Shown in pieces: positions 1 through 64,000 of a stretch of DNA of 64,000 nucleotides. The DNA is from a bacterium (GTDB taxonomy: Bacteria > Eisenbacteria > RBG-16-71-46). Position 1 is the stretch's first letter; every line of letters begins with the position of its first letter. The notes beneath the pieces are model-generated. The model made no database searches. It saw only the letters and a program-made list of their open reading frames with translations, and was not told the DNA's origin. The stretch spans positions 8 to 64,007 of the forward strand of contig JAYWEM010000104.1 in the NCBI GenBank assembly GCA_043779265.1, written 5' to 3'. The position numbers and the translations under genes were made by a program.

Positions 1-502
1 GCACCGGGTGCAGCGTCTTCAGCTCCGAGCCCCACGCGATGCCGCCTCGTTGCAGCGTGTAGTGGAGCGGCTTGATCCCGAGCGGGTCGCGCGCCAGATG
101 CAGCGTACGCGTGTCGCGGTCCCACAACGCCACCGCGAACATGCCCTCGAGCCGTGCCCACACGCCATCGCCCCACTCGATGAAGCCGCGCAGGATGCTC
201 TCGGTGTCGCTATGGGTGCGGAACGTGTGGCCCTTGGACTCCAGTTCGCGGCGCAGCGCCGGGTGATTGAAGATCTCGCCATTGAATGTGATCGAGTAGC
301 GGCCGTCCGCGCTGCTCATCGGCTGGTGCCCGCCTGCCACGTCCACGATCGCCAGGCGCCGCATGCCGAAGCCGAAGTCGCGATCGGTCAGCAGGCCCTC
401 GTCGTCAGGGCCGCGATGGACGATGGCGCTGCACATCGCCGAGACGACGCGGGTCTCCACCGTTCGGCCACCTCGCGCGTACCACCCGGCGATGCCGCAC
501 AT
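1..502 (-). CDS. asnB: Asparagine synthase (glutamine-hydrolysing), N-terminal part. The C-terminus lies outside the window.
   Basis: The reverse-strand translation starts MCGIAGWYARGG...HRGPDDEG...ITFNGEIFNH. This is the class-II glutamine amidotransferase N-terminus with the catalytic Cys2. The start codon sits at 500-502, immediately downstream of the GT4 stop at 503. Confidence 0.7.
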   Translation of the reverse strand, partial: MCGIAGWYARGGRTVETRVVSAMCSAIVHRGPDDEGLLTDRDFGFGMRRLAIVDVAGGHQPMSSADGRYSITFNGEIFNHPALRRELESKGHTFRTHSDTESILRGFIEWGDGVWARLEGMFAVALWDRDTRTLHLARDPLGIKPLHYTLQRGGIAWGSELKTLHPV

Positions 503-1516
503 TCAGGCTGCCCGCTTGCGGTGTTCGAGCGCCTGTCGGTACACCGTCAGCACGCGCTGCGCGACTCGCTCGATCGAGAGTTCGGCCACGGCATCGGGGC
601 CGTTGCTGCGCGTGCCGGCGGCCAGCACGCGAGCGGTCGCCTCGCTGAATGCCCCGGGTGTGCGCTCGGCGATCGCCGATGGCGTCACGCCGCGCAGGCG
701 CGCTTCGCAGTCGCCGACGGGGGCCGCCACAATGGGCAGGCCGCTGGCGAGCGCCTCCTTGACCGCATTGGGCGAGCCCTCATGGAACGAAGGCAGCAGC
801 AACACGTCGGCGGCACTCATCGCGATGGCGATACGCTCCTGCGGCTGGCCGAACAGATGCTCCAGTCGCACGTCGAGTCCGCGTGCGCGCAGCGTCGCCT
901 CGACGGCCTGCGCGAGTGGGAAGTTCTTGCGCGGCTCCTCGGGGTCGGCGGGGAACAGCAGCACCTGCCCATCCGCCCGCCAGCCCAGTTCGGTTCTCGC
1001 TTCGGCGCGCAGCCGGGCGCGGAACCGCGAGAAGTCGACGCCGTTCGGGATCACGTGCACGTCCTGGATGTCAGGCAGAGCGCGGCGCATCTCCTCGCTC
1101 TTCACGATCACCTGGTCGGCACGCGAGGCGGCATGGCGTGAGACGGGGATCAGGGCGCGGCTCTTCCAGCTCAAGCGGCCCTCGGCATCCGGGCGTCCCA
1201 GCAGGTCGTCGCCGCAGAAGCTGACCACGAGGGGCAGCGGCACGCGCAGCGCCGCGGCGCCCGAGAGCCCGTAGTGCGCGTGCACCAGCTCGGCACCGCA
1301 GGCGCGCGCCACATCGGGCAGCTCCCGCAGCGCGCGCAGGTAGCGCGACGTGCCCTTCCAGCCCTCGATCTCGTAGAGCGTGTTGTCGACGCCCGCGGCC
1401 ACTAGTGAGTCCACCTGCGAGCGCACGAACGCGCCCCAATGCGGGCGCTCCGGGCTCGGCCACATGTTGGTCACGGTCAGCAGTCGCATGGGCTCAGGCC
1501 AGCGCTCTCGCATCAC
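503..1516 (-). CDS. Glycosyltransferase family 4 (GT-B fold).
   Basis: A 337-aa ORF. The C-terminal EGSPNAVKEALASGLPIVA is the GT4 E-x7-E-like motif. It is tightly packed with asnB and the downstream gene. Confidence 0.75.
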   Translation of the reverse strand: MMRERWPEPMRLLTVTNMWPSPERPHWGAFVRSQVDSLVAAGVDNTLYEIEGWKGTSRYLRALRELPDVARACGAELVHAHYGLSGAAALRVPLPLVVSFCGDDLLGRPDAEGRLSWKSRALIPVSRHAASRADQVIVKSEEMRRALPDIQDVHVIPNGVDFSRFRARLRAEARTELGWRADGQVLLFPADPEEPRKNFPLAQAVEATLRARGLDVRLEHLFGQPQERIAIAMSAADVLLLPSFHEGSPNAVKEALASGLPIVAAPVGDCEARLRGVTPSAIAERTPGAFSEATARVLAAGTRSNGPDAVAELSIERVAQRVLTVYRQALEHRKRAA

Positions 1517-2600
1517 GAGCGCGCTCGGCGAAGTGGTAGAGGGTCATGGCGAGGTAGCGCGGGTAGTCGTTGCGATCGGAGAGGAAGCCATAGTCGCCGC
1601 GCGAGAAGTGGGTGAGCCCGCCGTCGGGCCTCTGGTGGTCGCGCACGAAGCGGAAGGTGCGGTCGGCCAGTGCCTGATGTGGCGCCCAACCGTACGCGCT
1701 CACCGTGTGGAGCGCCATGCCCACGGCATCGGCGTAGTACAGCACCTCGGGCGATTCGCTCGCGCAACTCGCGCGAACGGCGCCCGAGTCGAGCACGCCG
1801 GTCGCGAGGAAGGCGGCGAGTCGGATGGCAAGCGCCTGGGCGCGTGCATCGCCGTGCGCCTGCGCGTACCACGCGAGCTTCGTGCACTGGAACGCGTTGT
1901 ACTGATGACACAGGTAGTGCATCTGCGTGCGTGGCTCATGCGGTCCGGACAGTTCGTAGGGCAGTTCGCCCGAGGGCAGCATCACCGCCTCGAGGAACCC
2001 GAGCAGGTCGGCGACGCGATGCAGGTAGCGCGCGTCGCCGGTCGCAGTGGCGAAACGGCCGAGCACCCAGATCCACTCGCAGGTGTTGTTGGGCACCAGC
2101 CCGCGCGGCTTCTGGAAGTAGTTGACGCACAATCCGGCGGGATGCGGCTGATAGCCGATCTCACGCTCGACATAGCCGTGCCAGAGGAGCGCGGCATCGA
2201 GCCACGCGCGATCGCCGTCGCGCTCGAACGCCTCGAGCATCGCCACCGCGCCGAAGTCGCCCTCGACCGTGGCCACCAGATGCCGCCGCTCTCGCAGCGG
2301 ATAGGCCCACGCGCCATCGGGCCGCTGGCTGCCTCGAATCGCACGAGTGGCCGCCAGGGCGTCGGCATGGAATCCCGGTTCGCCCGTCACGTCGCCCAGC
2401 GTCCAGTTGGCGAGCGCCCAATAGGCCTGTCCCTGCAAAAAGAAGTAGCGCTCGCGCGGCCGCAACATCGGCAGGTAGCTCTTCACGAAGCGCCACACCC
2501 GGATGTTCCAGCGCACGCCCTGGTCGGCTCCCTCGAGCCGTCCCTCGTGCAGGTGGCGCGAGCGGATGTAGCCGTGCAGCGCGCGTGAGCTCTCGATCAT
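1494..2600 (-). CDS. Hypothetical protein, possibly alpha/alpha-toroid, in a polysaccharide locus.
   Basis: The ORF starts at MIESSRALHGY with the ATG at 2598-2600. It overlaps the upstream stop as ATGA. No motif was recognised. Confidence 0.5.
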   Translation of the reverse strand: MIESSRALHGYIRSRHLHEGRLEGADQGVRWNIRVWRFVKSYLPMLRPRERYFFLQGQAYWALANWTLGDVTGEPGFHADALAATRAIRGSQRPDGAWAYPLRERRHLVATVEGDFGAVAMLEAFERDGDRAWLDAALLWHGYVEREIGYQPHPAGLCVNYFQKPRGLVPNNTCEWIWVLGRFATATGDARYLHRVADLLGFLEAVMLPSGELPYELSGPHEPRTQMHYLCHQYNAFQCTKLAWYAQAHGDARAQALAIRLAAFLATGVLDSGAVRASCASESPEVLYYADAVGMALHTVSAYGWAPHQALADRTFRFVRDHQRPDGGLTHFSRGDYGFLSDRNDYPRYLAMTLYHFAERARDARALA

Positions 2601-5092
2601 CAGGGCAGCACCACGAGCGGCCGGTGCGCCGAACCTGTGGCGCTTCGCAGCCGCGCGAGGTAGAGCCCAGGCGCAGCGCGCGCGCCGGACGCATCGCGCA
2701 GGTCCCAGCCCCACGCCAGTTCGCTCGCCGCAGCGCTCACACGCTCGGTGCGGCGATGCACGAGCCGGCCCTGGACATCGATCACCTCGAGCGTCACGTC
2801 GCCCGGTTGGGGGAGGGCGAACGAGAATCGAACGAGGCTGCGCGCGGGATTGGGTGTTGGAGCGGCGAAGGTGAGGCGAGCGGGCGAGGGACCGTGCCCG
2901 ACGGCGACCGGGGCCGGTTGCGCCGAGGGGTCGTAGACCAGCACGCGCATCGAATCGATCGACAGCCCGTCCAGTTGCAGGTCGGGATCGCTCGCCATGC
3001 GCAGCCGCAGTCGCACCGATGTGGCGCCGCTGCCGCCCGCGAACTTACTGAGGTCGGCGCGATCCTGGGACCACAGCCAGCGCGATCCGCCGAACACCGG
3101 TTGGCCGCCCAGGCCGAGCGCGCTGCCGGGGTCATCGGGGGTGCTGCCGGCGGCCGCGAGCGGAGCCCAGGTCGTGCCGTCCTGGCTCGCTTCCAACACG
3201 GCGCCGTCACGCCGACACTCGTACACCCAGCGGTCCTCGAACAGCAGCCAGGCGCGCGTGCCCGCCGAGAGATCGAACGGCGTGTTCAAGGTGAGTGAGC
3301 GCGAGACGTTGGGCGCGTACGCGCCGGCCGGGCTGTCATCGAGATAGCGACTCGGATGACGCGCATCGCCGCTCACGACGCCCCATCCACCACTCGAGGC
3401 CCAGCCGCCGATCGAGTCGAAGCTCTCGACCCAGACGACGGTCGGTGTGCCGACGATGACATCAACCGTATCGCGACCCCGGAATCCGACGGCATCGCTC
3501 CACTCGATGCGGAACCGCACCATGCGGCCGGGCGTCATCGTGTCCACCGCCGCCACCACGAACGACGCACCGCCCGAGGGTTCGGCGTCGCTGAAGGGGG
3601 AGAGCGACGGATAGCCGATCGGGCCCGAGAGCACTTCGGCCTCGGGCGAAAGCGACACGAGCGTCGCGGTGAGCGAGGGTCCCGCGGTGCCCTGGGCCCC
3701 GTAATGACGCGCACGCACGATGAGGTGCGCCGCATGCCCGGCGTTCAGGGTGCCCTCGATGAGTCGCGTCGCCGAAGCACGCACCCACGGCCCGGCGATC
3801 GCGGCGGCCTCGAGGCTGGGCCGCAACATGCTCGCGTTGCGCGCTGCAAGGCCCGACATGGGCGGCCAGTGTCCGTCACTCGTGCCGCCGACCTCGGGCG
3901 TCCACGCGTAGCCGCGGGGCTTCAGGAGCGTGTCGCCATAGAACCAGTCGGTGAACTCGCCGTTGACCTGGTAGAGGATCCGCGGTCCCGGTCCCACGGT
4001 CAGGCCGCTGCGATTCGTCATCCGGTCGCTCCACTCCTGGAAGCGCGTGGAGTCGGGTGTGCCCTGCGGCGTCCAGCCCCACGGGTGGATCAAGATGTCC
4101 CCATTCGTGTGGTAGGACAGGCCGCTCACGGGCCGCAGGCCTGCGATGAGGTCGCGCTGCGCCTGCGTCTCCACTTCGGAGAATGCCGAGGGCCCGCGAT
4201 AGGTGCTCGACGACGGAGTGCCGCTCGAGCCGATGTTGTTGAACCCCCACTGATGTCCGTAGTTGCGATTGGGGTCGACGCCATCGCCGAAGTCGGTCAC
4301 GCCATTGCCGTTGTTGTCGCGCAGCGTCTTGCGCCAGAAGCCGAACGAAGCGGTGGAGTCGTAGATGGTCTGGTTGTATCGATAGCCATCGGGATTGACG
4401 ACCGGCACGATGTAGATGCGGCGCTGATCCAGGAGCGCTGTGATCTCGGCATCGCCACCGTCCCGCGTCAGCAACTGATCCACGAAGTGGAGCAGCGCGT
4501 GCATGCTGCCGGGTTCGCGCGCGTGGGTGAGCGAGTTGAAGAACGCGACCGGGCGAGTGTCGGGGCCGATGACGCGACGGCCGATCGCGAGTCCCCAGAT
4601 GGGGCGGCCATGGAGCGAGTAGCCCACCGTATCGATCTTGTCGGCCACGGCATCGCGCGTGTCGGCGGCCACCATGTCATCGAGTCGCAGCTTCACCTCA
4701 TCGAGCGACCAGTAGCCACCGACGCTGCCCGTTCCCTCCGCGGGCGCCGTGCCGGTGCGCTTGGCGGCGGCTCGCCGCGCGCGGCCCTCTGGACTCACGG
4801 CCTCACGTCTTGCGAGTTCGGCTGCGGTGCGGCCGGGGTCGGCATCGACCAATCGATAGCGTGCTCCGAGCGAGCGCAGGCGCGCTTCATCGCCCGGCCA
4901 CAGCAGCACGTCGGTCCAGGTCGGTGCCGCGCCATCCAACACATCGAAGCCGCCCTCGAGCAACTGCGTCATCGAGGTCGAGCCATCGAAGGCCACTCGC
5001 ACCAGCCGGGGCGGCTCCGCCGCCACCGGACAGGCGAGGCACACCGACGCCGCGAGCGTGGCGGCGTACAGAACGCGCGGCATCCGGGGCAT
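2600..5092 (-). CDS. Secreted M14 zinc carboxypeptidase with a C-terminal FlgD-Ig/T9SS-like sorting domain.
   Basis: It starts with the signal peptide MPRMPRVLYAATLAASVCLA. It has the HxxE zinc motif (THAREPG), and VVNPDGY, NRNYG and HTNGDILIHPWGW M14 signatures. The C-terminal end is ...GLYLARLRSATGSAHRPLVVLP. Confidence 0.8.
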   Translation of the reverse strand: MPRMPRVLYAATLAASVCLACPVAAEPPRLVRVAFDGSTSMTQLLEGGFDVLDGAAPTWTDVLLWPGDEARLRSLGARYRLVDADPGRTAAELARREAVSPEGRARRAAAKRTGTAPAEGTGSVGGYWSLDEVKLRLDDMVAADTRDAVADKIDTVGYSLHGRPIWGLAIGRRVIGPDTRPVAFFNSLTHAREPGSMHALLHFVDQLLTRDGGDAEITALLDQRRIYIVPVVNPDGYRYNQTIYDSTASFGFWRKTLRDNNGNGVTDFGDGVDPNRNYGHQWGFNNIGSSGTPSSSTYRGPSAFSEVETQAQRDLIAGLRPVSGLSYHTNGDILIHPWGWTPQGTPDSTRFQEWSDRMTNRSGLTVGPGPRILYQVNGEFTDWFYGDTLLKPRGYAWTPEVGGTSDGHWPPMSGLAARNASMLRPSLEAAAIAGPWVRASATRLIEGTLNAGHAAHLIVRARHYGAQGTAGPSLTATLVSLSPEAEVLSGPIGYPSLSPFSDAEPSGGASFVVAAVDTMTPGRMVRFRIEWSDAVGFRGRDTVDVIVGTPTVVWVESFDSIGGWASSGGWGVVSGDARHPSRYLDDSPAGAYAPNVSRSLTLNTPFDLSAGTRAWLLFEDRWVYECRRDGAVLEASQDGTTWAPLAAAGSTPDDPGSALGLGGQPVFGGSRWLWSQDRADLSKFAGGSGATSVRLRLRMASDPDLQLDGLSIDSMRVLVYDPSAQPAPVAVGHGPSPARLTFAAPTPNPARSLVRFSFALPQPGDVTLEVIDVQGRLVHRRTERVSAAASELAWGWDLRDASGARAAPGLYLARLRSATGSAHRPLVVLP

Positions 5093-5252
5093 CGGCTTCT
5101 CCGGGGGATCGAGGATTCGTGCTCGGCGGAGCCCATCGAGTGTAGCCCGCCGCTCCCGGCCGCTGCCACCCGTGAACTGCATGGTGCCTCGCGAGTTGCA
5201 CGGCCGCTGGGCCGTGCCAGCGGGCGCGGACTGCACTATCCTGTGTGCTCCC

Positions 5253-5945
5253 ATGCCCACGCCCACCGCCTCCCTCGTCTGGCTGTTCGATGTCGATGGC
5301 ACGCTCCTGACCACCGAGCGTTCGGGTCAGCGGTCGATGGCGATGGCGCTCGAGGAGTGCCACGGCATCCGCGACGACCTCTCGGGCATCCGATTCTCGG
5401 GGCGCACCGACCCGCTGATCGTCGCGGACATCCTGGCGCGGCACGCGCTGTCGCCTGACGAGGCGGCGCTCGATCGGCTGTGGGACAGCATGCTCGCGCA
5501 CATGCGGCGCCTGATGACGCCACCGCGAGGCGGCCTGCTGGCGGGCGTTCCCGCGATGCTCGATGCCGTCGCTGCCGAGCCTCGCTGGGTGAGCGCCCTG
5601 CTGACCGGGAATCGTACCGAGATGGCGCGCATCAAGCTCTCGTCGTTCGGTGCGTGGGACCGCTTCTCGTTCGGGACGTTCGGCGAGGAGGGAGTCGATC
5701 GCAATGGACTCGCCTGCCTCGCCGTCGAGCGCGCAGCCGAGCGCCACGGCGTCACGCCCGAGCGCTGCATCGTGGTGGGCGACACCGAGCATGATGTCGC
5801 CTGTGCGAGAGCCGCCGGTGCGCGCGCCGTTGCGGTGGCGACCGGTGCTCGAACGCGGGCCGAGCTGGCCGAGAGCGCACCCGACCTGCTGCTCGAGGAC
5901 CTGCGCGATGCCGCGCCCATGCTCGAGTGGGCGCGCGGGCTGTGA
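5253..5945 (+). CDS. HAD-superfamily hydrolase (subfamily IA-like).
   Basis: It has the LVWLFDVDGTLL motif I (DxDGT) and the C-terminal VVGDTEHDV motif IV. The ATG is at 5253. Confidence 0.75.
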   Translation: MPTPTASLVWLFDVDGTLLTTERSGQRSMAMALEECHGIRDDLSGIRFSGRTDPLIVADILARHALSPDEAALDRLWDSMLAHMRRLMTPPRGGLLAGVPAMLDAVAAEPRWVSALLTGNRTEMARIKLSSFGAWDRFSFGTFGEEGVDRNGLACLAVERAAERHGVTPERCIVVGDTEHDVACARAAGARAVAVATGARTRAELAESAPDLLLEDLRDAAPMLEWARGL

Positions 5946-6469
5946 GCCGGGGTGATTCCGTGCTCGCCGGGCCGAGGCGAATCCAGCTGAGTCTCTACGT
6001 GCCTTCGGCCCAGGCGGGCGAACTGGAGCGCGTGCGGCGCGCCCTCGATCCGGTGCAGGCCGCCTTGATCCCCGCACACGTCACGCTCTGCCGTGATGAG
6101 GAGGCGATCGAGGTGGATGCCGAGACGATCTCCGCTCGACTGCTCGCATCCGGGCTACGGCCGATCACGCTTCGTTTCGGCATCCCGCGCCCTTTCAGCG
6201 GCCACGGCCTGCTTCTGCCTTGCATCGACGGTCGAGCGGCGTTCGACGCCGTGCGCGGGTGCGTGCTCGGTGGCACTCCGATTCGAGCCCAGGAACCTCA
6301 TCTCACTCTGGCGCATCCCCGCAATCCGAGGGTGGAGGTCGATCGCAGCGAGATACTCGCAGGCTGGCCTGAGGAGATCTCGGTCGAGTTCCCGAGCGTT
6401 CGGCTCATCGAGCAGCGAAGCGGCGCGCCGTGGCGAGTGGTGAGGGAGTTCGCGCTCGCGATCGCCTGA
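5927..6469 (+). CDS. 2H phosphoesterase superfamily (LigT/ThpR-like 2'-5' RNA ligase or cyclic phosphodiesterase).
   Basis: It has two H-x-T-x motifs, AHVTLCRD and PHLTLAHP. It starts at a GTG that overlaps the HAD stop. The start codon is uncertain. Confidence 0.6.
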   Translation: MGARAVSRGDSVLAGPRRIQLSLYVPSAQAGELERVRRALDPVQAALIPAHVTLCRDEEAIEVDAETISARLLASGLRPITLRFGIPRPFSGHGLLLPCIDGRAAFDAVRGCVLGGTPIRAQEPHLTLAHPRNPRVEVDRSEILAGWPEEISVEFPSVRLIEQRSGAPWRVVREFALAIA

Positions 6470-6494
6470 GCGCTCGCGAGGCAGAAGCCGCCCC

Positions 6495-7118
6495 TCAGCC
6501 GCCGTTGTTCTCGTCGACTTTGCGGCGGGCGGTGACCATGTACTCGAGCGCGGTGTCGAGATCGTGCGCGACCGGTGCGTTGGGGAACTCGTCGACCAGC
6601 ACCTGCACCGGGCGATAGAGCACCGGGAAGTCGCAGCTCGCCAGCAATGAACGGTCGTTCATCGAGTCGCCCATCGCCGCCACGCGGTAGCCGGCGAGCT
6701 TGAAGCCCGACACGATGCGCTCCTTCTGGCCGCGGATGCGGAGCGTGAAGCCCTTGATGATGCCGCCGGTGTCGAGATCGAAGCGATTCGAGAACAGGTT
6801 CACGCCGCCCAGGCGCGCGGCCAGGGGATCGCTGAACTCATGGAACGTGTCCGAGATGATCACCACGTTGCCCATGGGGCGGAGTCGCTCGATGAATTCG
6901 CGAGCACCGAGGTAGGGCTGCACGGCGTGCGCGATGGTCTGGAGTTCCTTGAGCGTCAGCCCGGCTTTGCGGGCTGCGGCGATCCGGTGGCCCATGAGCT
7001 CGGAGAAATCGGCGACATCGCGAGTGGTGAGCGAGAACTCGGCGACACCGAAGTGCTGGCCAAGGGCGGGCCAGATCTCGGGGGCGAGTACGCCTTCAAG
7101 GTCGAGTGCGAAGATCAT
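6495..7118 (-). CDS. thrH: ThrH-like HAD enzyme (phosphoserine phosphatase and homoserine phosphotransferase family).
   Basis: It starts MIFALDLEGVLAPEIW...VVIISDTFHEFSDPLAARLG...AAMGDSMNDRSLL. It aligns along its length with ThrH from Pseudomonas and is 207 aa. The start was chosen at the ATG at 7116-7118. Confidence 0.75.
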   Translation of the reverse strand: MIFALDLEGVLAPEIWPALGQHFGVAEFSLTTRDVADFSELMGHRIAAARKAGLTLKELQTIAHAVQPYLGAREFIERLRPMGNVVIISDTFHEFSDPLAARLGGVNLFSNRFDLDTGGIIKGFTLRIRGQKERIVSGFKLAGYRVAAMGDSMNDRSLLASCDFPVLYRPVQVLVDEFPNAPVAHDLDTALEYMVTARRKVDENNGG

Positions 7119-7206
7119 GGGAGGGCGCACCCTAGCAGAGGGCAGCCCAAGCTGCTGGCCTGGAACAAGATAAGGCTGTGAATCGTCTTGACGAGAAAAA
7201 ATCAAG

Positions 7207-7235
7207 TTGACGCGGTGCTTTGCCGAAAATATTCT
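7207..7235 (+). promoter_or_regulatory. Sigma70-like promoter for the lrp-lat operon: TTGACG, 17 nt, TATTCT.
   Basis: A near-consensus -35 and -10 pair with 17-nt spacing lies 7 nt upstream of the Lrp ATG. It sits in an intergenic region divergent from thrH. Confidence 0.45.
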
Positions 7236-7241
7236 AGTCTC

Positions 7242-7739
7242 ATGCCAAAGAAACGCGCAGCACCCCATCCGCTGGACGACAAGGACCGCCGCATCCTCTC
7301 GCTGGTCCAGCGAGACGGTGCGATGGCCCAGGCCCAGATGGCCAAGAAGGTCGGGCTCTCGACCGCCGCGGTGAACGAGCGGCTCAAGAAGCTCGAGGTC
7401 TCGGGCGTGCTGCGTCGCTGGACCGCCATCGTGGACCCGAAAGCCGTGGGCGCCACGGTGACGGCCTTCGTCGAGGTGTTCTTCGAACATCCCCGCTTCG
7501 AGACGGGGTTCATCGAACGTGTGAAGCGGCTCGATGAGGTGCTCGAGTGCCATCACATCACCGGGGAGTTCTCGCTGTTGCTCAAGTTGCGCACGACGGA
7601 CATGGAGTCGCTGCAGGAGCTGCTTCTCTCGCAACTGTCGTCGCAGGAAGGCGTGCGCCAGACCCGCACGGTCATGGCGCTGTCCACCGTGAAGGAAGAG
7701 ACCTACGTCGATCCGACGGAGAGAGGAGCCTCATCATGA
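7242..7739 (+). CDS. lrp: Lrp/AsnC-family transcriptional regulator.
   Basis: It starts MPKKRAAPHPLDDKDRRILSLVQRDG with an N-terminal HTH, and has a C-terminal RAM domain. Its stop overlaps the lat start as ATGA. Confidence 0.8.
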   Translation: MPKKRAAPHPLDDKDRRILSLVQRDGAMAQAQMAKKVGLSTAAVNERLKKLEVSGVLRRWTAIVDPKAVGATVTAFVEVFFEHPRFETGFIERVKRLDEVLECHHITGEFSLLLKLRTTDMESLQELLLSQLSSQEGVRQTRTVMALSTVKEETYVDPTERGASS

Positions 7740-9076
7740 AGAGCCGCAAGATCGCCCCGGCCGACGTGCACGCGTCGCTCGCCCGCCACATCCTGGCGGA
7801 CGGCTACGACATCGTTCTCGACCTGGACAAGAGCACGGGCCGCCGCATGTACGACGCGAAGCGCGACCGCTGGTATCTCGACATGTTCTCGTGCTTCGCC
7901 ACCTTCCCGGTGGGCATCAACCACCCGCGGATGCGCGAGGCCGAATACCTCGAGAAGCTGACGCGCGCCGCGATCGTGAACCCGACCAACTCCGATATCT
8001 TCACCCGCGAGTACGCCGAGTTCGTCGACACGTTCAGCCGCGTGGGTATCCCGGCCCGTATGCCGCATGCGTTCTTCGTGGCGGGCGGGGCATTGGCGGT
8101 GGAGAACGCGCTCAAGGCGGCGATGGACTGGAAGGTCCGCCGCAACCTGCGCGCCGGCAAGGGCGAGAAGGGCACGCAGGTGCTGCATTTCAAGGACGCC
8201 TTCCACGGACGCACCGGCTACACGCTGTCGCTCACGAACACGGCCGACCCCCGCAAGTACCAGTACTTCGCCCGGTTCGATTGGCCGCGCGTCGCGCATG
8301 CCGCGATGCGATTCCCGGTCGATGCCGCCGAGACGGTGCGCGTCGAGGCGGCCGAGCGTGCCTCGCTCGCCGAGGTGCGGGCGGCGTTCGCAGCGCGTCC
8401 CGATGAGATCTGCGCCATCTTGATCGAGCCGATCCAGGCCGAGGGCGGCGATCATCACTTTCGTGCCGAGTACCTGCAGGCGCTGCAGGCGATCGCACAC
8501 GAGCACGACGCACTGTTCGTCGTCGATGAAGTGCAGACCGGAGTCGGGCTGACCGGCAAGTTCTGGGCGCACGAGCATTTCGGGATCCAGCCCGACCTGC
8601 TCGCATTCGGCAAGAAGATGCAGGTGTGCGGCATCCTCGCCGGCGGACGCATGGATGAGGAGCCGGAGAACGTCTTCAAGATCAAGAGCCGCATCAACAG
8701 CACATGGGGCGGCAACCTGGCCGACATGGTGCGCGTGCAGCGCTACCTGGAGATCATCGAGGAGGAGAAGCTGCTCGAGAACTCCACGACCGTGGGTGCG
8801 CATCTACTGGCCGGACTCCAGGCGCTGCAGGGCTCGATGCCCGATGTGTTCAACAACGCACGCGGCCGCGGCCTGATGGCAGCGATCGACTTCCCCGACA
8901 CGCAGCACCGCAACGCGGCGGCCGCCAAGGCCTACGAGTTGGGGATGATCATCCTGCCATGCGGTCATCGCAGCCTGCGGTTCCGTCCGCCGATCGACGT
9001 GTCTGCGACCGAAGTGGACGAGGCGCTCGAAGTCGTCGAGCGCGCGGCCAAGGCAGTGACGGCCAAGAGCGCCTAG
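7736..9076 (+). CDS. lat: L-lysine 6-aminotransferase (class III PLP aminotransferase).
   Basis: It starts MKSRKIAP...MFSCFATFPVGINHP...LIEPIQAEGGDHHF...VVDEVQTGVGLTGKFWAHEHF. This is typical of Lat. An RBS, GAGAGGAG, lies upstream. Confidence 0.8.
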   Translation: MKSRKIAPADVHASLARHILADGYDIVLDLDKSTGRRMYDAKRDRWYLDMFSCFATFPVGINHPRMREAEYLEKLTRAAIVNPTNSDIFTREYAEFVDTFSRVGIPARMPHAFFVAGGALAVENALKAAMDWKVRRNLRAGKGEKGTQVLHFKDAFHGRTGYTLSLTNTADPRKYQYFARFDWPRVAHAAMRFPVDAAETVRVEAAERASLAEVRAAFAARPDEICAILIEPIQAEGGDHHFRAEYLQALQAIAHEHDALFVVDEVQTGVGLTGKFWAHEHFGIQPDLLAFGKKMQVCGILAGGRMDEEPENVFKIKSRINSTWGGNLADMVRVQRYLEIIEEEKLLENSTTVGAHLLAGLQALQGSMPDVFNNARGRGLMAAIDFPDTQHRNAAAAKAYELGMIILPCGHRSLRFRPPIDVSATEVDEALEVVERAAKAVTAKSA

Positions 9077-9101
9077 GCGCCCGCTGCATCGGAAGCAGAG
9101 A

Positions 9102-9133
9102 GGGCCCCCGCGTCGTCCGCGGGGGCCTTTCTG
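9102..9133 (+). terminator. Rho-independent terminator after lat.
   Basis: The stem is GGGCCCCCGCG and CGCGGGGGCC around a TCGTC loop. It is followed by TTTCTG. Confidence 0.6.
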
Positions 9134-9309
9134 CCCCGGCGCAGGGCTCCGGCCCGTGGGCACTCCCGCGTGCGAAATCAGGCACACGTGCGAAATCAGG
9201 TATGGCTGCGTTTCCCCTTGTGTCGCTATGCTCACTCCGGCGATTCGCTTCTCGGCAGCCACCTCCCGGCTCCTGGCAGAGCCCGCCGCCCATCGAGGAG
9301 GACACGCCC

Positions 9310-9912
9310 ATGAACTCAGGCCGCCCTGCTTTCCGTCTTTGCATCGCCGCTCTCGCGCTCGCATGCGCCCTGCCGCTTGCCGCCACCGCAGAGGATCGAT
9401 CGGGGCCCGGCGTGGCGGATGCCAAGGATCCCGCCCTTGCTCCGCGGCTCCCGCTGGTGCGCGCGGTCACGCCGGCGCGCAGCACGGCGCCGCTGCGCCT
9501 GCGCACCCGGCCCGCCAGCCCATTGACCGAGGCCGAGCAGTTCACCGACGCCGGGCTCGATCGGCCCGCTTCGTCGCTGACCGCTCGCGAGCGCGCCAAG
9601 CTCGAAGCGGCACGGATCTCGGTGGCTGCGGCGCGTGCTGCGCGTGGAGCCTCGGCTCCCGCCGTGCGATCGCTCGATCCGGCCACCCCTCTGCATTCGA
9701 TCGGGGATGGCGCGGCCGGCAAGCTCGAGCGGTTGCGTCTCGCTCAGCCCGCCGCGCTGGCCAACGATCCCGCCCAGCGCGGCCTGCCCCCCGTGTTGCA
9801 GTCGCGCCAGAGGCAGGGGGCGCAAGTGCCGAGTGCGAGTGAGCGCGAGAAGCTCAAGGCGAATCCCACGTCGAGCGTGACGCCCGAGCCCGCGAAGGAG
9901 TCGGAGCGATGA
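9310..9912 (+). CDS. Secreted low-complexity Ala/Arg/Pro-rich protein of about 200 aa, co-translated with the downstream metalloprotease.
   Basis: It starts with the signal peptide MNSGRPAFRLCIAALALACALPLAATA. GGAGGA lies 8 nt upstream. Its stop overlaps the next ATG as ATGA. Confidence 0.55.
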   Translation: MNSGRPAFRLCIAALALACALPLAATAEDRSGPGVADAKDPALAPRLPLVRAVTPARSTAPLRLRTRPASPLTEAEQFTDAGLDRPASSLTARERAKLEAARISVAAARAARGASAPAVRSLDPATPLHSIGDGAAGKLERLRLAQPAALANDPAQRGLPPVLQSRQRQGAQVPSASEREKLKANPTSSVTPEPAKESER

Positions 9913-12900
9913 GCCGGATCCGCCTCGCCCTCGCGGCCACGCTCGCGATCGTCGCTCTGCTGCCCACCGCCCTCGCCGCCAAGCCCGTCGTTCCCGAGCC
10001 GCAGTTCGGGCAGTTCGACCCCGCCGACCTCGCCGCCGCGCGAGCCCATGGCGAAGCGGCCAAGCTGCGCCATGATTCGGCGCTCGAGACCGATTGCATC
10101 GAAGCCGGGGAGTCGGCGGCCCGCCTGCGCAAACCGGTGCGCTCGACATCCTCGAGTGCGCTGCTCAACAGCGAGGACCCCGACGCGGTGCACTATGCGC
10201 GCGGGACCACCCTCGTGTTCCACGTGTTCATCGACCACAACCAGGGCTCGTGGAGCACGACCGAACGCAATGCGGCCGCAGCCAAGGCCGCACTCGCGAA
10301 GCAGTGGTACGTCGACGAGGCGCCCGCCGACGCCAACATGGACTTCGATCACCTTGGCGGCACCGGGTACTACTACTATCAGACGGCCGACCTCAACATC
10401 GACGGTGACACGTTGTCCGGCGCCGAGATCCAGACCGTCATCGCCAGCTTCGGTTTCACCGACGACAACGGCGACGGAGACCTGCGCGATGACTTCTCGT
10501 TGTTCTGGCAGGACTGGAATGGCGGCTACGACAACGTCATCCTGGTCTACCAGCCCGCCGACGCCATCGGCCGCGCCAGCGCCAACCTGGGCATCTCGCG
10601 CATCACGCACTACACCGATGATGCGTGGACCGTCTGGCGCCACGAGATGGGCCATGTGTTCGGGAGCTGCGACGAATATGACGGCGACGGCTGCAACAGC
10701 TGCGCCACGTGCCATGGCACGTATCACATCACCGCCGGCACGAACGGTAATTGCCAGGGACACGCGTGCGGCGACAACCAAGCCTGCGTGATGATCGACA
10801 ACGTCGACGCGCACTGCACGTTCACCGAGTACCACTGGGGCTGGGACGACTCCGACTCCAGTGGTCTGCTCGACACGATGAAGCGGCAGACCACGCTCGC
10901 ATCGTTCGTCAACATCAACGAGATGTTCCACAACGGCTTCTACCGGACGTCGAATACGACCAACGGGTTCATCGCCACGCAGCAGTGGGACTCCTGGGCC
11001 GCCTTCGCCGTGCGGCCTGCGGTGGGCAGCAACCACAACCTGCGCGTGTACCACGACAACAATCACAACTTCCTGGTGGGCACCTCGTCGCAGGCGGGCT
11101 CGGCCGTCGACTTCGTGGTCGGCGACTACAACCACAACCGCATCGGCAACGAACATCTTCAGGTGAACCTGGCCTCCGGGCCGGTGGGGCAGTTCAACGC
11201 GACCTGGGAGAGTGGCACCGGCACGCTCTACCCCAACGGCGTCTATGTGGGTACTCAGACCTGGAACGACTACAACGTCGTGCGCACATACGACGTGCCG
11301 CTGTTCGGTACCGAGGAGGTGACCTTCACGCTCGACGTGCAGACCCCTGGTCTCGACATGGGCTTCGCGCTCTATCGCTCCAATGGCGACACGTACTTCG
11401 CCGGGCGCAGCTCGGCCGTGGCCGCCTCCGACGTCGGAGGCAATGGCGCCAACGAGACGTTCACCTACACCGTGCCCGCAGACGACATCTACGGGCTCGT
11501 CGTGTGGTCCAACAACGAACTCGCTGGCACGTTCGACATCCGCATCGGCACGCCACTCGCCACGCTCACCGACGATGTCTCGTTCCTCTCGGGCATCGAT
11601 CTCCGGCTCTACGACTACGACCCAGTCGCCGGCTACTGGGGCGTGGTGGGCACACGCCCCAACGGCACCTCGGACGCGGACCAATCGCTGTTCGCCGATG
11701 CGAATTTCACGACGCTGCTCGAGGAGTCCAGCTACTCCGGGCAGTCGGTGGACTTCATCGCGGTGGACTACAACCACGCGAGTTCCAGCATCGACTACCT
11801 GCGCGTGAATCGCGACGTGGGTACGGACACGCACCTGACCGAGTTCGAACAAGGCGCCGAGGTCATGGATGGCTATGAGCCGTTCACGTGGGAGGCCAAC
11901 GACGTCGCCGATGTATGGGACACCTACCTCACGACGGGCGTGCCGTACTTCTTCCGCGAGTACCACAGCACCGTCACCGGGTTCGACAGCGGCCTCTATC
12001 TGGTGGGCAGCAGCGGCGGCGACTACTACCAGTCGCGCAACGACCTGCTCGCCTTCGCCAACTCGCGCCTGATGAGCGAGGGCGGGGAGTGGTTCGCCTA
12101 CACACCGGTCGCCACCGATTGGTATGGCTTCGTGGTGCTGGGTAACGCGGAGAACGCCGCCAGCAGCGGATCGCTGTGGATGGGCCGCCAGGAGACACTG
12201 ACCGAGGAAGCGCGCGTGACCCGCAGCGAGGAGGTGCAGTTCGACCTCTTCACACCAACCCCATCCTACTGGAACGTCCTGGCGACGCGTCCGACGGGAG
12301 CGGACGCCGTGGGCATCGCCCTCTACGAGGATGAGGGCTACGGCAGTCTCGTCACCTCCGACTTCAGCACGGGCGTCAGCTTCGTGGTCGGCGACTGGAA
12401 CCACAGCCCGCAACCCACGATCTACCCTCGCATCCGCCGCAGCGTGGGCGTGAGTAGCTACGACATCGAGTTCGAGGGCGCAGCGGATGCCATCGTGCCG
12501 CCCGCCAACTCACCCTATGTGCTCACGTCCTCATGGACGTCGCTCGATGTCGCCGAGGTTTACGACCTGTGGATCCCGGGTGGCGTGGTGGGAGGCCAGA
12601 ACGTCGCTATCATGGTCGAGAGCCTCACCGGCGACCTCGACCTCGGAATCGAGTTGTTCCGTTCGAACGGCGCCGAGTACTTCGCGGGCCGCGGCAGTGG
12701 CGTCGCTGCGGCCAATGCGCTGGGGGCCGGCGGCACCGAGGGACTCGTGTACGTCGCCACCACGAGTGACTATCACGGGCTCGTCGTGTTCAACAACAAC
12801 GACAATGGCGGAACGTGGCGACTCACGATCTACAATCCCGCCGTCGTCGGGGTGGGCGATGCGACGTTGCCGGCCACGCTGTCGCTGGCAGCGGCGCCGA

Positions 12901-13148
12901 ACCCGGCTCGTGGCGAGATGGCCCTGTCGTACGCGTTGCCCGCCGATGGCGAAGTGAGCCTGGAGGTGTTCGACCTGCAGGGTCGCCTCGTGCGAGCGCT
13001 GGCGAGTGGTCGGCAGACTGCGGGCCGGCATCAGGTGCGCTGGGACGGCCGCGACGCCACCGGCGAGGCCAAGAGCGTCGGCATCTATCTGGCGCGTCTG
13101 CGCCTGAACGGCGAGGAGCGGCAGATCAAGTTGGTGCGCGGCGAGTAG
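9909..13148 (+). CDS. Secreted zinc metalloprotease (HExxH) with three tandem internal domains of about 190 aa and a C-terminal FlgD-Ig/T9SS-like domain.
   Basis: It has a signal peptide. HEMGHVFGSCDEYD is the zincin motif. It has three repeats containing SVDFVVGDYNHN, SVDFIAVDYNHA and VSFVVGDWNHS, and LDMGFALYRSNGDTYFAGR paired with LDLGIELFRSNGAEYFAGR. The C-terminus is ...GIYLARLRLNGEERQIKLVRGE. Confidence 0.75.
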   Translation: MSRIRLALAATLAIVALLPTALAAKPVVPEPQFGQFDPADLAAARAHGEAAKLRHDSALETDCIEAGESAARLRKPVRSTSSSALLNSEDPDAVHYARGTTLVFHVFIDHNQGSWSTTERNAAAAKAALAKQWYVDEAPADANMDFDHLGGTGYYYYQTADLNIDGDTLSGAEIQTVIASFGFTDDNGDGDLRDDFSLFWQDWNGGYDNVILVYQPADAIGRASANLGISRITHYTDDAWTVWRHEMGHVFGSCDEYDGDGCNSCATCHGTYHITAGTNGNCQGHACGDNQACVMIDNVDAHCTFTEYHWGWDDSDSSGLLDTMKRQTTLASFVNINEMFHNGFYRTSNTTNGFIATQQWDSWAAFAVRPAVGSNHNLRVYHDNNHNFLVGTSSQAGSAVDFVVGDYNHNRIGNEHLQVNLASGPVGQFNATWESGTGTLYPNGVYVGTQTWNDYNVVRTYDVPLFGTEEVTFTLDVQTPGLDMGFALYRSNGDTYFAGRSSAVAASDVGGNGANETFTYTVPADDIYGLVVWSNNELAGTFDIRIGTPLATLTDDVSFLSGIDLRLYDYDPVAGYWGVVGTRPNGTSDADQSLFADANFTTLLEESSYSGQSVDFIAVDYNHASSSIDYLRVNRDVGTDTHLTEFEQGAEVMDGYEPFTWEANDVADVWDTYLTTGVPYFFREYHSTVTGFDSGLYLVGSSGGDYYQSRNDLLAFANSRLMSEGGEWFAYTPVATDWYGFVVLGNAENAASSGSLWMGRQETLTEEARVTRSEEVQFDLFTPTPSYWNVLATRPTGADAVGIALYEDEGYGSLVTSDFSTGVSFVVGDWNHSPQPTIYPRIRRSVGVSSYDIEFEGAADAIVPPANSPYVLTSSWTSLDVAEVYDLWIPGGVVGGQNVAIMVESLTGDLDLGIELFRSNGAEYFAGRGSGVAAANALGAGGTEGLVYVATTSDYHGLVVFNNNDNGGTWRLTIYNPAVVGVGDATLPATLSLAAAPNPARGEMALSYALPADGEVSLEVFDLQGRLVRALASGRQTAGRHQVRWDGRDATGEAKSVGIYLARLRLNGEERQIKLVRGE

Positions 13149-13384
13149 CGACGCAGCCCGATCGGCACGCGGCCCGGGGAGCTTTGCCTTCCCGGGCCAC
13201 GTCGCGCCGATGACGAGAACTAGCGAAGGAGTGGCCAGGATCAGCAGTCGGGTCGCAGGGCTCATCGGACGCTTCAGGCGAAGCGGGGGATGCGTATCGA
13301 TGGGAAGGATGCGATCGGTCGCGCGTCAAAGGCGACGGCACGGTCCCTCGCTGTGCGCCGCACGGACCGCTAGACTGCCGCCCC

Positions 13385-14881
13385 ATGTCCACCGCCCTGT
13401 CCCCAAAGCGGTTCCGCGATTCGGCCGCCGTCATCCTCATGAGAGGGAAGGGCCGCGACCTCGAGGTGTTCTGGGTGCTGCGCAGCGACGTGGTCTCGGT
13501 GCAGCCGGGATTCCACGCGTTCATCGGGGGCAAGGTGGATGCGGCCGACGCCGAGCTGGTGCTGCCCGGCATCGCCGATGATCTCGACCGTGCGGCGCGC
13601 GCCTGCGCGCTCCGCGAGATGCTCGAGGAGACGGGCGTGCTGGCGGGGCTCACGAACGGCACGGCGGATGCCGCGACGCTTGCGCTCGCTCGTGAACGCC
13701 TCCTGGCCGGCGAAGCCAGCATCGCCTCGCTCGCCGCCGAGTACGGCTGGTCATTCGATCCGAACGAGCTCACGTTCGCCGGTCGCTGGCAGACGCCGGT
13801 GTTCGCCAACGTGCGATTCGATACGCACTTCTTCATGGCGCGCGTGCCCGAGGGCCAGGCGCCGAGCGTGCTGCCCGGGGAACTCGCGAGCGGCGAGTGG
13901 GTGAAGCCGCTCGAAGCGCTCGAGCGCTACCGCCACGGCCACGTCACGTTCGTCGCGCCCATCCTGTGGGCGTTGATCGCGCTCGCCGAAGGGGAGGACG
14001 GTCTCGCCGAGCGGCTCGCGCGTGGCCCCGAACGAGCGGGCCAGCCGATCCGCCGGATCGAGATGCAGTGGGGAGTCGTGCTGCATCCCATGGCCACCAA
14101 GCCGCTGCCGCCCTCGACGCACACCAATGCCTACCTGATCGGCGAGACCGAGATGGCGCTGGTCGATCCCGGCGCCGGTGACGAGGCGTCCTTGGCCGAA
14201 CTGTTCTCGCTGATCGACCTGCTGCAGGGCGAGGGACGCCGACTGACGATGATCATCGTGACGCACCACCACGGCGATCACACGGGTGGGGTCGTCGCGG
14301 CGCGCGAGCGCTATGGCGCGCGCGTCGTGGGGCATGCCCGCCTCGCCGAGCGCATGGCGATCGATGTCGCCGTGAAGGATGGCGACTGGCTGCCTCTCAC
14401 GCCCGGCCTGTCGGGTTGGCGGCTCCAGGTGGTGGAGACGCCGGGTCACACGCGCGACTCGATCAGCCTGTGGCAGCCGCGGCTGCGTTCGCTGTTCGTG
14501 GGCGATCTGCTGCCGGGTGGCGCCGGCAGCGTGATCATCGATCCTCCCGACGGGGACATGGCGCAGTATCTCGCGTCGCTCGAGCGTGTCGCGGCACTCG
14601 ACCCGGTGACGCTGTTCCCGGCGCATGGCTCGCCGCAGGGAGCGGCGGTGCGCCGCATCCGTCACCTGCTCGCGCATCGCATGGAGCGCGAGCTGCGCGT
14701 GCACGCCGCGCTCGAATCCGAGCCGCGCGCGATTGCCGAACTGCTGCCGCTCGCCTACTCCGACGTGAAGCCCGAGCTGTGGCCGTATGCCGAGCGCTCT
14801 CTGATCGCGCATCTCGAGAAGCTCGAGGGCGAGGGGCGAGCCGTGCAGCAGGGCGGTCGTTGGTACCGAGCGGACCACTGA
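13385..14881 (+). CDS. NUDIX hydrolase fused to an MBL-fold metallo-hydrolase.
   Basis: The N-terminal Nudix box is GGKVDAAD...ALREMLEETGV. The C-terminal IIVTHHHGDHTGG is the HxHxDH motif of the metallo-beta-lactamase fold. Confidence 0.75.
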   Translation: MSTALSPKRFRDSAAVILMRGKGRDLEVFWVLRSDVVSVQPGFHAFIGGKVDAADAELVLPGIADDLDRAARACALREMLEETGVLAGLTNGTADAATLALARERLLAGEASIASLAAEYGWSFDPNELTFAGRWQTPVFANVRFDTHFFMARVPEGQAPSVLPGELASGEWVKPLEALERYRHGHVTFVAPILWALIALAEGEDGLAERLARGPERAGQPIRRIEMQWGVVLHPMATKPLPPSTHTNAYLIGETEMALVDPGAGDEASLAELFSLIDLLQGEGRRLTMIIVTHHHGDHTGGVVAARERYGARVVGHARLAERMAIDVAVKDGDWLPLTPGLSGWRLQVVETPGHTRDSISLWQPRLRSLFVGDLLPGGAGSVIIDPPDGDMAQYLASLERVAALDPVTLFPAHGSPQGAAVRRIRHLLAHRMERELRVHAALESEPRAIAELLPLAYSDVKPELWPYAERSLIAHLEKLEGEGRAVQQGGRWYRADH

Positions 14882-14888
14882 GCGCGTG

Positions 14889-15749
14889 ATGCCGTTCGTC
14901 CTCGCGAGTCTCGCCTCGCTCCTCTATGGCTGCGCCGACTTCATGGGCGGTATCGCGGCGAGGCGCGCGCCGGTGCTGATGGCGACACTGCTCTCGCAGA
15001 TGGTGGGGCTCCTGGCGCTGGCGATCGCGGCGCCTTCGCTGGGCGGCATCAGTCGCTCGACCGACCTCTCCTGGGGCGTCGTCGCCGGCGTGGCCGGCAG
15101 CCTCGGCGTGCTCCTGCTCTACCGCGCGCTCGCCATCGGCACCGTGAGCACCGCGGCGCCGCTCGTCTCGATGGTCGCGCTGTGCATCCCGGTCGCCGTC
15201 GGGATCGCGGGCGGCGACGCGCTCGGATGGGCGGGCGGCTTCGGTATCGCCGCTGCGGTCGTGGCTGTTGCACTCATCAGCGGCGGGCCGAGTTCGCACG
15301 CGGGGGAGGCACCCGATCCGCGCGTCGCGCGTTCGGCGCTCGTCACCGCGGCCGCGAGCGGTGTGCTCGTCGGCTGCTTCCTCGTCAGCCTGGGGCAGAT
15401 CGGGCCGAGCGCGGGTCTGTGGCCGCTCGTCGTCGCGCGCGGCACCGGAACGGTCGTGCTGGGCAGCGTGCTCCTGCTGAGGCGTGGATCGATCCGCCCG
15501 CCGAGTCCCTCGATCGGCCCGATCCTGTTCGCCGGCGTCGCCGATGTGATCGCCAACGTGCTGTACGTCGCAGCCGTCCAGCATGGTCCGCTCAGCCTGA
15601 TCGCCACGATCGTGTCGCTGGCGCCTGCCTCGACCGTGCTGCTCGCACAACTCGTGCTGCGCGAGCAGTTGGGACGTCCTCAGAAATGGGGCGTCGCCCT
15701 GGCGTTGATCGCGGTGGTCCTTCTGGCTCAGGGCACGCGAGCCGACTGA
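14889..15749 (+). CDS. EamA/DMT-family transporter.
   Basis: It has ten predicted TM helices and two EamA-like halves. A GTG at 14886 is an alternative start. Confidence 0.7.
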   Translation: MPFVLASLASLLYGCADFMGGIAARRAPVLMATLLSQMVGLLALAIAAPSLGGISRSTDLSWGVVAGVAGSLGVLLLYRALAIGTVSTAAPLVSMVALCIPVAVGIAGGDALGWAGGFGIAAAVVAVALISGGPSSHAGEAPDPRVARSALVTAAASGVLVGCFLVSLGQIGPSAGLWPLVVARGTGTVVLGSVLLLRRGSIRPPSPSIGPILFAGVADVIANVLYVAAVQHGPLSLIATIVSLAPASTVLLAQLVLREQLGRPQKWGVALALIAVVLLAQGTRAD

Positions 15750-15758
15750 TCGCCGCGA

Positions 15759-18227
15759 TCAGTTCTCGGGCACCAGACGCTTGCGCCACGGCGCCGCCAT
15801 GTCGCTCCGCCCGGTCCTCTCGTAGATCTCGATGAGCGCCTGCACCGCGCGCTGGATCCCCGGGTGCTTCTCGTCCTTGAAATTGACGAGCAGGATCCGA
15901 TACGCCTCGATGAACTCGGGTTCGGCCTCCTGGAAGCGGCCCAGTCCGAACAGCGCCTCGGCGTGCGACTGCAGCGTGATCCCGAGTCCGATGAACTGCA
16001 GCGGCATGACCTTGCGCGTCGTGGAGACGGCCCGTCGCAAAAGGGCCTCGGCCTCGGCTAACTTGCCTTGTCGGCTGTAGAGCCGCCCCAGATTGGTCAT
16101 CGACACGAGCACATCCGGGTGTTCCTCGCCCAGGCGTCGGCGACTCACCTCGTAGTCCTTGGCGTAGAGCGGCTCCGCAAGCGTCGGCCGATCGGTCTGC
16201 ATGTAAAGCACGGCCAGGTTGTTGATCGAGTTCATGGTCTCGACATGCTCGGGCCCGGACACCTTGCGACGCAGTTCCAGCACGCGCATGGAGATCGGCT
16301 CCGCCTGTTCGAACTTGCCGGCTTCGATGAGCGTCCACGCGTAGTTGGCCATTGCCGTCAGCGTGTACGGGTGCTCGGCGCCTTCGAGTGCGAGGTGCCC
16401 GTTGTACGCGATCGCGAGCAGGCTCTCGGCTTCTGCGAGCCGTTCAACATCCGTGTAGAGGATCCCCAGCGCATTCATGCTCTGCAGCAAATCGGCGTGC
16501 TTCGGACCCAGCGACCGCTTCTGCTGTTCGATCGTGCTCAGGAACAGGGGCTCAGCCTCGCTTGCTCGTCCGAGCGAGGTGTAGAGCGTGGCGAGCTGAG
16601 TCGTCATGCGGAGTGTCGCCGGCGCCGTGGGCCCCGCGGCCGAATCCAGCATCGCACGCGCGGCGAGCACCGGAGCCTCGGCCTTGTCGAACATACCCAG
16701 GCGCAGGTAAGTGTCCGAGATCGAGCCGAGCAACTGCGCATGGATGCGCGGACGGTCGCCGAACTGCTCGGTTGCGGCGGCAATCGACTGCTCGAGGACA
16801 TTCGCGTCGATCACCCGCAGCGCCGCGTCGGTCATGTTGACCTCGGCCAGCTGCGCATGGAAGGACGCAGCCGAGCGTGCGACATCGTTCTCGGAGGCTC
16901 CTGCCTCGCGCCGCGCACGGGCGAGTCGCGACCCGAGATCGGCGGTGAGCCGCCGACCCATCTTCTCGGCATCGATCGCTCCGAGCATGTTGGTCTGGAA
17001 CTCGACCAGGATCTGGGCGTCCTGCTTGGCCTGTTCGGCATCGCGCCGCTGCGCCGCCTCGCGCAGGCCGAATGTGGTGGTGGCGATGATGCCGGCCACC
17101 AGCGCCACCAAGGTCGCCGCGACGCCAGCCACCAGCGTGCGATTGCGCTTCGCGAACTTGCTCAGCTGGTAGACCGTGCTCGGCGCTCGCGCCAGAATCG
17201 GCCGCGAGTCCAGGTGGCGCTCGATGTCCTCGGCCAGCGCTGCAGCGCTGCTGTAGCGCCGATCGACGTCCTTCTCGAGCGCCTTGCCGATGATCGTCTC
17301 GAGGTCGGCATCGGGCGAGCCCGAGCCGCTCCAGCTCTGGCGCAGCGAGGCCGGCGGCTGCTCGCAGATGATCCGCACGGATTCGACGATGGGGATGTTC
17401 TTCAGCTCGTAGGGCCGCCGCCCTGTGAGCATCTCGTAGAGGATCACGCCCAGCGAGTAGACGTCGCTGCGCAGGTCGATCTGCGAAGAGTCGCCGCGCG
17501 CCTGCTCGGGGCTCATGAACGGCAGCGTCCCCATGATGACGCCGACCTCGGTGATCGCGGTCGCCACCTCGATGTCGGCGCCGGTGATCCGCGCGAGTCC
17601 GAAGTCGAGCACCTTGAGCTCGGGCAGGCCGCTCGACATGCTGGAGAACGTGGCGCTCGATCCCTCGGCCGCCGCGTCGTGGTCCGACACGATGATGTTG
17701 GAGGGTTTGAGGTCGCGGTGGATGACGCCGCGCTGGTGCGCGTAGTTGACCGCGGCGCACAGCGACAGGAACAGCCGCAGGCGGAATCGCACTTCATCGG
17801 CATCGAGCGAACCGGTGCGCTCATTCAGGAAGCGATCGAGCGAGCGCCCACGAACGAGTTCCATCGCGAAGAAATGCTCGCCGCCCTCGGTGCGACCGGC
17901 TTCGTAGATGGCGCCGATGTTCGGATGCTTGAGCAGCGCGAGCGTGTCGGCCTCTCGCTTGAACAACCGCACCTGCGCCTCGTCCACGAACGAGCCGCCG
18001 CGGATCACCTTGAGCGCGACGCGGCGGCGCGGATGGTCCTGCTCGGCCTCGTACACGATCCCCATGCCGCCGGCGCCCAGTCGACCGATGATTCGATAGC
18101 CGCCGATCGAGTCGGGGATGTGGCTGGCGCGGCCGCGGGCGGGCGTGCGGCCATCGACGGTCGGCGCATCCTCGGCTTCGGGCGACACGGGCTTGGGCGG
18201 GTGCGGCCCGGAGGTGGGGCGTTCCAT
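15759..18227 (-). CDS. Ser/Thr protein kinase with one TM helix and C-terminal TPR repeats.
   Basis: It has GAGGMGIVYEA, VALKVI, HRDLKPSNIIV and DFGLA Hanks motifs. A TM segment, LVAGVAATLVALVAGIIATTTF, follows. A long TPR region then runs to the C-terminus. Confidence 0.8.
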   Translation of the reverse strand: MERPTSGPHPPKPVSPEAEDAPTVDGRTPARGRASHIPDSIGGYRIIGRLGAGGMGIVYEAEQDHPRRRVALKVIRGGSFVDEAQVRLFKREADTLALLKHPNIGAIYEAGRTEGGEHFFAMELVRGRSLDRFLNERTGSLDADEVRFRLRLFLSLCAAVNYAHQRGVIHRDLKPSNIIVSDHDAAAEGSSATFSSMSSGLPELKVLDFGLARITGADIEVATAITEVGVIMGTLPFMSPEQARGDSSQIDLRSDVYSLGVILYEMLTGRRPYELKNIPIVESVRIICEQPPASLRQSWSGSGSPDADLETIIGKALEKDVDRRYSSAAALAEDIERHLDSRPILARAPSTVYQLSKFAKRNRTLVAGVAATLVALVAGIIATTTFGLREAAQRRDAEQAKQDAQILVEFQTNMLGAIDAEKMGRRLTADLGSRLARARREAGASENDVARSAASFHAQLAEVNMTDAALRVIDANVLEQSIAAATEQFGDRPRIHAQLLGSISDTYLRLGMFDKAEAPVLAARAMLDSAAGPTAPATLRMTTQLATLYTSLGRASEAEPLFLSTIEQQKRSLGPKHADLLQSMNALGILYTDVERLAEAESLLAIAYNGHLALEGAEHPYTLTAMANYAWTLIEAGKFEQAEPISMRVLELRRKVSGPEHVETMNSINNLAVLYMQTDRPTLAEPLYAKDYEVSRRRLGEEHPDVLVSMTNLGRLYSRQGKLAEAEALLRRAVSTTRKVMPLQFIGLGITLQSHAEALFGLGRFQEAEPEFIEAYRILLVNFKDEKHPGIQRAVQALIEIYERTGRSDMAAPWRKRLVPEN

Positions 18228-18416
18228 GCGACCTCGGAGGAGAAGCGTCGGGGGAGTGGCACAAGTGTGAGGCGCACAGACTAGTGGACCCGCCGCCGCA
18301 TGGCACACCTCGGGGCGTGATCGGGGAGCGAGTCGGCACCGAACGTCGACGGGGCGGGAGCCGAAGCCCCCGCCCCGCCATGACGCGAGTGCGGCCCGCG
18401 TCCTACCACCGTGATC

Positions 18417-21400
18417 TCAGTCGAGTCGGACCATGCGCGTGGTGCTGCTCGGCAGCCCCGCACCCGAGACGCGCACCAGATAGAGCCCCGCCGCGGCGCG
18501 GCCGCCGGTGCTCGTGCGGCCCGACCAGACGAGGAAGTGTTCACCTGCCGCCAGTTCGCCATCCTGGAGTGTCGCCACCACGCGTCCCGCGATGTCGAGC
18601 ACGTCCACGCGTACGGCGGCGCGGCCGCCCAGTGCCAGCCGCACGGTCGAGTGTCCGCGGGCGGGATTCGGGGTGACGCCACGCAGCTCGAGCGTGCGGC
18701 CCGTCGGCAGTGCAGGCGGCGCGCTCGTGACCTCGATGGCCGAGATCACGGCGCTCAGTCGCACGCCTTCGACCGGGACGCCGGGGGGCAGTCCGTTCAG
18801 GAGCACGCGAGCGCTGCTGATGTGCAGCGCCGGCGGGCTCGAAGGCGGCGAGAACGTGACGCGATCGCACGGGAACGAGTTCCCCGAGATCGTGATCGTC
18901 GAGCCGCCCGCGATACCACGCGCGTCGATCTCCGGGAGTCCGTCGCCATCGAGATCGCCGCCCGCGAAGACCGCGGTCGGAGGCGAGCTCATCGTGACCA
19001 CATCGGCCAGCTGCTCGGTGACCAGGCCGCCGCTCACGTACACGCGCACGGTGGCCGGGCCGCCCCCGGCGAGGCCGGTCACGTAGCGCAGTTCGGTCGG
19101 GGCGCCGCCGTCGTCCTCCCAATCGAGCGCGTGCAGCATCTCGTCGGGTCCGCCGAGGCCAGAAGGCACCATGGCCGCCACACGCACGAGCGAGCGAGGA
19201 CTCCACACGACGCTGATCGAAGTCGGTAGGCGCTCGAACACGAAGCCATCGCAGTCGTCATCCGGCCCGCCGGATGCGACCAGCGCGCGCTCCAGCGCGG
19301 GTGCGCCGAGCATGCCCGTGGGCTCGAGACGCATCTCGTCACTCGAGGCGCCTGAGCTGAGGAGCACCGGCCCCTCGGCCTGCCCCCACGTGGCGCGCGT
19401 CAGGAATCCAGCGCGCGGTGTGGCGACATCCGCTCGCAGCGAGAGCGAGCCCGAGACCTGCAGCCCCGGGGGCGACAGCGTCATGTCGCACGCGCCGTAG
19501 CGCCCATCGACCGGACCATCGGGCGGACTGGCGGTCAGACGCGCCACCTGCGGCAGGGGGATGAGCGGGACGCTCGTCAGGCCGACGGGGTTGTACCACA
19601 CGTGCAATTCGGTGATGAGGTGCACGCCGTCATCGCACGTGATCTCCATCGGCGACGTGAGCGTGAAGCTCGTGCGTTCCGAGCGGCCGTTTCCGGTGTC
19701 GCGGATGCTCTTCACCTTGCCGCGCACCGCGGCGGCACCGGTGGAGGAAGGCGGGGTGGTGAGCTCCAGCCAGCTGTCCCCATCGAGGTCGGCCGAGGGG
19801 TAGGGCAGCATGGCGCCGTTGACCTCGACGTGAAGCGAGCGGAGGTTGATGTCCTGCATGCCCTTGCGGATCCTCTGCCCGTTCGTGGTCTCCTCGATCT
19901 CCACGTCGGCCCTGGGCGGGCAGCTGCCATCGGGGCACGGCAGCGTCACGAGTCGCATCGCGACCGGCGGGACATCGGACGGGTTCTCGTGCAGTTCGAA
20001 CGACACACTCGGCAGGCCCCGGTGCATGACCTCGACGCCATCCTGACCACTCGAGCCGAGGTTCTTGACGCTCAGGCGCCGGTCCGCGGCAGGGCTCCCG
20101 TCGTAGGCGCCATCGAGGCTCACGGTTTGGCGCGGCCCTCTCGCGAACGAGGCTCGGCCACCCTCGTCCGTGCTGCTCGCATGCAGCGAGCCGCCGCAGC
20201 CGCCGCTGCCGCCGCCCCCGCCACCGATGCGCCAGGTGCCGGGCGGCGTGCCGGGAGGATGCACGATGTGGACGTCCGAGATCTTGCGCTTGGCGCTGGG
20301 CGTGCCCACGCCGCCATGCGCGTGCAGCACCAGCTCATCGCCGATCAGCGAAGGCGAACCCGGAGCATCGAACACGGTGCCGGGCGCGAAGTGGAGCGAG
20401 TGCGCCACGAAGTCATCGGCGGTGCGCATCGCGTAGCCGGTCGGCCGCGTCGAGCCGTGCAGCAAGCTTCCGGGGCCCGAAGGACTCGGCGGACCGACTG
20501 CAACGCCTGCTGAGCGCACCTGCCACAGCAGCTCGTCGCTGGGGATCGTCGAAAGGCCCGTGACGTCGCAGGCGCCGCTCGTCGTGGCGGTCCACTCGGC
20601 CGCGACCACGTGCAGTGACGGCGGCAGTCCGGAGTAGTCGTCGTACTCGACTTGGGCCTCGAAACGCTGCGAGTGCCCCAGCACTCCCGGCGGCCGCGCG
20701 AAGAGTGAGAACTCGAGCGCGCGCAGCGCGCGATCCGCCGTGCCCGTCGGGGTCGGCGACAGCGCGATCACCAGCTCGCCGCCACTGCCGTCGGCCGCGT
20801 AGCTCATCGAGCAGGCCGAAGGATCGGCCACGTCCACGGCCCCCCCTCGGACGCTCGACTCGAGCGCGCGGACCTCGTGCGCGGGCAGCGCCGGAGGCGA
20901 GAGCGCCAGGCCGGACGAGACCGCCTCCTCGGTGATGACGACCTCTCCGGGAGGCGAGCCGAGCTCGGTCGCGAACGTGAGCCTCGCCTCGGCTGCGGGT
21001 TCGGGCGGCCCGGGGAGCTCGGCCGTGAAGACCAGCGAGCGCCCCGTCACCGTGACGCCATCCACCGTGAGGTCGCAGTCCTGGTCGACGTGGTGCGACA
21101 GACTGACTCGATGCGTCGAACTGCCGGCAGGTCCTGCCGACGTGGAGAAGCCGAGCGAGCTGAAGCTGTCGGACAGGCACGCGCCCTGCACCGTGACCTC
21201 CGTGTTCGACGCGAGCACGCGCGAGAACATGAGCTGCGTGCTGCTCCACACCTCGACCACGATACTGGTCGAGGCCGGGACATCGACGCTGTATACGCGG
21301 TCGGGCCCGCTGCGCAGCGCGCAGCCTTTGATGATCGGCGTGTTGTCGCCCGGCACGCGGTGCAGCGAGAGGTCGTTCGACCCCCCGACATTGATCTTCG

Positions 21401-21629
21401 TCCGGAGCCGGATCAACGAGCCCCTGTTGGGCAGGGTGATCGAGACCCCGTCCAGACCCTTCGAGCCGATGTTCGACACAAGCAGCGAGCCGTCGGTGCC
21501 GGTCGTGACCACGCTCGAACCCAGGGCCGTGTGGGTGTGGCCGTGGGCGACCGCCGCACTCGAGGGGGCCGGCAGCGCGGCCAGGATCAGGCCCGCGAGC
21601 GTGAGACGGGCGAGGGCGCGAAGCAGCAT
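18417..21629 (-). CDS. Large secreted hypothetical protein of about 1070 aa with a Gly-rich linker and a C-terminal FlgD-Ig/T9SS-like domain.
   Basis: It starts with the signal peptide MLLRALARLTLAGLILAALPAPSSA. It has a GGGGGSGGCGGS linker. The C-terminus is ...GLYLVRVSGAGLPSSTTRMVRLD. No catalytic motif was recognised. Confidence 0.6.
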   Translation of the reverse strand: MLLRALARLTLAGLILAALPAPSSAAVAHGHTHTALGSSVVTTGTDGSLLVSNIGSKGLDGVSITLPNRGSLIRLRTKINVGGSNDLSLHRVPGDNTPIIKGCALRSGPDRVYSVDVPASTSIVVEVWSSTQLMFSRVLASNTEVTVQGACLSDSFSSLGFSTSAGPAGSSTHRVSLSHHVDQDCDLTVDGVTVTGRSLVFTAELPGPPEPAAEARLTFATELGSPPGEVVITEEAVSSGLALSPPALPAHEVRALESSVRGGAVDVADPSACSMSYAADGSGGELVIALSPTPTGTADRALRALEFSLFARPPGVLGHSQRFEAQVEYDDYSGLPPSLHVVAAEWTATTSGACDVTGLSTIPSDELLWQVRSAGVAVGPPSPSGPGSLLHGSTRPTGYAMRTADDFVAHSLHFAPGTVFDAPGSPSLIGDELVLHAHGGVGTPSAKRKISDVHIVHPPGTPPGTWRIGGGGGGSGGCGGSLHASSTDEGGRASFARGPRQTVSLDGAYDGSPAADRRLSVKNLGSSGQDGVEVMHRGLPSVSFELHENPSDVPPVAMRLVTLPCPDGSCPPRADVEIEETTNGQRIRKGMQDINLRSLHVEVNGAMLPYPSADLDGDSWLELTTPPSSTGAAAVRGKVKSIRDTGNGRSERTSFTLTSPMEITCDDGVHLITELHVWYNPVGLTSVPLIPLPQVARLTASPPDGPVDGRYGACDMTLSPPGLQVSGSLSLRADVATPRAGFLTRATWGQAEGPVLLSSGASSDEMRLEPTGMLGAPALERALVASGGPDDDCDGFVFERLPTSISVVWSPRSLVRVAAMVPSGLGGPDEMLHALDWEDDGGAPTELRYVTGLAGGGPATVRVYVSGGLVTEQLADVVTMSSPPTAVFAGGDLDGDGLPEIDARGIAGGSTITISGNSFPCDRVTFSPPSSPPALHISSARVLLNGLPPGVPVEGVRLSAVISAIEVTSAPPALPTGRTLELRGVTPNPARGHSTVRLALGGRAAVRVDVLDIAGRVVATLQDGELAAGEHFLVWSGRTSTGGRAAAGLYLVRVSGAGLPSSTTRMVRLD

Positions 21630-21795
21630 GGCGGACTCCTTCAAGAGGTGTGCGGCGGGCGGCCCCCAGTCGGGCAGGCCGTCGCTGGTACTTCGCACGA
21701 GCCCCCCACATCTGACGCGAAATCGGACAGTGCCGCTCGATGGCCCATTTCCGGTCTGTCCCGGGCCCCGGCCGGGGGGCTACTATCGACCGGAC

Positions 21796-22518
21796 ATGCC
21801 CCCGTCCCCCGCAGAGGCACCCGGCTGGGCGAGCTCGTTGCGCGAGGCGGTTCCGGCCCTGAGCCAGGCCCGCGGCGCAGCGCGCGAACAGGCCCGCGTA
21901 TGGTTGTGGCGGCTTCTGCACGCCTCGATCTTCGCTTCGCTGCGGATGCAGGCCGGCCGCATCACCGCCGTGTCCCAGGAGGACATCGAGGACCTGGCCT
22001 CGGCCAAGTCGTTAGAACTGCTGGCGCGGGCCGAAGAGGGGACATGGAACCCGGTGCCGCACCCGCTCCACGAGGTGGCCGGGTTCATCCGGCGCGTCGC
22101 GCGGAACGGGCTGGTCGATCTGGCTCGCCGCAGGTCGCGCGAGTGTCCGGCGCTCGAGGACGAGGAGGGATGGGACAGGATGATCGCCGATCGGCTGCCT
22201 TCGGCTCCTTCGCCCGAGGACTGGGTGGGAGCGCGCGAGTTCGCGCATGCGCTCGAGGCCTGCGTGCGGCAGCTCTCGCCGCGAGCGCGGCAGGTGTGGT
22301 TCCTGCGAGCCTGTCTCGAGCGGCCGAGCCGCGAGATCGCCGTGCTCGCCGGCGTGAACCCGGCGCATGTCGATGTGATCGTGATGCGCGCGCGCACGGC
22401 GCTGGGTTCGTGCATGGCGACCAAGGGGCATCACGCGAGTGAAGTGAGGCCGGGGGCATTCGCCGTCCTATGGTCGGACTGGCAGGCGCAACAGCCGGGA
22501 GGAGGTCGCCAGACATGA
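21796..22518 (+). CDS. ECF-type RNA polymerase sigma-70 family factor.
   Basis: It has a sigma-70 region-2-like N-terminus and a region-4 HTH, IAVLAGVNPAHVDVIVMRARTAL. Its stop overlaps the anti-sigma ATG. Confidence 0.65.
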   Translation: MPPSPAEAPGWASSLREAVPALSQARGAAREQARVWLWRLLHASIFASLRMQAGRITAVSQEDIEDLASAKSLELLARAEEGTWNPVPHPLHEVAGFIRRVARNGLVDLARRRSRECPALEDEEGWDRMIADRLPSAPSPEDWVGAREFAHALEACVRQLSPRARQVWFLRACLERPSREIAVLAGVNPAHVDVIVMRARTALGSCMATKGHHASEVRPGAFAVLWSDWQAQQPGGGRQT

Positions 22519-23225
22519 GCGAGCCCGAACACCATCTCACCGATGCCAGCTGTGCCGATCTCGTCCTCGGCCTGACGCCGATCGCCGCAAGCGACGCGTT
22601 GCTCGCGCACGCCGAGCGTTGTCCCGAGTGCGAGACCAGACTGCGCGCGCATGCAGGCGCCTCGATTCGCGCGCGCGCCGAGAGCGGCGCGCTTGCCGAC
22701 GCCGCAGCGGGCGATGACGCGGTCAAGCGCGGCATGATGCCACTCGAGTTGCGCCCGCTGCGCTCACGCCCGCGCTGGCAGGACGGCGCGATCGTCGCGG
22801 CCGCCGCTGCCGTGCTGCTGGCGCTGGTGATCCCGCGCATGTCTCCGCCGACTCGCGCACTGGAGTCCTCCGAGTGGCTGCAGAGTCCGGGCGAGATGGT
22901 GCGCACCCGCGCCGATGGCGCGGTCGACCCAAGGCTCGCCGAGGGTTTCGAGGCCTACGCACGCCGCGACCTGCCGGGCGCCGTCCGCGCGCTGCGCGCC
23001 GCCAGTGCCGAGGGCGCCGCCGAACAGGCGCGCCGCCTCTATCTCGGGCACGCGCTGCTCGCGAGTGGCGAGTCGGTCGAGGCGCTCTCGTGGTTGGCGA
23101 GTCTCGACTTGGCGCGGCTGCCGGAGCCATGGCGCAGCGAGGCCGAGGCGGCATTGGCCGCCGCGTGGCGGGCCAACGGCCGCCGCGCGCCGATGGTTCC
23201 AGCGCAGGGGACCGCGCCACGATGA
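22515..23225 (+). CDS. Anti-sigma factor (zinc-finger, single-pass membrane).
   Basis: It has the N-terminal H...C...CPEC zinc-binding anti-sigma motif and a TM helix, AIVAAAAAVLLALVI. It has ATGA overlaps with both neighbouring genes. Confidence 0.6.
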   Translation: MSEPEHHLTDASCADLVLGLTPIAASDALLAHAERCPECETRLRAHAGASIRARAESGALADAAAGDDAVKRGMMPLELRPLRSRPRWQDGAIVAAAAAVLLALVIPRMSPPTRALESSEWLQSPGEMVRTRADGAVDPRLAEGFEAYARRDLPGAVRALRAASAEGAAEQARRLYLGHALLASGESVEALSWLASLDLARLPEPWRSEAEAALAAAWRANGRRAPMVPAQGTAPR

Positions 23226-25600
23226 TCCGAGGCGCACGCGGCCGGACCGCGGCCGCGGCGCTCGCGCTGCTGATCGGAGCCTGTGCTCCGGGTGAGCCAT
23301 CCATCGAGTCGCCCGGCGCACTGTGGAGCCGCACGCACGCGCGCCTCGATTCGCTCGGCTCGATCGATGCCCCGGAGCAGGCCGAGCGCGTGCTCGCAGC
23401 CGCACGTGTGCGCGCGGTGCTCGAGCCGCACGGCCGCGCGCCCTTGTGGTTGGCCGTGGACCTCGCGGCGACCGATGGCACGTGGCATCGCCGCGCGCAG
23501 TTGCCTGCCGCTCAGCGCGCGGCGCTCGCAGCGGCCGACCATGCCGGACTTCGCGCCGCCGCAGCGCTCGAGTGTGACTCGCTGGCCTCGGCCCATGAAC
23601 TGGCGAGGCGCTGTCTCGCCGTGCGGGAAGCTGCCTACGGGGCCGATGATGTCGAGTCGCTGCGAGCTGCGATGCGTTTGGCGCACATCGCGTTCCGAAT
23701 GGCCCGCGTGGCCGAGGCCGACTCGCTCGCGCGAGCCGTGTTCGAACGTCTCTCGCCGCGAGCGCGCGAGTCGCACCCGCTCGCGGCGGAGGCCGAACTC
23801 GTCCTCGGTCGAGTGCTCAAGAACTTCGCGGGACGCATCAAGTCCGAAGTGGCGATGACGCACTACGAACGCGCCCTGGCGATCCAACGGCAGGCGTTCG
23901 GAGAGTCCTCGCTCGAAGCGGCCTCGGTGCATCAGGACATGGGCAATCTCGATCGCATGATGAGGCGGCCCGAGGCTGCTCAGACTCAATTCCTGCGTGC
24001 GCTCGCGATCCGCAGAGCGAAGTTGGGCGAGCGTCACGACGAGGTCGCCTCGACTCTGACCGCGATCGCGTTCCTGCACTCATCGCGGGGCGACTGGCGC
24101 CGGGCCGAGCACTTCATCCGCCAGGCCTTCGAGGCGACGCCATCGATTGCGGACCTGCCGCCCGCGACCGCCACGCTCCGGCACGGTCTGCACGGCCAGG
24201 TGCTGCGTCGACTCGGGCGCGACCGCGAGGCCATCGTGTCGCTGCGGATCGCCGCCGCCGAGGCCGAGACCGCGTGGGCGAGGAGCGAGCGCGATGCGGG
24301 AAGCTCGGTGCAGTCGGGCCTCAGCATCCATCGCGAACTGGCGCTGGCTCTGGCGGCCGAGGGGCAGCCCGATGCCGCGTTCGCCGAGCTCGAACTGGGT
24401 CATGCGCGCACCTGGGCCGAAGTGGCGGGCGGCGATGATCCGTGGAACGGCCTGCTGGCACGGGTCCAGCGCGCCTGTCCCGAGGACGTCGCGCTCATCG
24501 CGTGGCCGCGCATGTTCGTCGCTCCACCCGGCGGCGACTATCCCAAGTGGGCCTGCGTCATTCGCTCGCAGGGCCCCGTGGTCTGGGTGAAGCTGCCGCG
24601 CGATCGCACGTGGGCCCGTCGCGACCTCCCGGCCCGTGATGCGCTGCTGATGGAGATGGATCGCGCCTCGCACTGGCCGTTGCGCCTGTCGGACACGCGC
24701 CTCGTGGATTCGCTCGGACGCGCATTGGCGCGCGAGTGGTTCGATCCCATCGAGCCGCACCTGACGGGGGCCAAGCGCCTCATCGTCTTCGGTCCCGCCC
24801 TCATGGGCTCGGCCCCTCTGGCGATCCTGCGCGACTCGAACGGACGTCGGCTCGACGAACGCTTCACGGTCCACTACACGCCATCGGCGCTCGCATTCGC
24901 CACGCTCGCCGAGCGCACGTCGGACCTCACATCGATCGTCCCGCACGCTGTACTGGTCGGTGCGCCGACGCTGGCGGCCGACTCCGTCGAGTGGGCGCCG
25001 CTGACCGGTGCCGCCGAGGAACTGGCTTCGCTCGGGCGGTTGTTCCCCGAGGCCACCGTACTCACCGGGCGGTTGGCGAGTGCCGCGAACCTGCGTGCCG
25101 TGCACGCTCGGCGCGCGCTCGAGCGAGGCGATGTGCTGCATCTGGCTGCGCACATCGAGATCGACGCCAGCCGCGTGATGCGCTCGTCGTTCGTTCTGGC
25201 GCCCGACCGACCGGGAGACGACATCAGCTCGCGACTCTCCGCCAGCGAGATCTCATCGACGTGGAAGGTCGGCGCGAGGATCGTGAGTCTGGCCGGGTGC
25301 CGCTCGATGTTGGGGCTCGACTCGGCGTCCGAGGGCTGGTTGGGGCTCCAGAGTGCATTCCTTGCGGCCGGCGCGAGATCCGTGCTGGTCACACTGTGGA
25401 GCGCCGACGACGATGCGACCGCCCGGCTGATGACCGAGTTCTATCGCAGGCTGCTCGATCGCGCGGTCCCGGTCGATGCCGCCGAAGCGCTGCGCGGCGC
25501 CCAGCAGAGCGTGCGTGCGTGGCATGCCGCCGATGGCACGATGCCCTACGCGCACCCCGTCTACTGGGCGGGATTCGCGCTGGTCGGCAGCGGGGAGTAG
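23222..25600 (+). CDS. CHAT-domain (caspase-like) protein with TPR repeats; predicted lipoprotein.
   Basis: The lipobox is LALLIGAC. It has TPR-like repeats. The C-terminal CHAT region holds the His/Cys dyad (LHLAAHIEID ... SLAGCRSM). Confidence 0.7.
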   Translation: MIRGARGRTAAAALALLIGACAPGEPSIESPGALWSRTHARLDSLGSIDAPEQAERVLAAARVRAVLEPHGRAPLWLAVDLAATDGTWHRRAQLPAAQRAALAAADHAGLRAAAALECDSLASAHELARRCLAVREAAYGADDVESLRAAMRLAHIAFRMARVAEADSLARAVFERLSPRARESHPLAAEAELVLGRVLKNFAGRIKSEVAMTHYERALAIQRQAFGESSLEAASVHQDMGNLDRMMRRPEAAQTQFLRALAIRRAKLGERHDEVASTLTAIAFLHSSRGDWRRAEHFIRQAFEATPSIADLPPATATLRHGLHGQVLRRLGRDREAIVSLRIAAAEAETAWARSERDAGSSVQSGLSIHRELALALAAEGQPDAAFAELELGHARTWAEVAGGDDPWNGLLARVQRACPEDVALIAWPRMFVAPPGGDYPKWACVIRSQGPVVWVKLPRDRTWARRDLPARDALLMEMDRASHWPLRLSDTRLVDSLGRALAREWFDPIEPHLTGAKRLIVFGPALMGSAPLAILRDSNGRRLDERFTVHYTPSALAFATLAERTSDLTSIVPHAVLVGAPTLAADSVEWAPLTGAAEELASLGRLFPEATVLTGRLASAANLRAVHARRALERGDVLHLAAHIEIDASRVMRSSFVLAPDRPGDDISSRLSASEISSTWKVGARIVSLAGCRSMLGLDSASEGWLGLQSAFLAAGARSVLVTLWSADDDATARLMTEFYRRLLDRAVPVDAAEALRGAQQSVRAWHAADGTMPYAHPVYWAGFALVGSGE

Positions 25601-25617
25601 GGGGCCGGCGTGTGAGC

Positions 25618-26730
25618 TCAGTCGAAGGCCGCGAACTTGTTCGAGTCTCGTGTGAGCAGCTGCAGAAGCCTCTTGTTGAGGAACAGCACCTCACGGCCGT
25701 GCGCGTGCTTGCTCACCACGCCGATGCGCTCGAGCTCGTGCAGATGTTTCGACGCCGTCTGACGTGTGATTCCCGAGGCGGAGACGAGCTGGTCGATCCG
25801 CGTGTAGGCACCGCTGAACACCAAGTCGACGAGTTCTCGCGTGTAGATCTTCGGCAGTTGTCTGCGAACGTGCGCGACGGTGGCAAGCTCCAGTTCGCGC
25901 ATGGCCTCGACCTTGCCGGTGGTCCAGCGGGCCGTCTCCTCGATCCCGCGGAGCATGTAGAGCACCCATGGCTCCCACGTCCCGTGCCTCGTCACGTCGA
26001 GCAGCAGTCGGTAGTACTCGGCCCGGCTCCTGAGGATGTATCGGCTCAGATAGAGCACCGGAATCGGAAGCAGCTCCGCCTCGATCAACGCGAGGCTGAT
26101 CAAGATGCGGCCCGTTCGACCGTTGCCGTCGGTGAAGGGGTGGATGGCCTCGAACTGGTAGTGAGCGACAGCGATTCTCACGAGTTCATCCGGCGGTGGC
26201 GGCTCATGACTGAATCGCTCCCAGTCCGCCAGAAGCGCTCGGAGCTTCGACTCGCCTTGAGGCGGCGTGTAGATGACTTCCCCGGTGCTCGGGTTAGCGA
26301 GCTTCACTCCGGGCACCGTGCGAACAGCCATGACGGTTCCCTTGATTCGCGAGCACACCGCCTCGGCCGTGCGGGTGGTGAGCGGCCGCTGCTTCAACTG
26401 CTCGGCGCCCTCCATGAGCGCATGCCGGTATCGGAGCGCTTCCTTGATCTCGGGTGCCGCCTTGTCCTCGGTGCCAATGTGGCGGAACAGATCATCCACG
26501 GTAGTGATGATGTTCTCGACTTCGGAGCTGGCCTGGGCCTCGAGGAGCGGAAGGGTCGCGATCAGCAGCCCGGCTGCTTGGATGTGCGTACAGGCGCCTC
26601 GGAGCTCCGCCAGCGCCTCTTTCGCCCCGATGCACCCGCGGAGCACATCGGTGCTCTCGAAGTTGTTGCGGCCCATCAGGATGGGCAAGTTGTTGTGGGG
26701 GGCGTCGGCGAGCCACTCGGGTCTTGTCAT
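25618..26730 (-). CDS. Fic/DOC family protein (AMPylator family).
   Basis: It has the HPFTDGNGRTGR Fic motif and a C-terminal winged-HTH-like region. An AT-rich 135-bp region lies upstream. Confidence 0.8.
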   Translation of the reverse strand: MTRPEWLADAPHNNLPILMGRNNFESTDVLRGCIGAKEALAELRGACTHIQAAGLLIATLPLLEAQASSEVENIITTVDDLFRHIGTEDKAAPEIKEALRYRHALMEGAEQLKQRPLTTRTAEAVCSRIKGTVMAVRTVPGVKLANPSTGEVIYTPPQGESKLRALLADWERFSHEPPPPDELVRIAVAHYQFEAIHPFTDGNGRTGRILISLALIEAELLPIPVLYLSRYILRSRAEYYRLLLDVTRHGTWEPWVLYMLRGIEETARWTTGKVEAMRELELATVAHVRRQLPKIYTRELVDLVFSGAYTRIDQLVSASGITRQTASKHLHELERIGVVSKHAHGREVLFLNKRLLQLLTRDSNKFAAFD

Positions 26731-26865
26731 GTTACCAATCCCTCCATTTATCGAACACGTTGGCAAGATATGTTCGTTCGGCAACCATGTCAATGGGATA
26801 TGTCGCAAACCAAGGCAGAAAGTTAACATGTTACAGGTCAAGGGCATCAGAGGTTCGCCGAGCCG

Positions 26866-28221
26866 ATGAACACCGCATACCGTGCCCGGATGCCCCCACG
26901 CTCCGTCATCGTGATCGGGGCCGGCGCCGCCGGCCTGACCGCTGCCATCCGCGCAGGCGAGGCCGGTGCGCGCGTCACGCTGCTCAACGCGCACCCAAGA
27001 GTGGGCCTCAAGATCCTCATGAGCGGCGGCACCCGCTGCAACGTGACGCATCGAGAAGTCACCGAGCGCGACTACCACGGCGGCTCGCAGAAGGTGGTCG
27101 CCCGGGCACTGCGCGCGTTCACTCCGGCGCAAACGCTCGAGTGGTTCGAGCGCGACCTGGGTGTGGCGGTGAAGCTCGAGGACACGGGCAAGTACTTCCC
27201 CGAGAGCGATGACGCGCAGAGCGTGCTCGATGCCTTGCTCGCGGCGAGCGACCGGGCGGGTGTGGTGCTGCGCGCGGGTACGCAGGCCGTGCGGCTGGAG
27301 CGTGGCGACGAAGGCTGGCGTGTGGGCGTGCGCAAGGTGGTCGACAGCGCCGCATTCGGCGCGGGCGTGAAGGCGCACGGCGGCACCGAGTGGCCGCTGC
27401 CCGCTGCCGAACCCAGCGAGTGGCTCGAGTGCGATGCCGTGGTGATGGCCGCAGGGGGACTCAGCTTTCCTCGTACCGGCAGCGACGGCACCGGCTACGC
27501 GCTGCTGCGAGCCCTCGGCCACACCATCGTGCCGCCCGTGCCCGCGCTGACCCCGCTCGCTTCGGACGACGACCTCTGCCGCGGCGCGCAGGGCGTGACC
27601 ATGCACACGGAACTGGCGCTGTGGGCCGACGGCCGCATCGCGACGCGCGTGCAGGGTTCGCTGTTGATCGCGCACTTCGGCTACTCGGGCCCCGCCGCGC
27701 TCGATCTGTCGCGCCACTGGCATCGCGCCGAGGGGCACACGCGGCGCGTGACCGTATCGTTAGTGCCCGGCGCCACGTTCGAGTCGCTGGAGACCGATTG
27801 GCTGCTCGACGCCAAGCGTCACTCCGGCCGCGGCGTGCGCGGATTCCTCGGCGCGCGCATGCCCGAGCGGATCGCCGACATGATCACCGCCGAGTCGGGC
27901 CTGGGCGGCGTGACCATGGCGCAGACGCCGCGCGATCGCCGCAGCGCCATGCTGCGCGCCGTGCTCGAGCGCGACCTGCACGTGACCGGCACGCTCGGCT
28001 ACGAGAAGGCCGAAGTCACCGCCGGCGGCGTGCCGCTGGCCGAGGTGTCGGCCTCGACCTTGGAGTCGCGACTCGCGCCGGGCCTGTTCCTGTGCGGCGA
28101 GGTGCTGGATGTGGAGGGCAGGTTGGGCGGGTTCAACTTCCAGTGGGCGTGGTCGAGCGGGTGCGTGGCGGGGAGAGCTGCGGCGAATGGGGAGTCGGCC
28201 GAAGTCGAAGCGCGTCGCTGA
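26866..28221 (+). CDS. FAD-dependent oxidoreductase, HI0933/BaiN-like family (aminoacetone oxidase family).
   Basis: It has the VIVIGAGAAGLTAAIRAGEAG dinucleotide-binding motif. The MSGGTRCN and FNFQWAWSSG C-terminal signatures are typical of the family. Confidence 0.7.
   Translation: MNTAYRARMPPRSVIVIGAGAAGLTAAIRAGEAGARVTLLNAHPRVGLKILMSGGTRCNVTHREVTERDYHGGSQKVVARALRAFTPAQTLEWFERDLGVAVKLEDTGKYFPESDDAQSVLDALLAASDRAGVVLRAGTQAVRLERGDEGWRVGVRKVVDSAAFGAGVKAHGGTEWPLPAAEPSEWLECDAVVMAAGGLSFPRTGSDGTGYALLRALGHTIVPPVPALTPLASDDDLCRGAQGVTMHTELALWADGRIATRVQGSLLIAHFGYSGPAALDLSRHWHRAEGHTRRVTVSLVPGATFESLETDWLLDAKRHSGRGVRGFLGARMPERIADMITAESGLGGVTMAQTPRDRRSAMLRAVLERDLHVTGTLGYEKAEVTAGGVPLAEVSASTLESRLAPGLFLCGEVLDVEGRLGGFNFQWAWSSGCVAGRAAANGESAEVEARR
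28132..28161 (+). repeat. Left copy of a 30-bp perfect direct repeat (att-like), ttcaacttccagtgggcgtggtcgagcggg, inside the 3' end of the oxidoreductase gene.
   Basis: It is identical to 44001-44030. Homology continues with mismatches for about 25 more bp. Both copies encode FNFQWAWSSG-VAGRA. Confidence 0.7.
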
Positions 28222-28323
28222 GTTCCGCGCGCGACGCATTCGAGCGCTGCGTCGTCGCAGTTCTCGCCAGACCCCGCGAGCGAGCTAATTTGTGCTGGAT
28301 CTGTGCTAGTTCCGCCTCCAGCG

Positions 28324-29871
28324 CTAGGGCGTTGGCGGCTTGTACATGTCGGTGAATGGCTGGCCCCAGTTCTCGCCATAGACCCGCCACACCAGCGCGA
28401 GTTGCTCGGCCGGCGAGCTCGCGACCAGTCCCTCCACGTAGGCGATGAACACATCGATCGTCTTGCGGCTGAACACGCGCGTCGGCCACGTGAGCTCCTT
28501 GCGCACGCGTTGGTCGTTGACGATGTCGCTCATCTCGTTGTCGACGTACATGGCGTCGCAGTACGGCAGGAAGTGCATGATGACCGAGAGGTCGTTCGTC
28601 GTCCCGCGCCCCAACTTCCTCTTGCGGCCGCCACGCGCGAACTGCCAACCGAGCGCAGCGCAGACGAGCGATTCGATGTGTACGAAGGGGACACCGGAGT
28701 GGTCTGCCTTCCTGAAGTAGTCGAGTGCGCGCCCCATTGCCGCTCGGAGTTCAAGTCCCTCCTCGTGAAGCGCATAGGCGATCGCGTTCAGGAGCTCCAT
28801 GCAGAGCGGCTCATCCGAGTCCCCGGGGTTGGGGACGACACGACCAGCCATGAGGTCGGGCAGTCGCTCCATTTGGGCGGCGAACTCTTTGAGAATGCCG
28901 CGAGGGAACGCGCGCACCATATCCTCCACGAAGTCATCGAACGAACCGCCGTGTTTGGCCCACTCGTGGCACGCCGTTGTCAGGTTGGTCTCGATCCTGT
29001 CCCGACGGGCACGGACCAGCGCGACGGTCTCAGGGTCCGGGGCGTAAGCCATGCCGATCATCAGGTTGTCGTGCCACCCGTGTACGTCGTCCTCGATGAC
29101 ATCCTGCACTACGAGTTCGGACGGCTTGTAGGGGGCACCGCGGTGCCAGTTGCGCGCGTGCTCCACGACCTGCGCCACCTTTATGTCCCACACCTCGGGG
29201 AAACTAACCTTGCGGGAGAGCTGCTCGTACATCCGTTCGAGGGCCCTAAAGTCTTTCGTGACCATCGACTCCTTTGCGTGGATGCGGGAGTCGGGGCAGA
29301 TCACGACCTGGAGTTTCACGGCGCGGTCTAGTACCTCAAATACGCGCCTCGCGTACCCTGCTCGCTCGGCGCGCGCGGGGTCTGCAGGGTGCAGGGCCTT
29401 CATCATGTCGCTGACCAAGTGCTGGTCGAGGTAGATGACCGCCTTCGTCGGCCGCGGGAGGCGGTAGGTCACGGTGTTCCAGCACTCGCGCCTCCGGCAC
29501 CGACGGGTGTAGTTGTCGCCGTGGATCATGAGCACCCCGAACTCGTCCTGCCCGCACTTCGGGCACGTCTCGAACGGTGGCTGGATGAAGTCAACGGGGT
29601 CGAACCGACGAAACGGCGCGCGGATGCCGGCACGGCATCGCTGGCAATGGAACGCCACTTCGATCTTGCCGGACCTCGGGCCGGGCGCCTCCCCGGTGAC
29701 GAGCGGGCCGGAGCACATCGGGCAGATCAGCGGCTTCTTGGCGAGGAATGCGCCGCTCACGCGCTTGACCTGCTCGGGTGTCCACGGGATGGCGCCTTGT
29801 TCCTGTGTTGAGCGATCCGCCTCGGTCGCGCCCTCGCCCGTGGCCCCGAATCCCTGATCGTGCTCTGTCAT
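28324..29871 (-). CDS. Hypothetical protein with two N-terminal zinc-ribbon motifs and a domain of about 400 aa of unknown function.
   Basis: It has CPMCSG...CQRC and CPKCG...CRRREC motifs. It has no recognisable catalytic motif. It is the first gene inside the island. Confidence 0.55.
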   Translation of the reverse strand: MTEHDQGFGATGEGATEADRSTQEQGAIPWTPEQVKRVSGAFLAKKPLICPMCSGPLVTGEAPGPRSGKIEVAFHCQRCRAGIRAPFRRFDPVDFIQPPFETCPKCGQDEFGVLMIHGDNYTRRCRRRECWNTVTYRLPRPTKAVIYLDQHLVSDMMKALHPADPARAERAGYARRVFEVLDRAVKLQVVICPDSRIHAKESMVTKDFRALERMYEQLSRKVSFPEVWDIKVAQVVEHARNWHRGAPYKPSELVVQDVIEDDVHGWHDNLMIGMAYAPDPETVALVRARRDRIETNLTTACHEWAKHGGSFDDFVEDMVRAFPRGILKEFAAQMERLPDLMAGRVVPNPGDSDEPLCMELLNAIAYALHEEGLELRAAMGRALDYFRKADHSGVPFVHIESLVCAALGWQFARGGRKRKLGRGTTNDLSVIMHFLPYCDAMYVDNEMSDIVNDQRVRKELTWPTRVFSRKTIDVFIAYVEGLVASSPAEQLALVWRVYGENWGQPFTDMYKPPTP

Positions 29872-30211
29872 CGCTTGATTCCTTCGGCGGTACCGCGGCC
29901 GCTCCCTGTTCCGGGCTGCCCAACACGTCTGCGCGTTCGGGCGGTCCGCTGCGCTGAACATCAATGTGCGCATCGCGCGTGGGTTCTTCTATGAACTTGA
30001 ACTGAGTTGCGTCCGTCCCGAGAGCTTCAGTGACCAAGAAGTTCAGTGCCTCGACCGCATCGTGATGTGAGAGAACCGAGGCGCTCACGGCATCGACAGC
30101 CCAGCTCGACCGAGCGAGGCTGGCATCACATTCGACCCGTGCCGGACTTGGCTCCAGGTGTGGCTGGGTGGCTACTGCGGCCGCGCCGCCCTCTGAGCGC
30201 GCCGAGCTACC

Positions 30212-30718
30212 TCACTTGCCTTCCAGTTCAAGCGGCGGCATTGCGAACCGGTTTGCGGTCAGGATTGCCCGAATGCCCGGAATGTCGGCGAGCCCGATTG
30301 CGTTCTGCCGCACGGCCCGAGTGAGCAGGGAAGGCGTCGTGAGCAGGCGCTCGGCGCCCAGCCGCTCAAGCACCAAGCGTCGCACCGGGCCAACCTCGTC
30401 CACAGCCACGCTCCAGCGCCTCGTGAAGGCGACGGCCATCGCGGCCGATTCGCCGTCGCCGAATCGCTTGCGCAGTCTCGCGTACTCGGTCAGTTCCGCC
30501 AGCTCCGTGATCTCGAGCTCGGTGAGGTGCCCGGCTGCCAATGCCGTATCCAGGCGCGCTCGGTGTTCCTGGCGTGCCACCTCCGCGACCACGTGGTTCG
30601 GCACGTGCGCTTCGAAGCCGGTGGCCGCGAAGAGGTCGAGGCGGTCCAGGACCGCCAGGTTCAGCAGAACGCTGGTGTCGGCGACCAGCAGCGCCCGCGT
30701 TTCAGGAACGTGACTCAC
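30212..30718 (-). CDS. PIN-like domain nuclease (putative toxin).
   Basis: It starts MSHVPETRALLVADTSVLLNL with a GTG start. A conserved acidic residue follows the hydrophobic strand. It is 168 aa. Its start overlaps the upstream ImmA gene by 17 nt. Confidence 0.55.
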   Translation of the reverse strand: MSHVPETRALLVADTSVLLNLAVLDRLDLFAATGFEAHVPNHVVAEVARQEHRARLDTALAAGHLTELEITELAELTEYARLRKRFGDGESAAMAVAFTRRWSVAVDEVGPVRRLVLERLGAERLLTTPSLLTRAVRQNAIGLADIPGIRAILTANRFAMPPLELEGK

Positions 30719-31997
30719 GGGCCCGTCCCTTGGGCGAATGCGGAGTCTCCGCGCCGGCTGACTCGACGGCCGCGATAAGAGCCTCGGCCTCGTCGTCGCC
30801 GACAGCTACGAGCCGGCGAAGCTCGTCGAACTTGCGTCTGCTGACTAGCTCGCGGCGGAAGCATTCAAGTGCGAGGTGGATGAATCGATGGCGCGAGTCG
30901 CGCTTCCAACCGGTGGCCGCCCGAGCCTCGGGCGCGTCGGTCTGCGACGCCGCACCACCAAACATCGAGCGCATAACGGCGACCTGCTGCCTCATCTCGG
31001 CCAGCGAGCTCCGCTGTTCATTCGAGAGCAGTCCAAGATTCTGCAGACGGTAAAGAGTCGCGTCGTAGCTCGCGCCAAACGCTCCAGCCAAATGCACCAC
31101 GTCGTAGATCTGAATGGACTCGCCGCGGGTGCGCTTCTGGCCGTCCACTGCGTCGGCGCCGTCGAACGCGGCGGTCAGCATGCTTCGGGCGGAGTCACCT
31201 TTGCCGATTGCTCGGAGGGTGGCGCGCACGCCTCCCTCGGGCAGCAGGAAGCTCGCGGCGAACGAGTTGGCGCGCACTTCGAGCAGGTCGTCGCGGTTCG
31301 CCTGGCTGCTCACGAAGCCGCCGCGTCGCCGATCGGCCAAGAGGTGGCAGTACTCGTGTGCGTACGAGAAGCGCTGGCGCTCCGGCACCTCACCGTCTGC
31401 GACGATGGCCGAAAGGCCATGGCCACGATCGGTCAGGAAAAGCCCGGAGACGCCCTCGGGAAGGTCGAGCTCGAACGCCCTGACGCCCTGCGCCTCCAAC
31501 AACTCGACGAAGTCGCGGATCGGCCCGTCGCCGAGATTCAGCCGGCTGCGCTCGCGGTCGGCAAGGTCGTCGCCCTGATTGACCGCGTCCCAACGGTTGT
31601 TGGGGGCGGGCAAATCGTACGACACGGGGGAGATCTGGCCGCGGTCGATCTTCAGCAGGTCTTCGAGGCTGCTGAACTCGGAGCACAGCCGCGCACAGCC
31701 GCGCACAGCCGCCTGGCGCCCCTCGTCGTCCTGCAGTTGTGCGCTGGCGCGGAAGAGTACGGCGAGGGCACGGTCGGGCTCGTAGCCCTCGGGATCGAGG
31801 AGCGCGCTGATGTCCTCGCCAACGAGTTCGGCGATGCGCGACAGCTGGAGAGAGTTCGGGAAGCGGTCGCCGCCCTCAAGCTGGCTTACCGAGGCACGGC
31901 TCAGCCCCAGGGCCCTCGCGATGTCGTCCTGCTTCAACCCAGCTTGCTCACGCGCGACGCGCAGGCGTCGCCCAAGTTCGGCGGATGAGAGCGGCAT
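30702..31997 (-). CDS. XRE-family HTH fused to an ImmA/IrrE-family zinc metallopeptidase.
   Basis: The N-terminal HTH is LKQDDIARALGLSRASVSQLE. The HExxH motif is YAHEYCHLLAD. GGAGGA lies upstream of the ATG at 31995-31997. Confidence 0.7.
   Translation of the reverse strand: MPLSSAELGRRLRVAREQAGLKQDDIARALGLSRASVSQLEGGDRFPNSLQLSRIAELVGEDISALLDPEGYEPDRALAVLFRASAQLQDDEGRQAAVRGCARLCSEFSSLEDLLKIDRGQISPVSYDLPAPNNRWDAVNQGDDLADRERSRLNLGDGPIRDFVELLEAQGVRAFELDLPEGVSGLFLTDRGHGLSAIVADGEVPERQRFSYAHEYCHLLADRRRGGFVSSQANRDDLLEVRANSFAASFLLPEGGVRATLRAIGKGDSARSMLTAAFDGADAVDGQKRTRGESIQIYDVVHLAGAFGASYDATLYRLQNLGLLSNEQRSSLAEMRQQVAVMRSMFGGAASQTDAPEARAATGWKRDSRHRFIHLALECFRRELVSRRKFDELRRLVAVGDDEAEALIAAVESAGAETPHSPKGRARESRS
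31683..31712 (-). repeat. A 10-bp tandem repeat (gcacagccgc) in three perfect copies, inside the ImmA coding sequence.
   Basis: It was read directly from the sequence. It is in-frame as 30 bp and encodes AAVRGCARLC. A fourth degenerate copy lies just upstream. Confidence 0.7.
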
Positions 31998-32200
31998 GGT
32001 TGGATCCTCCTGGGGGCTTGTGTCGGCACTTACTCTACTTGAATAAAGTTCTTCCTTGCAAGTAAGCAACCGAACGGTAGGATGCCAGTGGTCCTTTGGA
32101 GGTTCAAAGCAGATAAGTCGTTGTTGGACAGTCATATGATTGGGTTCTTGTGGGCCGCCAAGGGTCCACCGCGCGCAATGAAGAGGGGAGGGGGGAGTCG

Positions 32201-32650
32201 ATGCCGAGACGAAACGCACATCTTGCCATCGCGGCGGTCTGTGGTGGCGTGGCCGCCTACTTCGTTGCCACGGAGGCCGGATCGTCTGATCCCTTCCCGG
32301 AGATCTTGGGCGGCATCCTAGGCGCGCTCGCCACCGCGATGGTGCCCGACGCCATCGACCCCGCCACGTCGCCGTCGCACCGCGGGAGCGGCCACAGCGT
32401 CGCCTTCGCGGGGCTCGTCTCCTTGGCGATTCAGCCCTGCCGCCGGTTTGCGGCCAGATGCCGGAATGACGCCGAGACATTCCGCAGCCTCGCTGCACAG
32501 GCGGAGGCCCGGCCAGGCGAACAGGCCGACCATCAGTTCAGCGAGCTGGCTTCGAGGTTTGCGGCCGGCGTCGCCGTCGGCCTGCCGGTTGGGCTGTTGT
32601 CGCACCTTGGCGCCGACGCAACCACGCCGCGCGGCCTGACGCTCGTCTAA
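32201..32650 (+). CDS. DUF457-like membrane-bound metal-dependent hydrolase (YdjM-like).
   Basis: It starts MPRRNAHLAIAAVCGG. It has hydrophobic segments and an SHRGSGHS motif. An RBS, GGGAGGGGGGAG, lies upstream. Confidence 0.45.
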   Translation: MPRRNAHLAIAAVCGGVAAYFVATEAGSSDPFPEILGGILGALATAMVPDAIDPATSPSHRGSGHSVAFAGLVSLAIQPCRRFAARCRNDAETFRSLAAQAEARPGEQADHQFSELASRFAAGVAVGLPVGLLSHLGADATTPRGLTLV

Positions 32651-33420
32651 GACGTCGGCGCGCCGCGGCCCACGCGCGGGGTGGGATCGGCGAGCATGCC
32701 CTGGAGCCTGCGGCCGTTCGCGCTGAGCCACTGCTTCGCGCGTTCGGTCTCGGGGCACAGGCTCTGGACGGTCAGCCAGAACTTCGCGGAGTGGTCCGGC
32801 ACCGCCAGGTGGACGGCCTCGTGTACCACGAGGTACCGGAGCACGTGCTCGGGAGCGAGGATGAGGCGCCAGTTGAACGAGAGGTTCCGGCTGGCCGAGC
32901 AGTTGCCCCATTTGGTCCGCTGGCCCATTACGTAGACGCGCTGCGCCCGCTGCCTGAGGCGCGCCGTGACCACGGCGAGCTGGCTCTCGATCTCTGCACG
33001 AGCTTGCCTCCGCAGCCAGTTCTCCAGGCTCCGGGCTGTGGGGGTCTGCGAGCCAGAGCCCCGACGAACGACGATCTCGCCAGCCACAAACCGCACCGCG
33101 TTGCCGCGTGCCTGCGTTGACGCGGTCTCAATCCGCACGCGTGTGGGCTCTCCGCGGAACAGGATCTCGCTCCGGCTACGCTTCTGGGGCCGGCGCACAA
33201 CGCGGAGCCTCTCGATGCGGGCCATCTGGTCGAGGACCCACGTCCGGTGCTGTTCCAGGAAGGCGAAGACCTCAGGTACCGTGCGTGACTGCGGCTGCAC
33301 GACTTCGACGCCGTCGAGCCCGACGCGGACGCGCAGCTTCTTCGCGCTTTTGGACCGCACCAGGCGGAAGTCCAGCCGGCGCCTCCCCAGCCGAATCGTG
33401 TGCTTCGTCGCGGTCCGCAT
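32647..33420 (-). CDS. M48-family zinc metallopeptidase, YgjP/DUF45-like, the kind associated with type I R-M systems.
   Basis: It has the YLVVHEAVHLAVPDHS HExxH motif and is 257 aa. It lies immediately downstream of hsdR. Confidence 0.7.
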   Translation of the reverse strand: MRTATKHTIRLGRRRLDFRLVRSKSAKKLRVRVGLDGVEVVQPQSRTVPEVFAFLEQHRTWVLDQMARIERLRVVRRPQKRSRSEILFRGEPTRVRIETASTQARGNAVRFVAGEIVVRRGSGSQTPTARSLENWLRRQARAEIESQLAVVTARLRQRAQRVYVMGQRTKWGNCSASRNLSFNWRLILAPEHVLRYLVVHEAVHLAVPDHSAKFWLTVQSLCPETERAKQWLSANGRRLQGMLADPTPRVGRGAPTS

Positions 33421-33424
33421 GGCC

Positions 33425-36400
33425 TCAGCTCATCCCGTCAGACTTGGCGAGCTCGGCCACTGCCGGCTTCAGGAACGGCGGGTCTGCAGCGTCTGCGTCG
33501 AAGCCCAGACCTGCATAGGCAGGATTCCACGACTCGGCGAGCAGGGACTGCTCCACGCGCATCCGACCGCCGATAGACACGCTCCAGCCCGGCGCCAACA
33601 GCTTGTTCCCGCGGAGGTGCGCGACCATGCGTCGCGCGCACTCCGCGGCGTAGGCTTCGTCGGCCGCGCTGGCATGCGCCCGCAGGATCGTGAACAGCCC
33701 GTACTCGCCCGGTTCCGTGAGGTTCAGGCGCTCGGGCTCCTGCTTAGTCGCAGCGGCCGCGGCCGCGATCGCCTCGAGCTCGCGAAGTCGCAGAGCAATG
33801 GCCTCATCACCCGCGTCCCGGCGCTCCTTGAGTGCCTGCAGCCGCTCGCCCAGCTGGTGGTAGATGAAGCTCGGATCATCTTCGGACAACTCAACGGTGA
33901 GGAGCGCCTCCAGGGCAGCGGCCTTGTCCGCGGGCGTGGGGAGTTCGTCGAGCTTGCCCACGTAGTCCTTGTCGATCTTGAAGACCGGCAGGGCTTCGGC
34001 GATGTCGAGGAAGGCCGTGTTCTCCTGGATCAGTTGGCGGGTCTTCGCGGACAACTCGCCGTATGTGTCCTTGCTCCCTCGTTGCCGGCGGCGGTGAGCG
34101 ACGTAGATGCCGCACAGCCAGTTGTACTGGAAACGGTGAGGGTAGAGGCAGGGGTCGGGGGCCACGGCTTCCCAGAGCCGTTCCAGGCTGCGGAAGTTGT
34201 GCTCGAAACTCTTGGCGGCCTGTGCATCGCGCAGGCGGCGCAGCGCAGAGAGCAGGCACTCCCGCGTGTCCTCGATCTCGATGCCGTCGAACAGCGCCAT
34301 GCACCGTGCCACCTCGCCCGGCACCGTCGCTCGAAGCGCGTCCCAGTCGATCAGGGATTCCTCGCGCACGCTCTCGTCGAAGTTGAGCGCCTTCTCAAGG
34401 CTGGCAAAGACCCCGAAGTAGTCCACGACGAGGCCAGTCCGCTTGTTCATGGAGGGCAGGGGGCGGTTCGTCCGCGCGATCGCCTGGAGCAGGTTGTGGT
34501 CGCGGAGCGGCTTGTCCAGGTACAGGACCTGTTCGACGGGCGCGTCGAAACCGGTCAGCAGTCGGTCGCAGACGATCAGGATCTTGAGCGGCGGGCGCCA
34601 TCGGCTGCGGTCTTCGCCAAAGCGTTCTCGATTCCAGGTCTCCCACTCGGCCGGCGTGAGCTTGAAGTAGTCGATCAACTCGTCTTGCTTAGCCTTGGCG
34701 TACTCGAAGGCCTCAACCGCGGGTTCGCTGTTCTGTGCCCCGGAGATGATGACGTCGGACCACTCAGCGGGGAGGCCGCGCCCGCGAAGCTTGAGGTCGA
34801 GTGCCGTCTTGTAGAGAGCGCATGCCTTGCGGTCGACGGCGACCAGCTGCGCCTTGAAGCCGTTCGGATCTGGATGCGCTAGAAAGTGGTTCAGCATCCG
34901 CCCCAGCACGATTTCCACGCGCTCGGGGTGGCGGGCCAGTTCCTTCCACTGCGCGCGCTGACGCTGGACGAAGTCCTTGGCTTCCTCGTCCTCGAGTTCC
35001 ATCTCCTCGCACATCTGTTCGAACCCAGTGCTGAGGGCTGCCTCGTCGACCTTGAACGGTACGGCGTCGCGGATGTAGTGAACCTCGAGGGTGGCGCCAT
35101 CCCGGATCGCGCGCCGAATGCCGTAGTAGCTGAGATAGCGCTCCTGGACGCCGTCCCTCAGGGGGCCGAAGTCGCGGTGCGTGTTCTGCATCGTCCGGTC
35201 AATCGGAGTGCCGGTGAAGCCGAAGCGAAACGCGTTCGCGAGCTTGACGCGCATCGTCATCGCGTAGCTCTCAGTGCCGTCGCCCTTCTGGGAGCGGTGG
35301 CACTCGTCGACCATGCTGATGATGTTGTCGCGCGCCAGGGGGGCGAGGTCGCCCATTCCCTGGAACGACTGCACGGTTGTCACGAGAGTCCCTCGCCAAT
35401 CGGCGCGGAGCTTCCGCTTCAGGTCGTCGACTCCAAGCGCCTTCTCGACGTTCGGGTAGTCGCAGGCGTCGAAGTCGTCGGAGAGCTGGGTCTTGAGATC
35501 GCGCCGATCGACCACGATGAGGACCGTGGGGTTATCGAGGGCCGGGTGGCGGCGCAGCTTCTGGCCGGCGAAGATCATGGTGAGCGACTTGCCGGAGCCC
35601 TGCGTGTGCCAGATCAATCCGGTGCGCTCTTGGGAGTCGGCCGGCTTGCCGGCGAGGGTCACGGTGCGATCCACCAGCTCGTTCACCGCTTCGAACTGCT
35701 GGTAGCGCGCGATCTTCTTCGCCGTCTTGCCCTTCTTGGTTTCGAAGACGACGAAGTGCTGCAGGAAGTCCAGCAGGTGCGCCGGCTTCAATCGCAGCAA
35801 GCCGCGAACCGGTGCCTCCAGCGGGTCGTCCGGGTCGGCGGCCTCGGGTTCATTCCAGTAGCCATGGCGATCCGGGTACAGGCTCAGCCAGCGGCCCCAC
35901 GAGTCGAGGTGGCGCTCAATGTCGTCCTTGCTGGCGTCGTGGAAGAGCACGGTGCCGAAGCGGAACTCCTCCTCGTCGGCTGCGACGCAGAACACATTCG
36001 AGGCCAGGATGAGCGGAGCTTGGCGCTGGTAGCGGTGCAGCTGGTGCACAGCCTCGCGCCAGTCCTTGCGGCTCGTGTTGTAGCTCTTGTACTCGGCCAC
36101 AACGAGCGGGATGCCATTCACGAGGAGGACAGTGTCCTCGCGGCACTGCCTCACGCCCTGAACGCGGTACTGGTTCGTTGCGGTGAAGTCGTTCCGGCCC
36201 GGCTTGCTCGGGTCGAACTCGATGAAGAACACCGTCGTCGCGTCCGCGCCCGGCTCCAGTACGACCTTGGCGCCGTCCCGAAGCAGGTCAAGTGTCTGGC
36301 GGTTCGCCGTGAGCTTGTCAGGGTGGGACATCGTCGTGCGAAGCGCTGCGACGGCGAGCCTTGCCTGCACCTCGTCCTTCACCTGCGGATTGATGCGAAG

Positions 36401-36574
36401 GACCGCCGCAACCAGCAGCCGTTCCACCAACGGATTTTCGAGAGGTCGCTCGAACGCAGCCATCGCGTCCTCGCCACGAAAGGTCCACCCCAGGTTGCCA
36501 GCGCCGTACTTCTCCTTCGGCTCACCGCAAAGCCAGCCCAGGATGGGCTGCTCGACATAGCCGTGCTCGCTCAT
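33425..36574 (-). CDS. hsdR: Type I restriction enzyme R subunit.
   Basis: It is 1049 aa. The N-terminal region is a nuclease domain. It has SF2 helicase motifs (GSGKS, DECHRSQ, TGTPI). HsdR-type domains run to the C-terminus. Its start overlaps the hsdS stop. Confidence 0.85.
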   Translation of the reverse strand: MSEHGYVEQPILGWLCGEPKEKYGAGNLGWTFRGEDAMAAFERPLENPLVERLLVAAVLRINPQVKDEVQARLAVAALRTTMSHPDKLTANRQTLDLLRDGAKVVLEPGADATTVFFIEFDPSKPGRNDFTATNQYRVQGVRQCREDTVLLVNGIPLVVAEYKSYNTSRKDWREAVHQLHRYQRQAPLILASNVFCVAADEEEFRFGTVLFHDASKDDIERHLDSWGRWLSLYPDRHGYWNEPEAADPDDPLEAPVRGLLRLKPAHLLDFLQHFVVFETKKGKTAKKIARYQQFEAVNELVDRTVTLAGKPADSQERTGLIWHTQGSGKSLTMIFAGQKLRRHPALDNPTVLIVVDRRDLKTQLSDDFDACDYPNVEKALGVDDLKRKLRADWRGTLVTTVQSFQGMGDLAPLARDNIISMVDECHRSQKGDGTESYAMTMRVKLANAFRFGFTGTPIDRTMQNTHRDFGPLRDGVQERYLSYYGIRRAIRDGATLEVHYIRDAVPFKVDEAALSTGFEQMCEEMELEDEEAKDFVQRQRAQWKELARHPERVEIVLGRMLNHFLAHPDPNGFKAQLVAVDRKACALYKTALDLKLRGRGLPAEWSDVIISGAQNSEPAVEAFEYAKAKQDELIDYFKLTPAEWETWNRERFGEDRSRWRPPLKILIVCDRLLTGFDAPVEQVLYLDKPLRDHNLLQAIARTNRPLPSMNKRTGLVVDYFGVFASLEKALNFDESVREESLIDWDALRATVPGEVARCMALFDGIEIEDTRECLLSALRRLRDAQAAKSFEHNFRSLERLWEAVAPDPCLYPHRFQYNWLCGIYVAHRRRQRGSKDTYGELSAKTRQLIQENTAFLDIAEALPVFKIDKDYVGKLDELPTPADKAAALEALLTVELSEDDPSFIYHQLGERLQALKERRDAGDEAIALRLRELEAIAAAAAATKQEPERLNLTEPGEYGLFTILRAHASAADEAYAAECARRMVAHLRGNKLLAPGWSVSIGGRMRVEQSLLAESWNPAYAGLGFDADAADPPFLKPAVAELAKSDGMS

Positions 36575-37896
36575 GGCAAATTCTCCATGATTACACTTGG
36601 CACACGGACTACGCCGGTGAGGAGGTCGTGCGCGAGGGCACGTTTGAGGTGCTGCAGTGCGCGGCGGACTTCGGACAATGCATCGAGTTGTGCTTCCACT
36701 CCGGCAATACGTGAGACAAGCGCGTCTTGCTCGCTATCGGGAGGCACAGGAATGACGGTCTGATTTACGTCGCGACCATTGATCTTGAGCGTTCCGTTTG
36801 AGGTTTTCGCACGGCGAAGGACCTGGTTGTGCACCAGCGCATGATTCCATGCAAGCACAGCGAAGGCCGCGCTCACCCTTGGACTTCCTTCGGCGCGGAA
36901 TGAGACTCGCATCGTAATGTCGGGGTAGATGCAATCTTCCGGGAATTGGTCGACCATTCCCGCCTTTCCGACCAGGTCGGGATTGGCGTTTCCTCTCACC
37001 ACAAGAACGTCACCGCGGCGAATGCGGTAGCGCTCAATAACTTTCTCGGCCACGCGTACGTACTTGAGGTGCTCGCTTCGATCGAGGGCAACCCGGCCTT
37101 CACGAATTGCAGCAAGGCTGAATGTCGGTGTGCCTGGTGGTTGGGTTGACGACTCGGGGGAAACGCCGTTCTTTGGGTCCTCCGCAAGTAGGTGTTGCGT
37201 CTCAACCAGCGCCCAGCCCGCGGGCAGGGCCTTGCTCGGCCGATTGGCGTACGCGGTTTCGCCAAGTGCCTCGTAGAAGAATCCCTGCAGAATAGCGTTC
37301 TTCAGGGCCTTCGCCGCTTCAATAGCGGCGTCATTTCGGTCGAGCGCTTTGTCGGCGGCATTGAGGATGCCGGCAACAGCGTGCTGCTCGTCAGGGGACG
37401 CAGGGATGGCACACCACACCGTACGAATGTCTCGCTTGCTGACCTCCTCAAATGTGGTCCCTGCGCCGAAGCGTTTGATAATGGGAGTGAGCACGTCGAG
37501 GAGATAGTACAGATAGTCGGCGTCTACCGAGTGAGGAACAAGACTTGCGAAGCCCTGATTCGTGGCCATTGGGATTGCCGCGACGGCCTTTGCCCCGATG
37601 GTTGCCCGGCTCGTGTAGAGAATCGAGCCTGCCGGCAGCAGCTCTGCCGACGACGAGCTGAGACCAGCTTCCGTAATGCACTCGGCAGTGTTGGAAATCC
37701 GCTTTGCTCCGTTCGCAGTCAGGTCGGTCGGCGTGGCCCAAGGGATCGTTCCGCGGTCCCAGAATCGGTGCTCGTCCCGGCTTGGAGTTCCGCCCCCAAC
37801 AACTCGTGCGAGCTCACCCAGAGTGTGCGCGTCCCAGCCGGAGGGAAGCCCGAAGCGCCGCAGGAAGTCGTGTCGAGCGCCAGCGCTAACCCGCAT
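36571..37896 (-). CDS. hsdS: Type I restriction-modification specificity subunit.
   Basis: It is 441 aa with two target-recognition domains separated by conserved coiled-coil regions. It overlaps both hsdM and hsdR. Confidence 0.8.
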   Translation of the reverse strand: MRVSAGARHDFLRRFGLPSGWDAHTLGELARVVGGGTPSRDEHRFWDRGTIPWATPTDLTANGAKRISNTAECITEAGLSSSSAELLPAGSILYTSRATIGAKAVAAIPMATNQGFASLVPHSVDADYLYYLLDVLTPIIKRFGAGTTFEEVSKRDIRTVWCAIPASPDEQHAVAGILNAADKALDRNDAAIEAAKALKNAILQGFFYEALGETAYANRPSKALPAGWALVETQHLLAEDPKNGVSPESSTQPPGTPTFSLAAIREGRVALDRSEHLKYVRVAEKVIERYRIRRGDVLVVRGNANPDLVGKAGMVDQFPEDCIYPDITMRVSFRAEGSPRVSAAFAVLAWNHALVHNQVLRRAKTSNGTLKINGRDVNQTVIPVPPDSEQDALVSRIAGVEAQLDALSEVRRALQHLKRALAHDLLTGVVRVPSVIMENLP

Positions 37897-39922
37897 AGCC
37901 GATATCCTTCAGTAGGTCATTGAGCGCTGTCGTGGCCGCATGTGCCGTTATCTCCGCATCCCGCAGCGCAATCAGCGCGTCCTTGACCTCCACCCGCGGC
38001 TCAGGCTCAAACGTGTCCACGTAGCGCGGGATGTTGAGGTTGAACTCGTTCTCCTCGATCTCGTCGAGGCCCACGACGCGGGCGTGCTTGAACAGTTCGT
38101 CGGGATTGGCGTAGAGCGCCCGCAGCTCGTCACCTACCACCGCCACGTCCTTGCGATCGTCATCAGCACGGCGCCGCGCTTGGGCGATGCGCTCCTCGCG
38201 CTGGGCCACCTTCGCGGCTAGCTTCTCGCGGTGCTTTTCCAGCTTCGCGGTCGACGCAGCCATCTTCGCCTTCTCCTGTTTCGTCCCGGCCACCGACTCC
38301 TTCTGGCGCGCCTGGACCAGCTCGGCGTCCAGCGTCGCGAGCATGTTCGACTGCGGCTGATACTCCGCTTCGATCCGCCCAGTCTCCTCCGCCTCACGCA
38401 CGTCAATCTGCCGGCGGATGCGACCGCCGTGCTCGTCCACGAGAGCTGACAGCTTGGCCACGTCTCCGTATGCATGGATGTGAACGAGAATGCGCATTAC
38501 ATCCTGCGGGCGGAGCTCATTCTGCGCCGATAGCTCTCGGAAGTGGCGTGCCGCGTAGATGAGGAGCACCTTGTCGCGGCGATCCGCCGGGCGCTGCTTG
38601 CTCAAGATTAGCAAGCAGGCGGGCACGCCCGCGCCGTAGAACACGTTGAGCGGCAGCGAGATCACGGCGTCGATCAGGTGCGACTCGAGCAGCGCCTTGC
38701 GGATAAGGTGCTCGTCGTCCGCCTTGCGTCGCTTGACCTTCGGTTTGCTGTCGTCGTCAAGCTCCTCGGTTTCCTCCTCAACTTCCGGCTGCCCGCGGAA
38801 GAGCACGCCCTGCGGGCACACGATGCCGGCGCGCCCGGCATCGGTGAGCGAGGCGAGGATGTGCAGGATGAACGCGTAGTCGCCGTAGCCGGCCGGTGGC
38901 GCTTGGAAGCCGGTGCCACGGCCGAAACGGCCGAAGGGGTCTTTGAAGCCCTCCTTGCCGAAGGTCTCCTTCTTAAGCTTGTCCTTCTTCTTCTTGTCGT
39001 CGGTCTGCTGCTCCGGCTTCAACCACCAGAACTCGTCCGAGAAGGGGAAGTTCGCGAGCACCAAGGAGAACTTACGGACCTTGCCGTCGTCGAGGAACTG
39101 CGGGTCCGTGATTGTGCTGGCGCCCGCCTTGATCTCAGCTTCCAGGCCATGAAGGACCGAGTTGATCTTTCCGATGGCCGCGTTGCCCCAGTTCATTTCC
39201 TGGGCGGAGTAGCGGGCGCTGGTGGCGTGGTGGCCGTGCTCCCGCAGGTAGTCGGCCGCGTGCACGAGCATGCCACCGGAGCCCGCGGTGGGGTCGTAGA
39301 CGGTGTCGCCAGGCCGCGGCTCCAGGATGCGCACGAGCGTGTCGACGACCTCGGGTGGTGTGAAGAACTCGCCAGCCTTGGCGCCGGCGTCATCCGCGAA
39401 CTTCTTGATCAGGTACTCGTACGCCCGGCCCAGCACGTCCGAGGGAACGCTGCTGTTCGAGAGGTCGTGTTCGTCGAAGTGCTGGATCAGCGCGTGGACG
39501 ACTTCATTGGGAATGAGCGGCTTGCCCGAGCCGTCAGGAGCGGGCTGGTTCCAATCGACCGTGAAGACGCCCCGAAGCTCCTCGTTCGCGTCCGCTACCG
39601 CGCGCATCGCCTTCGTCAGCGTCTCGCCGATGTTCGTCGAGGCGGCCTTCACATCGCCCCAGCGGGATCCGTCGGGGATCTGGAAGCGGTGCTCGCCGCG
39701 CTTCCGGAATACGGCCTTCTCCTTGTCGCTGAACTTGCGGCCCTGCTGGCGCTCGAGCTCGGCAATGGCGTCGTCGGCTTCGCATTCCCACTGGTCGCAC
39801 AGGCGCTTGTAGAACATCAGAGACAGGATGTAGTTCTTGTAGTCCTGTCCCGCGGTCTTGCCCCGCAGGATGTTTGCCGCACCCCAGAGATGGGCTTCAA
39901 GCTGCTGGAGAGTGAGCTTCAT
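37886..39922 (-). CDS. hsdM: Type I R-M N6-adenine DNA methyltransferase subunit with an extended coiled-coil C-terminus.
   Basis: It has the N-terminal HsdM_N (LWGAANILRG), the SAM-binding motif I (TVYDPTAGSGGML) and NPPF in a form diverged to NFPF. At 678 aa it is about 150 aa longer than is typical. Confidence 0.8.
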   Translation of the reverse strand: MKLTLQQLEAHLWGAANILRGKTAGQDYKNYILSLMFYKRLCDQWECEADDAIAELERQQGRKFSDKEKAVFRKRGEHRFQIPDGSRWGDVKAASTNIGETLTKAMRAVADANEELRGVFTVDWNQPAPDGSGKPLIPNEVVHALIQHFDEHDLSNSSVPSDVLGRAYEYLIKKFADDAGAKAGEFFTPPEVVDTLVRILEPRPGDTVYDPTAGSGGMLVHAADYLREHGHHATSARYSAQEMNWGNAAIGKINSVLHGLEAEIKAGASTITDPQFLDDGKVRKFSLVLANFPFSDEFWWLKPEQQTDDKKKKDKLKKETFGKEGFKDPFGRFGRGTGFQAPPAGYGDYAFILHILASLTDAGRAGIVCPQGVLFRGQPEVEEETEELDDDSKPKVKRRKADDEHLIRKALLESHLIDAVISLPLNVFYGAGVPACLLILSKQRPADRRDKVLLIYAARHFRELSAQNELRPQDVMRILVHIHAYGDVAKLSALVDEHGGRIRRQIDVREAEETGRIEAEYQPQSNMLATLDAELVQARQKESVAGTKQEKAKMAASTAKLEKHREKLAAKVAQREERIAQARRRADDDRKDVAVVGDELRALYANPDELFKHARVVGLDEIEENEFNLNIPRYVDTFEPEPRVEVKDALIALRDAEITAHAATTALNDLLKDIGYAG

Positions 39923-40314
39923 GGCGGTCCGTGCCTTCCGTGGGCAGCATGTGAAGCGCCTGCCCCGGTGGACATCGCGCCAGCGTCGTACGGCCGGCCA
40001 AGCGAGCCAACGGGCCTAACAAGCGCCAGAGAACCCGCTGACCCTATCGGGATAGGGCTCCCTGCTCAAGTAATCCGGCCGCCGGGTTGACGCGCGATTC
40101 GGAAACGCTTCCATTCACCGGGCGTCGGCCCGCGTCCAGCAGGCCCGTGGACTTCTGAGCGCCCAAGATGCCCAAGCGCCGAAGGTGGACCCGAATGACG
40201 AAGACCCTAAGGTGAGCCGATCGCCTCTTCTTCGCCCGACGGATCGCTCAGCCGAGAAACATCTGGCAGGAGGATCTGGTCGACGCGAGCAGATTTGCCT
40301 CGCTTTGCAGCGAT

Positions 40315-41859
40315 ATGGGAATGCGCTGCAGCTCCGATGACGTGCTTCAAGTCTGGGCTGCTGGACTCTTGCGAGCTGATCTCGTCCACTGCGCGGCCCC
40401 TCTCCGTCGGCATGGCCTTGTCCGTGTCCAGGTCTTGCCGGATCGAACCGCGCTGTACGCGGATCTGCGACGCGCCCGCTCTCGGCCGCGCGGGTGGCTC
40501 AACGCCCTGAAGCGCGGCCTGGGAGTTGGCGGCTCTGCCCCGGAGCCACTCTTCCACCCATTTCGTTGTTTGGTGCTCGCCAATCTATGGCGGCAGTTCG
40601 AGGCTGGCTTCCATCCGCTTCAGTTCCTGATTAACGCGCGCGGTGCTCGCAGGGTCTTGGAACTGCACCGAGGGTCGATACAGGCGATCACGTCAAAGGT
40701 GGAGTTCCTCGAGGGAATCGAGCGGCTATCCGGCATCGTCGACATGGCGGTGGCCATCGAGCCCTTCGCGCTCCCAGCAATTCGGGGCTCTGTGAGGCTG
40801 TCAGTCGGCAGTCTTCAAACCCACGAGCGGCAGGTTCAGACCTATTGGCGCGCGGCAAGGCGTCGGCTTAGCTCCGTGGGACTGGACTCGATGGAGGCTA
40901 TGCGAAGGGAGTTGTGCATTCAGTCAGAGCTTGTCGACCGAAACCGGGCGCTCCAGACCGTGCTTCGACTAATGTCCGACTCACATCGACAACGCCTCCG
41001 AGGTGGCCTCGTCGGCGCAATGTTGTTGCGGTCTATGGCTGAGGTGCTCCGCCGCGGCGCTGAGAGCATCTTCGCTGCCCCGCTGCCAGAGGAGGATGAG
41101 ATCGGATTCGGGCGGTACTTCCCTGGGACGAAGGAGAGGCTCTACGGATCCGAGCGCCTTCTCGATGGTGACAGGGCAGTAGCGGAGCAGTTCCTTCGCG
41201 CGCATGGCCTGGACTACGGCGTGCGAGTGCGTTGGTACGTGGAAGGCGATACTGAGTTTGGGGCGTTGTCGAGCGCATTGGAGCGCGTTCATGCAATCGA
41301 CCTCGTGAATCTGCGAGGAGCCGTCGTCGAGAAGGGGGGCAAGTCGGTGGCCTTCCGCGACAGCCTCCGCGCGGACAAACGCACCCGCACGTTCAGCATG
41401 GTGTCCGTCGACGCCGACCGGCAGGACGTCGTGCGTTTGGTGAATCAGGCCGATCGGAACGGCGAGATTTGCGGCAATGTCTTCTTCCAGCAGCCTGATT
41501 TCGAGTTTGCCAACTTCACGCTGGATGAGTTGCAGGAGGCTCTGTTGATTATGGCGCGGAAGACCGGCGTCCCGCCGGCCGGATGCAGGAAGATTCGCCC
41601 ACTGACGCGAGACACGAAGTCTGCTGGCGAGCTTTGGCGCGCGCTACACAAAAAGCTGGGCGCACCGGCAGGCTTCAGCAAGGGCGCGGAGTGGGGAAGG
41701 GTATTGATTGAGCTGGCCTACGAGCGACCGAGTGCCCCTCCGCCGATTGTTTTATCCGACGGGCGGCGACCGATGCTCGAAGCGATCAACATCGCGCTGA
41801 GGAGTGTGATCTCGGACTACGAGCTTACGCGCGCGGCTGCCCTCGCGGTGCGTCGATGA
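40315..41859 (+). CDS. Hypothetical protein of 514 aa. Its C-terminal half has a TOPRIM/DUF4435-like motif (WYVEGDTEF). It is a candidate partner of the downstream SIR2-like gene.
   Basis: A long ORF with no Walker A motif. The start codon is uncertain. It is followed after 65 nt by the SIR2_2 gene on the same strand. Confidence 0.45.
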   Translation: MGMRCSSDDVLQVWAAGLLRADLVHCAAPLRRHGLVRVQVLPDRTALYADLRRARSRPRGWLNALKRGLGVGGSAPEPLFHPFRCLVLANLWRQFEAGFHPLQFLINARGARRVLELHRGSIQAITSKVEFLEGIERLSGIVDMAVAIEPFALPAIRGSVRLSVGSLQTHERQVQTYWRAARRRLSSVGLDSMEAMRRELCIQSELVDRNRALQTVLRLMSDSHRQRLRGGLVGAMLLRSMAEVLRRGAESIFAAPLPEEDEIGFGRYFPGTKERLYGSERLLDGDRAVAEQFLRAHGLDYGVRVRWYVEGDTEFGALSSALERVHAIDLVNLRGAVVEKGGKSVAFRDSLRADKRTRTFSMVSVDADRQDVVRLVNQADRNGEICGNVFFQQPDFEFANFTLDELQEALLIMARKTGVPPAGCRKIRPLTRDTKSAGELWRALHKKLGAPAGFSKGAEWGRVLIELAYERPSAPPPIVLSDGRRPMLEAINIALRSVISDYELTRAAALAVRR

Positions 41860-41924
41860 GGTGATCTGCGGGCACGCGTGCCCTCGGATGCGGGCGGAGT
41901 TACTCGCTTCGAAAGGGATTCATC

Positions 41925-43109
41925 ATGAGCGCAATCTTCATTCTGGGCTCGGGCGCGTCGAAGGCTGCCAACTCTCCGTCGGTGTGGGAGATCACGCGAG
42001 CCGTTCGTGAAGGTGTCGCAGTACACCTCCATACTGATGGAAGGCACTACCTAGCAAATCCGCCGCGCCCTTCTCTCGAGCATGCCGAGGTGGAGGTACA
42101 GCGAGCCGTCGCGGTGGTGCGCTGCGTCCTTCCGCTCATCCGTTTGCAGATGCGAAGCACCCCAAACTACGAAGAGGTCTACTTCCTGTTGCGGCAAGTC
42201 GCGGACCACCTGCTCTGGGACTTTGAGAATCCTGCGCTGCAGCCTTTGATCTACGAGATGGCTCGTCGCTGGGAAGAGTCCGCATGGCAGAAGAATCTCG
42301 CGGGCGACCCCGTCAGTCTCAGGGAAGCCCTCCTTCAGGCGTGTGACTACATCCATGATGTGACGTGGCGGCTGCTCGAACCCGTGTGCGCGTTCGGGCA
42401 CATGCTGAACTGGGCCTCGGCTGTCGGCGAACTCGGGGGTGATTGCGACGCTGTCGTAACCCTGAACCATGATGAACTCGCGCGGCGCGCTCTCGCGGAG
42501 TGCAGCATCGACTTCGAGGACGGCTTCGAGCCGCCGGGCGCCATCAGGCCATGGCGACCTGCCCGCCTCGACCGAAGTGGTCCGGTGAAGCTGATCCACC
42601 TTCATGGGGCTCTGAGCTGGTTCTGGTATGTGAGGGACGGGGATAGCGGGAGTCGGCAGTATCTGCTCCGGGTCGCGGGGGGCGACATCGATCACGTGCT
42701 CCATCCCTCGGGCGAGGCGATGATTCTCGCGGCCAACAGGCCTTGCCTGTCGATCGGAACTCACAACAAGGTGACCGCCTACTTCAGGCAGCCGTTCAAC
42801 GAACTCTACGGCCAGATGACTCGGCTCCTCCGGGAGGAGGGTGCGGTGACGCGGATCGTCCTTGCGGGGTACGGAGGCGCCGACAAGGGAGTCAACCTCC
42901 AGGTTTCCGACTGGATGCAGACCGGCGACGCTCGCGAAATCGTCCTCGTGCATCCAAACCCGACCAGCTGGCTCGCAAGTGCTCGGCCGCACCTGGCCAC
43001 CCAGTGGCCGATCTGGACAGCGGCAGGCCGGATCAAGACCATTTCCAAACCGTTCGAAGCCGTGACCCGCGAGGAGTGGATTGCGGCCGCTCGCGGCGCA
43101 AGTGCGTAG
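41925..43109 (+). CDS. SIR2_2-family protein (Thoeris ThsA-like NAD-binding or NADase domain).
   Basis: It starts MSAIFILGSGASKAA with the Rossmann GAGxS motif. VVTLNHDEL corresponds to the TTNYD motif. KLIHLHGALSW is the LHGS motif. Confidence 0.65.
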   Translation: MSAIFILGSGASKAANSPSVWEITRAVREGVAVHLHTDGRHYLANPPRPSLEHAEVEVQRAVAVVRCVLPLIRLQMRSTPNYEEVYFLLRQVADHLLWDFENPALQPLIYEMARRWEESAWQKNLAGDPVSLREALLQACDYIHDVTWRLLEPVCAFGHMLNWASAVGELGGDCDAVVTLNHDELARRALAECSIDFEDGFEPPGAIRPWRPARLDRSGPVKLIHLHGALSWFWYVRDGDSGSRQYLLRVAGGDIDHVLHPSGEAMILAANRPCLSIGTHNKVTAYFRQPFNELYGQMTRLLREEGAVTRIVLAGYGGADKGVNLQVSDWMQTGDAREIVLVHPNPTSWLASARPHLATQWPIWTAAGRIKTISKPFEAVTREEWIAAARGASA

Positions 43110-43166
43110 AAGGGGAGGCTTGTGGGCGTTTAGCTATGCGCTCGAGGCTGTCGTCGAGGAGGGCCG

Positions 43167-43766
43167 ATGGACCGGACAGTCATCAACCTGACGTCACTGT
43201 TATTGGGCGGCGCAGGGATCTTCGCGGTTCTTACGGAGTACAGCGTGAGAGAGCTCCGAAAGACCTACTGGGGGGAGAACCCCTTCGCGATCAAGGCGGA
43301 GGTGATCAAGGGGCTGACGACCTCCTTGTTCGTCGCGCTGGCAGTTGTGGCAACGCTTCTTCAGGCGATGGCCGAAATCGTTGGCGATCGACTCCCGGAG
43401 CGCAGGCACGGGCTGCCCGCATATGTGCTGTTCTTCCTTGTCGGTGTGGCCCTGGACGTCGGGATCGTTCGCGGGCTTGCCTGGCTCGGTCGGAAACTCG
43501 CACGACGGCGATGGTGGCCAGAGGTGATCAAGTCCCAGAGCGCTGCGTTCGTCGCAGCACGCGCGATCGTGCTCAACGATGGCTGGCGCGATGACCAGCT
43601 CGAGCTCAAAGACAAGCTCGATGACCAGCAGAAATACCGGGAGGCCAACTGGGAAGCCGCCGAGCGCTCAATCGCGCAGATCGAACGCCTATTGGAGCTC
43701 CCGCCACGCGGAGAACACGCCAAGGCCCGCCTGGCCCGACTGGCAGTGTACTTCGCCAGCGCTTGA
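43167..43766 (+). CDS. Small two-TM membrane protein with a C-terminal coiled coil. Possible membrane effector of the SIR2 module.
   Basis: It has two hydrophobic helices (LLLGGAGIFAVL and AYVLFFLVGVALDVGIV). GGAGGG lies upstream. Confidence 0.5.
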   Translation: MDRTVINLTSLLLGGAGIFAVLTEYSVRELRKTYWGENPFAIKAEVIKGLTTSLFVALAVVATLLQAMAEIVGDRLPERRHGLPAYVLFFLVGVALDVGIVRGLAWLGRKLARRRWWPEVIKSQSAAFVAARAIVLNDGWRDDQLELKDKLDDQQKYREANWEAAERSIAQIERLLELPPRGEHAKARLARLAVYFASA

Positions 43767-44000
43767 GGGCAGCGTGCCCGGTGCAGCGCCAGTGGCAGCG
43801 CCTACTCGCCTAGCCAGCACCCCGCTTCGTCACCGTTATCGGAGCGCATCGCCGAACCTCGCTGTGTCAGAACTGTGCTACAACGCTCGAACCACCACCG
43901 AGACTATCGGTCCTCATCGGTTCGCTAGTCGTCGCGTTCAGGCGCATTTGACGCGGGGTTCGGCGGTGTTGAGCCCTCTCCTGAATTGCCGGGTCTCGCA

Positions 44001-44030
44001 TTCAACTTCCAGTGGGCGTGGTCGAGCGGG
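44001..44030 (+). repeat. Right copy of the 30-bp direct repeat; the displaced original 3' end of the oxidoreductase gene.
   Basis: It is identical to 28132-28161. It continues in frame as FNFQWAWSSGTVAGRAVALK followed by a stop. Confidence 0.7.
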
Positions 44031-44223
44031 ACGGTTGCGGGGAGGGCGGTGGCCTTGAAGTAGCTTGCTGTAGTTGCCTGTTGCACAGTGTCTTACGGGA
44101 ATTCTGGGTGTCGCTCATCAGGGGTCAGGTCAGCCCCAAGGAGCGAATCCACGAGCTCCCGTCCCCACCGCCAGCCCCAAAAATGTCCTTGCCAAAAGGA
44201 CAACTGCGTCCGATATTGTCCCT

Positions 44224-45552
44224 ATGAAAATGACAATATCCCACGACATCCTTCGGCTGAAGCTCGCCGAGTCCCTGGCAGCGGACCCGCTCGTCGCCCT
44301 CACGAGGCGTGACGTAGTCCTGCCTGGCATCCCGGGCAAGGCGTTCGCGGTGATCGGCGTGCGCCGGGGGGGCAAGACCTCATTCTTGGCGCAGTGTCGG
44401 GCCGAGCGGATCGCTGGCGGCCGCTCCCGTGAGGCACAGCTCCTGATTTCACTCGAGGATGAACGGTTGTCTGGCCTATCGGTCGCGGACCTCGGCTGGT
44501 TGCTCGATGAGCACCTGCGCCAGTTCCCGGGGCTACGCGAATCGGGCGGGATGACGCTGTACTTGGACGAGGTCCAGACGGTCCCGGGCTGGGAGGGACT
44601 CGTCCGCCGCCTGATGGATAGGGGCGTCGTCGAGCTGTTCGTCTCGGGCTCCTCGGCCAAGCTGCTCTCGCGCGAGGTGGCGACCAGCCTGCGCGGCCGA
44701 GCCATGGAGGTACTCGTTCACCCTTTCAGCTTTCGCGAGGTGCTGCGTCATGCCGGGGCCGAGCCGCAGGAGCCCGCCCTGCGCCTTCGCCCCGCTGCCC
44801 GCGCGGCGCTGGATCAGCAGCTTCGCCGCTACCTCGCCGAGGGTGGCTTTCCAGAAGCGCAAGGAGCCACGCCCCGGGATCGGGCCGCGCTGCTGGGTGG
44901 ATACGTGGACGTGGTGGTGCTGCGCGACGTGATCGAGCGTCACGCGGTCAGCAATCCGCTGGCGCTGCGCTGGATCGAGCGGCAGCTTCTGGCCAATCCC
45001 GGCGGGTCATTCTCGGTGAAAAAGCACCACGACACCCTGCGCTCGCAGGGCGTGTCGGTAGGCAAGGACACATTGCACGACTACCTGGCCCACCTCGAGG
45101 ATGCATTCCTCGTGCGCACGGTGGCCATGCACAGCGCTTCGGAGCGCCAGCGCATGGTGAACCCGCGCAAGGCCTATCCCGTGGACCCGGGGTTGATCGC
45201 GCTCTTCGAGCGCAGTGGTCGCGCACACCACGGCCGCGCACTTGAAACCGTGATCCTGCTGGAACTCGAACGCCGCGGCTTCGAGGTCGCTTACGTGCGT
45301 ACGCCCGAGGGCTACGAGGTAGACTTCATTGCTCATCGCGCCGGGGACGCGCCGCTCCTGATCCAAGCGTGCTTGGAGAGTGAAGGCGACGAGACTTGGG
45401 AGCGAGAGCTGCGGGCGCTGGTCGCAGCCGCGTCGGCTTATCCCGCCGCCCGCCCCTTCCTGGTGACGCTCGACGCGGTCCCACCCAGCCGGCCCATGCC
45501 CAAGGGGTTCACCTGGGCGCCCGCCGCCCACTGGCTGCTGGAGGAGATGTGA
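44224..45552 (+). CDS. AAA-family ATPase with a DUF4143 C-terminal domain.
   Basis: It has a Walker A, GVRRGGKTS, and a Walker B, LYLDEVQ. The overall architecture matches AAA_14 plus DUF4143. Confidence 0.65.
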   Translation: MKMTISHDILRLKLAESLAADPLVALTRRDVVLPGIPGKAFAVIGVRRGGKTSFLAQCRAERIAGGRSREAQLLISLEDERLSGLSVADLGWLLDEHLRQFPGLRESGGMTLYLDEVQTVPGWEGLVRRLMDRGVVELFVSGSSAKLLSREVATSLRGRAMEVLVHPFSFREVLRHAGAEPQEPALRLRPAARAALDQQLRRYLAEGGFPEAQGATPRDRAALLGGYVDVVVLRDVIERHAVSNPLALRWIERQLLANPGGSFSVKKHHDTLRSQGVSVGKDTLHDYLAHLEDAFLVRTVAMHSASERQRMVNPRKAYPVDPGLIALFERSGRAHHGRALETVILLELERRGFEVAYVRTPEGYEVDFIAHRAGDAPLLIQACLESEGDETWERELRALVAAASAYPAARPFLVTLDAVPPSRPMPKGFTWAPAAHWLLEEM

Positions 45553-45735
45553 CAGTGCCCAAGCAGCTCCCCCTCTTCGAAATCGGCCTTGGGGTCGAGC
45601 AGTCCTAAGGAACTGACCCTGGATGACCTGAGCTCGCTCCAAGAGTTCGCCCGTACGAACGAAGATCCCCCATGATCGTCGGTCCAGTGCTGGAGCCCCC
45701 TGGAGTCGATCGAGTAGATCGCGGCCACAGTCGGC

Positions 45736-46926
45736 TCACTCGCCCTGATTGGCGCCGGCCGCGCCATCACGCAGGTGATCTCCAAGCTTTCCGAAGTGTT
45801 CGAACTTCAGGTCGAGGAACCTGGACGCGTCGACCGACGTGATGCGATTGGCGGCCAGCGCCTCGAGCACAAGTGTCGCGAAGGGGCGTCCCGCTCGATT
45901 CACCGCCTTCTCCACCGGCGTCGCAAATCCGCCTCGACGCGGCCGAAGCGTACCAACGTACTCATCCCACTTCTGTCGCCAGGCGTTGTACTTGGGCCAG
46001 GTCATGAATCCCGATTCCCGCAGCCTCGTGGCCATCGCGAGTGGAGTGATCCGGAACCGCCGTGCCAGTGACCGCACTTCCGGGAGGTCCCACGGCCTAT
46101 CGACTGCGCGCGAAGGCAGGGCATCCCGAAGCGCAGACTCCGGAACCAGTGCGTGACTTGCCGCACTCTCGGCGAATCGCTCGACCTCGGCCCATTCCCT
46201 CGCCGGCCGGCGCTCGCGGATGGCCGGCAACTCCTCCTTGCCGGCTGCGAGCATCACATGGACCAATTCATGGAACAGGGTGAACGCGCGAGCCTCGGGC
46301 ATTTCCTTGCTGTTGATCGCCACGACGGGGAGGGGGTCGCGCAGGATCGCGAGGCCGCGCACCTCTGCCAAGCTCACGCCAGGATAAAGGAAGACGAAAG
46401 CGCCCATCTCCTCGACCGCAGTGCGCCATGCGGCCCATGCGCGCCATTCGTTCGGCCACGCCAACTGAGTTGCGAGGCCGACGCCGGTGGCGTCGCGGAG
46501 ACGCGCCCCGACATCGGCTGCAGGCTCACGCAAGTGGGCTCGGAGCGCGAACGGCGCAACCTTCTCGCCCAGTTCCTCCATGAGATTCAGCGCATTCTCA
46601 CGGCGCGAGAGTACCTGGCGCAGGGCGATTCGCAGCTCAGGGGACTCTTGCCCGGGAGTAACACCCGAAAGCCTGCGGTACTCGGCACCCAGCGGCAGGA
46701 GTTGCGGGGGACGAGCTTGGAAGAAGACGCCCAGGGGGCGGCGGAGGAACTTGGCAAGTTCCTCGATCTGCCGTTCAGTCGGTTGGCGCTCGCCCATCTC
46801 CCAAGCCCGGACTCGTTCTTCCTTCACACCGAGCCGGCTCGCGACCCGGACAGTGGGGTAGCCACTCTCCTCGCGGGCCCACCGCAGGATCTCGGGGTTC
46901 ACTGGCATTGCAGGGTTGGGAGACAT
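45736..46926 (-). CDS. XRE HTH fused to an ImmA/IrrE-family metallopeptidase (second copy of this architecture in the window).
   Basis: The N-terminal HTH is VRVASRLGVKEERVRAWEMG. The HExxH motif is FTLFHELVHVML. The C-terminal region is typical of ImmA. Confidence 0.65.
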   Translation of the reverse strand: MSPNPAMPVNPEILRWAREESGYPTVRVASRLGVKEERVRAWEMGERQPTERQIEELAKFLRRPLGVFFQARPPQLLPLGAEYRRLSGVTPGQESPELRIALRQVLSRRENALNLMEELGEKVAPFALRAHLREPAADVGARLRDATGVGLATQLAWPNEWRAWAAWRTAVEEMGAFVFLYPGVSLAEVRGLAILRDPLPVVAINSKEMPEARAFTLFHELVHVMLAAGKEELPAIRERRPAREWAEVERFAESAASHALVPESALRDALPSRAVDRPWDLPEVRSLARRFRITPLAMATRLRESGFMTWPKYNAWRQKWDEYVGTLRPRRGGFATPVEKAVNRAGRPFATLVLEALAANRITSVDASRFLDLKFEHFGKLGDHLRDGAAGANQGE

Positions 46927-47070
46927 GACAACGAGAGCCTAGCCCTTCGCGGCATCCGTTGTCAGCTATCCCGCATGGCAAGGGCGTGTGAGGGGGCGTG
47001 GCCGGGCCGCCAGTCAGCCTGTAGGCTGAGTGAGAGTTGCTTTCGACCTCATGGGGAACAGGGCTGATCC

Positions 47071-48255
47071 ATGCTCATCGTTCGCTGCACCGCCAAGCTG
47101 CTTGGCAAGCTCAAGGTCCAACCCGAGCCGGCGTTTTCGCCGCCGGCCACGACGCGCCTGGGCGACTGGTACGCCACGATTCTGCCCATGCGCACCTCGC
47201 ACGTCGTGCTCCTGGTCAGCGAATCCACGCGGCTGCCGGTTGTGCTTCCGGCACGCGAGCTCTCGACGCTTGCCCGGCGGATCCCCGACGCGATCGGCCG
47301 GGTGCTCCGGGAACTCGGCGTCGATTCGGGTGTCATCGGCGAAGAGCTGGAAGCGATGGCCGAGCTCGCTTTCGATCGGACCGCCAGCCGTAGCGTGCTG
47401 GGTACGATGAACGAGTTCGTGCTTCATCTGGGGCCGATGCGCGATGCGGAGCCCACCATGACGGAGCACGCGATGAGCATGAAGCTGGGCAGGGTCCTGG
47501 TGACGATTCCCTCGCATGGCTACCAGCATCCGGCCGAGTTCACGGCGCAGAGCCTTCGGTCCACTACGGCTCGCCCGCGACCGCTTGGCACGACAACTCA
47601 GAAGGAATCATCGATGAAGAGCGCCTCCAGCATCTACGAGCTGAAGATCACCCTCCGTGACTCCCGCCCGCCCATCTGGCGGCGCCTGCGGGTGCGTAGC
47701 GATGTCACCCTGTTCAAACTCCACGGCATCCTTCAGTACGTCATGGGTTGGATGGACGGCCACATGCACCAGTTCGTGGCGAAGGGCACGGTGTATGGCA
47801 GGGTCGATCCCGAGTTTCCGGAGGGCGAGAACGAGAAGAAGGTGTCGCTCGGCCAGGTGCTCCGCAAACCCAAGGACAGCCTCGTCTATGAGTACGACTT
47901 CGGCGACGGGTGGGAGCACACCGTCGTGCTGGAGCAGGTGCTCGAAGCCGCGCCGGGCGGCAAGTACCCCTATGTCGTCGACGGCAAGCGGGCTTGCCCT
48001 CCGGAGGATTGCGGCGGCACGGGGGGCTACAGTCGCCTGCTCCATGTGCTGGCCGACACCAAGCACCCCGAGCACGGTGACATGGTCGAGTGGGTAGGTG
48101 GCTCGTTCGATCCCGCAGCCTTCGACGTGGGCGAGATCAACCGTGGGTTCCACGGCGGCTGGTACCTGCCGCCGGCGGCCGATGCACCGCGCAGCAAGAC
48201 GGCGCTTCCACGCCAGACCACGCTCAAGTTGGGGGCGCCGCGCCGTCGTCGGTGA
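47071..48255 (+). CDS. Plasmid pRiA4b ORF-3-like family protein (PF07929-like C-terminal domain) with an N-terminal domain of unknown function.
   Basis: The C-terminal part reads IYELKITLRDSRPPIWRRLRV...YEYDFGDGWEHTVVLE...CPPEDCGGTGGY. Confidence 0.6.
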   Translation: MLIVRCTAKLLGKLKVQPEPAFSPPATTRLGDWYATILPMRTSHVVLLVSESTRLPVVLPARELSTLARRIPDAIGRVLRELGVDSGVIGEELEAMAELAFDRTASRSVLGTMNEFVLHLGPMRDAEPTMTEHAMSMKLGRVLVTIPSHGYQHPAEFTAQSLRSTTARPRPLGTTTQKESSMKSASSIYELKITLRDSRPPIWRRLRVRSDVTLFKLHGILQYVMGWMDGHMHQFVAKGTVYGRVDPEFPEGENEKKVSLGQVLRKPKDSLVYEYDFGDGWEHTVVLEQVLEAAPGGKYPYVVDGKRACPPEDCGGTGGYSRLLHVLADTKHPEHGDMVEWVGGSFDPAAFDVGEINRGFHGGWYLPPAADAPRSKTALPRQTTLKLGAPRRRR

Positions 48256-48303
48256 CGGTGCCGCGCGGACGGCAGTCCGGTTCGGAAGGCGGCGCTGCGC
48301 GAC

Positions 48304-48714
48304 CTACCGACCGTCGAGGAGTAGGGTCTTCATCCGCTCGATGTAGAGCACATCTTCGGCCGCCGTCACGATGTCCTCCGCAACCGCGCCAGCCGCCCGG
48401 AACTCCTCGAACTGCTCATCGCCCATGATGTGCCCGAGCGCCCCGAGGCGACGGACGCTGGTGAGGTACGCGTGTAGCTCGTACTGCTCGAAGATCGTCT
48501 TGATCTCGGCCACGAAGCTCGGCAACTCGGCCGCCAGGTCGGGGTGGGCGTTCGAGGCCCGGAGGAAGGTGAGCAACTTTTCGCCGAGCAGGTAGCCGAG
48601 CGCTTTCCGTGTACCGTAGCGTTCCTTGATGCTGCGCGCGGCGTCGCACTGTTCGCGCCAGATAGAAGCCTGCGAATCCATGTGATCCTCTTCAGGACGG
48701 GTCAGCGTGTTCAT
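48304..48714 (-). CDS. Hypothetical small protein.
   Basis: The ORF has a possible internal start, MDSQASIW, at 48681 with a GAGGA RBS. It has no recognisable motif. Confidence 0.35.
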   Translation of the reverse strand: MNTLTRPEEDHMDSQASIWREQCDAARSIKERYGTRKALGYLLGEKLLTFLRASNAHPDLAAELPSFVAEIKTIFEQYELHAYLTSVRRLGALGHIMGDEQFEEFRAAGAVAEDIVTAAEDVLYIERMKTLLLDGR

Positions 48715-49313
48715 TCTTGGCGTGCCTGTGCGCCAGTTCATTCAAGTCGGTCGGGTTCGGCGTGCAATCCACATCAAGTCCGGGCAAGCTTCGCGAGAAA
48801 CCGTGGTGTCTTGCAGAGCGCATACGGCCGGATAAACGCTGGCGCAATCTTCTCCCCGGTACTCAAGAGCGCAAGTTCCTGTGGCGCGTGATTCCCGCGG
48901 ATCGACTGCAGACGCTCGAAGCAATATTGCGTCCCTTTGGTGGTGTTGTCGATTCGCGTGAGCACTGCCCAGAACAAGAGTCGCGAACAGTCGGTTGCGT
49001 CAGCGAAGACGATCGGCATGTCGAGTTGTGACTGCCCAGCGTCTTCAAGCAGCCGGCGCCCAGAAACCCACCGCTTGCTCTCGGTCAAAACCCCCACCCC
49101 GCCACATTCCCACCCGCATCGGCCAGGCCCTGACCACCCGGACCCGAGCTCCCCGCCCGCCACTCGCCTCCGCCGCGCCCCGCTATCCGCAAGTGAAATG
49201 GCGACCTGGCACCCGCCACGGCAACCCGGCACGGCCGATGCTCTTGTCACCGGCGTTCGGGCCCGCGCACGCAGGATGCGCCCGCCGTGCACGGACTCAG
49301 GGGGAGGGCCGGT

Positions 49314-49472
49314 ATGTGGATCGTCGGTGTGCTGCTCATGACGATGGGAATGGCCTGCGCGCTGCTCGGCTTCACGCTCTTCGGGCTCACCAACCTGTTC
49401 TTCGTCGGCGCGGTCGCGATCGAGTTGGTACGCGTTCCCGCTGGGCACAGGAAGTCCCCGGCGCACCTCTAG
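49314..49472 (+). CDS. Putative small membrane protein (52 aa).
   Basis: It reads MWIVGVLLMTMGMACALLGFTLFGLTNLFFVGAVAI. A GGGGGAGGG RBS lies upstream. The evidence is weak. Confidence 0.3.
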   Translation: MWIVGVLLMTMGMACALLGFTLFGLTNLFFVGAVAIELVRVPAGHRKSPAHL

Positions 49473-49574
49473 CACCAGCCGCCGTGGCTGATTCGCATGC
49501 CCGTGTCGGCTCCTGCCCGGGAATGACGCTTCCCAGTATGAGGGTCCCATTGCATCCCCAACTGGGAGGTTCCC

Positions 49575-50207
49575 ATGCACCTCTCGCCGATCCTGGCCGG
49601 CCTGCTCGCCGGCTGCTTCGCTTTCTGGTTCTCCGCCTCGGCCCCCGCATTCGCGGCGTGGCCGCACTCACCCGCTTCGGGGGTGAACGTCACCAACTGG
49701 CTCAAGGACCAGCGCAACTCGGTGGTGTGCAGCGATGGCGCAGGGGGCGCATTCGTCGCCTGGTCGGACCAACGGGCGATCGCCGACGACTCCGATGTCT
49801 TCATGCAGCGCCTCGACCAGGCTGGCCGCCCGCAGTGGGCCGCCGGTGGTGTGCAGGTCTGCGCGAAGGCCAATGGGCAGTTCGCGATCGCCGTCGTATC
49901 CGATATGCAGGGCGGCGCGATCATCGTCTGGATGGACCAGCGCAGCTTCGCCACCACCTGCGCCGACCTCTACGCGGGGCGGGTGGACGTGGCGGGGTGT
50001 CGTCGTCACATGATGCTCGGCAGCCTCACCGGAGGGCTGGCCAGCAAGGAGAGTCACCTTCCCCCCAACGCTGGTGCGGGTCACGATGCCAATTACTGCG
50101 AGTGGAGGGTTACGGCACAGCGCCGCGCGAAATCGCCTGGCGTCCGCCTCGCCGGTTGCCGATACTCCGGACTGGCCTGCCCCACCTCCCACGAGGATCC
50201 GTCATGA
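49575..50207 (+). CDS. Secreted protein with short tandem repeats of about 45 aa.
   Basis: It has a signal peptide. The repeats read GGAFVAWSDQR...QRLDQAGRPQW and GGAIIVWMDQRS...YAGRVDVAG. Its stop overlaps the next ATG as ATGA. Confidence 0.5.
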   Translation: MHLSPILAGLLAGCFAFWFSASAPAFAAWPHSPASGVNVTNWLKDQRNSVVCSDGAGGAFVAWSDQRAIADDSDVFMQRLDQAGRPQWAAGGVQVCAKANGQFAIAVVSDMQGGAIIVWMDQRSFATTCADLYAGRVDVAGCRRHMMLGSLTGGLASKESHLPPNAGAGHDANYCEWRVTAQRRAKSPGVRLAGCRYSGLACPTSHEDPS

Positions 50208-50929
50208 GTGATCCTCACGCGGTGCGGATCTGCTGCCCGCCCGTTACCCTGCTGCGCCCGTTGGCCTGGACCGCCGCGTTGCTGCTCGCACTCGGCGTGC
50301 TGTCGCTCGTCACACGGACCCGGCTCGGGCACGACACGATCCTCGGTCTGGTGCCCATGCTCGACCTCGACCGTGAGCAGGTCCTGCCATCGTTCTTCGC
50401 GAGCCTGCTTCTGGTGCTCGCCTCGTTGGCGCTCGCGACGGCGGCCGCGGCGCACGGCACGGCGCGCGCGGCCGGGGCCTGGGGTTGGTCGGTACTCTCG
50501 TTCGGGCTCCTGCTCATGGCGGTGGACGAGAGTCTCGCCATTCACGAGCAGTTCATCGATCCGCTGCGCGGGCTGCTGGGTGCCGGTCCGGGCGGCGTGT
50601 TCCACTTCACGTGGGTGACCTTCGCGATTCCGCTGGTCCTGCTCGTGGGGATCGCACTCTCACGCTGGCTGCGGAACCTCGATCCGCGCACTCGCGGCGG
50701 ATTGCTGCGTGCCGCCGCCGTGTACTTGGCGGGTGCGATTGGCGTGGAGCTGCTGGGTGGCATGTGGGCGTCGCGCCACGGCGTGTCGGGGCTGGGCTAC
50801 GGCCTGCTCGTGGCGCTCGAGGAGGGGCTCGAGTTGGCCGGGACGCTGCTGCTGCTGCACGCGACGCTCGATCACCTCCGCGCACGATTCGGCGCTGTCA
50901 CGATCGACCTCGGACCGACGCGAGGCTGA
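50204..50929 (+). CDS. Polytopic membrane protein, hypothetical.
   Basis: It has 5-6 predicted TM helices. A GAGGA RBS lies upstream. It is translationally coupled to the upstream secreted protein. Confidence 0.55.
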   Translation: MSDPHAVRICCPPVTLLRPLAWTAALLLALGVLSLVTRTRLGHDTILGLVPMLDLDREQVLPSFFASLLLVLASLALATAAAAHGTARAAGAWGWSVLSFGLLLMAVDESLAIHEQFIDPLRGLLGAGPGGVFHFTWVTFAIPLVLLVGIALSRWLRNLDPRTRGGLLRAAAVYLAGAIGVELLGGMWASRHGVSGLGYGLLVALEEGLELAGTLLLLHATLDHLRARFGAVTIDLGPTRG

Positions 50930-51409
50930 GGCGGCCGTTCCCGTGGTGATGGGGGGATGGGCGCCCACGTAGCACCTCCCAGGATCCGTGAAGCAGTCGC
51001 GGTCACGCCCGCGTCATCGCGGCAACGCCCGCCACGCCGAGGGCGCAGGCGACGGACTCGGCCCTCATCCCCCGGTTGTCAGTGGTCATCGGGGTAGCGC
51101 ATGCCTCGCTTCGCCCACTACCTCATACTGGAGACGACTCGGCTCGCCTCGTGCTTCGCGCCCGGACTGCCGGCCGAGGAGCGCTCATCCGAATGCGGCC
51201 ATCGGGCCGATTCAGAGGGCAAAGTGTTCGGCACGGTCACACGAACACGACATCAATGAGCGGAGCAACGCGGACATGCTTCCCCCGAGCTCAGGGGGCC
51301 GGGCCCGCCGCGAAGGGTTCGAGGCGGAGCGGGCCCCGTGCATGGCTTCGGCGAGTCTGGCACAGTGGGATTGACCGCGACACGGGACTCTGGGCTCCGG
51401 CCGACCGCC

Positions 51410-53824
51410 TCAGCTCACATCCAGCCCCAGTCGCTTCACCATCGGCGCATAGCGCGCATCGCCTCGGATGGGGTCGAGGCGCGGGTGAACGCGGAAGAAG
51501 ATCAGCCCCGTCGCCCCTTCATCGATGGCGGTCCCGAACCAGCGGAATGCCTCGTCGGCATCTCCGAGGCTCGCGTGCATTGCGGCGATGCCCCAGGCGG
51601 ACACCACGCGCGCGCCGCGGCCTTCGGTCAGCTCGGACAGGATGCGGCGCGCGGTGGCGGTGTCGCCCGAACTGCACGCGAGGTGGGCGAGCCCGAACGA
51701 GGGTCCGGCGACGGTGCCGGCCAGTCGGCGCCCGGTCTCGTACTCGGCGCGCGCCTCCTCGAACTGGCCGAGGGCTTCGAGCGATCGCGCGAGATCGGTG
51801 TGTGCGCCATCGAATCGGGGATCGAGCGCGATGGCTCGCCGGTAGTAGTCCACCGACTGTTCGTAGCGGCGCGCGTAGTAGTAGGCGTCGCCGACCGCCG
51901 TATGGATGATCATGGACAGCGGGTCCACGCTCAGCGCTTGATGCATTGCGGCCTGTGCCTCGGCGTGACGCTCGATGCAGTAGTACACGCGTCCCAGTCG
52001 CAGCAGCGCACTCGAGAGGGCGGGGTTCAGCTCGATGGCGCGCGTCAGCGTCTTGATCGCGCCGGAGATATCGTGTTCGGAGGCTTGGATGCCTCCGAGC
52101 ACCGCGTGTGCCTCGGCGAGTGAGTCATCCAACGCGAGCGCGGTGCCGACCGCGGAGCGGGCCGCAGCGATCGCCTCGGCGGGTGGCGCCATGCCGCGAT
52201 GGGCGCGCGTGGTGTGGCAGTCGGCCGCTCCCGCCCACGCCTTGGCGAGTCGCGGGTCGAGCTCGATGGCGCGCGTGTAATGCCTCAGCGCTATCTCGAT
52301 GGCATCGGGCGAAGTGGCCTCCTCGATGTGGCGGCCCTTCAGATACTCCAAGTGCGCCTCGGCGTTCACGGCGCGCTTCTCGGCGGGCCGCGCAGCCTCC
52401 TGTGGCCTCAAGTGCAACGCCACCTCGCCGGCCACGGCCTCGGCCACGTTGCTCTGCAGGTCGAGCACATCCACCAGGTCACGGTCGTAGCGATTGCTCC
52501 ACAGCGATTCGTCCTGGCCCGCCGAGACGAGTCGCACGCTGATGCGCACCCGCTGGCCCAAGAGCAGCGCCGAGCCCTCGAGGATCGCGTCCACGTTCAG
52601 CTCGCGCGCGATCTCGGGCAGCGACTTCTGCACGCCCTTGTACTTCATGGCACTGGTGCGCGAGATCACGCGCAGACCCTTGATGCGAGCGAGGTCCGAG
52701 ATCAGCGCCTCGGTCATGCCGTCGGCGAAGTACTCCTGCGCGGGGTCGCGCGACACGTTCTCCAGCGGTAGCACCGCGAGTGAGCGGATGCCCTTGGACG
52801 CAGGGGCCGCGGCGGCGTCGCTGCTGGTCAGTCCGCGTAGCGCCACTCCGAGTTCGGCTGCGCTCTGGAACCGTGCGCGCGGGTCCTTCTCGAGGCAGCG
52901 CTCGACGATGCGTACGAACTCAGGGCCCAGCTCGGGCCTGACACGCGCCAGCGGTTCGGGCGTGTCGCGCAGCACCGCGGAAGCGATGTCGGCCCGGCTC
53001 GCACCATGGAACGGCCTGCGGCCGGTCGCCATCTCGTAGAGCACGATGCCGAACGAGAACAGGTCGCTCCTCGCATCGGCGGGCTCGCCCCGCACCTGCT
53101 CGGGCGACATGTAGGGCATCGTGCCCACCGTGATGCCGGGGCGCGACAGTTCCTGCAGCGTCGGGCTATCGCTGTCGAGCGACGACAAGTCCGCGGCGAC
53201 CGACTTGGCGAGCCCGAAGTCGAGCACCTTGACGCGGCCGTCGGTGGTCACCATGACGTTGCGCGGTTTCAAGTCGCGGTGCACGACGCCTCGCTCATGC
53301 GCGGCGGCGAGCGCGGTGACCATCGGCGTCGCCAGCTCGATCATGCGGGCGAGCGGCAATCCGGCGGGCTGCAGGAGTCGGTCGAGCGTCTGGCCGTCGA
53401 TCAGTTCCATCGTGATGAAGTGCACACCACCCTCGTGCTCGATCGAGTGGATCACCACGATGTTCGGGTGGTTGAGCGCCGCCACCGTTCGCGCCTCGCG
53501 CTCGAATCGCGCCCGCCACTCGGGCTCGGCCGCGACCGCCTCGGGTAGCACCTTGATCGCGACATCTCGCCCGAGCCGCGAGTCGCTCGCCCGATAGACC
53601 TCGCCCATGCCCCCGGCGCCCAGAGCGCCGAGGATCTTGTAGTGCGCCAGCGTTCGGCCGGGCGAGAGGGGCAAGAAGTCTCCGACGAGGTGGACGTGGG
53701 ATCGGTCGGGCGAGAAGGGCACCCGCCAGCGGGCCCGCAGGATAGCAGCGCGCCGGTGGCGGGCCACATCTCGGCGGGCTTGCTGAGCTTGCCCGGGCAC
53801 AGTGCCTTCGGCACACTCGCGCAT
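51410..53824 (-). CDS. Ser/Thr protein kinase with a C-terminal TPR domain.
   Basis: It has GAGGMGEVYRA, VAIKVL, HRDLKPRNVMV and DFGLA motifs, then a TPR region of about 500 aa. A TTG at 53839 is an alternative start. Confidence 0.8.
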   Translation of the reverse strand: MRECAEGTVPGQAQQARRDVARHRRAAILRARWRVPFSPDRSHVHLVGDFLPLSPGRTLAHYKILGALGAGGMGEVYRASDSRLGRDVAIKVLPEAVAAEPEWRARFEREARTVAALNHPNIVVIHSIEHEGGVHFITMELIDGQTLDRLLQPAGLPLARMIELATPMVTALAAAHERGVVHRDLKPRNVMVTTDGRVKVLDFGLAKSVAADLSSLDSDSPTLQELSRPGITVGTMPYMSPEQVRGEPADARSDLFSFGIVLYEMATGRRPFHGASRADIASAVLRDTPEPLARVRPELGPEFVRIVERCLEKDPRARFQSAAELGVALRGLTSSDAAAAPASKGIRSLAVLPLENVSRDPAQEYFADGMTEALISDLARIKGLRVISRTSAMKYKGVQKSLPEIARELNVDAILEGSALLLGQRVRISVRLVSAGQDESLWSNRYDRDLVDVLDLQSNVAEAVAGEVALHLRPQEAARPAEKRAVNAEAHLEYLKGRHIEEATSPDAIEIALRHYTRAIELDPRLAKAWAGAADCHTTRAHRGMAPPAEAIAAARSAVGTALALDDSLAEAHAVLGGIQASEHDISGAIKTLTRAIELNPALSSALLRLGRVYYCIERHAEAQAAMHQALSVDPLSMIIHTAVGDAYYYARRYEQSVDYYRRAIALDPRFDGAHTDLARSLEALGQFEEARAEYETGRRLAGTVAGPSFGLAHLACSSGDTATARRILSELTEGRGARVVSAWGIAAMHASLGDADEAFRWFGTAIDEGATGLIFFRVHPRLDPIRGDARYAPMVKRLGLDVS

Positions 53825-53879
53825 CGATGGCCGGTTCAAGGGCCGCTCGGATCATCGAACATCCACTGCGGAGCCCCGA

Positions 53880-55247
53880 ATGCCCCTTCGAGCCCACGTC
53901 TCATTCGCACGCCGCTCCGTCGCGGCGCTGGCAGCCGCGATCAGCCTCATCGCACTCGCGCCGCGCCCGTCGCAGGCGTTCCAGGTTTTCCGGCACTCGA
54001 GCATGACCGCCGAGGTGCTGGGCCGACAGGGCGTCACCGGCAATACGCTCAAGATGATCCTGCAGGGCGTCCGCTGGCCGGACATCAGTCAGTGTCGCTC
54101 GGGCTGCTACTGCCCCGAGATCGTCTTCTATTGCGACCCTTCCGCGAGCCTCGTCAACTATTTCAGCCCGTTCCACTTCGACAACAACAAGCTGTTCGAG
54201 GGTCGTGAGCACGTCGAGTTCTACATGGGCTGGGCACGCGACAGTCTGGGCGGCCCCAACCCGACGACCGATGCCGGTCGCAAGCGCGTGGGAGAGGCGT
54301 TCGTGCGATTCGGTATCGCACTGCACGCGATCCAGGACTTCTACGCCCACTCGACCTGGGTCGAGAACAACCGTGACTTGGTGCGCATCGGCGGCCGCAT
54401 CGACAGCGCGCCGATCTGGAACGGCGAGGACAACTGGGGCACGGGCTCGACCGTCGTGGGCGGTGTCACGGTGGCGGGTGTGCAGACGGGCTTCGAGCGA
54501 TTGCCGACGCCGCCCGGATCCGTGAGCCACGCAGCACTCAACAAGGATCATGCGAACACCGCGCAGGGGCAGATCACCGTCAACCGCATCTTCCCGGCCA
54601 CTCTGATCGGCACCTACTACGAGATCGCCTCGGGACAGAACGGCCCCTCGGGCGGCTCGTACCGCGACCTCGGCCTGGCGCCGCGACACACGATCCACGC
54701 GTGGCAGTGCCTGCAGGCCGGATGCGCCATCTACCAGCAGCCGCCCATCGCGCCGACGCCGCCGGCACGATCCACTGCCGCCCTCGATGTCGCCTCGCTC
54801 ATGGCGTGGGCCAATGCCGATCCCGGCATGGGTGCGATCGCGAGCTACATGGACAGCGTATGGACGGCGGCGGTGCAGGACAGTCCGCAGGCGTTTCCGG
54901 CCGAGCTGTTCGACCCCAACGGCTGGCCGCTGCCCGCCACCGCGTCGGTCGACGACCTGATCGGGCCCGAGGCGCGCCTGCTCGCGCCCGCGTGGCCCAA
55001 TCCCTCGCGCGGCCACGTGGCGATCCGATTCCGGCTGCCGCACGCGGTTCGCGTGACGCTCGAGATGTTCGACTCGGCGGGCCGCCGCGTGGCGACGTTG
55101 CTCGATCGCGACATGGAGGCGGGCTGGAAGGACGTGGTGTGGGACGGCGCGCACGGCAGCAGCGAGGCCGTTCCGACCGGCAGCTATCTCTGCCGGCTCC
55201 GAGCTGGAGAGCGCACCGAGAGCTGCCGCGTGTCACTGATCCGCTGA
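53880..55247 (+). CDS. Secreted HET-C-like domain protein with a C-terminal FlgD-Ig/T9SS-like domain.
   Basis: It has a signal peptide. The HAIQDFYAHSTWVE motif resembles the Het-C core. The C-terminus is ...GSYLCRLRAGERTESCRVSLIR. Confidence 0.55.
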   Translation: MPLRAHVSFARRSVAALAAAISLIALAPRPSQAFQVFRHSSMTAEVLGRQGVTGNTLKMILQGVRWPDISQCRSGCYCPEIVFYCDPSASLVNYFSPFHFDNNKLFEGREHVEFYMGWARDSLGGPNPTTDAGRKRVGEAFVRFGIALHAIQDFYAHSTWVENNRDLVRIGGRIDSAPIWNGEDNWGTGSTVVGGVTVAGVQTGFERLPTPPGSVSHAALNKDHANTAQGQITVNRIFPATLIGTYYEIASGQNGPSGGSYRDLGLAPRHTIHAWQCLQAGCAIYQQPPIAPTPPARSTAALDVASLMAWANADPGMGAIASYMDSVWTAAVQDSPQAFPAELFDPNGWPLPATASVDDLIGPEARLLAPAWPNPSRGHVAIRFRLPHAVRVTLEMFDSAGRRVATLLDRDMEAGWKDVVWDGAHGSSEAVPTGSYLCRLRAGERTESCRVSLIR

Positions 55248-55256
55248 GGCGATCGG

Positions 55257-56288
55257 CTACCGACTTGTTCCGAATGTCAGCCGCACGCCGTTCGCTCCGT
55301 CGCCACCCACTTCGTCGAACTTGGCGAACACGTAGTGGAATCGCAGCTCGAGATTGAGCGAGAGATCATACGTGCGCAGCGCCATGATACCCGCGACGAG
55401 GTCGAGCGTCGGCGCGGTCTCGGTCTGCTGGTAGGGCTGTTCGTAGGTGTAGGGGGGGCTGCCGGGGTAGGTGTAGGTGACCGTTTGACGCCGCTCGACC
55501 GTCACCGAATGCACGCCGAGCCCTGCGCCCAGGTAGGTGGTGAAGTCCTGCGTGCCGAACAGGCGCGCCGCGCTCACGTCGACCAGCGTCCAGTCGAAGT
55601 TGCCGTCGCCCCAGCTGAACCCCACGATCGTGGACGTCTCGATCTGCACATTGCCCAGCTCATAGCGGTACACGCCATGAAGATTCGTGAGGCGGTCGGC
55701 GCCTCCGAAGCTGTTGCCGGTCGGGAACAGGAATCCAGCGCGGATGCCCGCCCCTCTGCGCGTGGCACGTCGCAGCGGCGTGATCGTCTCGGCCTGCGTC
55801 ACGGACTCGACCGAGGCGCGATCGGAGTTCGGGCGCCCCGAGGCGATGCCCTCGGCGAATCGCCGCATAACGGTGTCGAGGTCCTCCTCGGACGTCGCCG
55901 TGAGCTGGTCTCGGTAGTAGGGCGCTGCCTCATCCACACGCACCACACTGAGCCGCGCGATGATCTTGCCGCCCAGTTGGCTGAACGTTCCGTACACGAC
56001 GCGCGAGGCGCCGCGCTCGCGACCGATCGCCGCGGCGCAGTCGGCCTTGTCGCAGGCCGAATCGCCTTGAGGGAGCGGCGCTTCCGAAGAGTCGCCACCA
56101 ACGATCACGATGCCGAGATCGCCCAGGCTGCCCATCAGGAGCTCGCGGCTCACGTGCGCCGTCGCGTCGCTGACGCCGACGGCGCGGAACGGCAGCACGA
56201 GCGTGCCGCCTGGGCTCTGAGCTTGCGCGGGAATCGAGCCGAGTGTGGCGAGAACGGCGAGTGCGAAAGCGAGTGCATTGCGGATCAT
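55257..56288 (-). CDS. Putative outer-membrane protein: an LpoB/CsgG-like N-terminal domain plus a C-terminal beta-barrel-like region.
   Basis: It has a signal peptide, MIRNALAFALAVLATLGSIPAQA. The C-terminal half has alternating hydrophobic residues. GGAGGAG lies upstream. Confidence 0.45.
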   Translation of the reverse strand: MIRNALAFALAVLATLGSIPAQAQSPGGTLVLPFRAVGVSDATAHVSRELLMGSLGDLGIVIVGGDSSEAPLPQGDSACDKADCAAAIGRERGASRVVYGTFSQLGGKIIARLSVVRVDEAAPYYRDQLTATSEEDLDTVMRRFAEGIASGRPNSDRASVESVTQAETITPLRRATRRGAGIRAGFLFPTGNSFGGADRLTNLHGVYRYELGNVQIETSTIVGFSWGDGNFDWTLVDVSAARLFGTQDFTTYLGAGLGVHSVTVERRQTVTYTYPGSPPYTYEQPYQQTETAPTLDLVAGIMALRTYDLSLNLELRFHYVFAKFDEVGGDGANGVRLTFGTSR

Positions 56289-56647
56289 CTGCTCCTCCTG
56301 CGGATCCCACCCGGAGCGGAATGGGCTTCCGATGACCGGGGAGACTAGCACTTCGTGGCCCGTGTCCAAGCTCCCCGGGCCGGCCGCAGTTGATGCCGGG
56401 CTGGCCCGGAACGCTCGATTCCGCTTCTTTGAGTGTCCCGAGGCGTTCAGTGCAGCTCGGCTCATGGGATTGCCACCTCAAGCTCGGAGCCCGGTCCGCA
56501 TACGATTGCAGGCACTTGCGCCTGCAGAGGTCCAAGTTGGCAGGGTGCCGCGAGTCGGCCGACTCCTCGCATCGCCTCAGGGGGAAGACGCCAGTTCCGC
56601 CAAGGTTCACTGCTCGAAGCCCGCTATACGCACATCCGAGGGGACCC

Positions 56648-58510
56648 ATGCCGCGATTGCTGCCGCGCCTCGCGATGCTGACTCTCGCGGGACTGCTGCT
56701 GGTCTGTTCGCTCCCGACGCCCGCCGATGCCGTGCCGCTCCGCAACCTCGGCGCCAAGCTCGGCACCAATCTCGAGAAGGTGGGTCCGATCAGTCGCAGT
56801 TGGGCGTTCGTCGACGTGTTCAAGGCAAGCACCGGTTGGAGTGCGCAGAACAGCAACGGCACGCCGTGGGTGGGGCCGCCTCTGACGCTCGACTCACTCG
56901 GTTGGGTCGCGAGTCTGCAGCCTGGTCAGATCGCCGTCGCTCGCGTGTTGCAGCAGGCGGGCGGACACGCGCCCTCGGGGCAGTACATCGTGCTCTACGA
57001 CGGTACCGGCACGATCGACTTCGGGTTCGATGCCTCGCTCGTGAGCAGCACACCCGGCCGTGCGGTGGTGCAGATCACGCCAAGTCCTTCGGGCTACTCG
57101 CGCATCCGCATCACCGCCACCGACCCGGCTGACCCGATTCGCAATGTGCGTGCGATCATGCCGGGCTTCGAGTCGACGTACGCCACGCAGGTGTTCCATC
57201 CCGAGTTCCTCGCGAGACTCGGTCGCTTCCGCGTGCTGCGCTTCCTGAACTGGACCTCCAGCAACAACTCGCCGCTCGTGTCCTGGTCGCAGCGCACACG
57301 TTTGGGTGCGGCCACGCAAGGCAACGCGTACGGCGTCGCGCCCGAGTATCTGCCGCAACTCGCCAACCGGCAGCATGCCGACCTCTGGATCAACATCCCG
57401 CACCTGGCCGACGACGACTACGTGACCCAGTTGGCCACGCTGCTGCGCGACAGCCTCGATGCCGACCTGCGTGTGTTCGTCAAGCACAGCAACGAACTCT
57501 GGGGCGACTTCACGCAGAGTGCGTACGCCTCGCAGCAGGGGTTGGCGCAGGGGCTGTCCACCAACTCGCGCGTCGCGGCCATGCGCTGGCACTCGGCGAG
57601 GAGCGTGCATCTGTTCTCGCTGTTCGACGCGGTGTTCGGCTCGGGCAGCGATCGCCTGGTGCGGGTGCTGGTGGCGATGCACTCGGACACCAATACCGGC
57701 GTCGAGGTGATGGACTGGCAGGGGGCGAGCCTGGTGTCGGATGTGCTCACGACGGCGCCCTACTACGGCGGCCCGCTGGGGAACTCGATGAACGGCGCTG
57801 CCATCGCCGCCATGACCACGCCCCAGTTGATCGCCGCGCTCGACCAGCAGAGCGTGCTGTCGCACAACTTCACGCTGACGAATGCTGCGAATGCGACTTC
57901 GCGCGGGCTCGAGTATGTCGCCTACGAGGGCGGCCAGGCGCTCTACGGTCAGAGCGGCTGGCAGAACGATGCGACCTTCGCGGCGACGATCATCGCCGCC
58001 AACCGCGACCCCGCCATGCGGCCGCTCTATCTGACGCACTTGAACCGCTGGCAGGCGGCGGGCGGCGGCCTGTTCATGCACTTCAACTTCATGGGCGCAT
58101 GGAGCGGGGCGGGCTGCTGGGGCGTGTTCGAGAGCATGCAGCAGGACTCGCTGACCGCCTATAAGTACCTGGGCCTCATGGACTATCTGGAACAGTTCGT
58201 GTTGGACGCCGCGCCCTCGGGGTCACCTCGCACCTCGCTCGCCGTTCGGCCCAATCCATGGCGTGCCGGCGGGCGACTCGAACTGGGAGTAACGACCGGC
58301 GAGCCGGTGAGGGTCGACGTGCTCGACATCTCGGGACGACTCGTACGCCAGGTGTTCAACGGGACGCCCGACGGGCCGTGGCTCGATGTGCGTTGGGACG
58401 GCCGCGACCGAGCGGGTAGGCCGCTCGGATCCGGCATCTACTTCGTACGAGCGGTGAGCCAAGCGACCAGCAGCCGCGCCCGCATCGTGCTGCTGGGCGC
58501 TGGCCGCTGA
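56648..58510 (+). CDS. Secreted protein, possibly a glycoside-hydrolase-like TIM barrel, with a C-terminal FlgD-Ig/T9SS-like domain.
   Basis: It has a signal peptide. It has a conserved NELW motif. The C-terminus is ...GIYFVRAVSQATSSRARIVLLGAGR. Confidence 0.5.
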   Translation: MPRLLPRLAMLTLAGLLLVCSLPTPADAVPLRNLGAKLGTNLEKVGPISRSWAFVDVFKASTGWSAQNSNGTPWVGPPLTLDSLGWVASLQPGQIAVARVLQQAGGHAPSGQYIVLYDGTGTIDFGFDASLVSSTPGRAVVQITPSPSGYSRIRITATDPADPIRNVRAIMPGFESTYATQVFHPEFLARLGRFRVLRFLNWTSSNNSPLVSWSQRTRLGAATQGNAYGVAPEYLPQLANRQHADLWINIPHLADDDYVTQLATLLRDSLDADLRVFVKHSNELWGDFTQSAYASQQGLAQGLSTNSRVAAMRWHSARSVHLFSLFDAVFGSGSDRLVRVLVAMHSDTNTGVEVMDWQGASLVSDVLTTAPYYGGPLGNSMNGAAIAAMTTPQLIAALDQQSVLSHNFTLTNAANATSRGLEYVAYEGGQALYGQSGWQNDATFAATIIAANRDPAMRPLYLTHLNRWQAAGGGLFMHFNFMGAWSGAGCWGVFESMQQDSLTAYKYLGLMDYLEQFVLDAAPSGSPRTSLAVRPNPWRAGGRLELGVTTGEPVRVDVLDISGRLVRQVFNGTPDGPWLDVRWDGRDRAGRPLGSGIYFVRAVSQATSSRARIVLLGAGR

Positions 58511-58524
58511 CGCTGCCCGAGTCT

Positions 58525-60741
58525 TCAGCGCAGGGTGATGACCCGGCGCGACTCGATCGAACCGTCGGCCTCCGCCCGCAGCACGAACACACCCGGTGCG
58601 AGCGACGCGCTGTCCCACACGAACGAGTGAAGGCCGGCTGCGAGCCGACCACGGGCCAGCGTCGCCACTCTTCGTCCCTGCAGATCGAACACCGAGACGT
58701 CGGCGGCAGCCGAGCGCGCGAGACGAAGCGAGACGCGCGCGGTGGACCGAGCCGGAACGGGCGCGATCGAGAGGGCGAGCAGTGGCTCATTCGGCGAGCG
58801 ATCCTCGACCGAGACGGGCGGCGCGAGTCTGAAGCGCATGCGCCGCCGATCGGGGGATCGCCTCGCGACGACGCCGGTCGCGGTCACGAGGCCATCGGCG
58901 GCAACGAGGCCGCTGCCACGTTGCAGCGTGTCGCCGACGAGATTCGTCACCGACCACTCGTACGGCACGCCCGGAGGCGGTAGGAACGATTGCGGACGGC
59001 GGATGGCGACGTCGATCGCCAGGCTATCGAACGGGCAGTTGTCGGGAAGCGATGCGGAGCCTGTGACGAGCCAGTACTCGCAGCCCCAGTCGGTGGTCGT
59101 GTCGAGCAGGGTGTCGGGTGCCCAGTCGTGGAAGCCGCCCCAGGTGCCCCAATCATCGCCCGAGTAGATCGAGTCGGCGGTCGTGCCGCGCGTGCCGTCG
59201 CCGGGGTCACGGCTGTCGGGATAGCGCGCATGGGCGTAGAACGCGGGGTAGGAGCGATCGTTGCGATAGCGTCCCTGATAGACCACATCATCGCGGCCAC
59301 TCTGGTCGGCCGGTAGATCGCCGTGGGTGAAATAGGCCGGCAGAGCGCCCGTTCCATGCGCGCGTTCGTCCCAGTAGAGGTGCGCGCCGAGTCCGATCGA
59401 GTCCGCTGCGCGGTACTGCGCGACGACATCGGCGTCCCACTCCATGGTGCCATTGACATCATGCTTGCCGTGGAAGCTGCGCATGAGCGGTCGGTCGCGT
59501 CGTGCCGACACCGGCGTCGTGAGATCGAACAGATCGTACGCCTTGACCGCTTGGCCGCCGGGCCCGATGAGGTTCGTGGGCAGCGCGTCGGCCCGCATGC
59601 CGAACAGATTGACGCCCGCGGCCACCGTGGCTCCCGACGGGATCTCATCCACCGCGCTGTCCTCGGGAACGAGGAAGCCGTTGTTGAAGATCGTCGCGGT
59701 CGAGAACAACTCGGGAGAACTCTTGGCGAGCGCCGTCGTTCCGGCCGAGCCGAGGCTGTGCCCCTGGATCGCGACGCGCGTCGGGTCGATGGGGAACTTG
59801 GCGAGCAACCACTGGTGGATCCACTTGTAGCGCCGCTGCGTGTAGTCGATCACGGTGTCGGTGAGCGCTGGCGTGACGAAGCTCGGATCGAACGGGTTGT
59901 GGTTCACCGTCCATCCGAAGTGCCAGCTGTTGGTCGGCTCCGCGACGACACCGGCACCTTGCATGTAGCGGATGAGGTCGTCGTTGTGCGCGCACAGGAA
60001 GCCATCGAGCGGATCGATGCCGATGGAACTGCGAGAGCCCGGCTTGGATTGGGACGCCGTGCCGCCGCCGCCGTGGAGCCAGTGGACGAGTGGGCGCGGC
60101 CCGCTCGGCAGCGCGATCGGACGGCTGAGCAGGAAGAGACTCGGCATGCCGCTCTTGTGGGCGTTGGCCATGATGGGGAAGTCGGGGCGGCCACCGCGAT
60201 GATCGGCTTGGCCATGCGCCCACATCGCGTACCACGACAGTCGCCATTGCCCGCCCTGTCCGTACTCGTACTGCAGCTGCGGCTCGGGCGGATCGGCGGA
60301 TGACGTAGGCGGCAGCGCGATGGGCCCGGTGAGATTCACGCCGGGCGTCGCCAGCGTGTCGCCGTATCGCACCACGGCGAACCAGCGATTCCCCGCCTGG
60401 AGTGGCGTGCCCACGAACAAGCCCTGATTCGAAGCGAGCGTGTCGCGGCCGCCGGTCGCATCGGGGATCACCCAGCCAGGCGGCGGCGAGACTGCTTGCG
60501 ACTGCAGCGTCAGTGGCAGCCACTCCTCGCGGAACAATCGGCCCAGGAGCACGGCATCGGCGACCCGCGTGAATGGCGCATTGCGCGAGTAGATGGCGTA
60601 CGTCTCGGGCGGGGAGGCATCCTCGATCCAGCGCACCCACACTTGGCCGTCGGCGTAATGCGCTTGCACACCCGTCTGCGCGAGCGAGGGACTCGCGCAG
60701 ACGAGCATGACCAGCAACGCCGGGATCAAGCGATGGAGCAT
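58525..60741 (-). CDS. Secreted alpha/beta-hydrolase (esterase or lipase-like, GxSxG) with a C-terminal FlgD-Ig/T9SS-like domain.
   Basis: It has a signal peptide, MLHRLIPALLVMLVCASPSLA. It has the IQGHSLGSAG nucleophile elbow. The C-terminus is ...GVFVLRAEADGSIESRRVITLR. Confidence 0.6.
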   Translation of the reverse strand: MLHRLIPALLVMLVCASPSLAQTGVQAHYADGQVWVRWIEDASPPETYAIYSRNAPFTRVADAVLLGRLFREEWLPLTLQSQAVSPPPGWVIPDATGGRDTLASNQGLFVGTPLQAGNRWFAVVRYGDTLATPGVNLTGPIALPPTSSADPPEPQLQYEYGQGGQWRLSWYAMWAHGQADHRGGRPDFPIMANAHKSGMPSLFLLSRPIALPSGPRPLVHWLHGGGGTASQSKPGSRSSIGIDPLDGFLCAHNDDLIRYMQGAGVVAEPTNSWHFGWTVNHNPFDPSFVTPALTDTVIDYTQRRYKWIHQWLLAKFPIDPTRVAIQGHSLGSAGTTALAKSSPELFSTATIFNNGFLVPEDSAVDEIPSGATVAAGVNLFGMRADALPTNLIGPGGQAVKAYDLFDLTTPVSARRDRPLMRSFHGKHDVNGTMEWDADVVAQYRAADSIGLGAHLYWDERAHGTGALPAYFTHGDLPADQSGRDDVVYQGRYRNDRSYPAFYAHARYPDSRDPGDGTRGTTADSIYSGDDWGTWGGFHDWAPDTLLDTTTDWGCEYWLVTGSASLPDNCPFDSLAIDVAIRRPQSFLPPPGVPYEWSVTNLVGDTLQRGSGLVAADGLVTATGVVARRSPDRRRMRFRLAPPVSVEDRSPNEPLLALSIAPVPARSTARVSLRLARSAAADVSVFDLQGRRVATLARGRLAAGLHSFVWDSASLAPGVFVLRAEADGSIESRRVITLR

Positions 60742-60749
60742 GGGTTCCT

Positions 60750-63700
60750 TCACCTCGCCACGATGATCCGTGCGCTCGTCCGAGCGCCGTCGGCTCGCAG
60801 CAGTCCGAAGTAGACGCCATTGGCGACGGCACGGCCGCGATCGTCGAGTCCGTCCCACACCACGCGGTGCGTGCCGGGCTCGCGTCGAGCGTCCACCAAT
60901 CGCCTCACGATCCGCCCGTCCACCGACATCAGTTCGAGTCGGACGGCGGCCTCGGCCGATGTGCGGTATTCGAGCGTGGCCCGGGACTTCATCGGGTTGG
61001 ACCAGGCGAGCAGCGAGAGGCTCATCCCCGGAGCCTCGTCGTCGGCCGTGACCGAGACACTCGCCGGCTCCACGATCGACATCACGCGATCGACGCTTAC
61101 GCCGGTCATCTGGGTCACGCGGCCCGAGGGCCAATCGACTCGCACATCGACGCTCATGGCAGGCCCCAGGCCGAAGTGCTGGGTCGGCGGGCCCTGCGTG
61201 CGGGCGCCGTGGCCGGTGCCGACCTGACGGCGCTGCGTCAATGGACCGGCGTTCACCGTCACGATCGCACCCGTGGCCGAACGTGGTGAGTCGGTGCCCT
61301 GCAAGTCGAGCTCCAGCCAATGGACGTTCGGCGAGCAGGAGTTATTGTGGATGAGCAGGCCGCCCGCAGGACCCATGAGCATGAGGTCGGGGAATCCGTC
61401 GCGCGTCAGATCGGCCCAGGTCGCGGCGAGCATGGCATCGGAGGGCACCTGGGGCCCGGGAGAGAAGACCCCCTGGCCGTTGTTGATCAGGATGCGGCCG
61501 CGATGCGTCAGCAGCACGTCCACGTCACCGTCGAGATCGAAGTCGGCCATCGTGACTCCGGGACGAGCGCCGTTGTCGGGATCGCCTTGCGGCAGGTTCG
61601 CCAACACGAATCCGCCCGGAGTACCGAGCAGCAGCTGGTCAGGCTCGCCTCGATTGGCCACGAACAGATCGGGGATGTTGTTGTTGTCCAAGTAGCCCCA
61701 CGCCGCGTCGTAGCTCGCGGTTCCGGTGCCGGGGATCGTCATCTCCACATAGCCGCCGCCGACGGCATCGAACAACTTATTGGGTCCGTCGGAGTTGGCG
61801 AGGAAGACCTCAGGCCTCGCGTCGCCATCGATGTTCGCGGGCGCGATCTGCTGGATGCGCCCGTTGTTGGCGAGGCCCGGAGGAGCGGACGATCCGAACA
61901 GGAGCCCACCCAGGTTCGACCGCAGGCGAGGCGAGCCGGTGCCGGACGCGGTCATCGCGTCGAGCCGGCCATCGGCGTTGGCATCGAAGGCCACGATCAC
62001 GTACAGCGTGTCGCAGCCCGGGTCGGCGTTCGGTCCCAGACACGTCGAATCCGCTCGAAGGTCGTAGTCGTCGTCAGCGGCGTCGCGCCGCAGGAACCGA
62101 ATGCCATCGCCGATCAGTCCGACGAGCGCGTCGGTGTCGCCATCGTTGTCGAAATCCTGCCACACCGAAGACCCGATCTGGCCCAACGAGCCAGCAGCGC
62201 CAAGCGACATGCGCGAGAACGATCCGCCCGCCTGGCCGCCGAATGCCCGGAATCCCATGACGGGGTCGGTGAACACGAGGTCGAGCCGGGAGTCGGAGTC
62301 GAGGTCCGCGAACTGCTGGAACACCGTCGGGCCCTGGCCCCACGTCGGGGGCATCACCGCGAGCGGTATGAGGCACACCTTGCGTGAGGCCGGGATGATC
62401 AACGAGTAGGTCTGGTCGATCGAGTCGAGCACGCCCTTGTGCGTGATGATGGCGCGATACAAGCCCGTCGGCGGGGCATCCACACGCACTTGCTCGACGT
62501 TGTCGAGCAGGTTGTCCCCGCGTGTGGCCGAGCCCCAGGGGTTCGCGGGGTTCAACACCCACGGCTGGAACATGGCGCCGCTGCGAACGTGATACACGCG
62601 CAGATCGAGGTCGTTGACCAGCTTGGGAGTCGAATCGTCGAGCAGGAGCACCGACGAGGCCGATCCCGGAGGATCGGTCCACGCCATCGAGACCGAGAAT
62701 GGCGCTTCATCGCCCCAGTAGAACTCGACGGTGTCGGACGCGGCCTGGAAGAGCGTCTGCTCGATGATCCGATCCTGGAACACGCCGCGGTCCTGGTCGA
62801 TCAACTCGACCGCCGCTCGCGTATCGAGCAGTCCCCAGCCGAACGTGTAGTCGGGGCCGACGAGCCCGGCCTCCGAGGCGGTGTGGATCACGAGCGCCTT
62901 GACCGTCGACGTCAGGATCTCGCTCATGCCATGTGTCGCGCGCCAGTGCTGCACCATCAGGTTCACCGAGCCGGCCACCGCAGGTCCTGCAAATGAGCAG
63001 CCGGTGCCGACCCCGTACGCCGTCGTGCTGCCGGTATCGGGCATCGTCACCTGAGACGCGTTCGCCACCACGTCCGGCTTGATGCGGCCGTCGTCGGTCG
63101 GACCCCAACCACTGAACGTCGTCATCTGCACATCGCTCGGCGTCGTCCAGCCACCCGGGATGTCGAGCACGCCGCCGACGGTGAGGATGTTCTTGGCGAT
63201 CTTGGTCGGCGTGATGGTGTCGTACCCGCTCGCGCCTCCATCCTGCGGATGCGTGTCCGTGAACGTGACCGTGTCCCCGTGGGTGTGAGCGACTGGCAGA
63301 AGGGGCGCCTCGCCTCGGTCGTTACCGGTCCCACTGACGATCGAATAGTAGGGGGCGTTGTAGGCGATCTCGTCCCAGCCCCTCGTGGCGGCGGTGTACT
63401 TCCCGAAGAGTGCGTCCTCCGTGGACGAGACGATCGTGTTGCCGCCCCAATCCCAAGTCCCGTTCTTGAGGTCCCAGCCGACCGTTGTGCCGTAGGAGTG
63501 ATTCGAGGTGCGCAGTCCCCTCGTCGCCCAAAGCGCCATCTCGGCATCATCTCCGGCGGACGTGAACGCGTAGAGCTCGGCGGCAGGGGACATCCCGATC
63601 GCGATCGGATTGACCCCGGCTGCGATCATGACCCCGGCCACGCGCGTGGCATGGCTGTTGATGCCTGCGCTGTCGCCAGCGACGACGCGCGTTCCGAACT

Positions 63701-64000
63701 CCTGATGCCCCGGCTGGACCAGCCCAGCGTCCCATTGCGCGAGATACGCGTGCCCGGCGAGGTCGCCGTCGAGCGCGAAGCCCGCGGCGCCGCCCGGCCA
63801 CACCTCGTCGGTCGAAACGGTCTGGGCCGAGGTCAGCTCGTCGTAGCGATGGAACACGGGCCGGTTCTGGTCGTCGATGTACATCAGCCGCACGTGGGGA
63901 TCGCCGAGCTGTTGCTTGAGCAATGCGTGGGTGGACGCGAGATGGGCCTCATAGCGCGCATCGCGACCGCGAATCCACTTCTGCTCGAACTGACGACTCA
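60750..64000 (-). CDS. S8 subtilisin-like serine protease with FG-GAP/VCBS-like repeats and a C-terminal FlgD-Ig/T9SS-like domain. Its N-terminus lies beyond the window edge.
   Basis: The S8 triad context reads LAQWDAG (Asp), HATRVAGVM (His) and GTGCSFAGPAVAG (Ser). Multiple D-x-D-x-D-G FG-GAP-like repeats follow. The frame is open to position 64000. Confidence 0.75.
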   Translation of the reverse strand, partial: SRQFEQKWIRGRDARYEAHLASTHALLKQQLGDPHVRLMYIDDQNRPVFHRYDELTSAQTVSTDEVWPGGAAGFALDGDLAGHAYLAQWDAGLVQPGHQEFGTRVVAGDSAGINSHATRVAGVMIAAGVNPIAIGMSPAAELYAFTSAGDDAEMALWATRGLRTSNHSYGTTVGWDLKNGTWDWGGNTIVSSTEDALFGKYTAATRGWDEIAYNAPYYSIVSGTGNDRGEAPLLPVAHTHGDTVTFTDTHPQDGGASGYDTITPTKIAKNILTVGGVLDIPGGWTTPSDVQMTTFSGWGPTDDGRIKPDVVANASQVTMPDTGSTTAYGVGTGCSFAGPAVAGSVNLMVQHWRATHGMSEILTSTVKALVIHTASEAGLVGPDYTFGWGLLDTRAAVELIDQDRGVFQDRIIEQTLFQAASDTVEFYWGDEAPFSVSMAWTDPPGSASSVLLLDDSTPKLVNDLDLRVYHVRSGAMFQPWVLNPANPWGSATRGDNLLDNVEQVRVDAPPTGLYRAIITHKGVLDSIDQTYSLIIPASRKVCLIPLAVMPPTWGQGPTVFQQFADLDSDSRLDLVFTDPVMGFRAFGGQAGGSFSRMSLGAAGSLGQIGSSVWQDFDNDGDTDALVGLIGDGIRFLRRDAADDDYDLRADSTCLGPNADPGCDTLYVIVAFDANADGRLDAMTASGTGSPRLRSNLGGLLFGSSAPPGLANNGRIQQIAPANIDGDARPEVFLANSDGPNKLFDAVGGGYVEMTIPGTGTASYDAAWGYLDNNNIPDLFVANRGEPDQLLLGTPGGFVLANLPQGDPDNGARPGVTMADFDLDGDVDVLLTHRGRILINNGQGVFSPGPQVPSDAMLAATWADLTRDGFPDLMLMGPAGGLLIHNNSCSPNVHWLELDLQGTDSPRSATGAIVTVNAGPLTQRRQVGTGHGARTQGPPTQHFGLGPAMSVDVRVDWPSGRVTQMTGVSVDRVMSIVEPASVSVTADDEAPGMSLSLLAWSNPMKSRATLEYRTSAEAAVRLELMSVDGRIVRRLVDARREPGTHRVVWDGLDDRGRAVANGVYFGLLRADGARTSARIIVAR

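Follow-up and report, generated by a model that had tools for sequence, protein, structure and literature searches.

What connects an exported caspase-like protease to the ECF sigma factor and the anti-sigma factor with which it shares an operon? This question is raised by a three-gene module of an uncultured Eisenbacteria-type bacterium, located in a 64,000-nucleotide stretch of DNA (GCA_043779265.1, JAYWEM010000104.1:8-64007) that is referred to as the window in the following. The original prediction for this module described three tightly coupled genes and proposed regulated proteolysis by the third protein as the route of sigma release or as the output of the system.

Gene organization

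The first gene (21796-22518, plus strand, ATG at 21796) encodes an ECF (group 4) sigma factor of 240 residues, the second (22515-23225, plus strand) a single-pass anti-sigma factor of 236 residues, and the third (23222-25600, plus strand, stop codon at 25598-25600) an exported TPR-CHAT lipoprotein of 792 residues. As predicted, the genes are linked by exact ATGA overlaps, in which the anti-sigma start overlaps the sigma stop (22515-22518) and the CHAT start overlaps the anti-sigma stop (23222-23225). The Shine-Dalgarno-like sequences GGGAGGAGG and AGGGGA lie 10-11 nt 5' of these two internal starts. In the assigned frames, the GC content of the three genes is 0.83-0.84 at codon position 3 versus 0.55-0.61 at position 2, which is the coding signature expected of a 70% GC genome, and identical gene calls and overlaps are found in relatives at 48-62% identity. 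The trio has no co-oriented neighbours, as it is bordered by a divergent gene on one side (18417-21629, minus strand) and by a convergent gene on the other (25618-26730, minus strand). The overlaps had also been taken to imply stoichiometric co-expression, but this over-reads them: in 12 distant loci the CHAT gene is divergent or convergent to the sigma/anti-sigma pair and is therefore on a separate transcript there.

The divergent intergenic control region (21630-21795) was analysed by aligning five orthologous intergenic regions, which share the conserved blocks CTTCGC, GGTTCTGAC, ATTCCG.CCT(A/G)TC and a TA(C/A)(C/T)AT box. The position of this candidate promoter box, which ends about 9 nt 5' of the sigma ATG, suggests that the sigma mRNA may be leaderless or near-leaderless. 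A scan of the same region revealed neither a sigma-70 consensus promoter nor an intrinsic terminator.

The three proteins

The assignment of the first protein as an ECF sigma factor is confirmed by matches above the respective cut-offs to TIGR02937 sigma70-ECF (51.5 bits, cut-off 42.9, residues 59-204) and to Sigma70_r4_2 (29.9 bits, cut-off 25.7). There is no separate match to Pfam Sigma70_r2 (PF04542, E <= 0.1); region 2 is divergent, yet it can be recognised by eye (EDLASAKSLELL ... VARNGLVDLARRR) and is kept across the family in a cross-phylum alignment. The protein is also extended by about 55 residues at its N-terminus and closes with some 30 conserved residues (C..KG..P.G.F..LW), and orthologues occupy the equivalent position in the related loci L003, L005, L007 and L008.

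The second protein begins with a cytoplasmic three-helix domain carrying the zinc motif, followed by a disordered linker, the transmembrane helix and a periplasmic part. The predicted zinc-binding (ZAS) motif H32-x3-C36-x2-C39 (22608-22631, plus strand; codons CAC at 22608, TGT at 22620 and TGC at 22629) is complemented by H7, and this spacing presumably corresponds to that of the ligands H6/H31/C35/C38 in ChrR of R. sphaeroides. H7, C13, H32, C36 and C39 are invariant in an alignment of 25 sequences (A3), and H7, H32, C36 and C39 show 95-98% conservation among 173 family representatives. The transmembrane helix comprises approximately residues 91-107 (22785-22835), the sole hydrophobic segment, in which hydropathy is highest at residue 91; the basic stretch RSRPRW lies before this helix. 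These features bear out the prediction of a zinc-motif single-pass anti-sigma factor. On the basis of this topology and the structural model, the C-terminal domain is placed outside the membrane, i.e. in the compartment of the CHAT protein; it consists of a juxtamembrane segment (W121-L122..R132) that is conserved family-wide among the 173 representatives, predicted TPR-like helices (residues 126-220) and a disordered tail. In the family, this disordered tail carries a conserved C-terminal A-D-S-[LI] motif, which the protein of the window does not possess. The AF2 model has a pLDDT of 81, with 94-96 for the three N-terminal helices. No Pfam or NCBIfam model matches the protein, Pfam zf-HC2 included, and a PDB profile search (E <= 10) matched no anti-sigma factor except a stretch of CnrY at chance level; ChrR (2q1z_D) is among the weak Foldseek matches. 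That the protein binds zinc and its cognate sigma factor is a prediction, for which the support comes from gene position: in all relatives its gene adjoins and overlaps that of the sigma factor.

The third protein consists of a signal peptide (residues 1-20), a lipobox cysteine at position 21 (23282-23284), a TPR superhelix (approximately residues 31-418) and a caspase-like CHAT domain (residues 498-790). The signal peptide ends with LIGA-C21 (MIRGARGRTAAAALALLIGA-C21), and the lipobox cysteine is kept in 9 of 9 full-length orthologues, while among distant CHAT relatives some carry a lipobox and others a type I signal peptide. The superhelix is all-helical with Pfam matches to TPR_12 and TPR_10, and the CHAT match (PF12770, E 1.1e-49, 169.9 bits) covers profile positions 3-289 of 289. 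The AF2 model has a pLDDT of 84.3 and a pTM of 0.82. The original prediction had noted that His and Cys are present, and alignments with checked codons (25151-25300, plus strand) assign the catalytic dyad to His644 (25151-25153, motif LHLAAH-I, hHhAxH) and Cys693 (25298-25300, motif SLAG-C-RS, LxxC). Both residues are invariant in alignment A1, and all 88 CHAT loci have His and Cys in those columns. This conservation argues for the view that catalysis matters and that the CHAT protein is more than bulk.

A split relative of DdvS and DdvA

To our knowledge, DdvA of Myxococcus xanthus, in which inhibitor and protease form one protein, is the sole anti-sigma factor to have been characterised that carries a TPR-CHAT domain within its own chain. 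When the full-length model of the CHAT protein was compared with the whole PDB by Foldseek, the periplasmic domain of DdvA was the top match (8rot_A; E 9.7e-14, TM 0.53 (TMq), 758 columns), ahead of Craspase Csx29 and separase, and 8rw5 was likewise among the top matches. In the model, H644 is located at a strand turn and C693 in a post-strand loop, as reported for H862 and C907 of DdvA. The CHAT protein is the structural equivalent of the DdvA periplasmic domain; its sequence identity to DdvA is only 17%, and HMMER gives no link between the two. A natural fusion, P0036, combines the matching H7/H32xxxC36xxC39 spacing with a subsequent transmembrane helix, TPR and CHAT. Its CHAT half aligns with the present family (hhalign probability 99%, E 3e-18) and a sigma-like gene precedes it; P0036 itself falls outside the anti-sigma family. 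Since DdvA is the top PDB match and P0036 is a fused relative, the locus represents a variant of a DdvS/DdvA-like pathway that is split between two polypeptides.

Both systems share an ECF gene that adjoins a single-pass anti-sigma gene, an N-terminal H-x3-C-x2-C zinc domain, a periplasmic TPR-CHAT unit with an intact His-Cys dyad, and the proposed logic of CHAT as site-1 protease followed by RseP. Unlike in DdvA, however, the anti-sigma factor and the TPR-CHAT unit are two polypeptides, the latter is equipped with a signal peptide and a lipid anchor of its own, and the periplasmic half of the anti-sigma factor retains a small TPR-like domain, for which Foldseek detected no counterpart anywhere in DdvA. 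The hosts differ as well, as the split module is found in Eisenbacteria and related phyla and in Acidobacteriota, while fused forms have been reported only in Myxococcota and one Comamonas species (PMC11506125). In M. xanthus, the TPR-CHAT domain of DdvA blocks RseP, and DdvA without this domain is an RseP substrate, the truncation alone being sufficient to destabilise the protein (PMC11506125). The active site of CHAT lies opposite a flexible juxtamembrane linker, and it has been hypothesised that the CHAT protease drives sigma release (PMC11506125). This site-1 role is still a hypothesis even in DdvA, because neither of the dyad mutants, H862A and C907A, differed from wild type in the conditions tested, and autoproteolysis was not observed (PMC11506125).

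Conservation of the trio across phyla

The flanks of 80 genome loci retrieved via the CHAT protein were searched with family-specific sigma and anti-sigma profiles. Of these loci, 21 show profile matches beside CHAT, among them 19 of the 28 most similar; 5 of the 9 unmatched loci among these 28 are truncated by a contig end that directly borders the CHAT gene. Together with the gene calls and overlaps that recur in relatives, this argues against a chance arrangement. In L020 and L032, two CHAT loci of the family whose flanks are complete, neither a sigma nor an anti-sigma gene lies close by, and no family-specific sigma/anti-sigma neighbour was found for 52 lower-scoring loci (L034, L035, and L037-L088 minus L044 and L076). 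Reverse sampling via the anti-sigma factor recovered a CHAT gene downstream in L092-L099 and L102, and the distant family member P0160 has a divergent gene for an 813-residue TPR-CHAT protein; at L089, also a distant member, a gene for a secreted Ig-like protein follows instead.

Close relatives retain the gene order of the window, and distant carriers are found in Eisenbacteria, Krumholzibacteriota, Gemmatimonadota, Fibrobacteraceae and Acidobacteriota, several of these lineages being little-studied phyla, with four gene orders in all: sigma/anti-sigma/CHAT (8 loci), CHAT/sigma/anti-sigma (1 locus), divergent (4 loci, plus L105) and convergent (8 loci). The trio is thus kept as a unit, and the linkage survives rearrangement of gene order. 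Of the two outcomes that the original prediction had named as refuting it, a catalytic Cys or His missing from the alignment and an operon that relatives do not share, neither was observed. The anti-sigma ZAS/TPR family comprises at least 1070 clusters at 50% identity, distributed over Eisenbacteria, Krumholzibacteriota, Gemmatimonadota, Fibrobacterota and Acidobacteriota, and its top 150 representatives have 144-462 residues each, none being CHAT-sized.

Proposed mechanism

The proposal that CHAT proteolysis drives sigma release fits the hypothesis published for DdvA and the rank of DdvA as top PDB match, while the cleavage itself is inferred here and unproven in DdvA. We favour, with a probability of roughly 0.45, a three-protein transmembrane switch of a split DdvS/DdvA type, in which the exported CHAT protein cleaves the anti-sigma factor and thereby releases the sigma factor. 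In the resting state, the zinc-motif domain would hold the sigma factor at the inner face of the membrane, with the TPR-like half of the anti-sigma factor residing in the periplasm, the compartment shared by the lipid-anchored TPR-CHAT protein. The long TPR superhelix of the latter would capture a periplasmic protein or peptide signal, which would switch on the resting His644/Cys693 dyad. As site-1 protease, CHAT would then sever the periplasmic part of the anti-sigma factor, with the segment between the transmembrane helix and the TPR-like domain (approximately residues 108-132) as the most plausible site of the cut, and an RseP-type site-2 protease together with cytoplasmic proteases would clear the rest. 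The freed sigma factor would transcribe its regulon, probably including the divergent gene for a 1070-residue secreted protein. The further suggestion that this is an envelope-stress or cell-fate circuit found no specific support.

Several observations weigh against this switch. The zinc motif could permit a redox route to sigma release that is independent of CHAT, CHAT stands without the sigma/anti-sigma pair at L020 and L032, the anti-sigma gene of L089 is not followed by a CHAT gene, the DdvA dyad mutants resembled wild type (PMC11506125), the periplasmic domain of the anti-sigma factor has no DdvA match, and the protein of the window does not have the A-D-S-[LI] tail of its family. The broader proposal, in which a free periplasmic TPR-CHAT protein acts in trans as a dedicated site-1 protease in a widespread, previously undescribed two-protein switch of the large ZAS/TPR family, is put forward tentatively. 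If it is true, enzyme and substrate are two distinct proteins, so that the unproven site-1 role of CHAT that was left open for DdvA would become directly testable in vitro.

The proposed switch resembles the RseA/DegS/RseP/RseB system of E. coli in its single-pass anti-sigma factor with a periplasmic sensor part, a separate periplasmic protease proposed for site 1, and accessory periplasmic proteins that share the operon. It differs in its candidate for the site-1 enzyme, a caspase-like cysteine protease of clan CD with a TPR sensor instead of a PDZ-serine protease, in that this enzyme is encoded within the operon itself, and in its anti-sigma factor, which belongs to the ChrR/RsrA zinc type and not to that of RseA. 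With ChrR and RsrA, this anti-sigma factor shares an N-terminal domain that is predicted as a three-helix bundle, but it is membrane-anchored, and a periplasmic TPR-like domain replaces the cupin. A TPR-CHAT protease is also tied to sigma factors in the type III-E Craspase (Cas7-11/gRAMP), where Csx29 cleaves Csx30 and thereby releases an ECF-like sigma factor; release through cleavage of an inhibitor would be the common principle, and Csx29 ranks second in the structural comparison of the CHAT protein. Craspase, however, is cytoplasmic, RNA-guided and bound to Cas7-11, and Csx30 and Csx31 are unlike the membrane ZAS protein found here. The CHAT protein is not a Csx29, as it carries an export signal and scores 11.7 bits on the Csx29 model NF041237, far below the cut-off of 300.

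Alternatives to proteolytic release

The CHAT lipoprotein could instead be the output of the system. The sigma/anti-sigma pair would then sense something else, for example oxidants via the zinc motif as in RsrA and ChrR, and the sigma factor would induce the CHAT protease, which would process secreted or surface proteins such as the 1070-residue neighbour. Neighbouring genes are common targets of ECF sigma factors, CHAT is transcribed separately in the 12 relatives mentioned above, and both the 95-98% conservation of the zinc motif and the divergent gene for a large secreted protein that close relatives share agree with such an arrangement. We nevertheless think that it is unlikely: the neighbour is restricted to the close family whereas the trio is found across phyla, the conserved periplasmic TPR-like domain of the anti-sigma factor would be superfluous if redox sensing took place in the cytoplasm only, and the CHAT protein structurally equals a sensor domain that is built into the anti-sigma factor in DdvA and P0036.

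Somewhat more doubtful is a role of CHAT as a non-cleaving partner, which would dock on the periplasmic TPR-like domain or tail of the anti-sigma factor and shield it from the site-2 protease in an RseB- or DdvA-like manner, with release by ligand binding or self-cleavage of CHAT while the anti-sigma factor stays uncut. This would agree with the block of RseP by the DdvA TPR-CHAT domain, the destabilising effect of truncation and the dyad mutants without phenotype (PMC11506125), and the disordered A-D-S-[LI] tail of the family could be a TPR-docking peptide; but the dyad kept in 88 of 88 loci argues for catalysis, and the anti-sigma factor of the window has no tail motif, yet its operon is intact on several contigs.

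That the module is a phage-sensing switch over nearby anti-phage defence genes is very improbable: DdvS/DdvA does control a CBASS-CRISPR island (PMC11506125), and a SoFic gene (PADLOC 4.5e-107) lies directly 3' of the CHAT gene of the window, with a type I restriction-modification system at 33425-39922, but no CBASS or CRISPR regulon is conserved near the module, none of the window's defence genes is kept beside it in L003, L005, L006, L007 and L008, the relatives' neighbours being non-defence genes, SoFic looks inserted, and none of the three proteins matches a PADLOC model.

Neighbouring genes

The divergent gene at 18417-21629 (minus strand) encodes the secreted protein of 1070 residues, which has a C-terminal FlgD_ig-type sorting domain (Pfam FlgD_ig, 2.8e-10). 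Full-length orthologues occupy the same divergent position in L001, L003, L005, L008 and L093, and the protein is a candidate regulon member of the sigma factor. A membrane Ser/Thr kinase with C-terminal TPR_12/TPR_10 repeats (15759-18227, minus strand; Pfam Pkinase 9e-42, TPR_12 9e-45) is only loosely linked to the module: no kinase is present at the locus in L005 and L008, a different one follows the CHAT gene in L007, and a 62%-identical orthologue in L003 is located on the opposite side of the module. In comparison with L006, the SoFic gene resembles an insertion between the CHAT gene and an HI0933-like gene.

Gene structure and control region

The three genes of the module lie in a row on the forward strand, flanked by a divergent gene at 18417-21629 (-) and a convergent gene at 25618-26730 (-). 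The ECF sigma factor gene (ATG 21796, TGA 22516-22518, +, 240 codons) overlaps with its TGA the ATG of the anti-sigma factor gene (ATG 22515, TGA 23223-23225, +, 236 codons), and the TGA of the latter overlaps in turn the start of the TPR-CHAT gene (ATG 23222, stop 25598-25600, +, 792 codons). The window has a GC content of about 70%, so that long spurious open reading frames abound in all frames. That the three overlapping genes are nevertheless real, as the original prediction had assumed, is confirmed by the frames and overlaps themselves, by the codon-position bias (GC of 0.83-0.84 at third versus 0.55-0.61 at second positions in the three module frames), and by independent gene calls, which yield the same three genes for the identical proteins on public contigs. 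Shine-Dalgarno-like sequences, GGGAGGAGG and AGGGGA, are found 10-11 nt 5' of the two internal starts.

An ECF-type promoter (GGAAC-N16-17-CGT) was sought in the conserved divergent intergenic region, and none was convincing. In five orthologous intergenic regions (21630-21800 in the window), a TA(C/A)(C/T)AT box ends about 9 nt before the sigma ATG, and a Shine-Dalgarno sequence is absent 5' of this start. This suggests that the sigma factor mRNA is leaderless or near-leaderless, and judged by its sequence the box looks more like the -10 element of a leaderless transcript than like an ECF-type promoter. Further conserved blocks in the five regions are GGTTCTGAC and ATTCCG.CCTATC.

The sigma factor and the anti-sigma factor

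The sigma factor scores 51.5 bits with TIGR02937 (cut-off 42.9) and matches Sigma70_r4_2 above the cut-off of that model. The Pfam region-2 model gives no match on this protein; in the family alignment, region 2 is divergent yet recognisable. The sigma genes of the window and of the related loci L011-L036 keep three features across phyla. The N-terminus is extended by about 55 residues, region 2 carries an insert (G.W.P), and the protein ends in a tail of about 30 residues, C..KG..P.G.F..LW, with a conserved cysteine. Together these sequence features may define a distinct ECF group.

For the second protein, neither Pfam nor NCBIfam has a matching family, and a sequence search found no solved anti-sigma factor. 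H7, C13, H32, C36 and C39 are invariant in 25 relatives. In 173 representatives of the family the conservation of H7/H32/C36/C39 is 95-98%, and their spacing matches that of the zinc ligands of ChrR (H6/H31/C35/C38). In the AlphaFold model (pLDDT 81), three helices predicted with confidence make up the N-terminal part, and a disordered linker connects them to a membrane helix at about 91-109, in agreement with a hydropathy peak at residue 91. Beyond the membrane helix, a juxtamembrane stretch leads into a TPR-like bundle (126-220), and the chain ends in a disordered tail. Judged by the basic RSRPRW before the membrane helix, the N-terminus is cytoplasmic and the C-terminal domain lies on the outer side of the membrane. 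As far as sequence and model can tell, these features are those of a zinc-type single-pass anti-sigma factor. Within the juxtamembrane stretch, W121-L122...R132 is conserved family-wide. In fold comparison the model found no significant match overall and only weak ones to small TPR proteins and ChrR, and we therefore do not equate the periplasmic domain with a part of the DdvA scaffold.

A library of 1.84 billion representatives contains 1070 clusters of the family (E <= 1e-3), and the best 150 of these are without exception small, stand-alone proteins. One 462-residue member (P0072) is matched over residues 250-462; it may join sigma and anti-sigma factor in one chain or stem from gene calls that were merged. 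The disordered C-terminal tail of the family reads A-D-S-[LI] (92/79/82% conserved) and might serve for docking to TPRs or as a degron. The anti-sigma factor of the window is without this tail and reads RRAPMVPAQGTAPR instead (23181-23225, +). At this place GCC GAT GGT TCC (A D G S) lies in the frame of the CHAT gene, and compared with relatives its GCCGAT (A-D) codons are shifted by 4 nt. A frameshift origin was examined, and compensating indels are a possible source of the odd tail.

The CHAT lipoprotein and its relation to DdvA

The third protein combines TPR_12/TPR_10 repeats with a full-length CHAT domain (residues 498-790, E 1e-49). Its N-terminus, MIRGARGRTAAAALALLIGA-C21, is a lipoprotein signal, the cysteine of which is kept in 9/9 full-length orthologues. 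Every orthologue in the alignment has H644 (LHLAAH) and C693 (SLAGC), and all of the 88 CHAT-bearing loci that were aligned to the family profile carry His and Cys in the dyad columns. The proposed catalytic dyad thus withstood alignment, and the original prediction of an ECF sigma factor, a zinc-type single-pass anti-sigma factor and a TPR-CHAT lipoprotein with His and Cys is borne out protein by protein: by the TIGR02937 and Sigma70_r4_2 scores for the first, by the conserved H/C motif, the single membrane helix and the topology for the second, and by domain matches, lipoprotein signal and dyad residues for the third.

A HMMER search of PDB sequences with the CHAT protein and with a 12-sequence profile returned only TPRs of the kinesin-light-chain type and no CHAT structure. 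The AlphaFold model (pLDDT 84, pTM 0.82) has as its best match in the whole PDB DdvA of Myxococcus xanthus (8rot_A, E 9.7e-14, TM 0.53, 758 aligned columns, 17% identity), a link made by fold comparison only, with none shown by HMMER. The next fold matches are the Craspase protein Csx29 and separase.

DdvS/DdvA is the one directly relevant system found in the literature searched, although supplementary descriptions of ECF groups may mention CHAT neighbours, and DdvA is the sole studied anti-sigma factor with a caspase-like sensor domain. The system consists of an ECF sigma factor and an anti-sigma factor of about 1000 residues, with a cytoplasmic N-terminal zinc domain and a large periplasmic TPR-CHAT protease-like part (PMC6061681; PMC11506125). 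It has been proposed that a signal activates the CHAT dyad, which cuts the juxtamembrane linker in trans within a dimer, and that RseP then completes the release (PMC11506125). An RseP-dependent instability of truncated DdvA was demonstrated; CHAT-dependent cleavage was not detected and dyad mutants behaved as wild type, and as the trigger is unknown, no cut by the CHAT domain could be demonstrated (PMC11506125).

In DdvA the anti-sigma factor and the TPR-CHAT part form one polypeptide, whereas they are two separate proteins here. According to the model, the CHAT protein is the structural equivalent of a domain that in DdvA belongs to the anti-sigma factor itself. We therefore regard the locus as a variant of the DdvS/DdvA type of anti-sigma system with a caspase-like sensor, split into two proteins. 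Fused DdvA-like proteins have been reported solely from Myxococcota and one Comamonas species (PMC11506125). One of the more weakly matching sequence relatives of the CHAT protein, a soil-metagenome protein of 1077 residues (P0036, L103 589-3822), has such a DdvA-like fused architecture, with H7, H32-x3-C36-x2-C39, a membrane helix, TPRs and CHAT, and is preceded by a sigma-like gene. Its CHAT half matches the CHAT family of the window with an hhalign probability of 99% (E 3e-18), and between its N-terminus and the zinc motif of the window's anti-sigma factor there is a weak alignment, residue for residue. That the same parts occur both fused and split is classically taken as evidence that they share a pathway and are physically close.

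Conservation of the module

CHAT orthologues with 48-62% identity occur in the order sigma, anti-sigma, CHAT in L003, L005, L007, L008 and a JGI contig, where the 4-nt overlaps are mostly retained. A scan of one genome per species assigned the lineage to Candidatus Eisenbacteria, through L010 (57% identity), L014, L015 and L026, and yielded more distant relatives as well. When profiles of the two regulator families were run against all open frames of 80 loci, the sigma/anti-sigma pair was found beside the CHAT gene in 21, in four gene orders: sigma, anti-sigma, CHAT (L010-12, L014, L015, L017, L019, L023), CHAT, sigma, anti-sigma (L021), divergent (L022, L025, L027, L031) and convergent (L026, L028-30, L033, L036, L044, L076). 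The titled genomes belong to Eisenbacteria, Krumholzibacteriota, Gemmatimonadota, Fibrobacteraceae, Polarisedimenticolia and other Acidobacteriota. The pair accompanies 19 of the 28 loci closest in CHAT sequence. In five others the contig end adjoins the CHAT gene, L034 and L035 are generic CHAT genes, and L020 and L032 have full flanks and no pair. The pair is absent from all of the remaining 50 generic CHAT loci, which come from Myxococcota, Pyrinomonadaceae and others. The expectation that the operon is conserved as a unit holds in close relatives, and beyond these it is the linkage that is kept.

The reverse search gave a similar picture. A metagenome scan with the anti-sigma profile, which reached close relatives only (11 loci), found a CHAT gene downstream wherever the contig permits (L092-L099, L102). 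Four distant members of the anti-sigma family were looked up, two of them on contigs too short to inform. P0160 adjoins a divergent TPR-CHAT gene of 813 residues; P0120 (L089) is followed on its 2-kb contig by a secreted Ig-like protein, so that the association may not be universal.

The split system is part of a sizeable uncurated family in several under-studied phyla. Neither Pfam nor NCBIfam has a specific model for any of the three protein families, namely the sigma factors that bear the conserved tail, the anti-sigma factors and the CHAT subfamily. As the partnership recurs as two separate proteins in these poorly known phyla with the dyad always kept, caspase-like proteolysis would reach wider in bacterial transmembrane signalling than reported.

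Proposed mechanism

On the level of sequences and models, we could demonstrate how the parts are arranged relative to the membrane, that they are exported to one compartment, that the dyad is conserved, that the linkage survives rearrangement across phyla, and that the CHAT protein is the equivalent of a DdvA domain. We think that the most likely mechanism, to which we give a probability of roughly 0.45, is the following. The TPR superhelix of the lipoprotein would sense a periplasmic protein or peptide, and the activated dyad would cut the anti-sigma factor in the stretch from the membrane helix to the TPR-like domain, a region into which the conserved W121-L122...R132 falls. The sigma factor would finally be freed by a site-2 protease and cytoplasmic proteases. 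Some form of upstream action of the CHAT protein on the anti-sigma factor is likelier than this full cleavage mechanism, and we consider it somewhat better than an even bet. The earlier interpretation, which tied the CHAT protease to sigma release, was in this respect largely on target.

The main alternative is that the CHAT protein is an output protease of the sigma regulon, a reading supported by its separate transcription in many relatives and by the conservation of the divergent neighbour, a secreted protein of 1070 residues. After this comes a role of the CHAT protein as a non-cleaving shield or partner of the anti-sigma factor. A regulation of defence genes by the module is unlikely, and the defence-island reading was rejected, as the adjacent SoFic gene and type I restriction-modification system are not kept beside the module in relatives and its three proteins match no PADLOC model. 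For the cleavage mechanism, the split system is experimentally simpler, since protease and candidate substrate can be purified apart and then mixed.

Neighbouring genes

The gene directly 3' of the CHAT gene (25618-26730, -) encodes a Fic protein of 370 residues with Fic_N, Fic and SoFic-like_C domains (PADLOC SoFic, E 4.5e-107), and it is absent from relatives. Next after it in the window comes an HI0933-like flavoprotein gene. In L006 two other genes, and no SoFic, separate the CHAT gene from an HI0933-like gene, so that SoFic looks like an insertion. A complete type I restriction-modification system (33425-39922, -; HsdR 1049, HsdS 441, HsdM 678 residues) is located about 8 kb downstream of the module. 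Between them, an ORF of 549 codons (28324-29973, -; 515 residues on the public contig) has several CxxC pairs and no Pfam match, and just past its counterpart on that contig lies a DUF3368 gene (L001 11991-12379). Together with SoFic and the restriction-modification system, this gene hints at a small defence or mobile patch.

A membrane Ser/Thr kinase with C-terminal TPR_12/TPR_10 repeats (15759-18227, -) adjoins the module. Its orthologue in L003 (8360-10846, -; 62% identity) is on the opposite side, where it converges on the CHAT gene and comes within 2 nt of the CHAT stop. In L007 the CHAT gene is followed by a different kinase gene, and L005 and L008 have none. This proximity may point to a loose functional connection or be no more than local synteny. 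Five large secreted proteins in the window end in a FlgD_ig-type domain (2600-5314, -; 9909-13148, +; 18417-21629, -; 58525-61320, -; 60750-63923, -), among which are an M14 carboxypeptidase and an S8 subtilase with FG-GAP repeats. The divergent neighbour at 18417-21629 was considered as a paralogue of the 1079-residue protein at 9909-13148 and rejected, as only the C-terminal sorting domain matches. This domain is presumably a secretion or sorting tag of the lineage.

What the first reader, a model, noticed from the sequence alone, without database searches (positions are those of the whole stretch)
28132..44030. A 15.9 kb defence island inserted into the 3' end of a FAD-oxidoreductase gene, bounded by 30-bp perfect direct repeats
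The sequence ttcaacttccagtgggcgtggtcgagcggg occurs at 28132-28161, inside the 3' end of the oxidoreductase CDS. It occurs again at 44001-44030, where it continues in frame into a short alternative C-terminus (..FNFQWAWSSGTVAGRAVALK) followed by a stop. That is the signature of an element that integrated into the 3' end of a protein-coding gene and brought its own replacement 3' end, leaving the displaced original end at the far junction. The enclosed DNA carries only accessory and defence genes: a Zn-ribbon protein, PIN, XRE-ImmA, DUF457, M48, type I R-M, and a SIR2 module. No integrase or recombinase is visible, so the element may be immobilised or mobilised in trans.
Basis: seen in the sequence. 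Interest (0 to 1): 0.8.

Follow-up and report, generated by a model that had tools for sequence, protein, structure and literature searches.

The report
Integrase-less island in yhiN gene end
A 15.9 kb block of defence genes sits in the tail of a conserved flavoprotein gene as the decayed, integrase-less remnant of a mobile element family that targets this same spot in many uncultured bacteria; it is a textbook kind of island at an integration site I found no earlier report of.

Summary
A perfect 30-bp direct repeat lies at 28132-28161 and 44001-44030, with none expected by chance, and it extends to 53 nt at 87% identity.

The left copy is in the 3' end of an HI0933/YhiN-type flavoprotein gene. 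The right copy is an orphan gene tail with the family-typical ending SSGTVAGR.

In a metagenome scan, 21 of 120 contigs carrying this core also carry orphan tails, always starting at the same base (TTCAAC). Five related loci (L147, L177, L082, L210, L211) have a tyrosine integrase convergent with the gene, directly after the core.

The window keeps both arms of the attachment site. The left arm (28165-28319) is 86.5% identical to that of integrase-bearing L147. A TGTG-N7-TGTGC motif sits at +159 and -138 from the cores, as in relatives. Homology to L147 stops at 28319, where the integrase gene should begin.

The island is therefore a decayed element that kept attL and attR, like a cis-mobilizable element (CIME). 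It carries a type I R-M system, PIN nucleases, an XRE-M78 regulator and a weakly supported SIR2-like module.

No empty site from the same species was found. Defence-type genes continue beyond the right repeat to about 49 kb. Known kind, new member; moderate interest.

The parts
26866..28221 (+). HI0933/YhiN-type FAD flavoprotein gene. It is chimeric: native body up to the core, then an element-supplied tail.
   Evidence: Pfam HI0933_like E 2.6e-72. 6669 homologues. Its ending SSGCVAGRAAANGESAEVEARR differs from the SSGTVAGR seen in nearly all of the 120 listed homologues.
28132..28161 (+). attL core, the left copy of the 30-bp repeat. It codes FNFQWAWSSG.
28162..28319 (+). Element-side arm (P'). 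It holds the replacement gene tail (28162-28221) and 98 nt of non-coding DNA. In intact relatives the integrase gene starts where this arm ends.
   Evidence: 86.5% identity over 156 nt to L147, where the sequence runs on into the integrase 3' end. The cargo homology of L086 also breaks at 28319.
28291..28306 (+). TGTG-N7-TGTGC tandem motif, a putative arm-type integrase-binding site, 159 nt from the core start.
   Evidence: The motif occurs only twice in the window. These positions are invariant in 5 aligned attL regions. It lies at +159 to +161 in the four integrase-bearing loci and in none of 93 other native gene ends.
28324..29871 (-). 515-aa protein of an unannotated family: Zn-ribbon plus PIN-like nuclease fold. 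Cargo, not a recombinase.
30212..30718 (-). PIN-domain protein (DUF3368).
   Evidence: Precomputed Pfam PF11848. PADLOC PDC-S70, E 2.4e-10.
30702..31997 (-). Fused XRE helix-turn-helix and M78 (ImmA/IrrE) peptidase regulator.
   Evidence: Pfam HTH_31 and Peptidase_M78. PADLOC RmrA E 6.5e-30, plus capP and capH.
32201..32650 (+). YdjM (DUF457) membrane hydrolase-like protein.
   Evidence: Pfam PF04307
32647..33420 (-). YgjP-like metallopeptidase-fold protein, a common companion of type I R-M systems.
   Evidence: Pfam PF01863, E 1.5e-47
33425..39922 (-). Complete type I restriction-modification operon: hsdM 37886-39922, hsdS 36571-37896, hsdR 33425-36574.
   Evidence: Pfam N6_Mtase and HsdM_N; Methylase_S; HSDR_N, SWI2_SNF2 and T1R_D3-like
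40195..41859 (+). About 550-aa protein of an unannotated family, first gene of the SIR2-like trio. It carries a TGA at codon 7 (40213-40215).
   Evidence: 539 representatives, which start about 40 residues before the window's first ATG at 40315. Homologue P0361 reads MTRTLKRADRVF where the window reads MTKTLR*ADRLF.
41925..43109 (+). SIR2-like protein (weak match).
   Evidence: Pfam SIR2_2 E 2e-4, 21.9 bits, below the 24.5 cut-off. PADLOC SIR2 models E 7.5e-7. No PDB sequence hit.
43167..43766 (+). 199-aa protein of unknown function.
   Evidence: No hit in Pfam, PADLOC, NCBIfam, PHROGs or PDB. Conserved at 87% aa identity in L179.
43840..44000 (+). Element-side arm (P) of attR, with ATCGGTC repeats.
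   Evidence: 88-93% identical in L179 and L153. Alignment of 8 attR arms.
43863..43878 (+). Second TGTG-N7-TGTGC motif, 138 nt before the core.
   Evidence: The same motif lies at exactly -138 in 14 of 24 orphan junctions from other contigs.
44001..44030 (+). attR core, the right copy of the 30-bp repeat.
44031..44063 (+). Displaced native tail of the flavoprotein gene (TVAGRAVALK plus stop).
   Evidence: Homology of L179 to the window ends at 44052, inside this tail.

Best explanation
The segment 28132-44030 is the decayed remnant of an integrative element. The element belongs to a family whose tyrosine integrase recombines an element site (attP) with the conserved FNFQWAWSSG-coding stretch at the 3' end of the HI0933/YhiN flavoprotein gene (attB).

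Inferred history:
- An ancestor of the type seen in L210 and L211 integrated by strand exchange within the 30-bp core. That type carries an integrase, an HTH_17 excisionase-like gene (seen in L210 only), a primase-helicase and cargo.
- Its own copy of the gene tail restored the reading frame at the left junction. The native tail was pushed 15.9 kb downstream.
- Later the integrase and its neighbours, which lie directly beside the left arm in intact relatives, were lost or replaced by cargo. The breakpoint is at 28319.

What remains is both cores, both arms with their TGTG-N7-TGTGC motifs, and cargo only. The cargo is a type I R-M system, two PIN-type nucleases, an XRE-M78 regulator, YdjM, YgjP and a SIR2-like trio whose first gene has an early stop codon.

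The island cannot move by itself. Because its sites look intact, a cognate integrase supplied in trans could in principle excise it, as described for cis-mobilizable elements.

Shown here: the repeat, the recurrent junction, the integrase in relatives, the arm homology, the absence of a recombinase, and the change of flank in L179. Inferred: the order of events, the function of the motifs, and mobilisation in trans.
For: - Repeat: perfect 30-bp repeat, 53 nt at 87%.
- Recurrence: in a scan of JGI metagenomes, 120 contigs carry the core. 105 copies end a full-length gene. 24 are orphan tails on 21 contigs, all starting at TTCAAC.
- Unrelated cargo at the same junction: complete insertions of 0.8-10.5 kb include L119 (SOD, SCO1, PCuAC, TonB receptor) and L167 (one methyltransferase). 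Tandem arrays occur in L098, L197 and L196.
- Integrase in relatives: PF00589 integrases lie convergent with the gene, directly after the core, in L147, L177 and L082. The same holds on Mb-scale contigs L210 and L211. There the integrase is followed by a Prim-Pol or D5_N primase-helicase, preceded by HTH_17 in L210 only, and then by defence-type cargo.
- Closest relative: L082 has a flavoprotein 88% identical and shares upstream synteny with the window.
- Left arm: window 28165-28319 is 86.5% identical to the L147 arm. Homology ends where the L147 integrase begins.
- Motif spacing: the motif lies at +159 in the window and at +159 to +161 in the four integrase loci, but in 0 of 93 other native ends. 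It lies at -138 in the window and in 14 of 24 orphan junctions.
- Second host background: L179 carries the island's right end (SIR2-like gene, 199-aa gene, arm, core) at 92% nt identity next to a different flank.
- No recombinase: no Pfam recombinase in any sizeable ORF, and no tblastn trace of the integrase catalytic domain.
- The definition of a CIME matches (PMC5704250).
Against: - No empty site from the same species was found. The three other contigs from this organism all carry the island. The nearest unoccupied site, L083, is only 81% identical at nucleotide level.
- Neither excision nor integrase binding to the motifs was tested.
- Low GC and defence-type genes continue to about 49 kb without a further att copy. 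The repeat-bounded segment may therefore be only part of a larger variable region.
- Several insertions at this site in other contigs (L167, L178, L156) lack the conserved arm, so not every insertion there need come from this element family.
- The organism is unidentified.
Confidence: 0.8

Rival explanations
1. Composite island formed by tandem accretion. On this view 28.1-44.0 kb is the youngest element and 44.06-49.2 kb is an older, further decayed insertion at the same site whose outer att copy has eroded away. The older part would hold the AAA_14/DUF4143 ATPase, an XRE-M78 regulator, DUF6933-PRiA4_ORF3 and a small ORF. This extends the best explanation rather than replacing it.
For: GC stays at 0.63-0.66 until about 49 kb, against 0.69-0.72 in flanking core genes. 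The genes there match PADLOC candidate defence families PDC-S01 (E 3.6e-88) and PDC-S63 and Pfam accessory families. Tandem arrays of tail copies exist at this site in L098, L197 and L196. L179, with the same right end, has a different downstream flank.
Against: No third copy of the core or tail was found, even with relaxed protein and DNA searches. There is no integrase remnant and no TGTG-N7-TGTGC motif in 44-50 kb. The region could simply be a strain-variable native neighbourhood.
Confidence: 0.3
2. The island is still autonomous and moves with an unrecognised recombinase. The candidate is the 515-aa Zn-ribbon protein next to the left junction, or one of the other unannotated proteins.
For: The 515-aa gene lies 160 nt from the left core, where integrases normally sit. 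It has no family annotation.
Against: Its homologues occur away from any such junction. L084 has one between a type III-like R-M system and YaaC. L085 has one elsewhere. L086 has a 95% identical copy next to unrelated DNA. Its predicted fold matches VapC/PIN nucleases and no recombinase. Relatives at the same site use an ordinary tyrosine integrase. The 550-aa and 199-aa proteins have large families or none, but no recombinase signature.
Confidence: 0.03
3. A Tn7-like transposon of the Tn6230 type, which is reported to use yhiN as its attachment site, inserted here.
For: A review table lists Tn6230 as targeting a yhiN att site, with molecular details unknown (PMC11406308).
Against: No TnsA/B/C or TniQ-like proteins appear in any ORF scanned. 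The junctions are 30-53-bp direct repeats of the gene tail, not a 5-bp target duplication with terminal inverted repeats. That expectation for Tn7-like elements is from established knowledge, not tested here. Relatives carry a tyrosine integrase at the junction.
Confidence: 0.01
4. There was no mobile element. The orphan tail arose by local duplication or illegitimate recombination, and the genes between are a native variable region.
For: No recombinase is present in the window. No empty site from the same species is available.
Against: The same breakpoint base recurs with unrelated cargo in 21 independent contigs. Both arms are conserved, with fixed motif spacing. The integrase sits at the junction in relatives. 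The same right end appears in a different flank in L179.
Confidence: 0.03

Closest known systems
Cis-mobilizable elements (CIMEs), e.g. those related to ICESt1/ICESt3
   Same: [quoted passage not shown] It derives from an integrase-bearing element with the same site specificity. The site shows tandem arrays of elements. From my own recall, the Streptococcus thermophilus examples sit in the 3' end of the fda gene.
   Different: The phylum and target gene differ. The intact relatives seen here carry an integrase, a primase-helicase and (in L210) HTH_17, with no conjugation genes in the 10 kb visible, so the parent is not shown to be an ICE. Cis-mobilisation was not tested.
Integrase families dedicated to one protein-coding gene, e.g. 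the dusA-specific integrases
   Same: A clade of tyrosine integrases tied to one conserved position in one housekeeping-type gene across many genomes, carrying varied cargo (PMC4482086).
   Different: Those elements target the 5' end of dusA. Here the target is the 3' end of an HI0933/YhiN flavoprotein gene, and the window's copy has no integrase.
Lambda-type (heterobivalent) tyrosine integrases that insert into tRNA gene 3' ends
   Same: A core identical to the target's 3' end, which restores the gene. Arms with repeated motifs at fixed distances. Integrase next to one junction. A 54% identical integrase in IMG/VR contig L209 sits beside a tRNA gene.
   Different: The target is a protein-coding gene. 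Arm-site function is inferred from conservation only.
Tn6230 (Tn7-like), reported to use a yhiN attachment site
   Same: The same gene family serves as a landing site for mobile DNA (PMC11406308).
   Different: The mechanism is different: transposase with a target selector, against tyrosine recombination. None of its genes or end structures are present.

Membership tests
Cis-mobilizable element (CIME) | Flanked by attL and attR direct repeats generated by site-specific integration | tested here: met
   30-bp perfect repeat, 53 nt at 87%. The same junction recurs in 21 other contigs.
Cis-mobilizable element (CIME) | Lacks integrase, excisionase and transfer genes | tested here: met
   All 11 ORFs between the repeats were scanned with Pfam, and most also with PADLOC, NCBIfam or PHROGs. 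No recombinase, HTH_17, relaxase or type IV secretion hit. tblastn with family integrases finds no catalytic domain.
Cis-mobilizable element (CIME) | Derived from, or related to, an autonomous element with the same att specificity | tested here: met
   The left arm is 86.5% identical to that of integrase-bearing L147. Integrases lie at the same junction in L082, L177, L210 and L211.
Cis-mobilizable element (CIME) | Can be excised or transferred when a related element integrates alongside or supplies integrase | not testable with these tools
   This needs an excision or mating assay, or read-level evidence of attP and attB junctions.
Autonomous tyrosine-integrase genomic island | Encodes its own integrase next to an att site | tested here: not met
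   Homology to L147 stops at 28319, exactly where the L147 integrase 3' end begins.
Autonomous tyrosine-integrase genomic island | Arm regions with repeated motifs at conserved distance from the core | tested here: met
   TGTG-N7-TGTGC lies at +159 and -138, with the same spacing in relatives. Binding was not tested.
Tn7-like element (Tn6230 type) at yhiN | TnsA/B/C-type transposition genes and a TniQ/TnsD target selector | tested here: not met
   No such Pfam families in any ORF of the window scanned.
Type I restriction-modification system | Adjacent hsdM, hsdS and hsdR genes with full domain sets | tested here: met
   N6_Mtase E 7.8e-74 and HsdM_N. Methylase_S E 5.3e-21. HSDR_N, SWI2_SNF2 and T1R_D3-like. 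Activity was not tested.
SIR2-based defence system | A protein passing a SIR2 family threshold, with partners known from described systems | tested here: inconclusive
   SIR2_2 scores 21.9 bits, below the 24.5 cut-off. PADLOC SIR2 models reach only E 7.5e-7 to 7e-3. The partners have no PADLOC hit, and the first gene has a stop at codon 7.
Integron cassette array | IntI integrase with attI, and cassettes ending in attC hairpins | not tested
   The junctions are copies of a gene tail, not attC-like palindromes by eye. No IntI was seen. No formal attC search was run.

The most novel reading that the evidence does not exclude
The 3' end of the HI0933/YhiN gene acts as a cassette-collecting platform in this lineage of uncultured high-GC bacteria. 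Integrase-less units from 0.8 kb to 16 kb keep complete arms with fixed motif spacing and pile up in arrays separated by copies of the gene tail. They would be captured, shuffled and spread by integrases supplied in trans from a minority of intact elements. That would be a parasitic or 'satellite' layer on a tyrosine-integrase family, loosely like an integron without a resident integrase.
Probability: 0.15. Interest if true: 0.55.

Novelty: new member of a known kind. Interest (0 to 1): 0.35.

Why it matters
It explains an island with no recombinase without invoking a new mechanism. It also identifies the missing enzyme family from related loci.

It defines an integration hotspot for which my literature searches found no earlier report, other than a Tn7-like element listed as using yhiN. 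The definition comprises a core, two arms, motif spacing and a cognate integrase clade, in poorly known soil and sediment bacteria.

This is useful in three ways:
- delimiting islands in metagenome-assembled genomes;
- finding defence cargo, including two large unannotated protein families;
- providing a compact integrase and att pair that could be tested as a genetic tool.

It does not change how such elements are thought to work.

Tried and rejected
- Same-species empty site. Exact-protein look-ups returned only contigs that also carry the island. blastn of all 211 fetched loci found nothing homologous to 44.06-56 kb outside the organism's own contigs.
- A free or viral form of the element. 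A scan of IMG/VR for the core found nothing. The only viral-collection relative of the integrase sits at a tRNA gene.
- A third att copy bounding the 44-49 kb region: none found.
- A degraded integrase inside the island. There is no tblastn signal. The apparent 1.1 kb gap at 39.9-41.0 kb left by the public gene call is the 5' part of a 550-aa gene.
- The 515-aa protein as a recombinase: rejected on genomic context and on its PIN-like fold.
- A known RNA in the arms. No Rfam match, apart from a sub-threshold THF riboswitch hit that I treat as chance.
- Organism name. The cluster look-up gave no names. The FlgD_ig tails, 70% GC and best named hits (Eisenbacteria and Udaeobacter MAGs, 61-64%) allow only a guess.
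- Native downstream gene. FG-GAP repeat similarity between the L083 downstream gene and window 49.6-50.0 kb is repeat-level only and was not used.

Full report
**Observation.** The 30-mer TTCAACTTCCAGTGGGCGTGGTCGAGCGGG occurs exactly twice in the window, at 28132-28161 and 44001-44030, both on the + strand. No match appeared in 100 shuffles, even with three mismatches allowed. The similarity continues ungapped to 53 nt at 87%. Relaxed DNA and protein searches found no third copy.

The left copy lies in the last 90 nt of ORF 26866-28221. This ORF is an HI0933/YhiN-type FAD flavoprotein (PF03486, E 2.6e-72). The right copy is preceded by unrelated sequence and reads FNFQWAWSSGTVAGRAVALK followed by a stop.

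**Which tail is native.** Nearly all of the 120 best homologues continue SSG-T-VAGR after the core. The resident gene has SSG-C-VAGR and an unusually long ending (..AANGESAEVEARR). The orphan at 44 kb has the orthodox form. The reconstructed native protein would be 442 aa, close to the 433-442 aa of most relatives.

**Content.** A GC3-based gene map, the public gene calls and family scans give eleven genes between the repeats:
- a 515-aa unannotated protein;
- a PIN/DUF3368 protein;
- a fused XRE-M78 regulator;
- YdjM;
- a YgjP-like protein;
- a complete hsdR-hsdS-hsdM operon;
- a trio made of an unannotated protein of about 550 aa, a weak SIR2-like protein (21.9 bits, below the 24.5 cut-off) and a 199-aa orphan.

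The first gene of the trio has 539 representative homologues. These begin about 40 residues before the window's first ATG. The window reads MTKTLR-TGA-ADRLF where a 74% identical homologue reads MTRTLKRADRVF. The gene therefore carries a nonsense codon at position 7.

**No recombinase in the window.** No sizeable ORF matches a recombinase or transposase family.

**The same junction elsewhere.** I scanned the JGI metagenome collection with a slightly degenerate core. I classified every copy by whether the gene body precedes it:
- 105 copies end a full-length gene.
- 24 copies, on 21 contigs, are orphan tails. All start at the same base, TTCAAC.

Six contigs hold both a native end and an orphan, so the whole insertion is visible. 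These insertions measure 0.78, 1.29, 1.36 (seen twice), 2.0 and 10.5 kb. Their cargo is unrelated to that of the window. L119 carries superoxide dismutase, SCO1, PCuAC, a DJ-1 protein and a TonB receptor. L167 carries a single methyltransferase. L098, L197 and L196 show two orphan tails in tandem. The window's repeat has the longest perfect run of all these cases (30 nt against 2-17), which suggests a comparatively recent event.

**The missing enzyme.** I screened all ORFs of these contigs with two integrase fragments that happened to be in hand. This picked out L147 and L177. In both, the flavoprotein gene is followed by the core, a tail, about 100 nt of spacer, and a convergent tyrosine integrase (PF00589, E about 1e-16).

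L082 comes from the closest relative available. Its flavoprotein is 88% identical and it shares the upstream CHAT-TPR gene with the window. Its truncated downstream ORF is 80% identical to the L147 integrase.

Homologues of this integrase on 3.6 Mb and 1.3 Mb contigs (L210, L211) show the same convergent arrangement. The integrase is followed by a Prim-Pol/AAA_25 or D5_N primase-helicase, with an HTH_17 excisionase-like gene before it in L210 only. Then comes SNF2/RmuC or DUF499/TPR cargo. A 54% identical integrase in a viral-collection contig lies beside a tRNA gene, the usual habit of this enzyme class.

**The window keeps the sites but not the enzyme.** Window 28165-28319 is 86.5% identical to the element side of L147. 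The alignment diverges at 28319. From there L147 runs into the integrase 3' end, and the window runs into the stop codon of the 515-aa gene. tblastn with both integrases finds only this non-catalytic stretch.

A 95% identical copy of the PIN and 515-aa module in contig L086 also loses homology at 28319 and continues into unrelated DNA. The cargo next to the arm is therefore a separately exchangeable block.

**Arm motifs.** The motif TGTG-N7-TGTGC occurs only twice in 64 kb. One copy starts 159 nt after the start of the left core and the other 138 nt before the right core. Among 97 native gene ends with at least 400 nt downstream, a slightly relaxed form of the motif (last base C or T) appears only in the four integrase-bearing loci, at +159 to +161. 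Among 24 orphan junctions it lies at exactly -138 in 14. Alignments of five left arms and eight right arms show these positions invariant amid otherwise diverged sequence. I read them as arm-type integrase-binding sites. That reading is an inference from conservation. Rfam finds no known RNA in either arm.

**Evidence of movement.** L179, from a JGI metagenome, matches window 42117-44052 at 92% nt identity. The match covers the SIR2-like gene, the 199-aa gene, the right arm, the core and 22 nt of tail. Its remaining 440 nt are unrelated to the window. L153 shares the SIR2-like gene and the arm but has a different gene between them. The same right end therefore sits in at least two host backgrounds.

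**Limits.**
- No empty site from the same species was found. The other contigs from this organism carry the island, including L088, which starts inside its right end.
- The nearest apparently unoccupied site, L083, is 81% identical at nucleotide level. It has no integrase, arm motif or orphan within 10 kb.
- Low GC and PADLOC-type candidate defence genes continue to about 49 kb with no further att copy. These genes are AAA_14/DUF4143 (PDC-S01), XRE-M78 and DUF6933-PRiA4_ORF3 (PDC-S63). This region may be an older decayed insertion or simply a variable neighbourhood.
- Some insertions at this site lack the conserved arm.

[quoted passage not shown] The same source describes tandem accretion at the same site (PMC5704250). 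Integrase clades dedicated to one protein-coding gene are known, for example for dusA (PMC4482086). The only mention of yhiN as a landing site that I found concerns the Tn7-like Tn6230 (PMC11406308). Nothing in the window resembles that element. Searches combining HI0933 or yhiN with integrase or genomic island listed no report of this integration site among their top-ranked results.

**Verdict.** The island is a new member of a known kind. The added value is the definition of the site, the arms and the cognate integrase family. Interest is moderate.

Noticed in passing
window 40195-40215: The first gene of the SIR2-like trio has TGA at codon 7, where a 74% identical homologue (P0361) has Arg. 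The next ATG is at 40315. This may be a pseudogene, a reinitiation site or a sequencing error. The public gene call starts only at 41035.
   Followed up: partly
[not shown]
   Followed up: partly
window 44064-49200: A second accessory cluster lies outside the repeats: AAA_14/DUF4143 ATPase (PADLOC PDC-S01), XRE-M78 regulator, DUF6933-PRiA4_ORF3 (PDC-S63) and a small ORF. GC is 0.63-0.66, and there is no bounding repeat or integrase.
   Followed up: partly
window 25618-26730 (-): A Fic/SoFic-type gene with low GC (0.63-0.65) lies just upstream of the flavoprotein gene. The closest relative, L082, has a 550-aa TPR gene in that position.
   Followed up: no
window 7538-26865; L210 11209-15701; L211 11286-19013: The order Aminotran_3, NUDIX-metallo-beta-lactamase-BLACT_WH, HI0933 is contiguous in L210. 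L211 has about 3.5 kb more between the beta-lactamase and HI0933 genes. In the window about 12 kb lie between them (EamA, Pkinase-TPR, a 1070-aa FlgD_ig protein, a sigma-70-like gene, CHAT-TPR, Fic).
   Followed up: no
L210 10001-11344; L147 692-2248: Several integrase ORFs of this family have no stop before the junction. They run about 100 codons through the arm, the tail and the core, antisense to the flavoprotein gene (called lengths 440-483 aa against 353-358 aa). This is probably read-through typical of high-GC DNA. If real, integration would change the integrase C-terminus.
   Followed up: no
L161, L174, L178 (just after the tail copies): A shared palindrome AGTCTCATAAGTGAGAC follows the gene tail in three unrelated contigs, next to small HTH-type ORFs. 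It is possibly the operator of a toxin-antitoxin cassette that persists at this site.
   Followed up: no
L119 and L183: These two contigs share the same left flank and right arm but hold 10.5 kb and 2.0 kb between the repeats. This pair appears to document cargo loss or gain within one element lineage.
   Followed up: partly
L119 7161-7236 and 11518-11593: A 76-nt direct repeat at 89% identity lies inside the 10.5 kb insertion, at the 3' ends of two ORFs. It was not examined further.
   Followed up: no

Follow-up and report, generated by a model that had tools for sequence, protein, structure and literature searches.

Results

The window analysed here is a 64,000-nucleotide stretch of contig JAYWEM010000104.1 (GenBank assembly GCA_043779265.1, GTDB lineage Eisenbacteria), and it contains three consecutive genes, designated A, B and C, on its forward strand (Table 1). 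The coordinates given to these reading frames by a first-pass annotation were confirmed against the ORF list, and as full-length homologues exist for each of the three, the genes themselves are considered to be real. They are co-directional, with gaps of 65 bp between A and B and 57 bp between B and C, and a promoter/terminator scan, itself uninformative, returned no terminator-like site on this strand; as such, the three genes may be co-transcribed. Gene A is flanked by hsdM on one side and by gene B on the other. The defence-island setting claimed for the locus holds, in that Pfam identifies a type I restriction-modification operon directly upstream, which synteny analysis (tblastx and blastn) places within a ~12-kb block that is missing at an orthologous locus, L058. 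The sole ATPase gene nearby (AAA_14/DUF4143) lies 300 bp past gene C and is not conserved with A. A conserved non-coding stretch follows the variable slot that holds C; a structured RNA was considered at this position and rejected, given that neither an Rfam match nor an unusual folding energy was obtained.

Table 1. Features of the A-B-C region, in window coordinates.
Feature	Position	Strand	Basis and remarks
Type I restriction-modification operon	33425..39922	-	Pfam; hsdR 33425-36574, hsdS 36571-37896, hsdM 37886-39922
Gene A, ancestral start and premature stop	40195..40215	+	Translation, DNA alignment; ATG 40195, TGA 40213-40215
Gene A, N-terminal MerR-like winged-helix domain	40216..40554	+	Portion through 40314 precedes the first usable start codon
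Gene A, open ORF (514 aa)	40315..41859	+	ORF list; truncated copy of a ~554-codon wHTH-helical-Toprim nuclease gene
Gene A, OLD-type Toprim and helical nuclease module	41212..41859	+	aa ~300-514
Gene B, SIR2_2-family putative NADase (394 aa)	41925..43109	+	Pfam, PADLOC; GSGxS aa 8-12, N181/D183, H227
Gene C, small membrane protein (199 aa)	43167..43766	+	ORF list; charged C-terminal half, own Shine-Dalgarno
Conserved non-coding stretch	43865..44055		~90% identity to L075; downstream of the variable slot holding C

The 514-aa frame that had been read as gene A does not represent the native gene: an ancestral frame opens further upstream and is interrupted at its seventh codon by a TGA, such that the translation reads MTKTLR*ADRLFF where homologues have MTKTLKRADRLFF; arginine occupies this codon in the homologues, and in the DNA alignment the related locus L061 carries AGA opposite the TGA of the window. 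The same base at the nonsense codon is found in the source contig copy (L067), which differs from the window at a single position, 45955, away from that codon. The open frame therefore lacks the first 40 residues of the protein, which form part of its DNA-binding domain. Recoding or an alternative start after the TGA was rejected, as the frame offers no ATG, GTG or TTG upstream of 40315; the only Shine-Dalgarno-like element in this interval is a GGAGGA at 40269-40274, and the CTG one base past it is too close to act as a start. The window copy also carries a 21-nt in-frame deletion near the 3' end of the gene. A recurrent disruption of A, as might be read from the short variants at L058-L060 (490 and 398 aa), was rejected, since at the DNA level they do not differ from the intact A gene of L061 and are thus gene-calling artefacts. 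Most likely, then, gene A of the window has been inactivated by its nonsense codon or leaves an N-terminally crippled product, a presumptive loss of function in either case.

Gene A represents a family of 91 homologous clusters, typically ~560 aa in length, whose distribution is rare and patchy: it was found in 57 of 185,579 species-representative genomes, spread over many phyla. Plasmid and phage collections yielded one match, on a plasmid, and none in phages, and IMG/VR likewise yielded one; the plasmid copy adjoins IS3, integrase and DGR genes, and the other copy resides on a viral contig. Pfam gave only a sub-threshold match to OLD-like_TOPRIM (E=0.066), NCBIfam and PADLOC offered no assignment (none at E<=1 in the latter), and a profile search of PDB sequences with the family returned nothing, so that fold searches were needed. 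A structure model of a full-length homologue (pLDDT 89.2) was obtained, and the layout of the family is that of a single polypeptide without an ATPase, in which a MerR-like winged helix-turn-helix is followed by a helical region of ~215 residues, with invariant FHPFR and EEDE motifs, and then by the OLD-type Toprim and helical nuclease module. The suggestion of a TOPRIM-like C-terminal half is thus upheld at the level of fold. Equally accurate at the domain level was the statement that the protein is neither HerA, TIR nor pAgo and has no Walker A; one of 70 family members does contain such a motif, which is the chance level. Residues E310, E314, D366, D368, D395, E397 and K456 are putative metal-binding or catalytic positions, and it is reasonable to postulate that the protein would bind nucleic acid via its N-terminal part and cut by two-metal catalysis.

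The motifs IFILGSGAS, TLNHDE and HLHG, recognised by eye in gene B, are indeed the conserved SIR2 motifs in the family alignment, where G8/G10/S12, D183 and H227 show no variation, with N181 retained in 82 of 84 members; the SIR2 catalytic residues of the window protein are present and intact. Against the Pfam SIR2_2 profile this protein scores 21.9 bits, just below the cutoff of 24.5, while all 84 members match SIR2_2 (PF13289) at E<=0.01 and all are matched by the Aga_SIR2 and SIR2 models of PADLOC. The family is large: it has 1081 representatives, forms over 1000 clusters at 50% identity and is ~390 aa throughout; no match to it was found in plasmid and phage collections or in IMG/VR. Its profile aligns with the Paenibacillus SIR2 of SIR2-HerA (8w9l_A) at E=6e-21, and the N/D/H residues of gene B correspond to N163/D165/H212 of that structure. 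Among 80 B-family loci neither a dominant partner nor an adjacent HerA-like P-loop protein was found, and a HerA-like partner for the family was accordingly rejected: a Walker A is missing from every co-directional neighbour upstream, and on the downstream side only the DUF4011 helicases have one. The neighbours are varied, and include a trypsin-like peptidase, DISARM-like DrmB/DrmC-type genes and a giant DUF4011 helicase-nuclease.

The description of gene C as a two-TM protein with its own ribosome-binding site stands in part. It is a membrane protein, with three hydrophobic segments rather than two (aa 4-22, 44-62 and 82-100), and a strong Shine-Dalgarno, GAGGAGGG, is placed 5 nt 5' of its ATG. 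No match was found in Pfam, PADLOC or NCBIfam; its homologues amount to 7 clusters and a copy in locus L154. Two further resemblances were rejected, no similarity being found: that of C to the gene of 172 aa which follows B in L058, and that of B to the 395-aa gene upstream of a C homologue in L070.

The co-occurrence check across genomes that had been recommended was unfavourable to a conserved trio, which was seen on the window's own contig only. None of the 57 A-encoding species-representative genomes contains B or C, and no neighbour of A is conserved across the 57 A-family loci. At only 16 of 52 loci is A followed within 200 bp by a gene on its own strand, and these genes are heterogeneous; PglX, type I/IIG restriction enzymes, PIN, Schlafen, Uma2 and transposases appear near A among many housekeeping genes. 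Conversely, an A homologue occurs in none of 80 metagenomic B-family loci, the sole match to the A profile in that set being L058, a control locus added from the window's own clade, and C occurs there only in a 93%-identical relative.

Discussion

The three-gene SIR2-based system envisaged by the first-pass annotation is not borne out, as A, B and C do not co-occur elsewhere. As other genomes do not carry the three as a set, they look like separate genes lying side by side, and we lean towards the view that the region is part of a variable defence island where three genes of separate inheritance have come to stand head to tail, as opposed to a dedicated three-gene system. Under this preferred reading, gene A would be a member of a rare and normally solitary nuclease family, and gene B would be a self-contained member of the large ~390-aa SIR2_2 family, without the HerA of its closest solved relatives, that may hydrolyse NAD+ once triggered and so bring about abortive infection. 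Gene C, in turn, would be cargo that can be exchanged at the position following B, although it may help B in certain lineages. Both the nuclease and the NADase activity are predictions, as is a role in defence. In work on the SIR2 that is closest to B among solved structures, the protein is autoinhibited and its activation needs a partner (PMC11472057); a truly solitary B would thus need another trigger.

With regard to the A family as a whole, a tentative proposal, which we put forward as possible and by no means probable, is that it constitutes an undescribed stand-alone, single-gene immune nuclease, in which the ABC-ATPase sensor of all known OLD, Gabija and PARIS relatives has been replaced by the MerR-like domain and helical region, and which has an occasional downstream SIR2 NADase partner, as in the window's clade and in L038.

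A different division of the locus would make B and C a two-gene unit of SIR2 and membrane protein, with C anchoring the NADase, sensing on its behalf or being gated by it, and with A unrelated. The two are adjacent in the window, in L074 (B 93% and C 88% identical, the sequence upstream of B being cut off) and in L154, where B at 68% identity still adjoins C (E=2e-78) and the C-terminus of an SF2 helicase stands upstream in place of A; furthermore, C carries its own Shine-Dalgarno 57 bp after B, and two B-family loci, L096 and L097, have a small two-TM ORF downstream, with ORF sizes and spacing so identical that they are probably copies of one sequence. However, C is missing from four relatives whose B is 81-89% identical, and at L058 and L075 the slot is filled by an unrelated gene of 172/186 aa. 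Across the B family a small multi-TM ORF lies downstream at only 3 of 58 loci, and C homologues are also met singly or among housekeeping genes; five are not beside a SIR2, and one has a purine/cytosine transporter gene on one side and P-II on the other. We therefore regard a dedicated B-C unit as unlikely.

Somewhat harder to sustain is the notion that A and B, with or without C, form a new Toprim-SIR2 system in the window's clade, in which A would sense foreign DNA and then activate B or act as a second effector. Where the pair is kept, the genes lie on one strand, 45-66 bp apart, and across the four relatives they co-diverge in rank order (83/78/74% for A, 87/84/81% for B), remaining together while A falls to 74% and B to 81%. 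A second, independent adjacency exists at L038, where a distant A (34% identity) is followed 43 bp on by a SIR2_2 gene, and the requirement of SIR2-HerA-type SIR2 proteins for a partner to relieve autoinhibition is consistent with such an arrangement. Set against this, all four A-B instances lie at one orthologous chromosomal locus, and as such represent one evolutionary event and not independent co-occurrence: L058, which might have served as a second context, was rejected as such because it is orthologous (its FAD-oxidoreductase gene is the orthologue of window 26866-28221), and P0092 and P0093 have an hsdM flank in common. A SIR2 is absent from 56 of the 57 A loci, just as A is from all 80 of the B-family loci. 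The SIR2_2 gene of L038, the one exception, belongs to a different subfamily, and in sister loci the gene downstream is a PIN or FRG gene (168 and 308 bp away), the picture to be expected of neighbours that meet by chance in an island. Last, A bears a nonsense codon in the window while B and C are intact, which suggests that B is independent of A.

It is improbable, the more so than either pairing above, that these are non-immune genes, with A a DNA-binding nuclease of repair, recombination or the mobile-element life cycle, or a toxin, and B a regulatory deacylase or ADP-ribosyltransferase; the many housekeeping neighbours of A, its absence from PADLOC and its plasmid and viral-contig copies would fit, but the literature ties both SIR2_2 proteins and Toprim modules of the OLD type overwhelmingly to defence, the rarity and patchiness of A across phyla are typical of horizontally moving accessory genes, and the window and several other loci are rich in restriction-modification, BREX-like, Schlafen and PIN genes.

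The reading of separately inherited genes, which we prefer, carries lessons for genome scanning, in that a plausible defence-island operon can consist of independent cargo genes, and apparently different contexts should be checked for orthology before co-occurrence is counted as independent. Both the A and the B family are uncharacterised. To our knowledge, ABC ATPases control all the OLD-type Toprim defence nucleases characterised so far, as in P2 Old, class 1/2 OLD, GajA, retron-linked OLD, and AriB with AriA. If the A family truly combines a full catalytic set with a winged helix in exchange for the ATPase, it would point to a different licensing of an OLD-type nuclease and would enlarge the list of candidate defence systems by a compact one that needs a single gene. 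The B family, for its part, comprises a great many SIR2 proteins without a partner, which are kin to the subunit of SIR2-HerA.

Among known systems, the closest to A are the OLD nucleases, namely the C-terminal region of class 2 OLD (PDB 6nk8/6njw), GajA of Gabija and Thermus OLD. With these, A has in common a C-terminal Toprim domain, the helical domain attached to it and the putative two-metal catalytic residues, while similarity at the level of sequence is marginal (Pfam E=0.066). The N-terminal ABC-type ATPase is the defining domain of the OLD family (PMC7049728, PMC6755086); A, in contrast, lacks this domain and any Walker A, and has the MerR-like wHTH and ~215-residue helical region instead. 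Furthermore, none of the neighbours that mark the OLD classes, such as the UvrD-like helicase of class 2/Gabija and the retron RT of class 3/4, is present, and no neighbour at all is conserved at the 57 A loci. PARIS AriB and other stand-alone DUF4435-type Toprim effectors resemble A in that the nuclease polypeptide is separate from an ATPase and is a candidate abortive-infection effector. AriB is reported to work with an adjacent ABC ATPase, AriA, whereas A has no adjacent ATPase, conserved neighbour or PADLOC match, and possesses a DNA-binding-like domain of its own.

The claim that the locus does not fit canonical Thoeris, SIR2-HerA, DSR or SPARSA was well founded, none of these architectures fitting the locus. 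ThsA of Thoeris, DSR1/DSR2 and the SIR2-APAZ of SPARSA share with B a SIR2 domain and, presumably, the chemistry of NAD+ depletion. They differ in that neither the C-terminal SLOG domain of ThsA nor the TIR domain of its partner ThsB was detected by Pfam or PADLOC in A, B, C or their neighbours, that DSR1/DSR2 are ~1000 aa proteins with a C-terminal sensor region as compared to the 394 aa of B, and that B has no APAZ and no short pAgo gene nearby, the B-family profile aligning with the first ~50 residues only of SIR2-APAZ chains, and weakly (E~5e-4). The closest solved relative of the B family is the SIR2 subunit of SIR2-HerA (PDB 8w9l, 8j4u/8su9, 8yhx). In those systems the SIR2 assembles into a dodecamer or tetradecamer, and its activator is HerA, a hexameric ATPase whose gene adjoins and overlaps that of the SIR2. 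No HerA ATPase stands beside B in the window or at the 80 family loci, and the similarity is restricted to the catalytic core; the two have in common the GxGxS, N-x-D and HG catalytic motifs and a GY(G/S)FxD motif, and at 381-428 aa the subunits are of similar size to B.

Distribution of the three genes

The first-pass annotation had proposed that A, a Toprim-like protein, B, a SIR2_2-family protein, and C, a small membrane protein, form one SIR2-based anti-phage module, and this proposal is not sustained by the distribution of the genes. No match to B or C was found among the ORFs of 57 A-family loci drawn from species-representative genomes, and no A-profile match among the ORFs of 80 metagenomic B-family loci, the sole A match being L058, a locus of the window's own clade added as a control; A-B pairs come from one locus, and C is swapped there. 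The A loci span Acidobacteriota, Chloroflexota, several proteobacterial classes, Planctomycetota, Armatimonadota, Bacteroidota and others, and any given neighbour family is shared by at most four of them. The gene downstream of A is co-directional and less than 200 bp away in only 16 of 52 loci, and these genes are varied (ResIII helicase, Eco57I/PglX-like methylase, Schlafen, PIN, ThuA, radical SAM, one SIR2_2 and unknowns); the 131 flanking ORFs scanned include some defence, toxin-antitoxin or mobile genes and many housekeeping genes.

B-family partners likewise vary among the 80 loci, where C occurs only in L074, a 93%-identical relative. The most frequent neighbour, a cluster comprising a trypsin-like peptidase, a TPR protein or their fusion, is found in six loci (L084, L110, L113, L125, L143 and L148). 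In three or four others a B-family gene is flanked on one side by an Eco57I-like methyltransferase gene (~1300 aa) and on the other by a gene for a DUF4011-AAA_11/AAA_12-MTES_1575 helicase-nuclease of 1849 aa, a set which possibly constitutes a recurrent multi-gene defence locus.

Features of the window and of the compared B-family loci
Feature	Position	Strand	Identity to B	Upstream of B homologue	Downstream of B homologue	Detail
A	40315-41859	+				514 aa, ORF list
B	41925-43109	+				394 aa, ORF list
C	43167-43766	+				199 aa, ORF list
Premature in-frame TGA, codon 7 of ancestral A frame	40213-40215	+				Arg in homologues, AGA in L061
P0092			87%	A	no C called
P0093			84%	A	no C
P0094 (L058-L061)			81%	A	unrelated 172-aa gene
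L075			89%	not covered	homologue of L058's 172-aa gene
P0096 (L154)			68%	SF2 helicase, not A	C homologue
P0097 (L062-L065)			59%	DrmB-like MZB + PLD genes	contig end
P0098 (L066)			53%	no A	no C
Methyltransferase/SIR2/helicase-nuclease loci	L076:1-10334, L077:1999-13733, L085					neighbour annotation

The locus and its variable slot

The plus-strand ORFs A, B and C stand at precisely the coordinates in the ORF list, and the three are real genes because full-length-aligning homologues exist for each. Their setting is a typical variable defence island beside a type I R-M system, as had been claimed: the hsdR, hsdS, hsdM operon and a YgjP-like peptidase gene lie on the 5' side of A, and an AAA_14/DUF4143 ATPase, an HTH-Peptidase_M78 gene and a DUF6933-PRiA4_ORF3 gene (47071-48255) on the 3' side of C. 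GC content of this setting (~0.63) is a little under the window mean. The flanks of the island hold two HTH-Peptidase_M78 (IrrE-like) genes (30702-32498 and 45736-46926), the DUF6933-PRiA4_ORF3 gene and the AAA_14/DUF4143 ATPase (44074-45552), whose C-terminus is weakly Mrr_cat-like. At 45955, within an HTH-M78 gene, the window shows one A/G mismatch to the ENA copy of its contig (L067, same assembly).

L058 represents the same chromosomal locus, since it carries an FAD-oxidoreductase gene whose orthologue lies at window 26866-28221. Between this gene and A the window carries ~12 kb (28300-40200; compare L058:1962-3350) comprising an unknown 549-aa gene, an HTH-Peptidase_M78 gene, YgjP and hsdRSM, a block missing from L058 that marks the site as an insertion hotspot. 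P0092 and P0093 in turn share the hsdM flank, so that on both counts all A-B pairs derive from one arrangement. At this locus C fills the slot after B in the window and in L074, its place being taken in L058 and L075 by a gene unrelated to it. Some 190 nt of non-coding DNA 3' of the slot are ~90% identical between window 43865-44055 and L075:1100-1290, more conserved than the neighbouring coding DNA in these two loci, with no Rfam match and unremarkable folding energy on both strands; the stretch may act as a promoter or regulatory region for the AAA_14 gene, or else represent a recombination site bounding the cargo slot.

Gene A

With 91 clusters among 5.8 billion proteins, none of them named and most with members of ~560 aa, the A family is rare, and searches of PADLOC and NCBIfam with A gave no match. 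The sole Pfam match of A, OLD-like_TOPRIM (E=0.066), falls precisely at the WYVEGDTEF motif which had been read as TOPRIM-like, and that reading gains from the AlphaFold model of P0002, a full-length homologue 83% identical to A: the model is confident (pLDDT 89.2, pTM 0.77), and its top Foldseek match is the C-terminal region of Xanthomonas OLD (6njw, probability 0.97). FHPFR, EEDE, WYVEGxTE, DxD, PDFEFANF and KGxxWG motifs are invariant in an alignment of 70 sequences. By order and similar spacing, E310, E314, D366, D368, D395/E397 and K456, invariant in 69-70 of the 70, are the putative counterparts of the two-metal residues of Bp OLD, namely E400, E404, D455, D457, T506/E508 and K562 (PMC6755086). 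The lack of a Walker A motif was also noted correctly; the motif appears in one of 70 family members, which is chance level, and A has no ATPase. A thus combines an OLD-type Toprim nuclease module with a putative DNA-binding domain in one protein. Homologues occur on a 709-kb plasmid of Ideonella dechloratans (NZ_CP088082.1, 556014-557543, L073), adjoining an IS3 transposase and a few kb downstream of integrase and diversity-generating retroelement genes, and on a 61-kb predicted viral contig (L157, IMG/VR).

The window copy is probably inactivated. Homologues extend ~40 residues further at the N-terminus, and upstream of 40315 conservation of the open frame persists over 40 codons (40195-40314), as far as an ATG at 40195, apart from the premature TGA, where the source contig copy (L067) reads the same base. 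The ORF list holds no in-frame start codon between the TGA and 40315, and no Shine-Dalgarno sequence is present at 40315; any product would miss residues 1-40 and with them the putative HTH's first helix. The source contig's own gene caller reports only a 274-aa C-terminal fragment. Near the 3' end (~41830), a 21-nt in-frame deletion removes seven residues of the C-terminal helix (VKQAEER in homologues). Barring an assembly error, the lesion is recent, given that the 5' segment has kept both its frame and ~83% DNA identity.

Genes B and C

Window B falls slightly under the Pfam SIR2_2 cutoff (21.9 against 24.5 bits) and matches PADLOC SIR2 models at E~1e-6; its proposed SIR2_2 membership is secured by its relatives, as 84 of 84 aligned members match SIR2_2 and the PADLOC SIR2 and Aga_SIR2 models. 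At the 50% cluster level an exhaustive HMMER search returned 1081 representatives, almost all of which have ~390 aa and match over their entire length. G8/G10/S12, D183, H227/G228 and a GYxxxD motif are invariant, and N181 is present in 82 of 84. Searched as a profile, the family matches the SIR2 protein of Paenibacillus SIR2-HerA (8w9l) at E=6e-21, with N181, D183 and H227 aligned to its putative catalytic N163, D165 and H212. The expected catalytic residues are therefore present, and by motifs and alignment B is a bona fide defence-type SIR2, its active site intact in sequence.

C has no family match in Pfam, PADLOC or NCBIfam, and only seven clusters of homologues, which elsewhere stand alone, follow unrelated genes, or lie between a purine/cytosine transporter gene and P-II. 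It does have its own strong Shine-Dalgarno sequence, as described, but three hydrophobic segments rather than two, ahead of a charged C-terminal half.

Discussion

We somewhat favour reading the region as part of a defence island in which three genes of independent distribution lie together. A would be a wHTH-Toprim nuclease that is normally solitary and has probably been inactivated in the window, B a candidate NADase of the SIR2_2 family without a partner, and C an exchangeable small membrane protein; these putative activities and the presumed defence role are drawn from the folds, the invariant catalytic residues and published work on related families. It is a tentative suggestion, on the doubtful side, that A is an ATPase-independent, stand-alone OLD-type immune nuclease that occasionally recruits a SIR2.

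Two alternatives are weaker. That B and C form a two-gene unit is unlikely; the pair does recur in L154 (1-1002), where it immediately follows the C-terminus of an SF2 helicase, which matches Pfam Helicase_C and by eye is SNF2-like. A clade-specific partnership of A and B is less likely again: the two are co-directional with short gaps and co-diverge, and one independent adjacency exists in a Bryobacteraceae MAG (L038:209-2338), where a distant A homologue (34% identity) is followed after 43 bp by a 355-aa SIR2_2 protein. The latter is of a different subfamily from B, sister loci carry PIN (L046, gap 168 bp) or FRG (L022, gap 308 bp) instead, and, against the partnership, it is A that carries a nonsense codon in the window, with B and C both intact. 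We consider it improbable that the genes have a non-immune role.

With regard to known systems, the overlapping operon of L062:355-4258 (also L063-L065), in which a B homologue comes last after MZB/DUF1998 (628 aa) and PLDc_2 (263 aa) genes, resembles DISARM in its DrmB/DrmC-like arrangement, with a SIR2 added at the end. The mismatch claimed with canonical SIR2 systems is borne out, as Pfam, PADLOC and the neighbour scan found no HerA, TIR, SLOG, APAZ or pAgo in the window genes. The B family is closest to the SIR2 of SIR2-HerA, with the catalytic N/D/H aligned; however, no HerA-like P-loop gene adjoins a B-family gene in 80 loci, and the existence of a large family of SIR2 proteins that are akin to that subunit but lack HerA is a modest but real novelty. 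The Toprim catalytic module of A is of OLD type, but A lacks the N-terminal ABC ATPase that defines the OLD family (PMC7049728). A second novelty, likewise modest but real, is an uncharacterised family joining an OLD-type Toprim catalytic module to a MerR-like domain without the ATPase of all characterised relatives.
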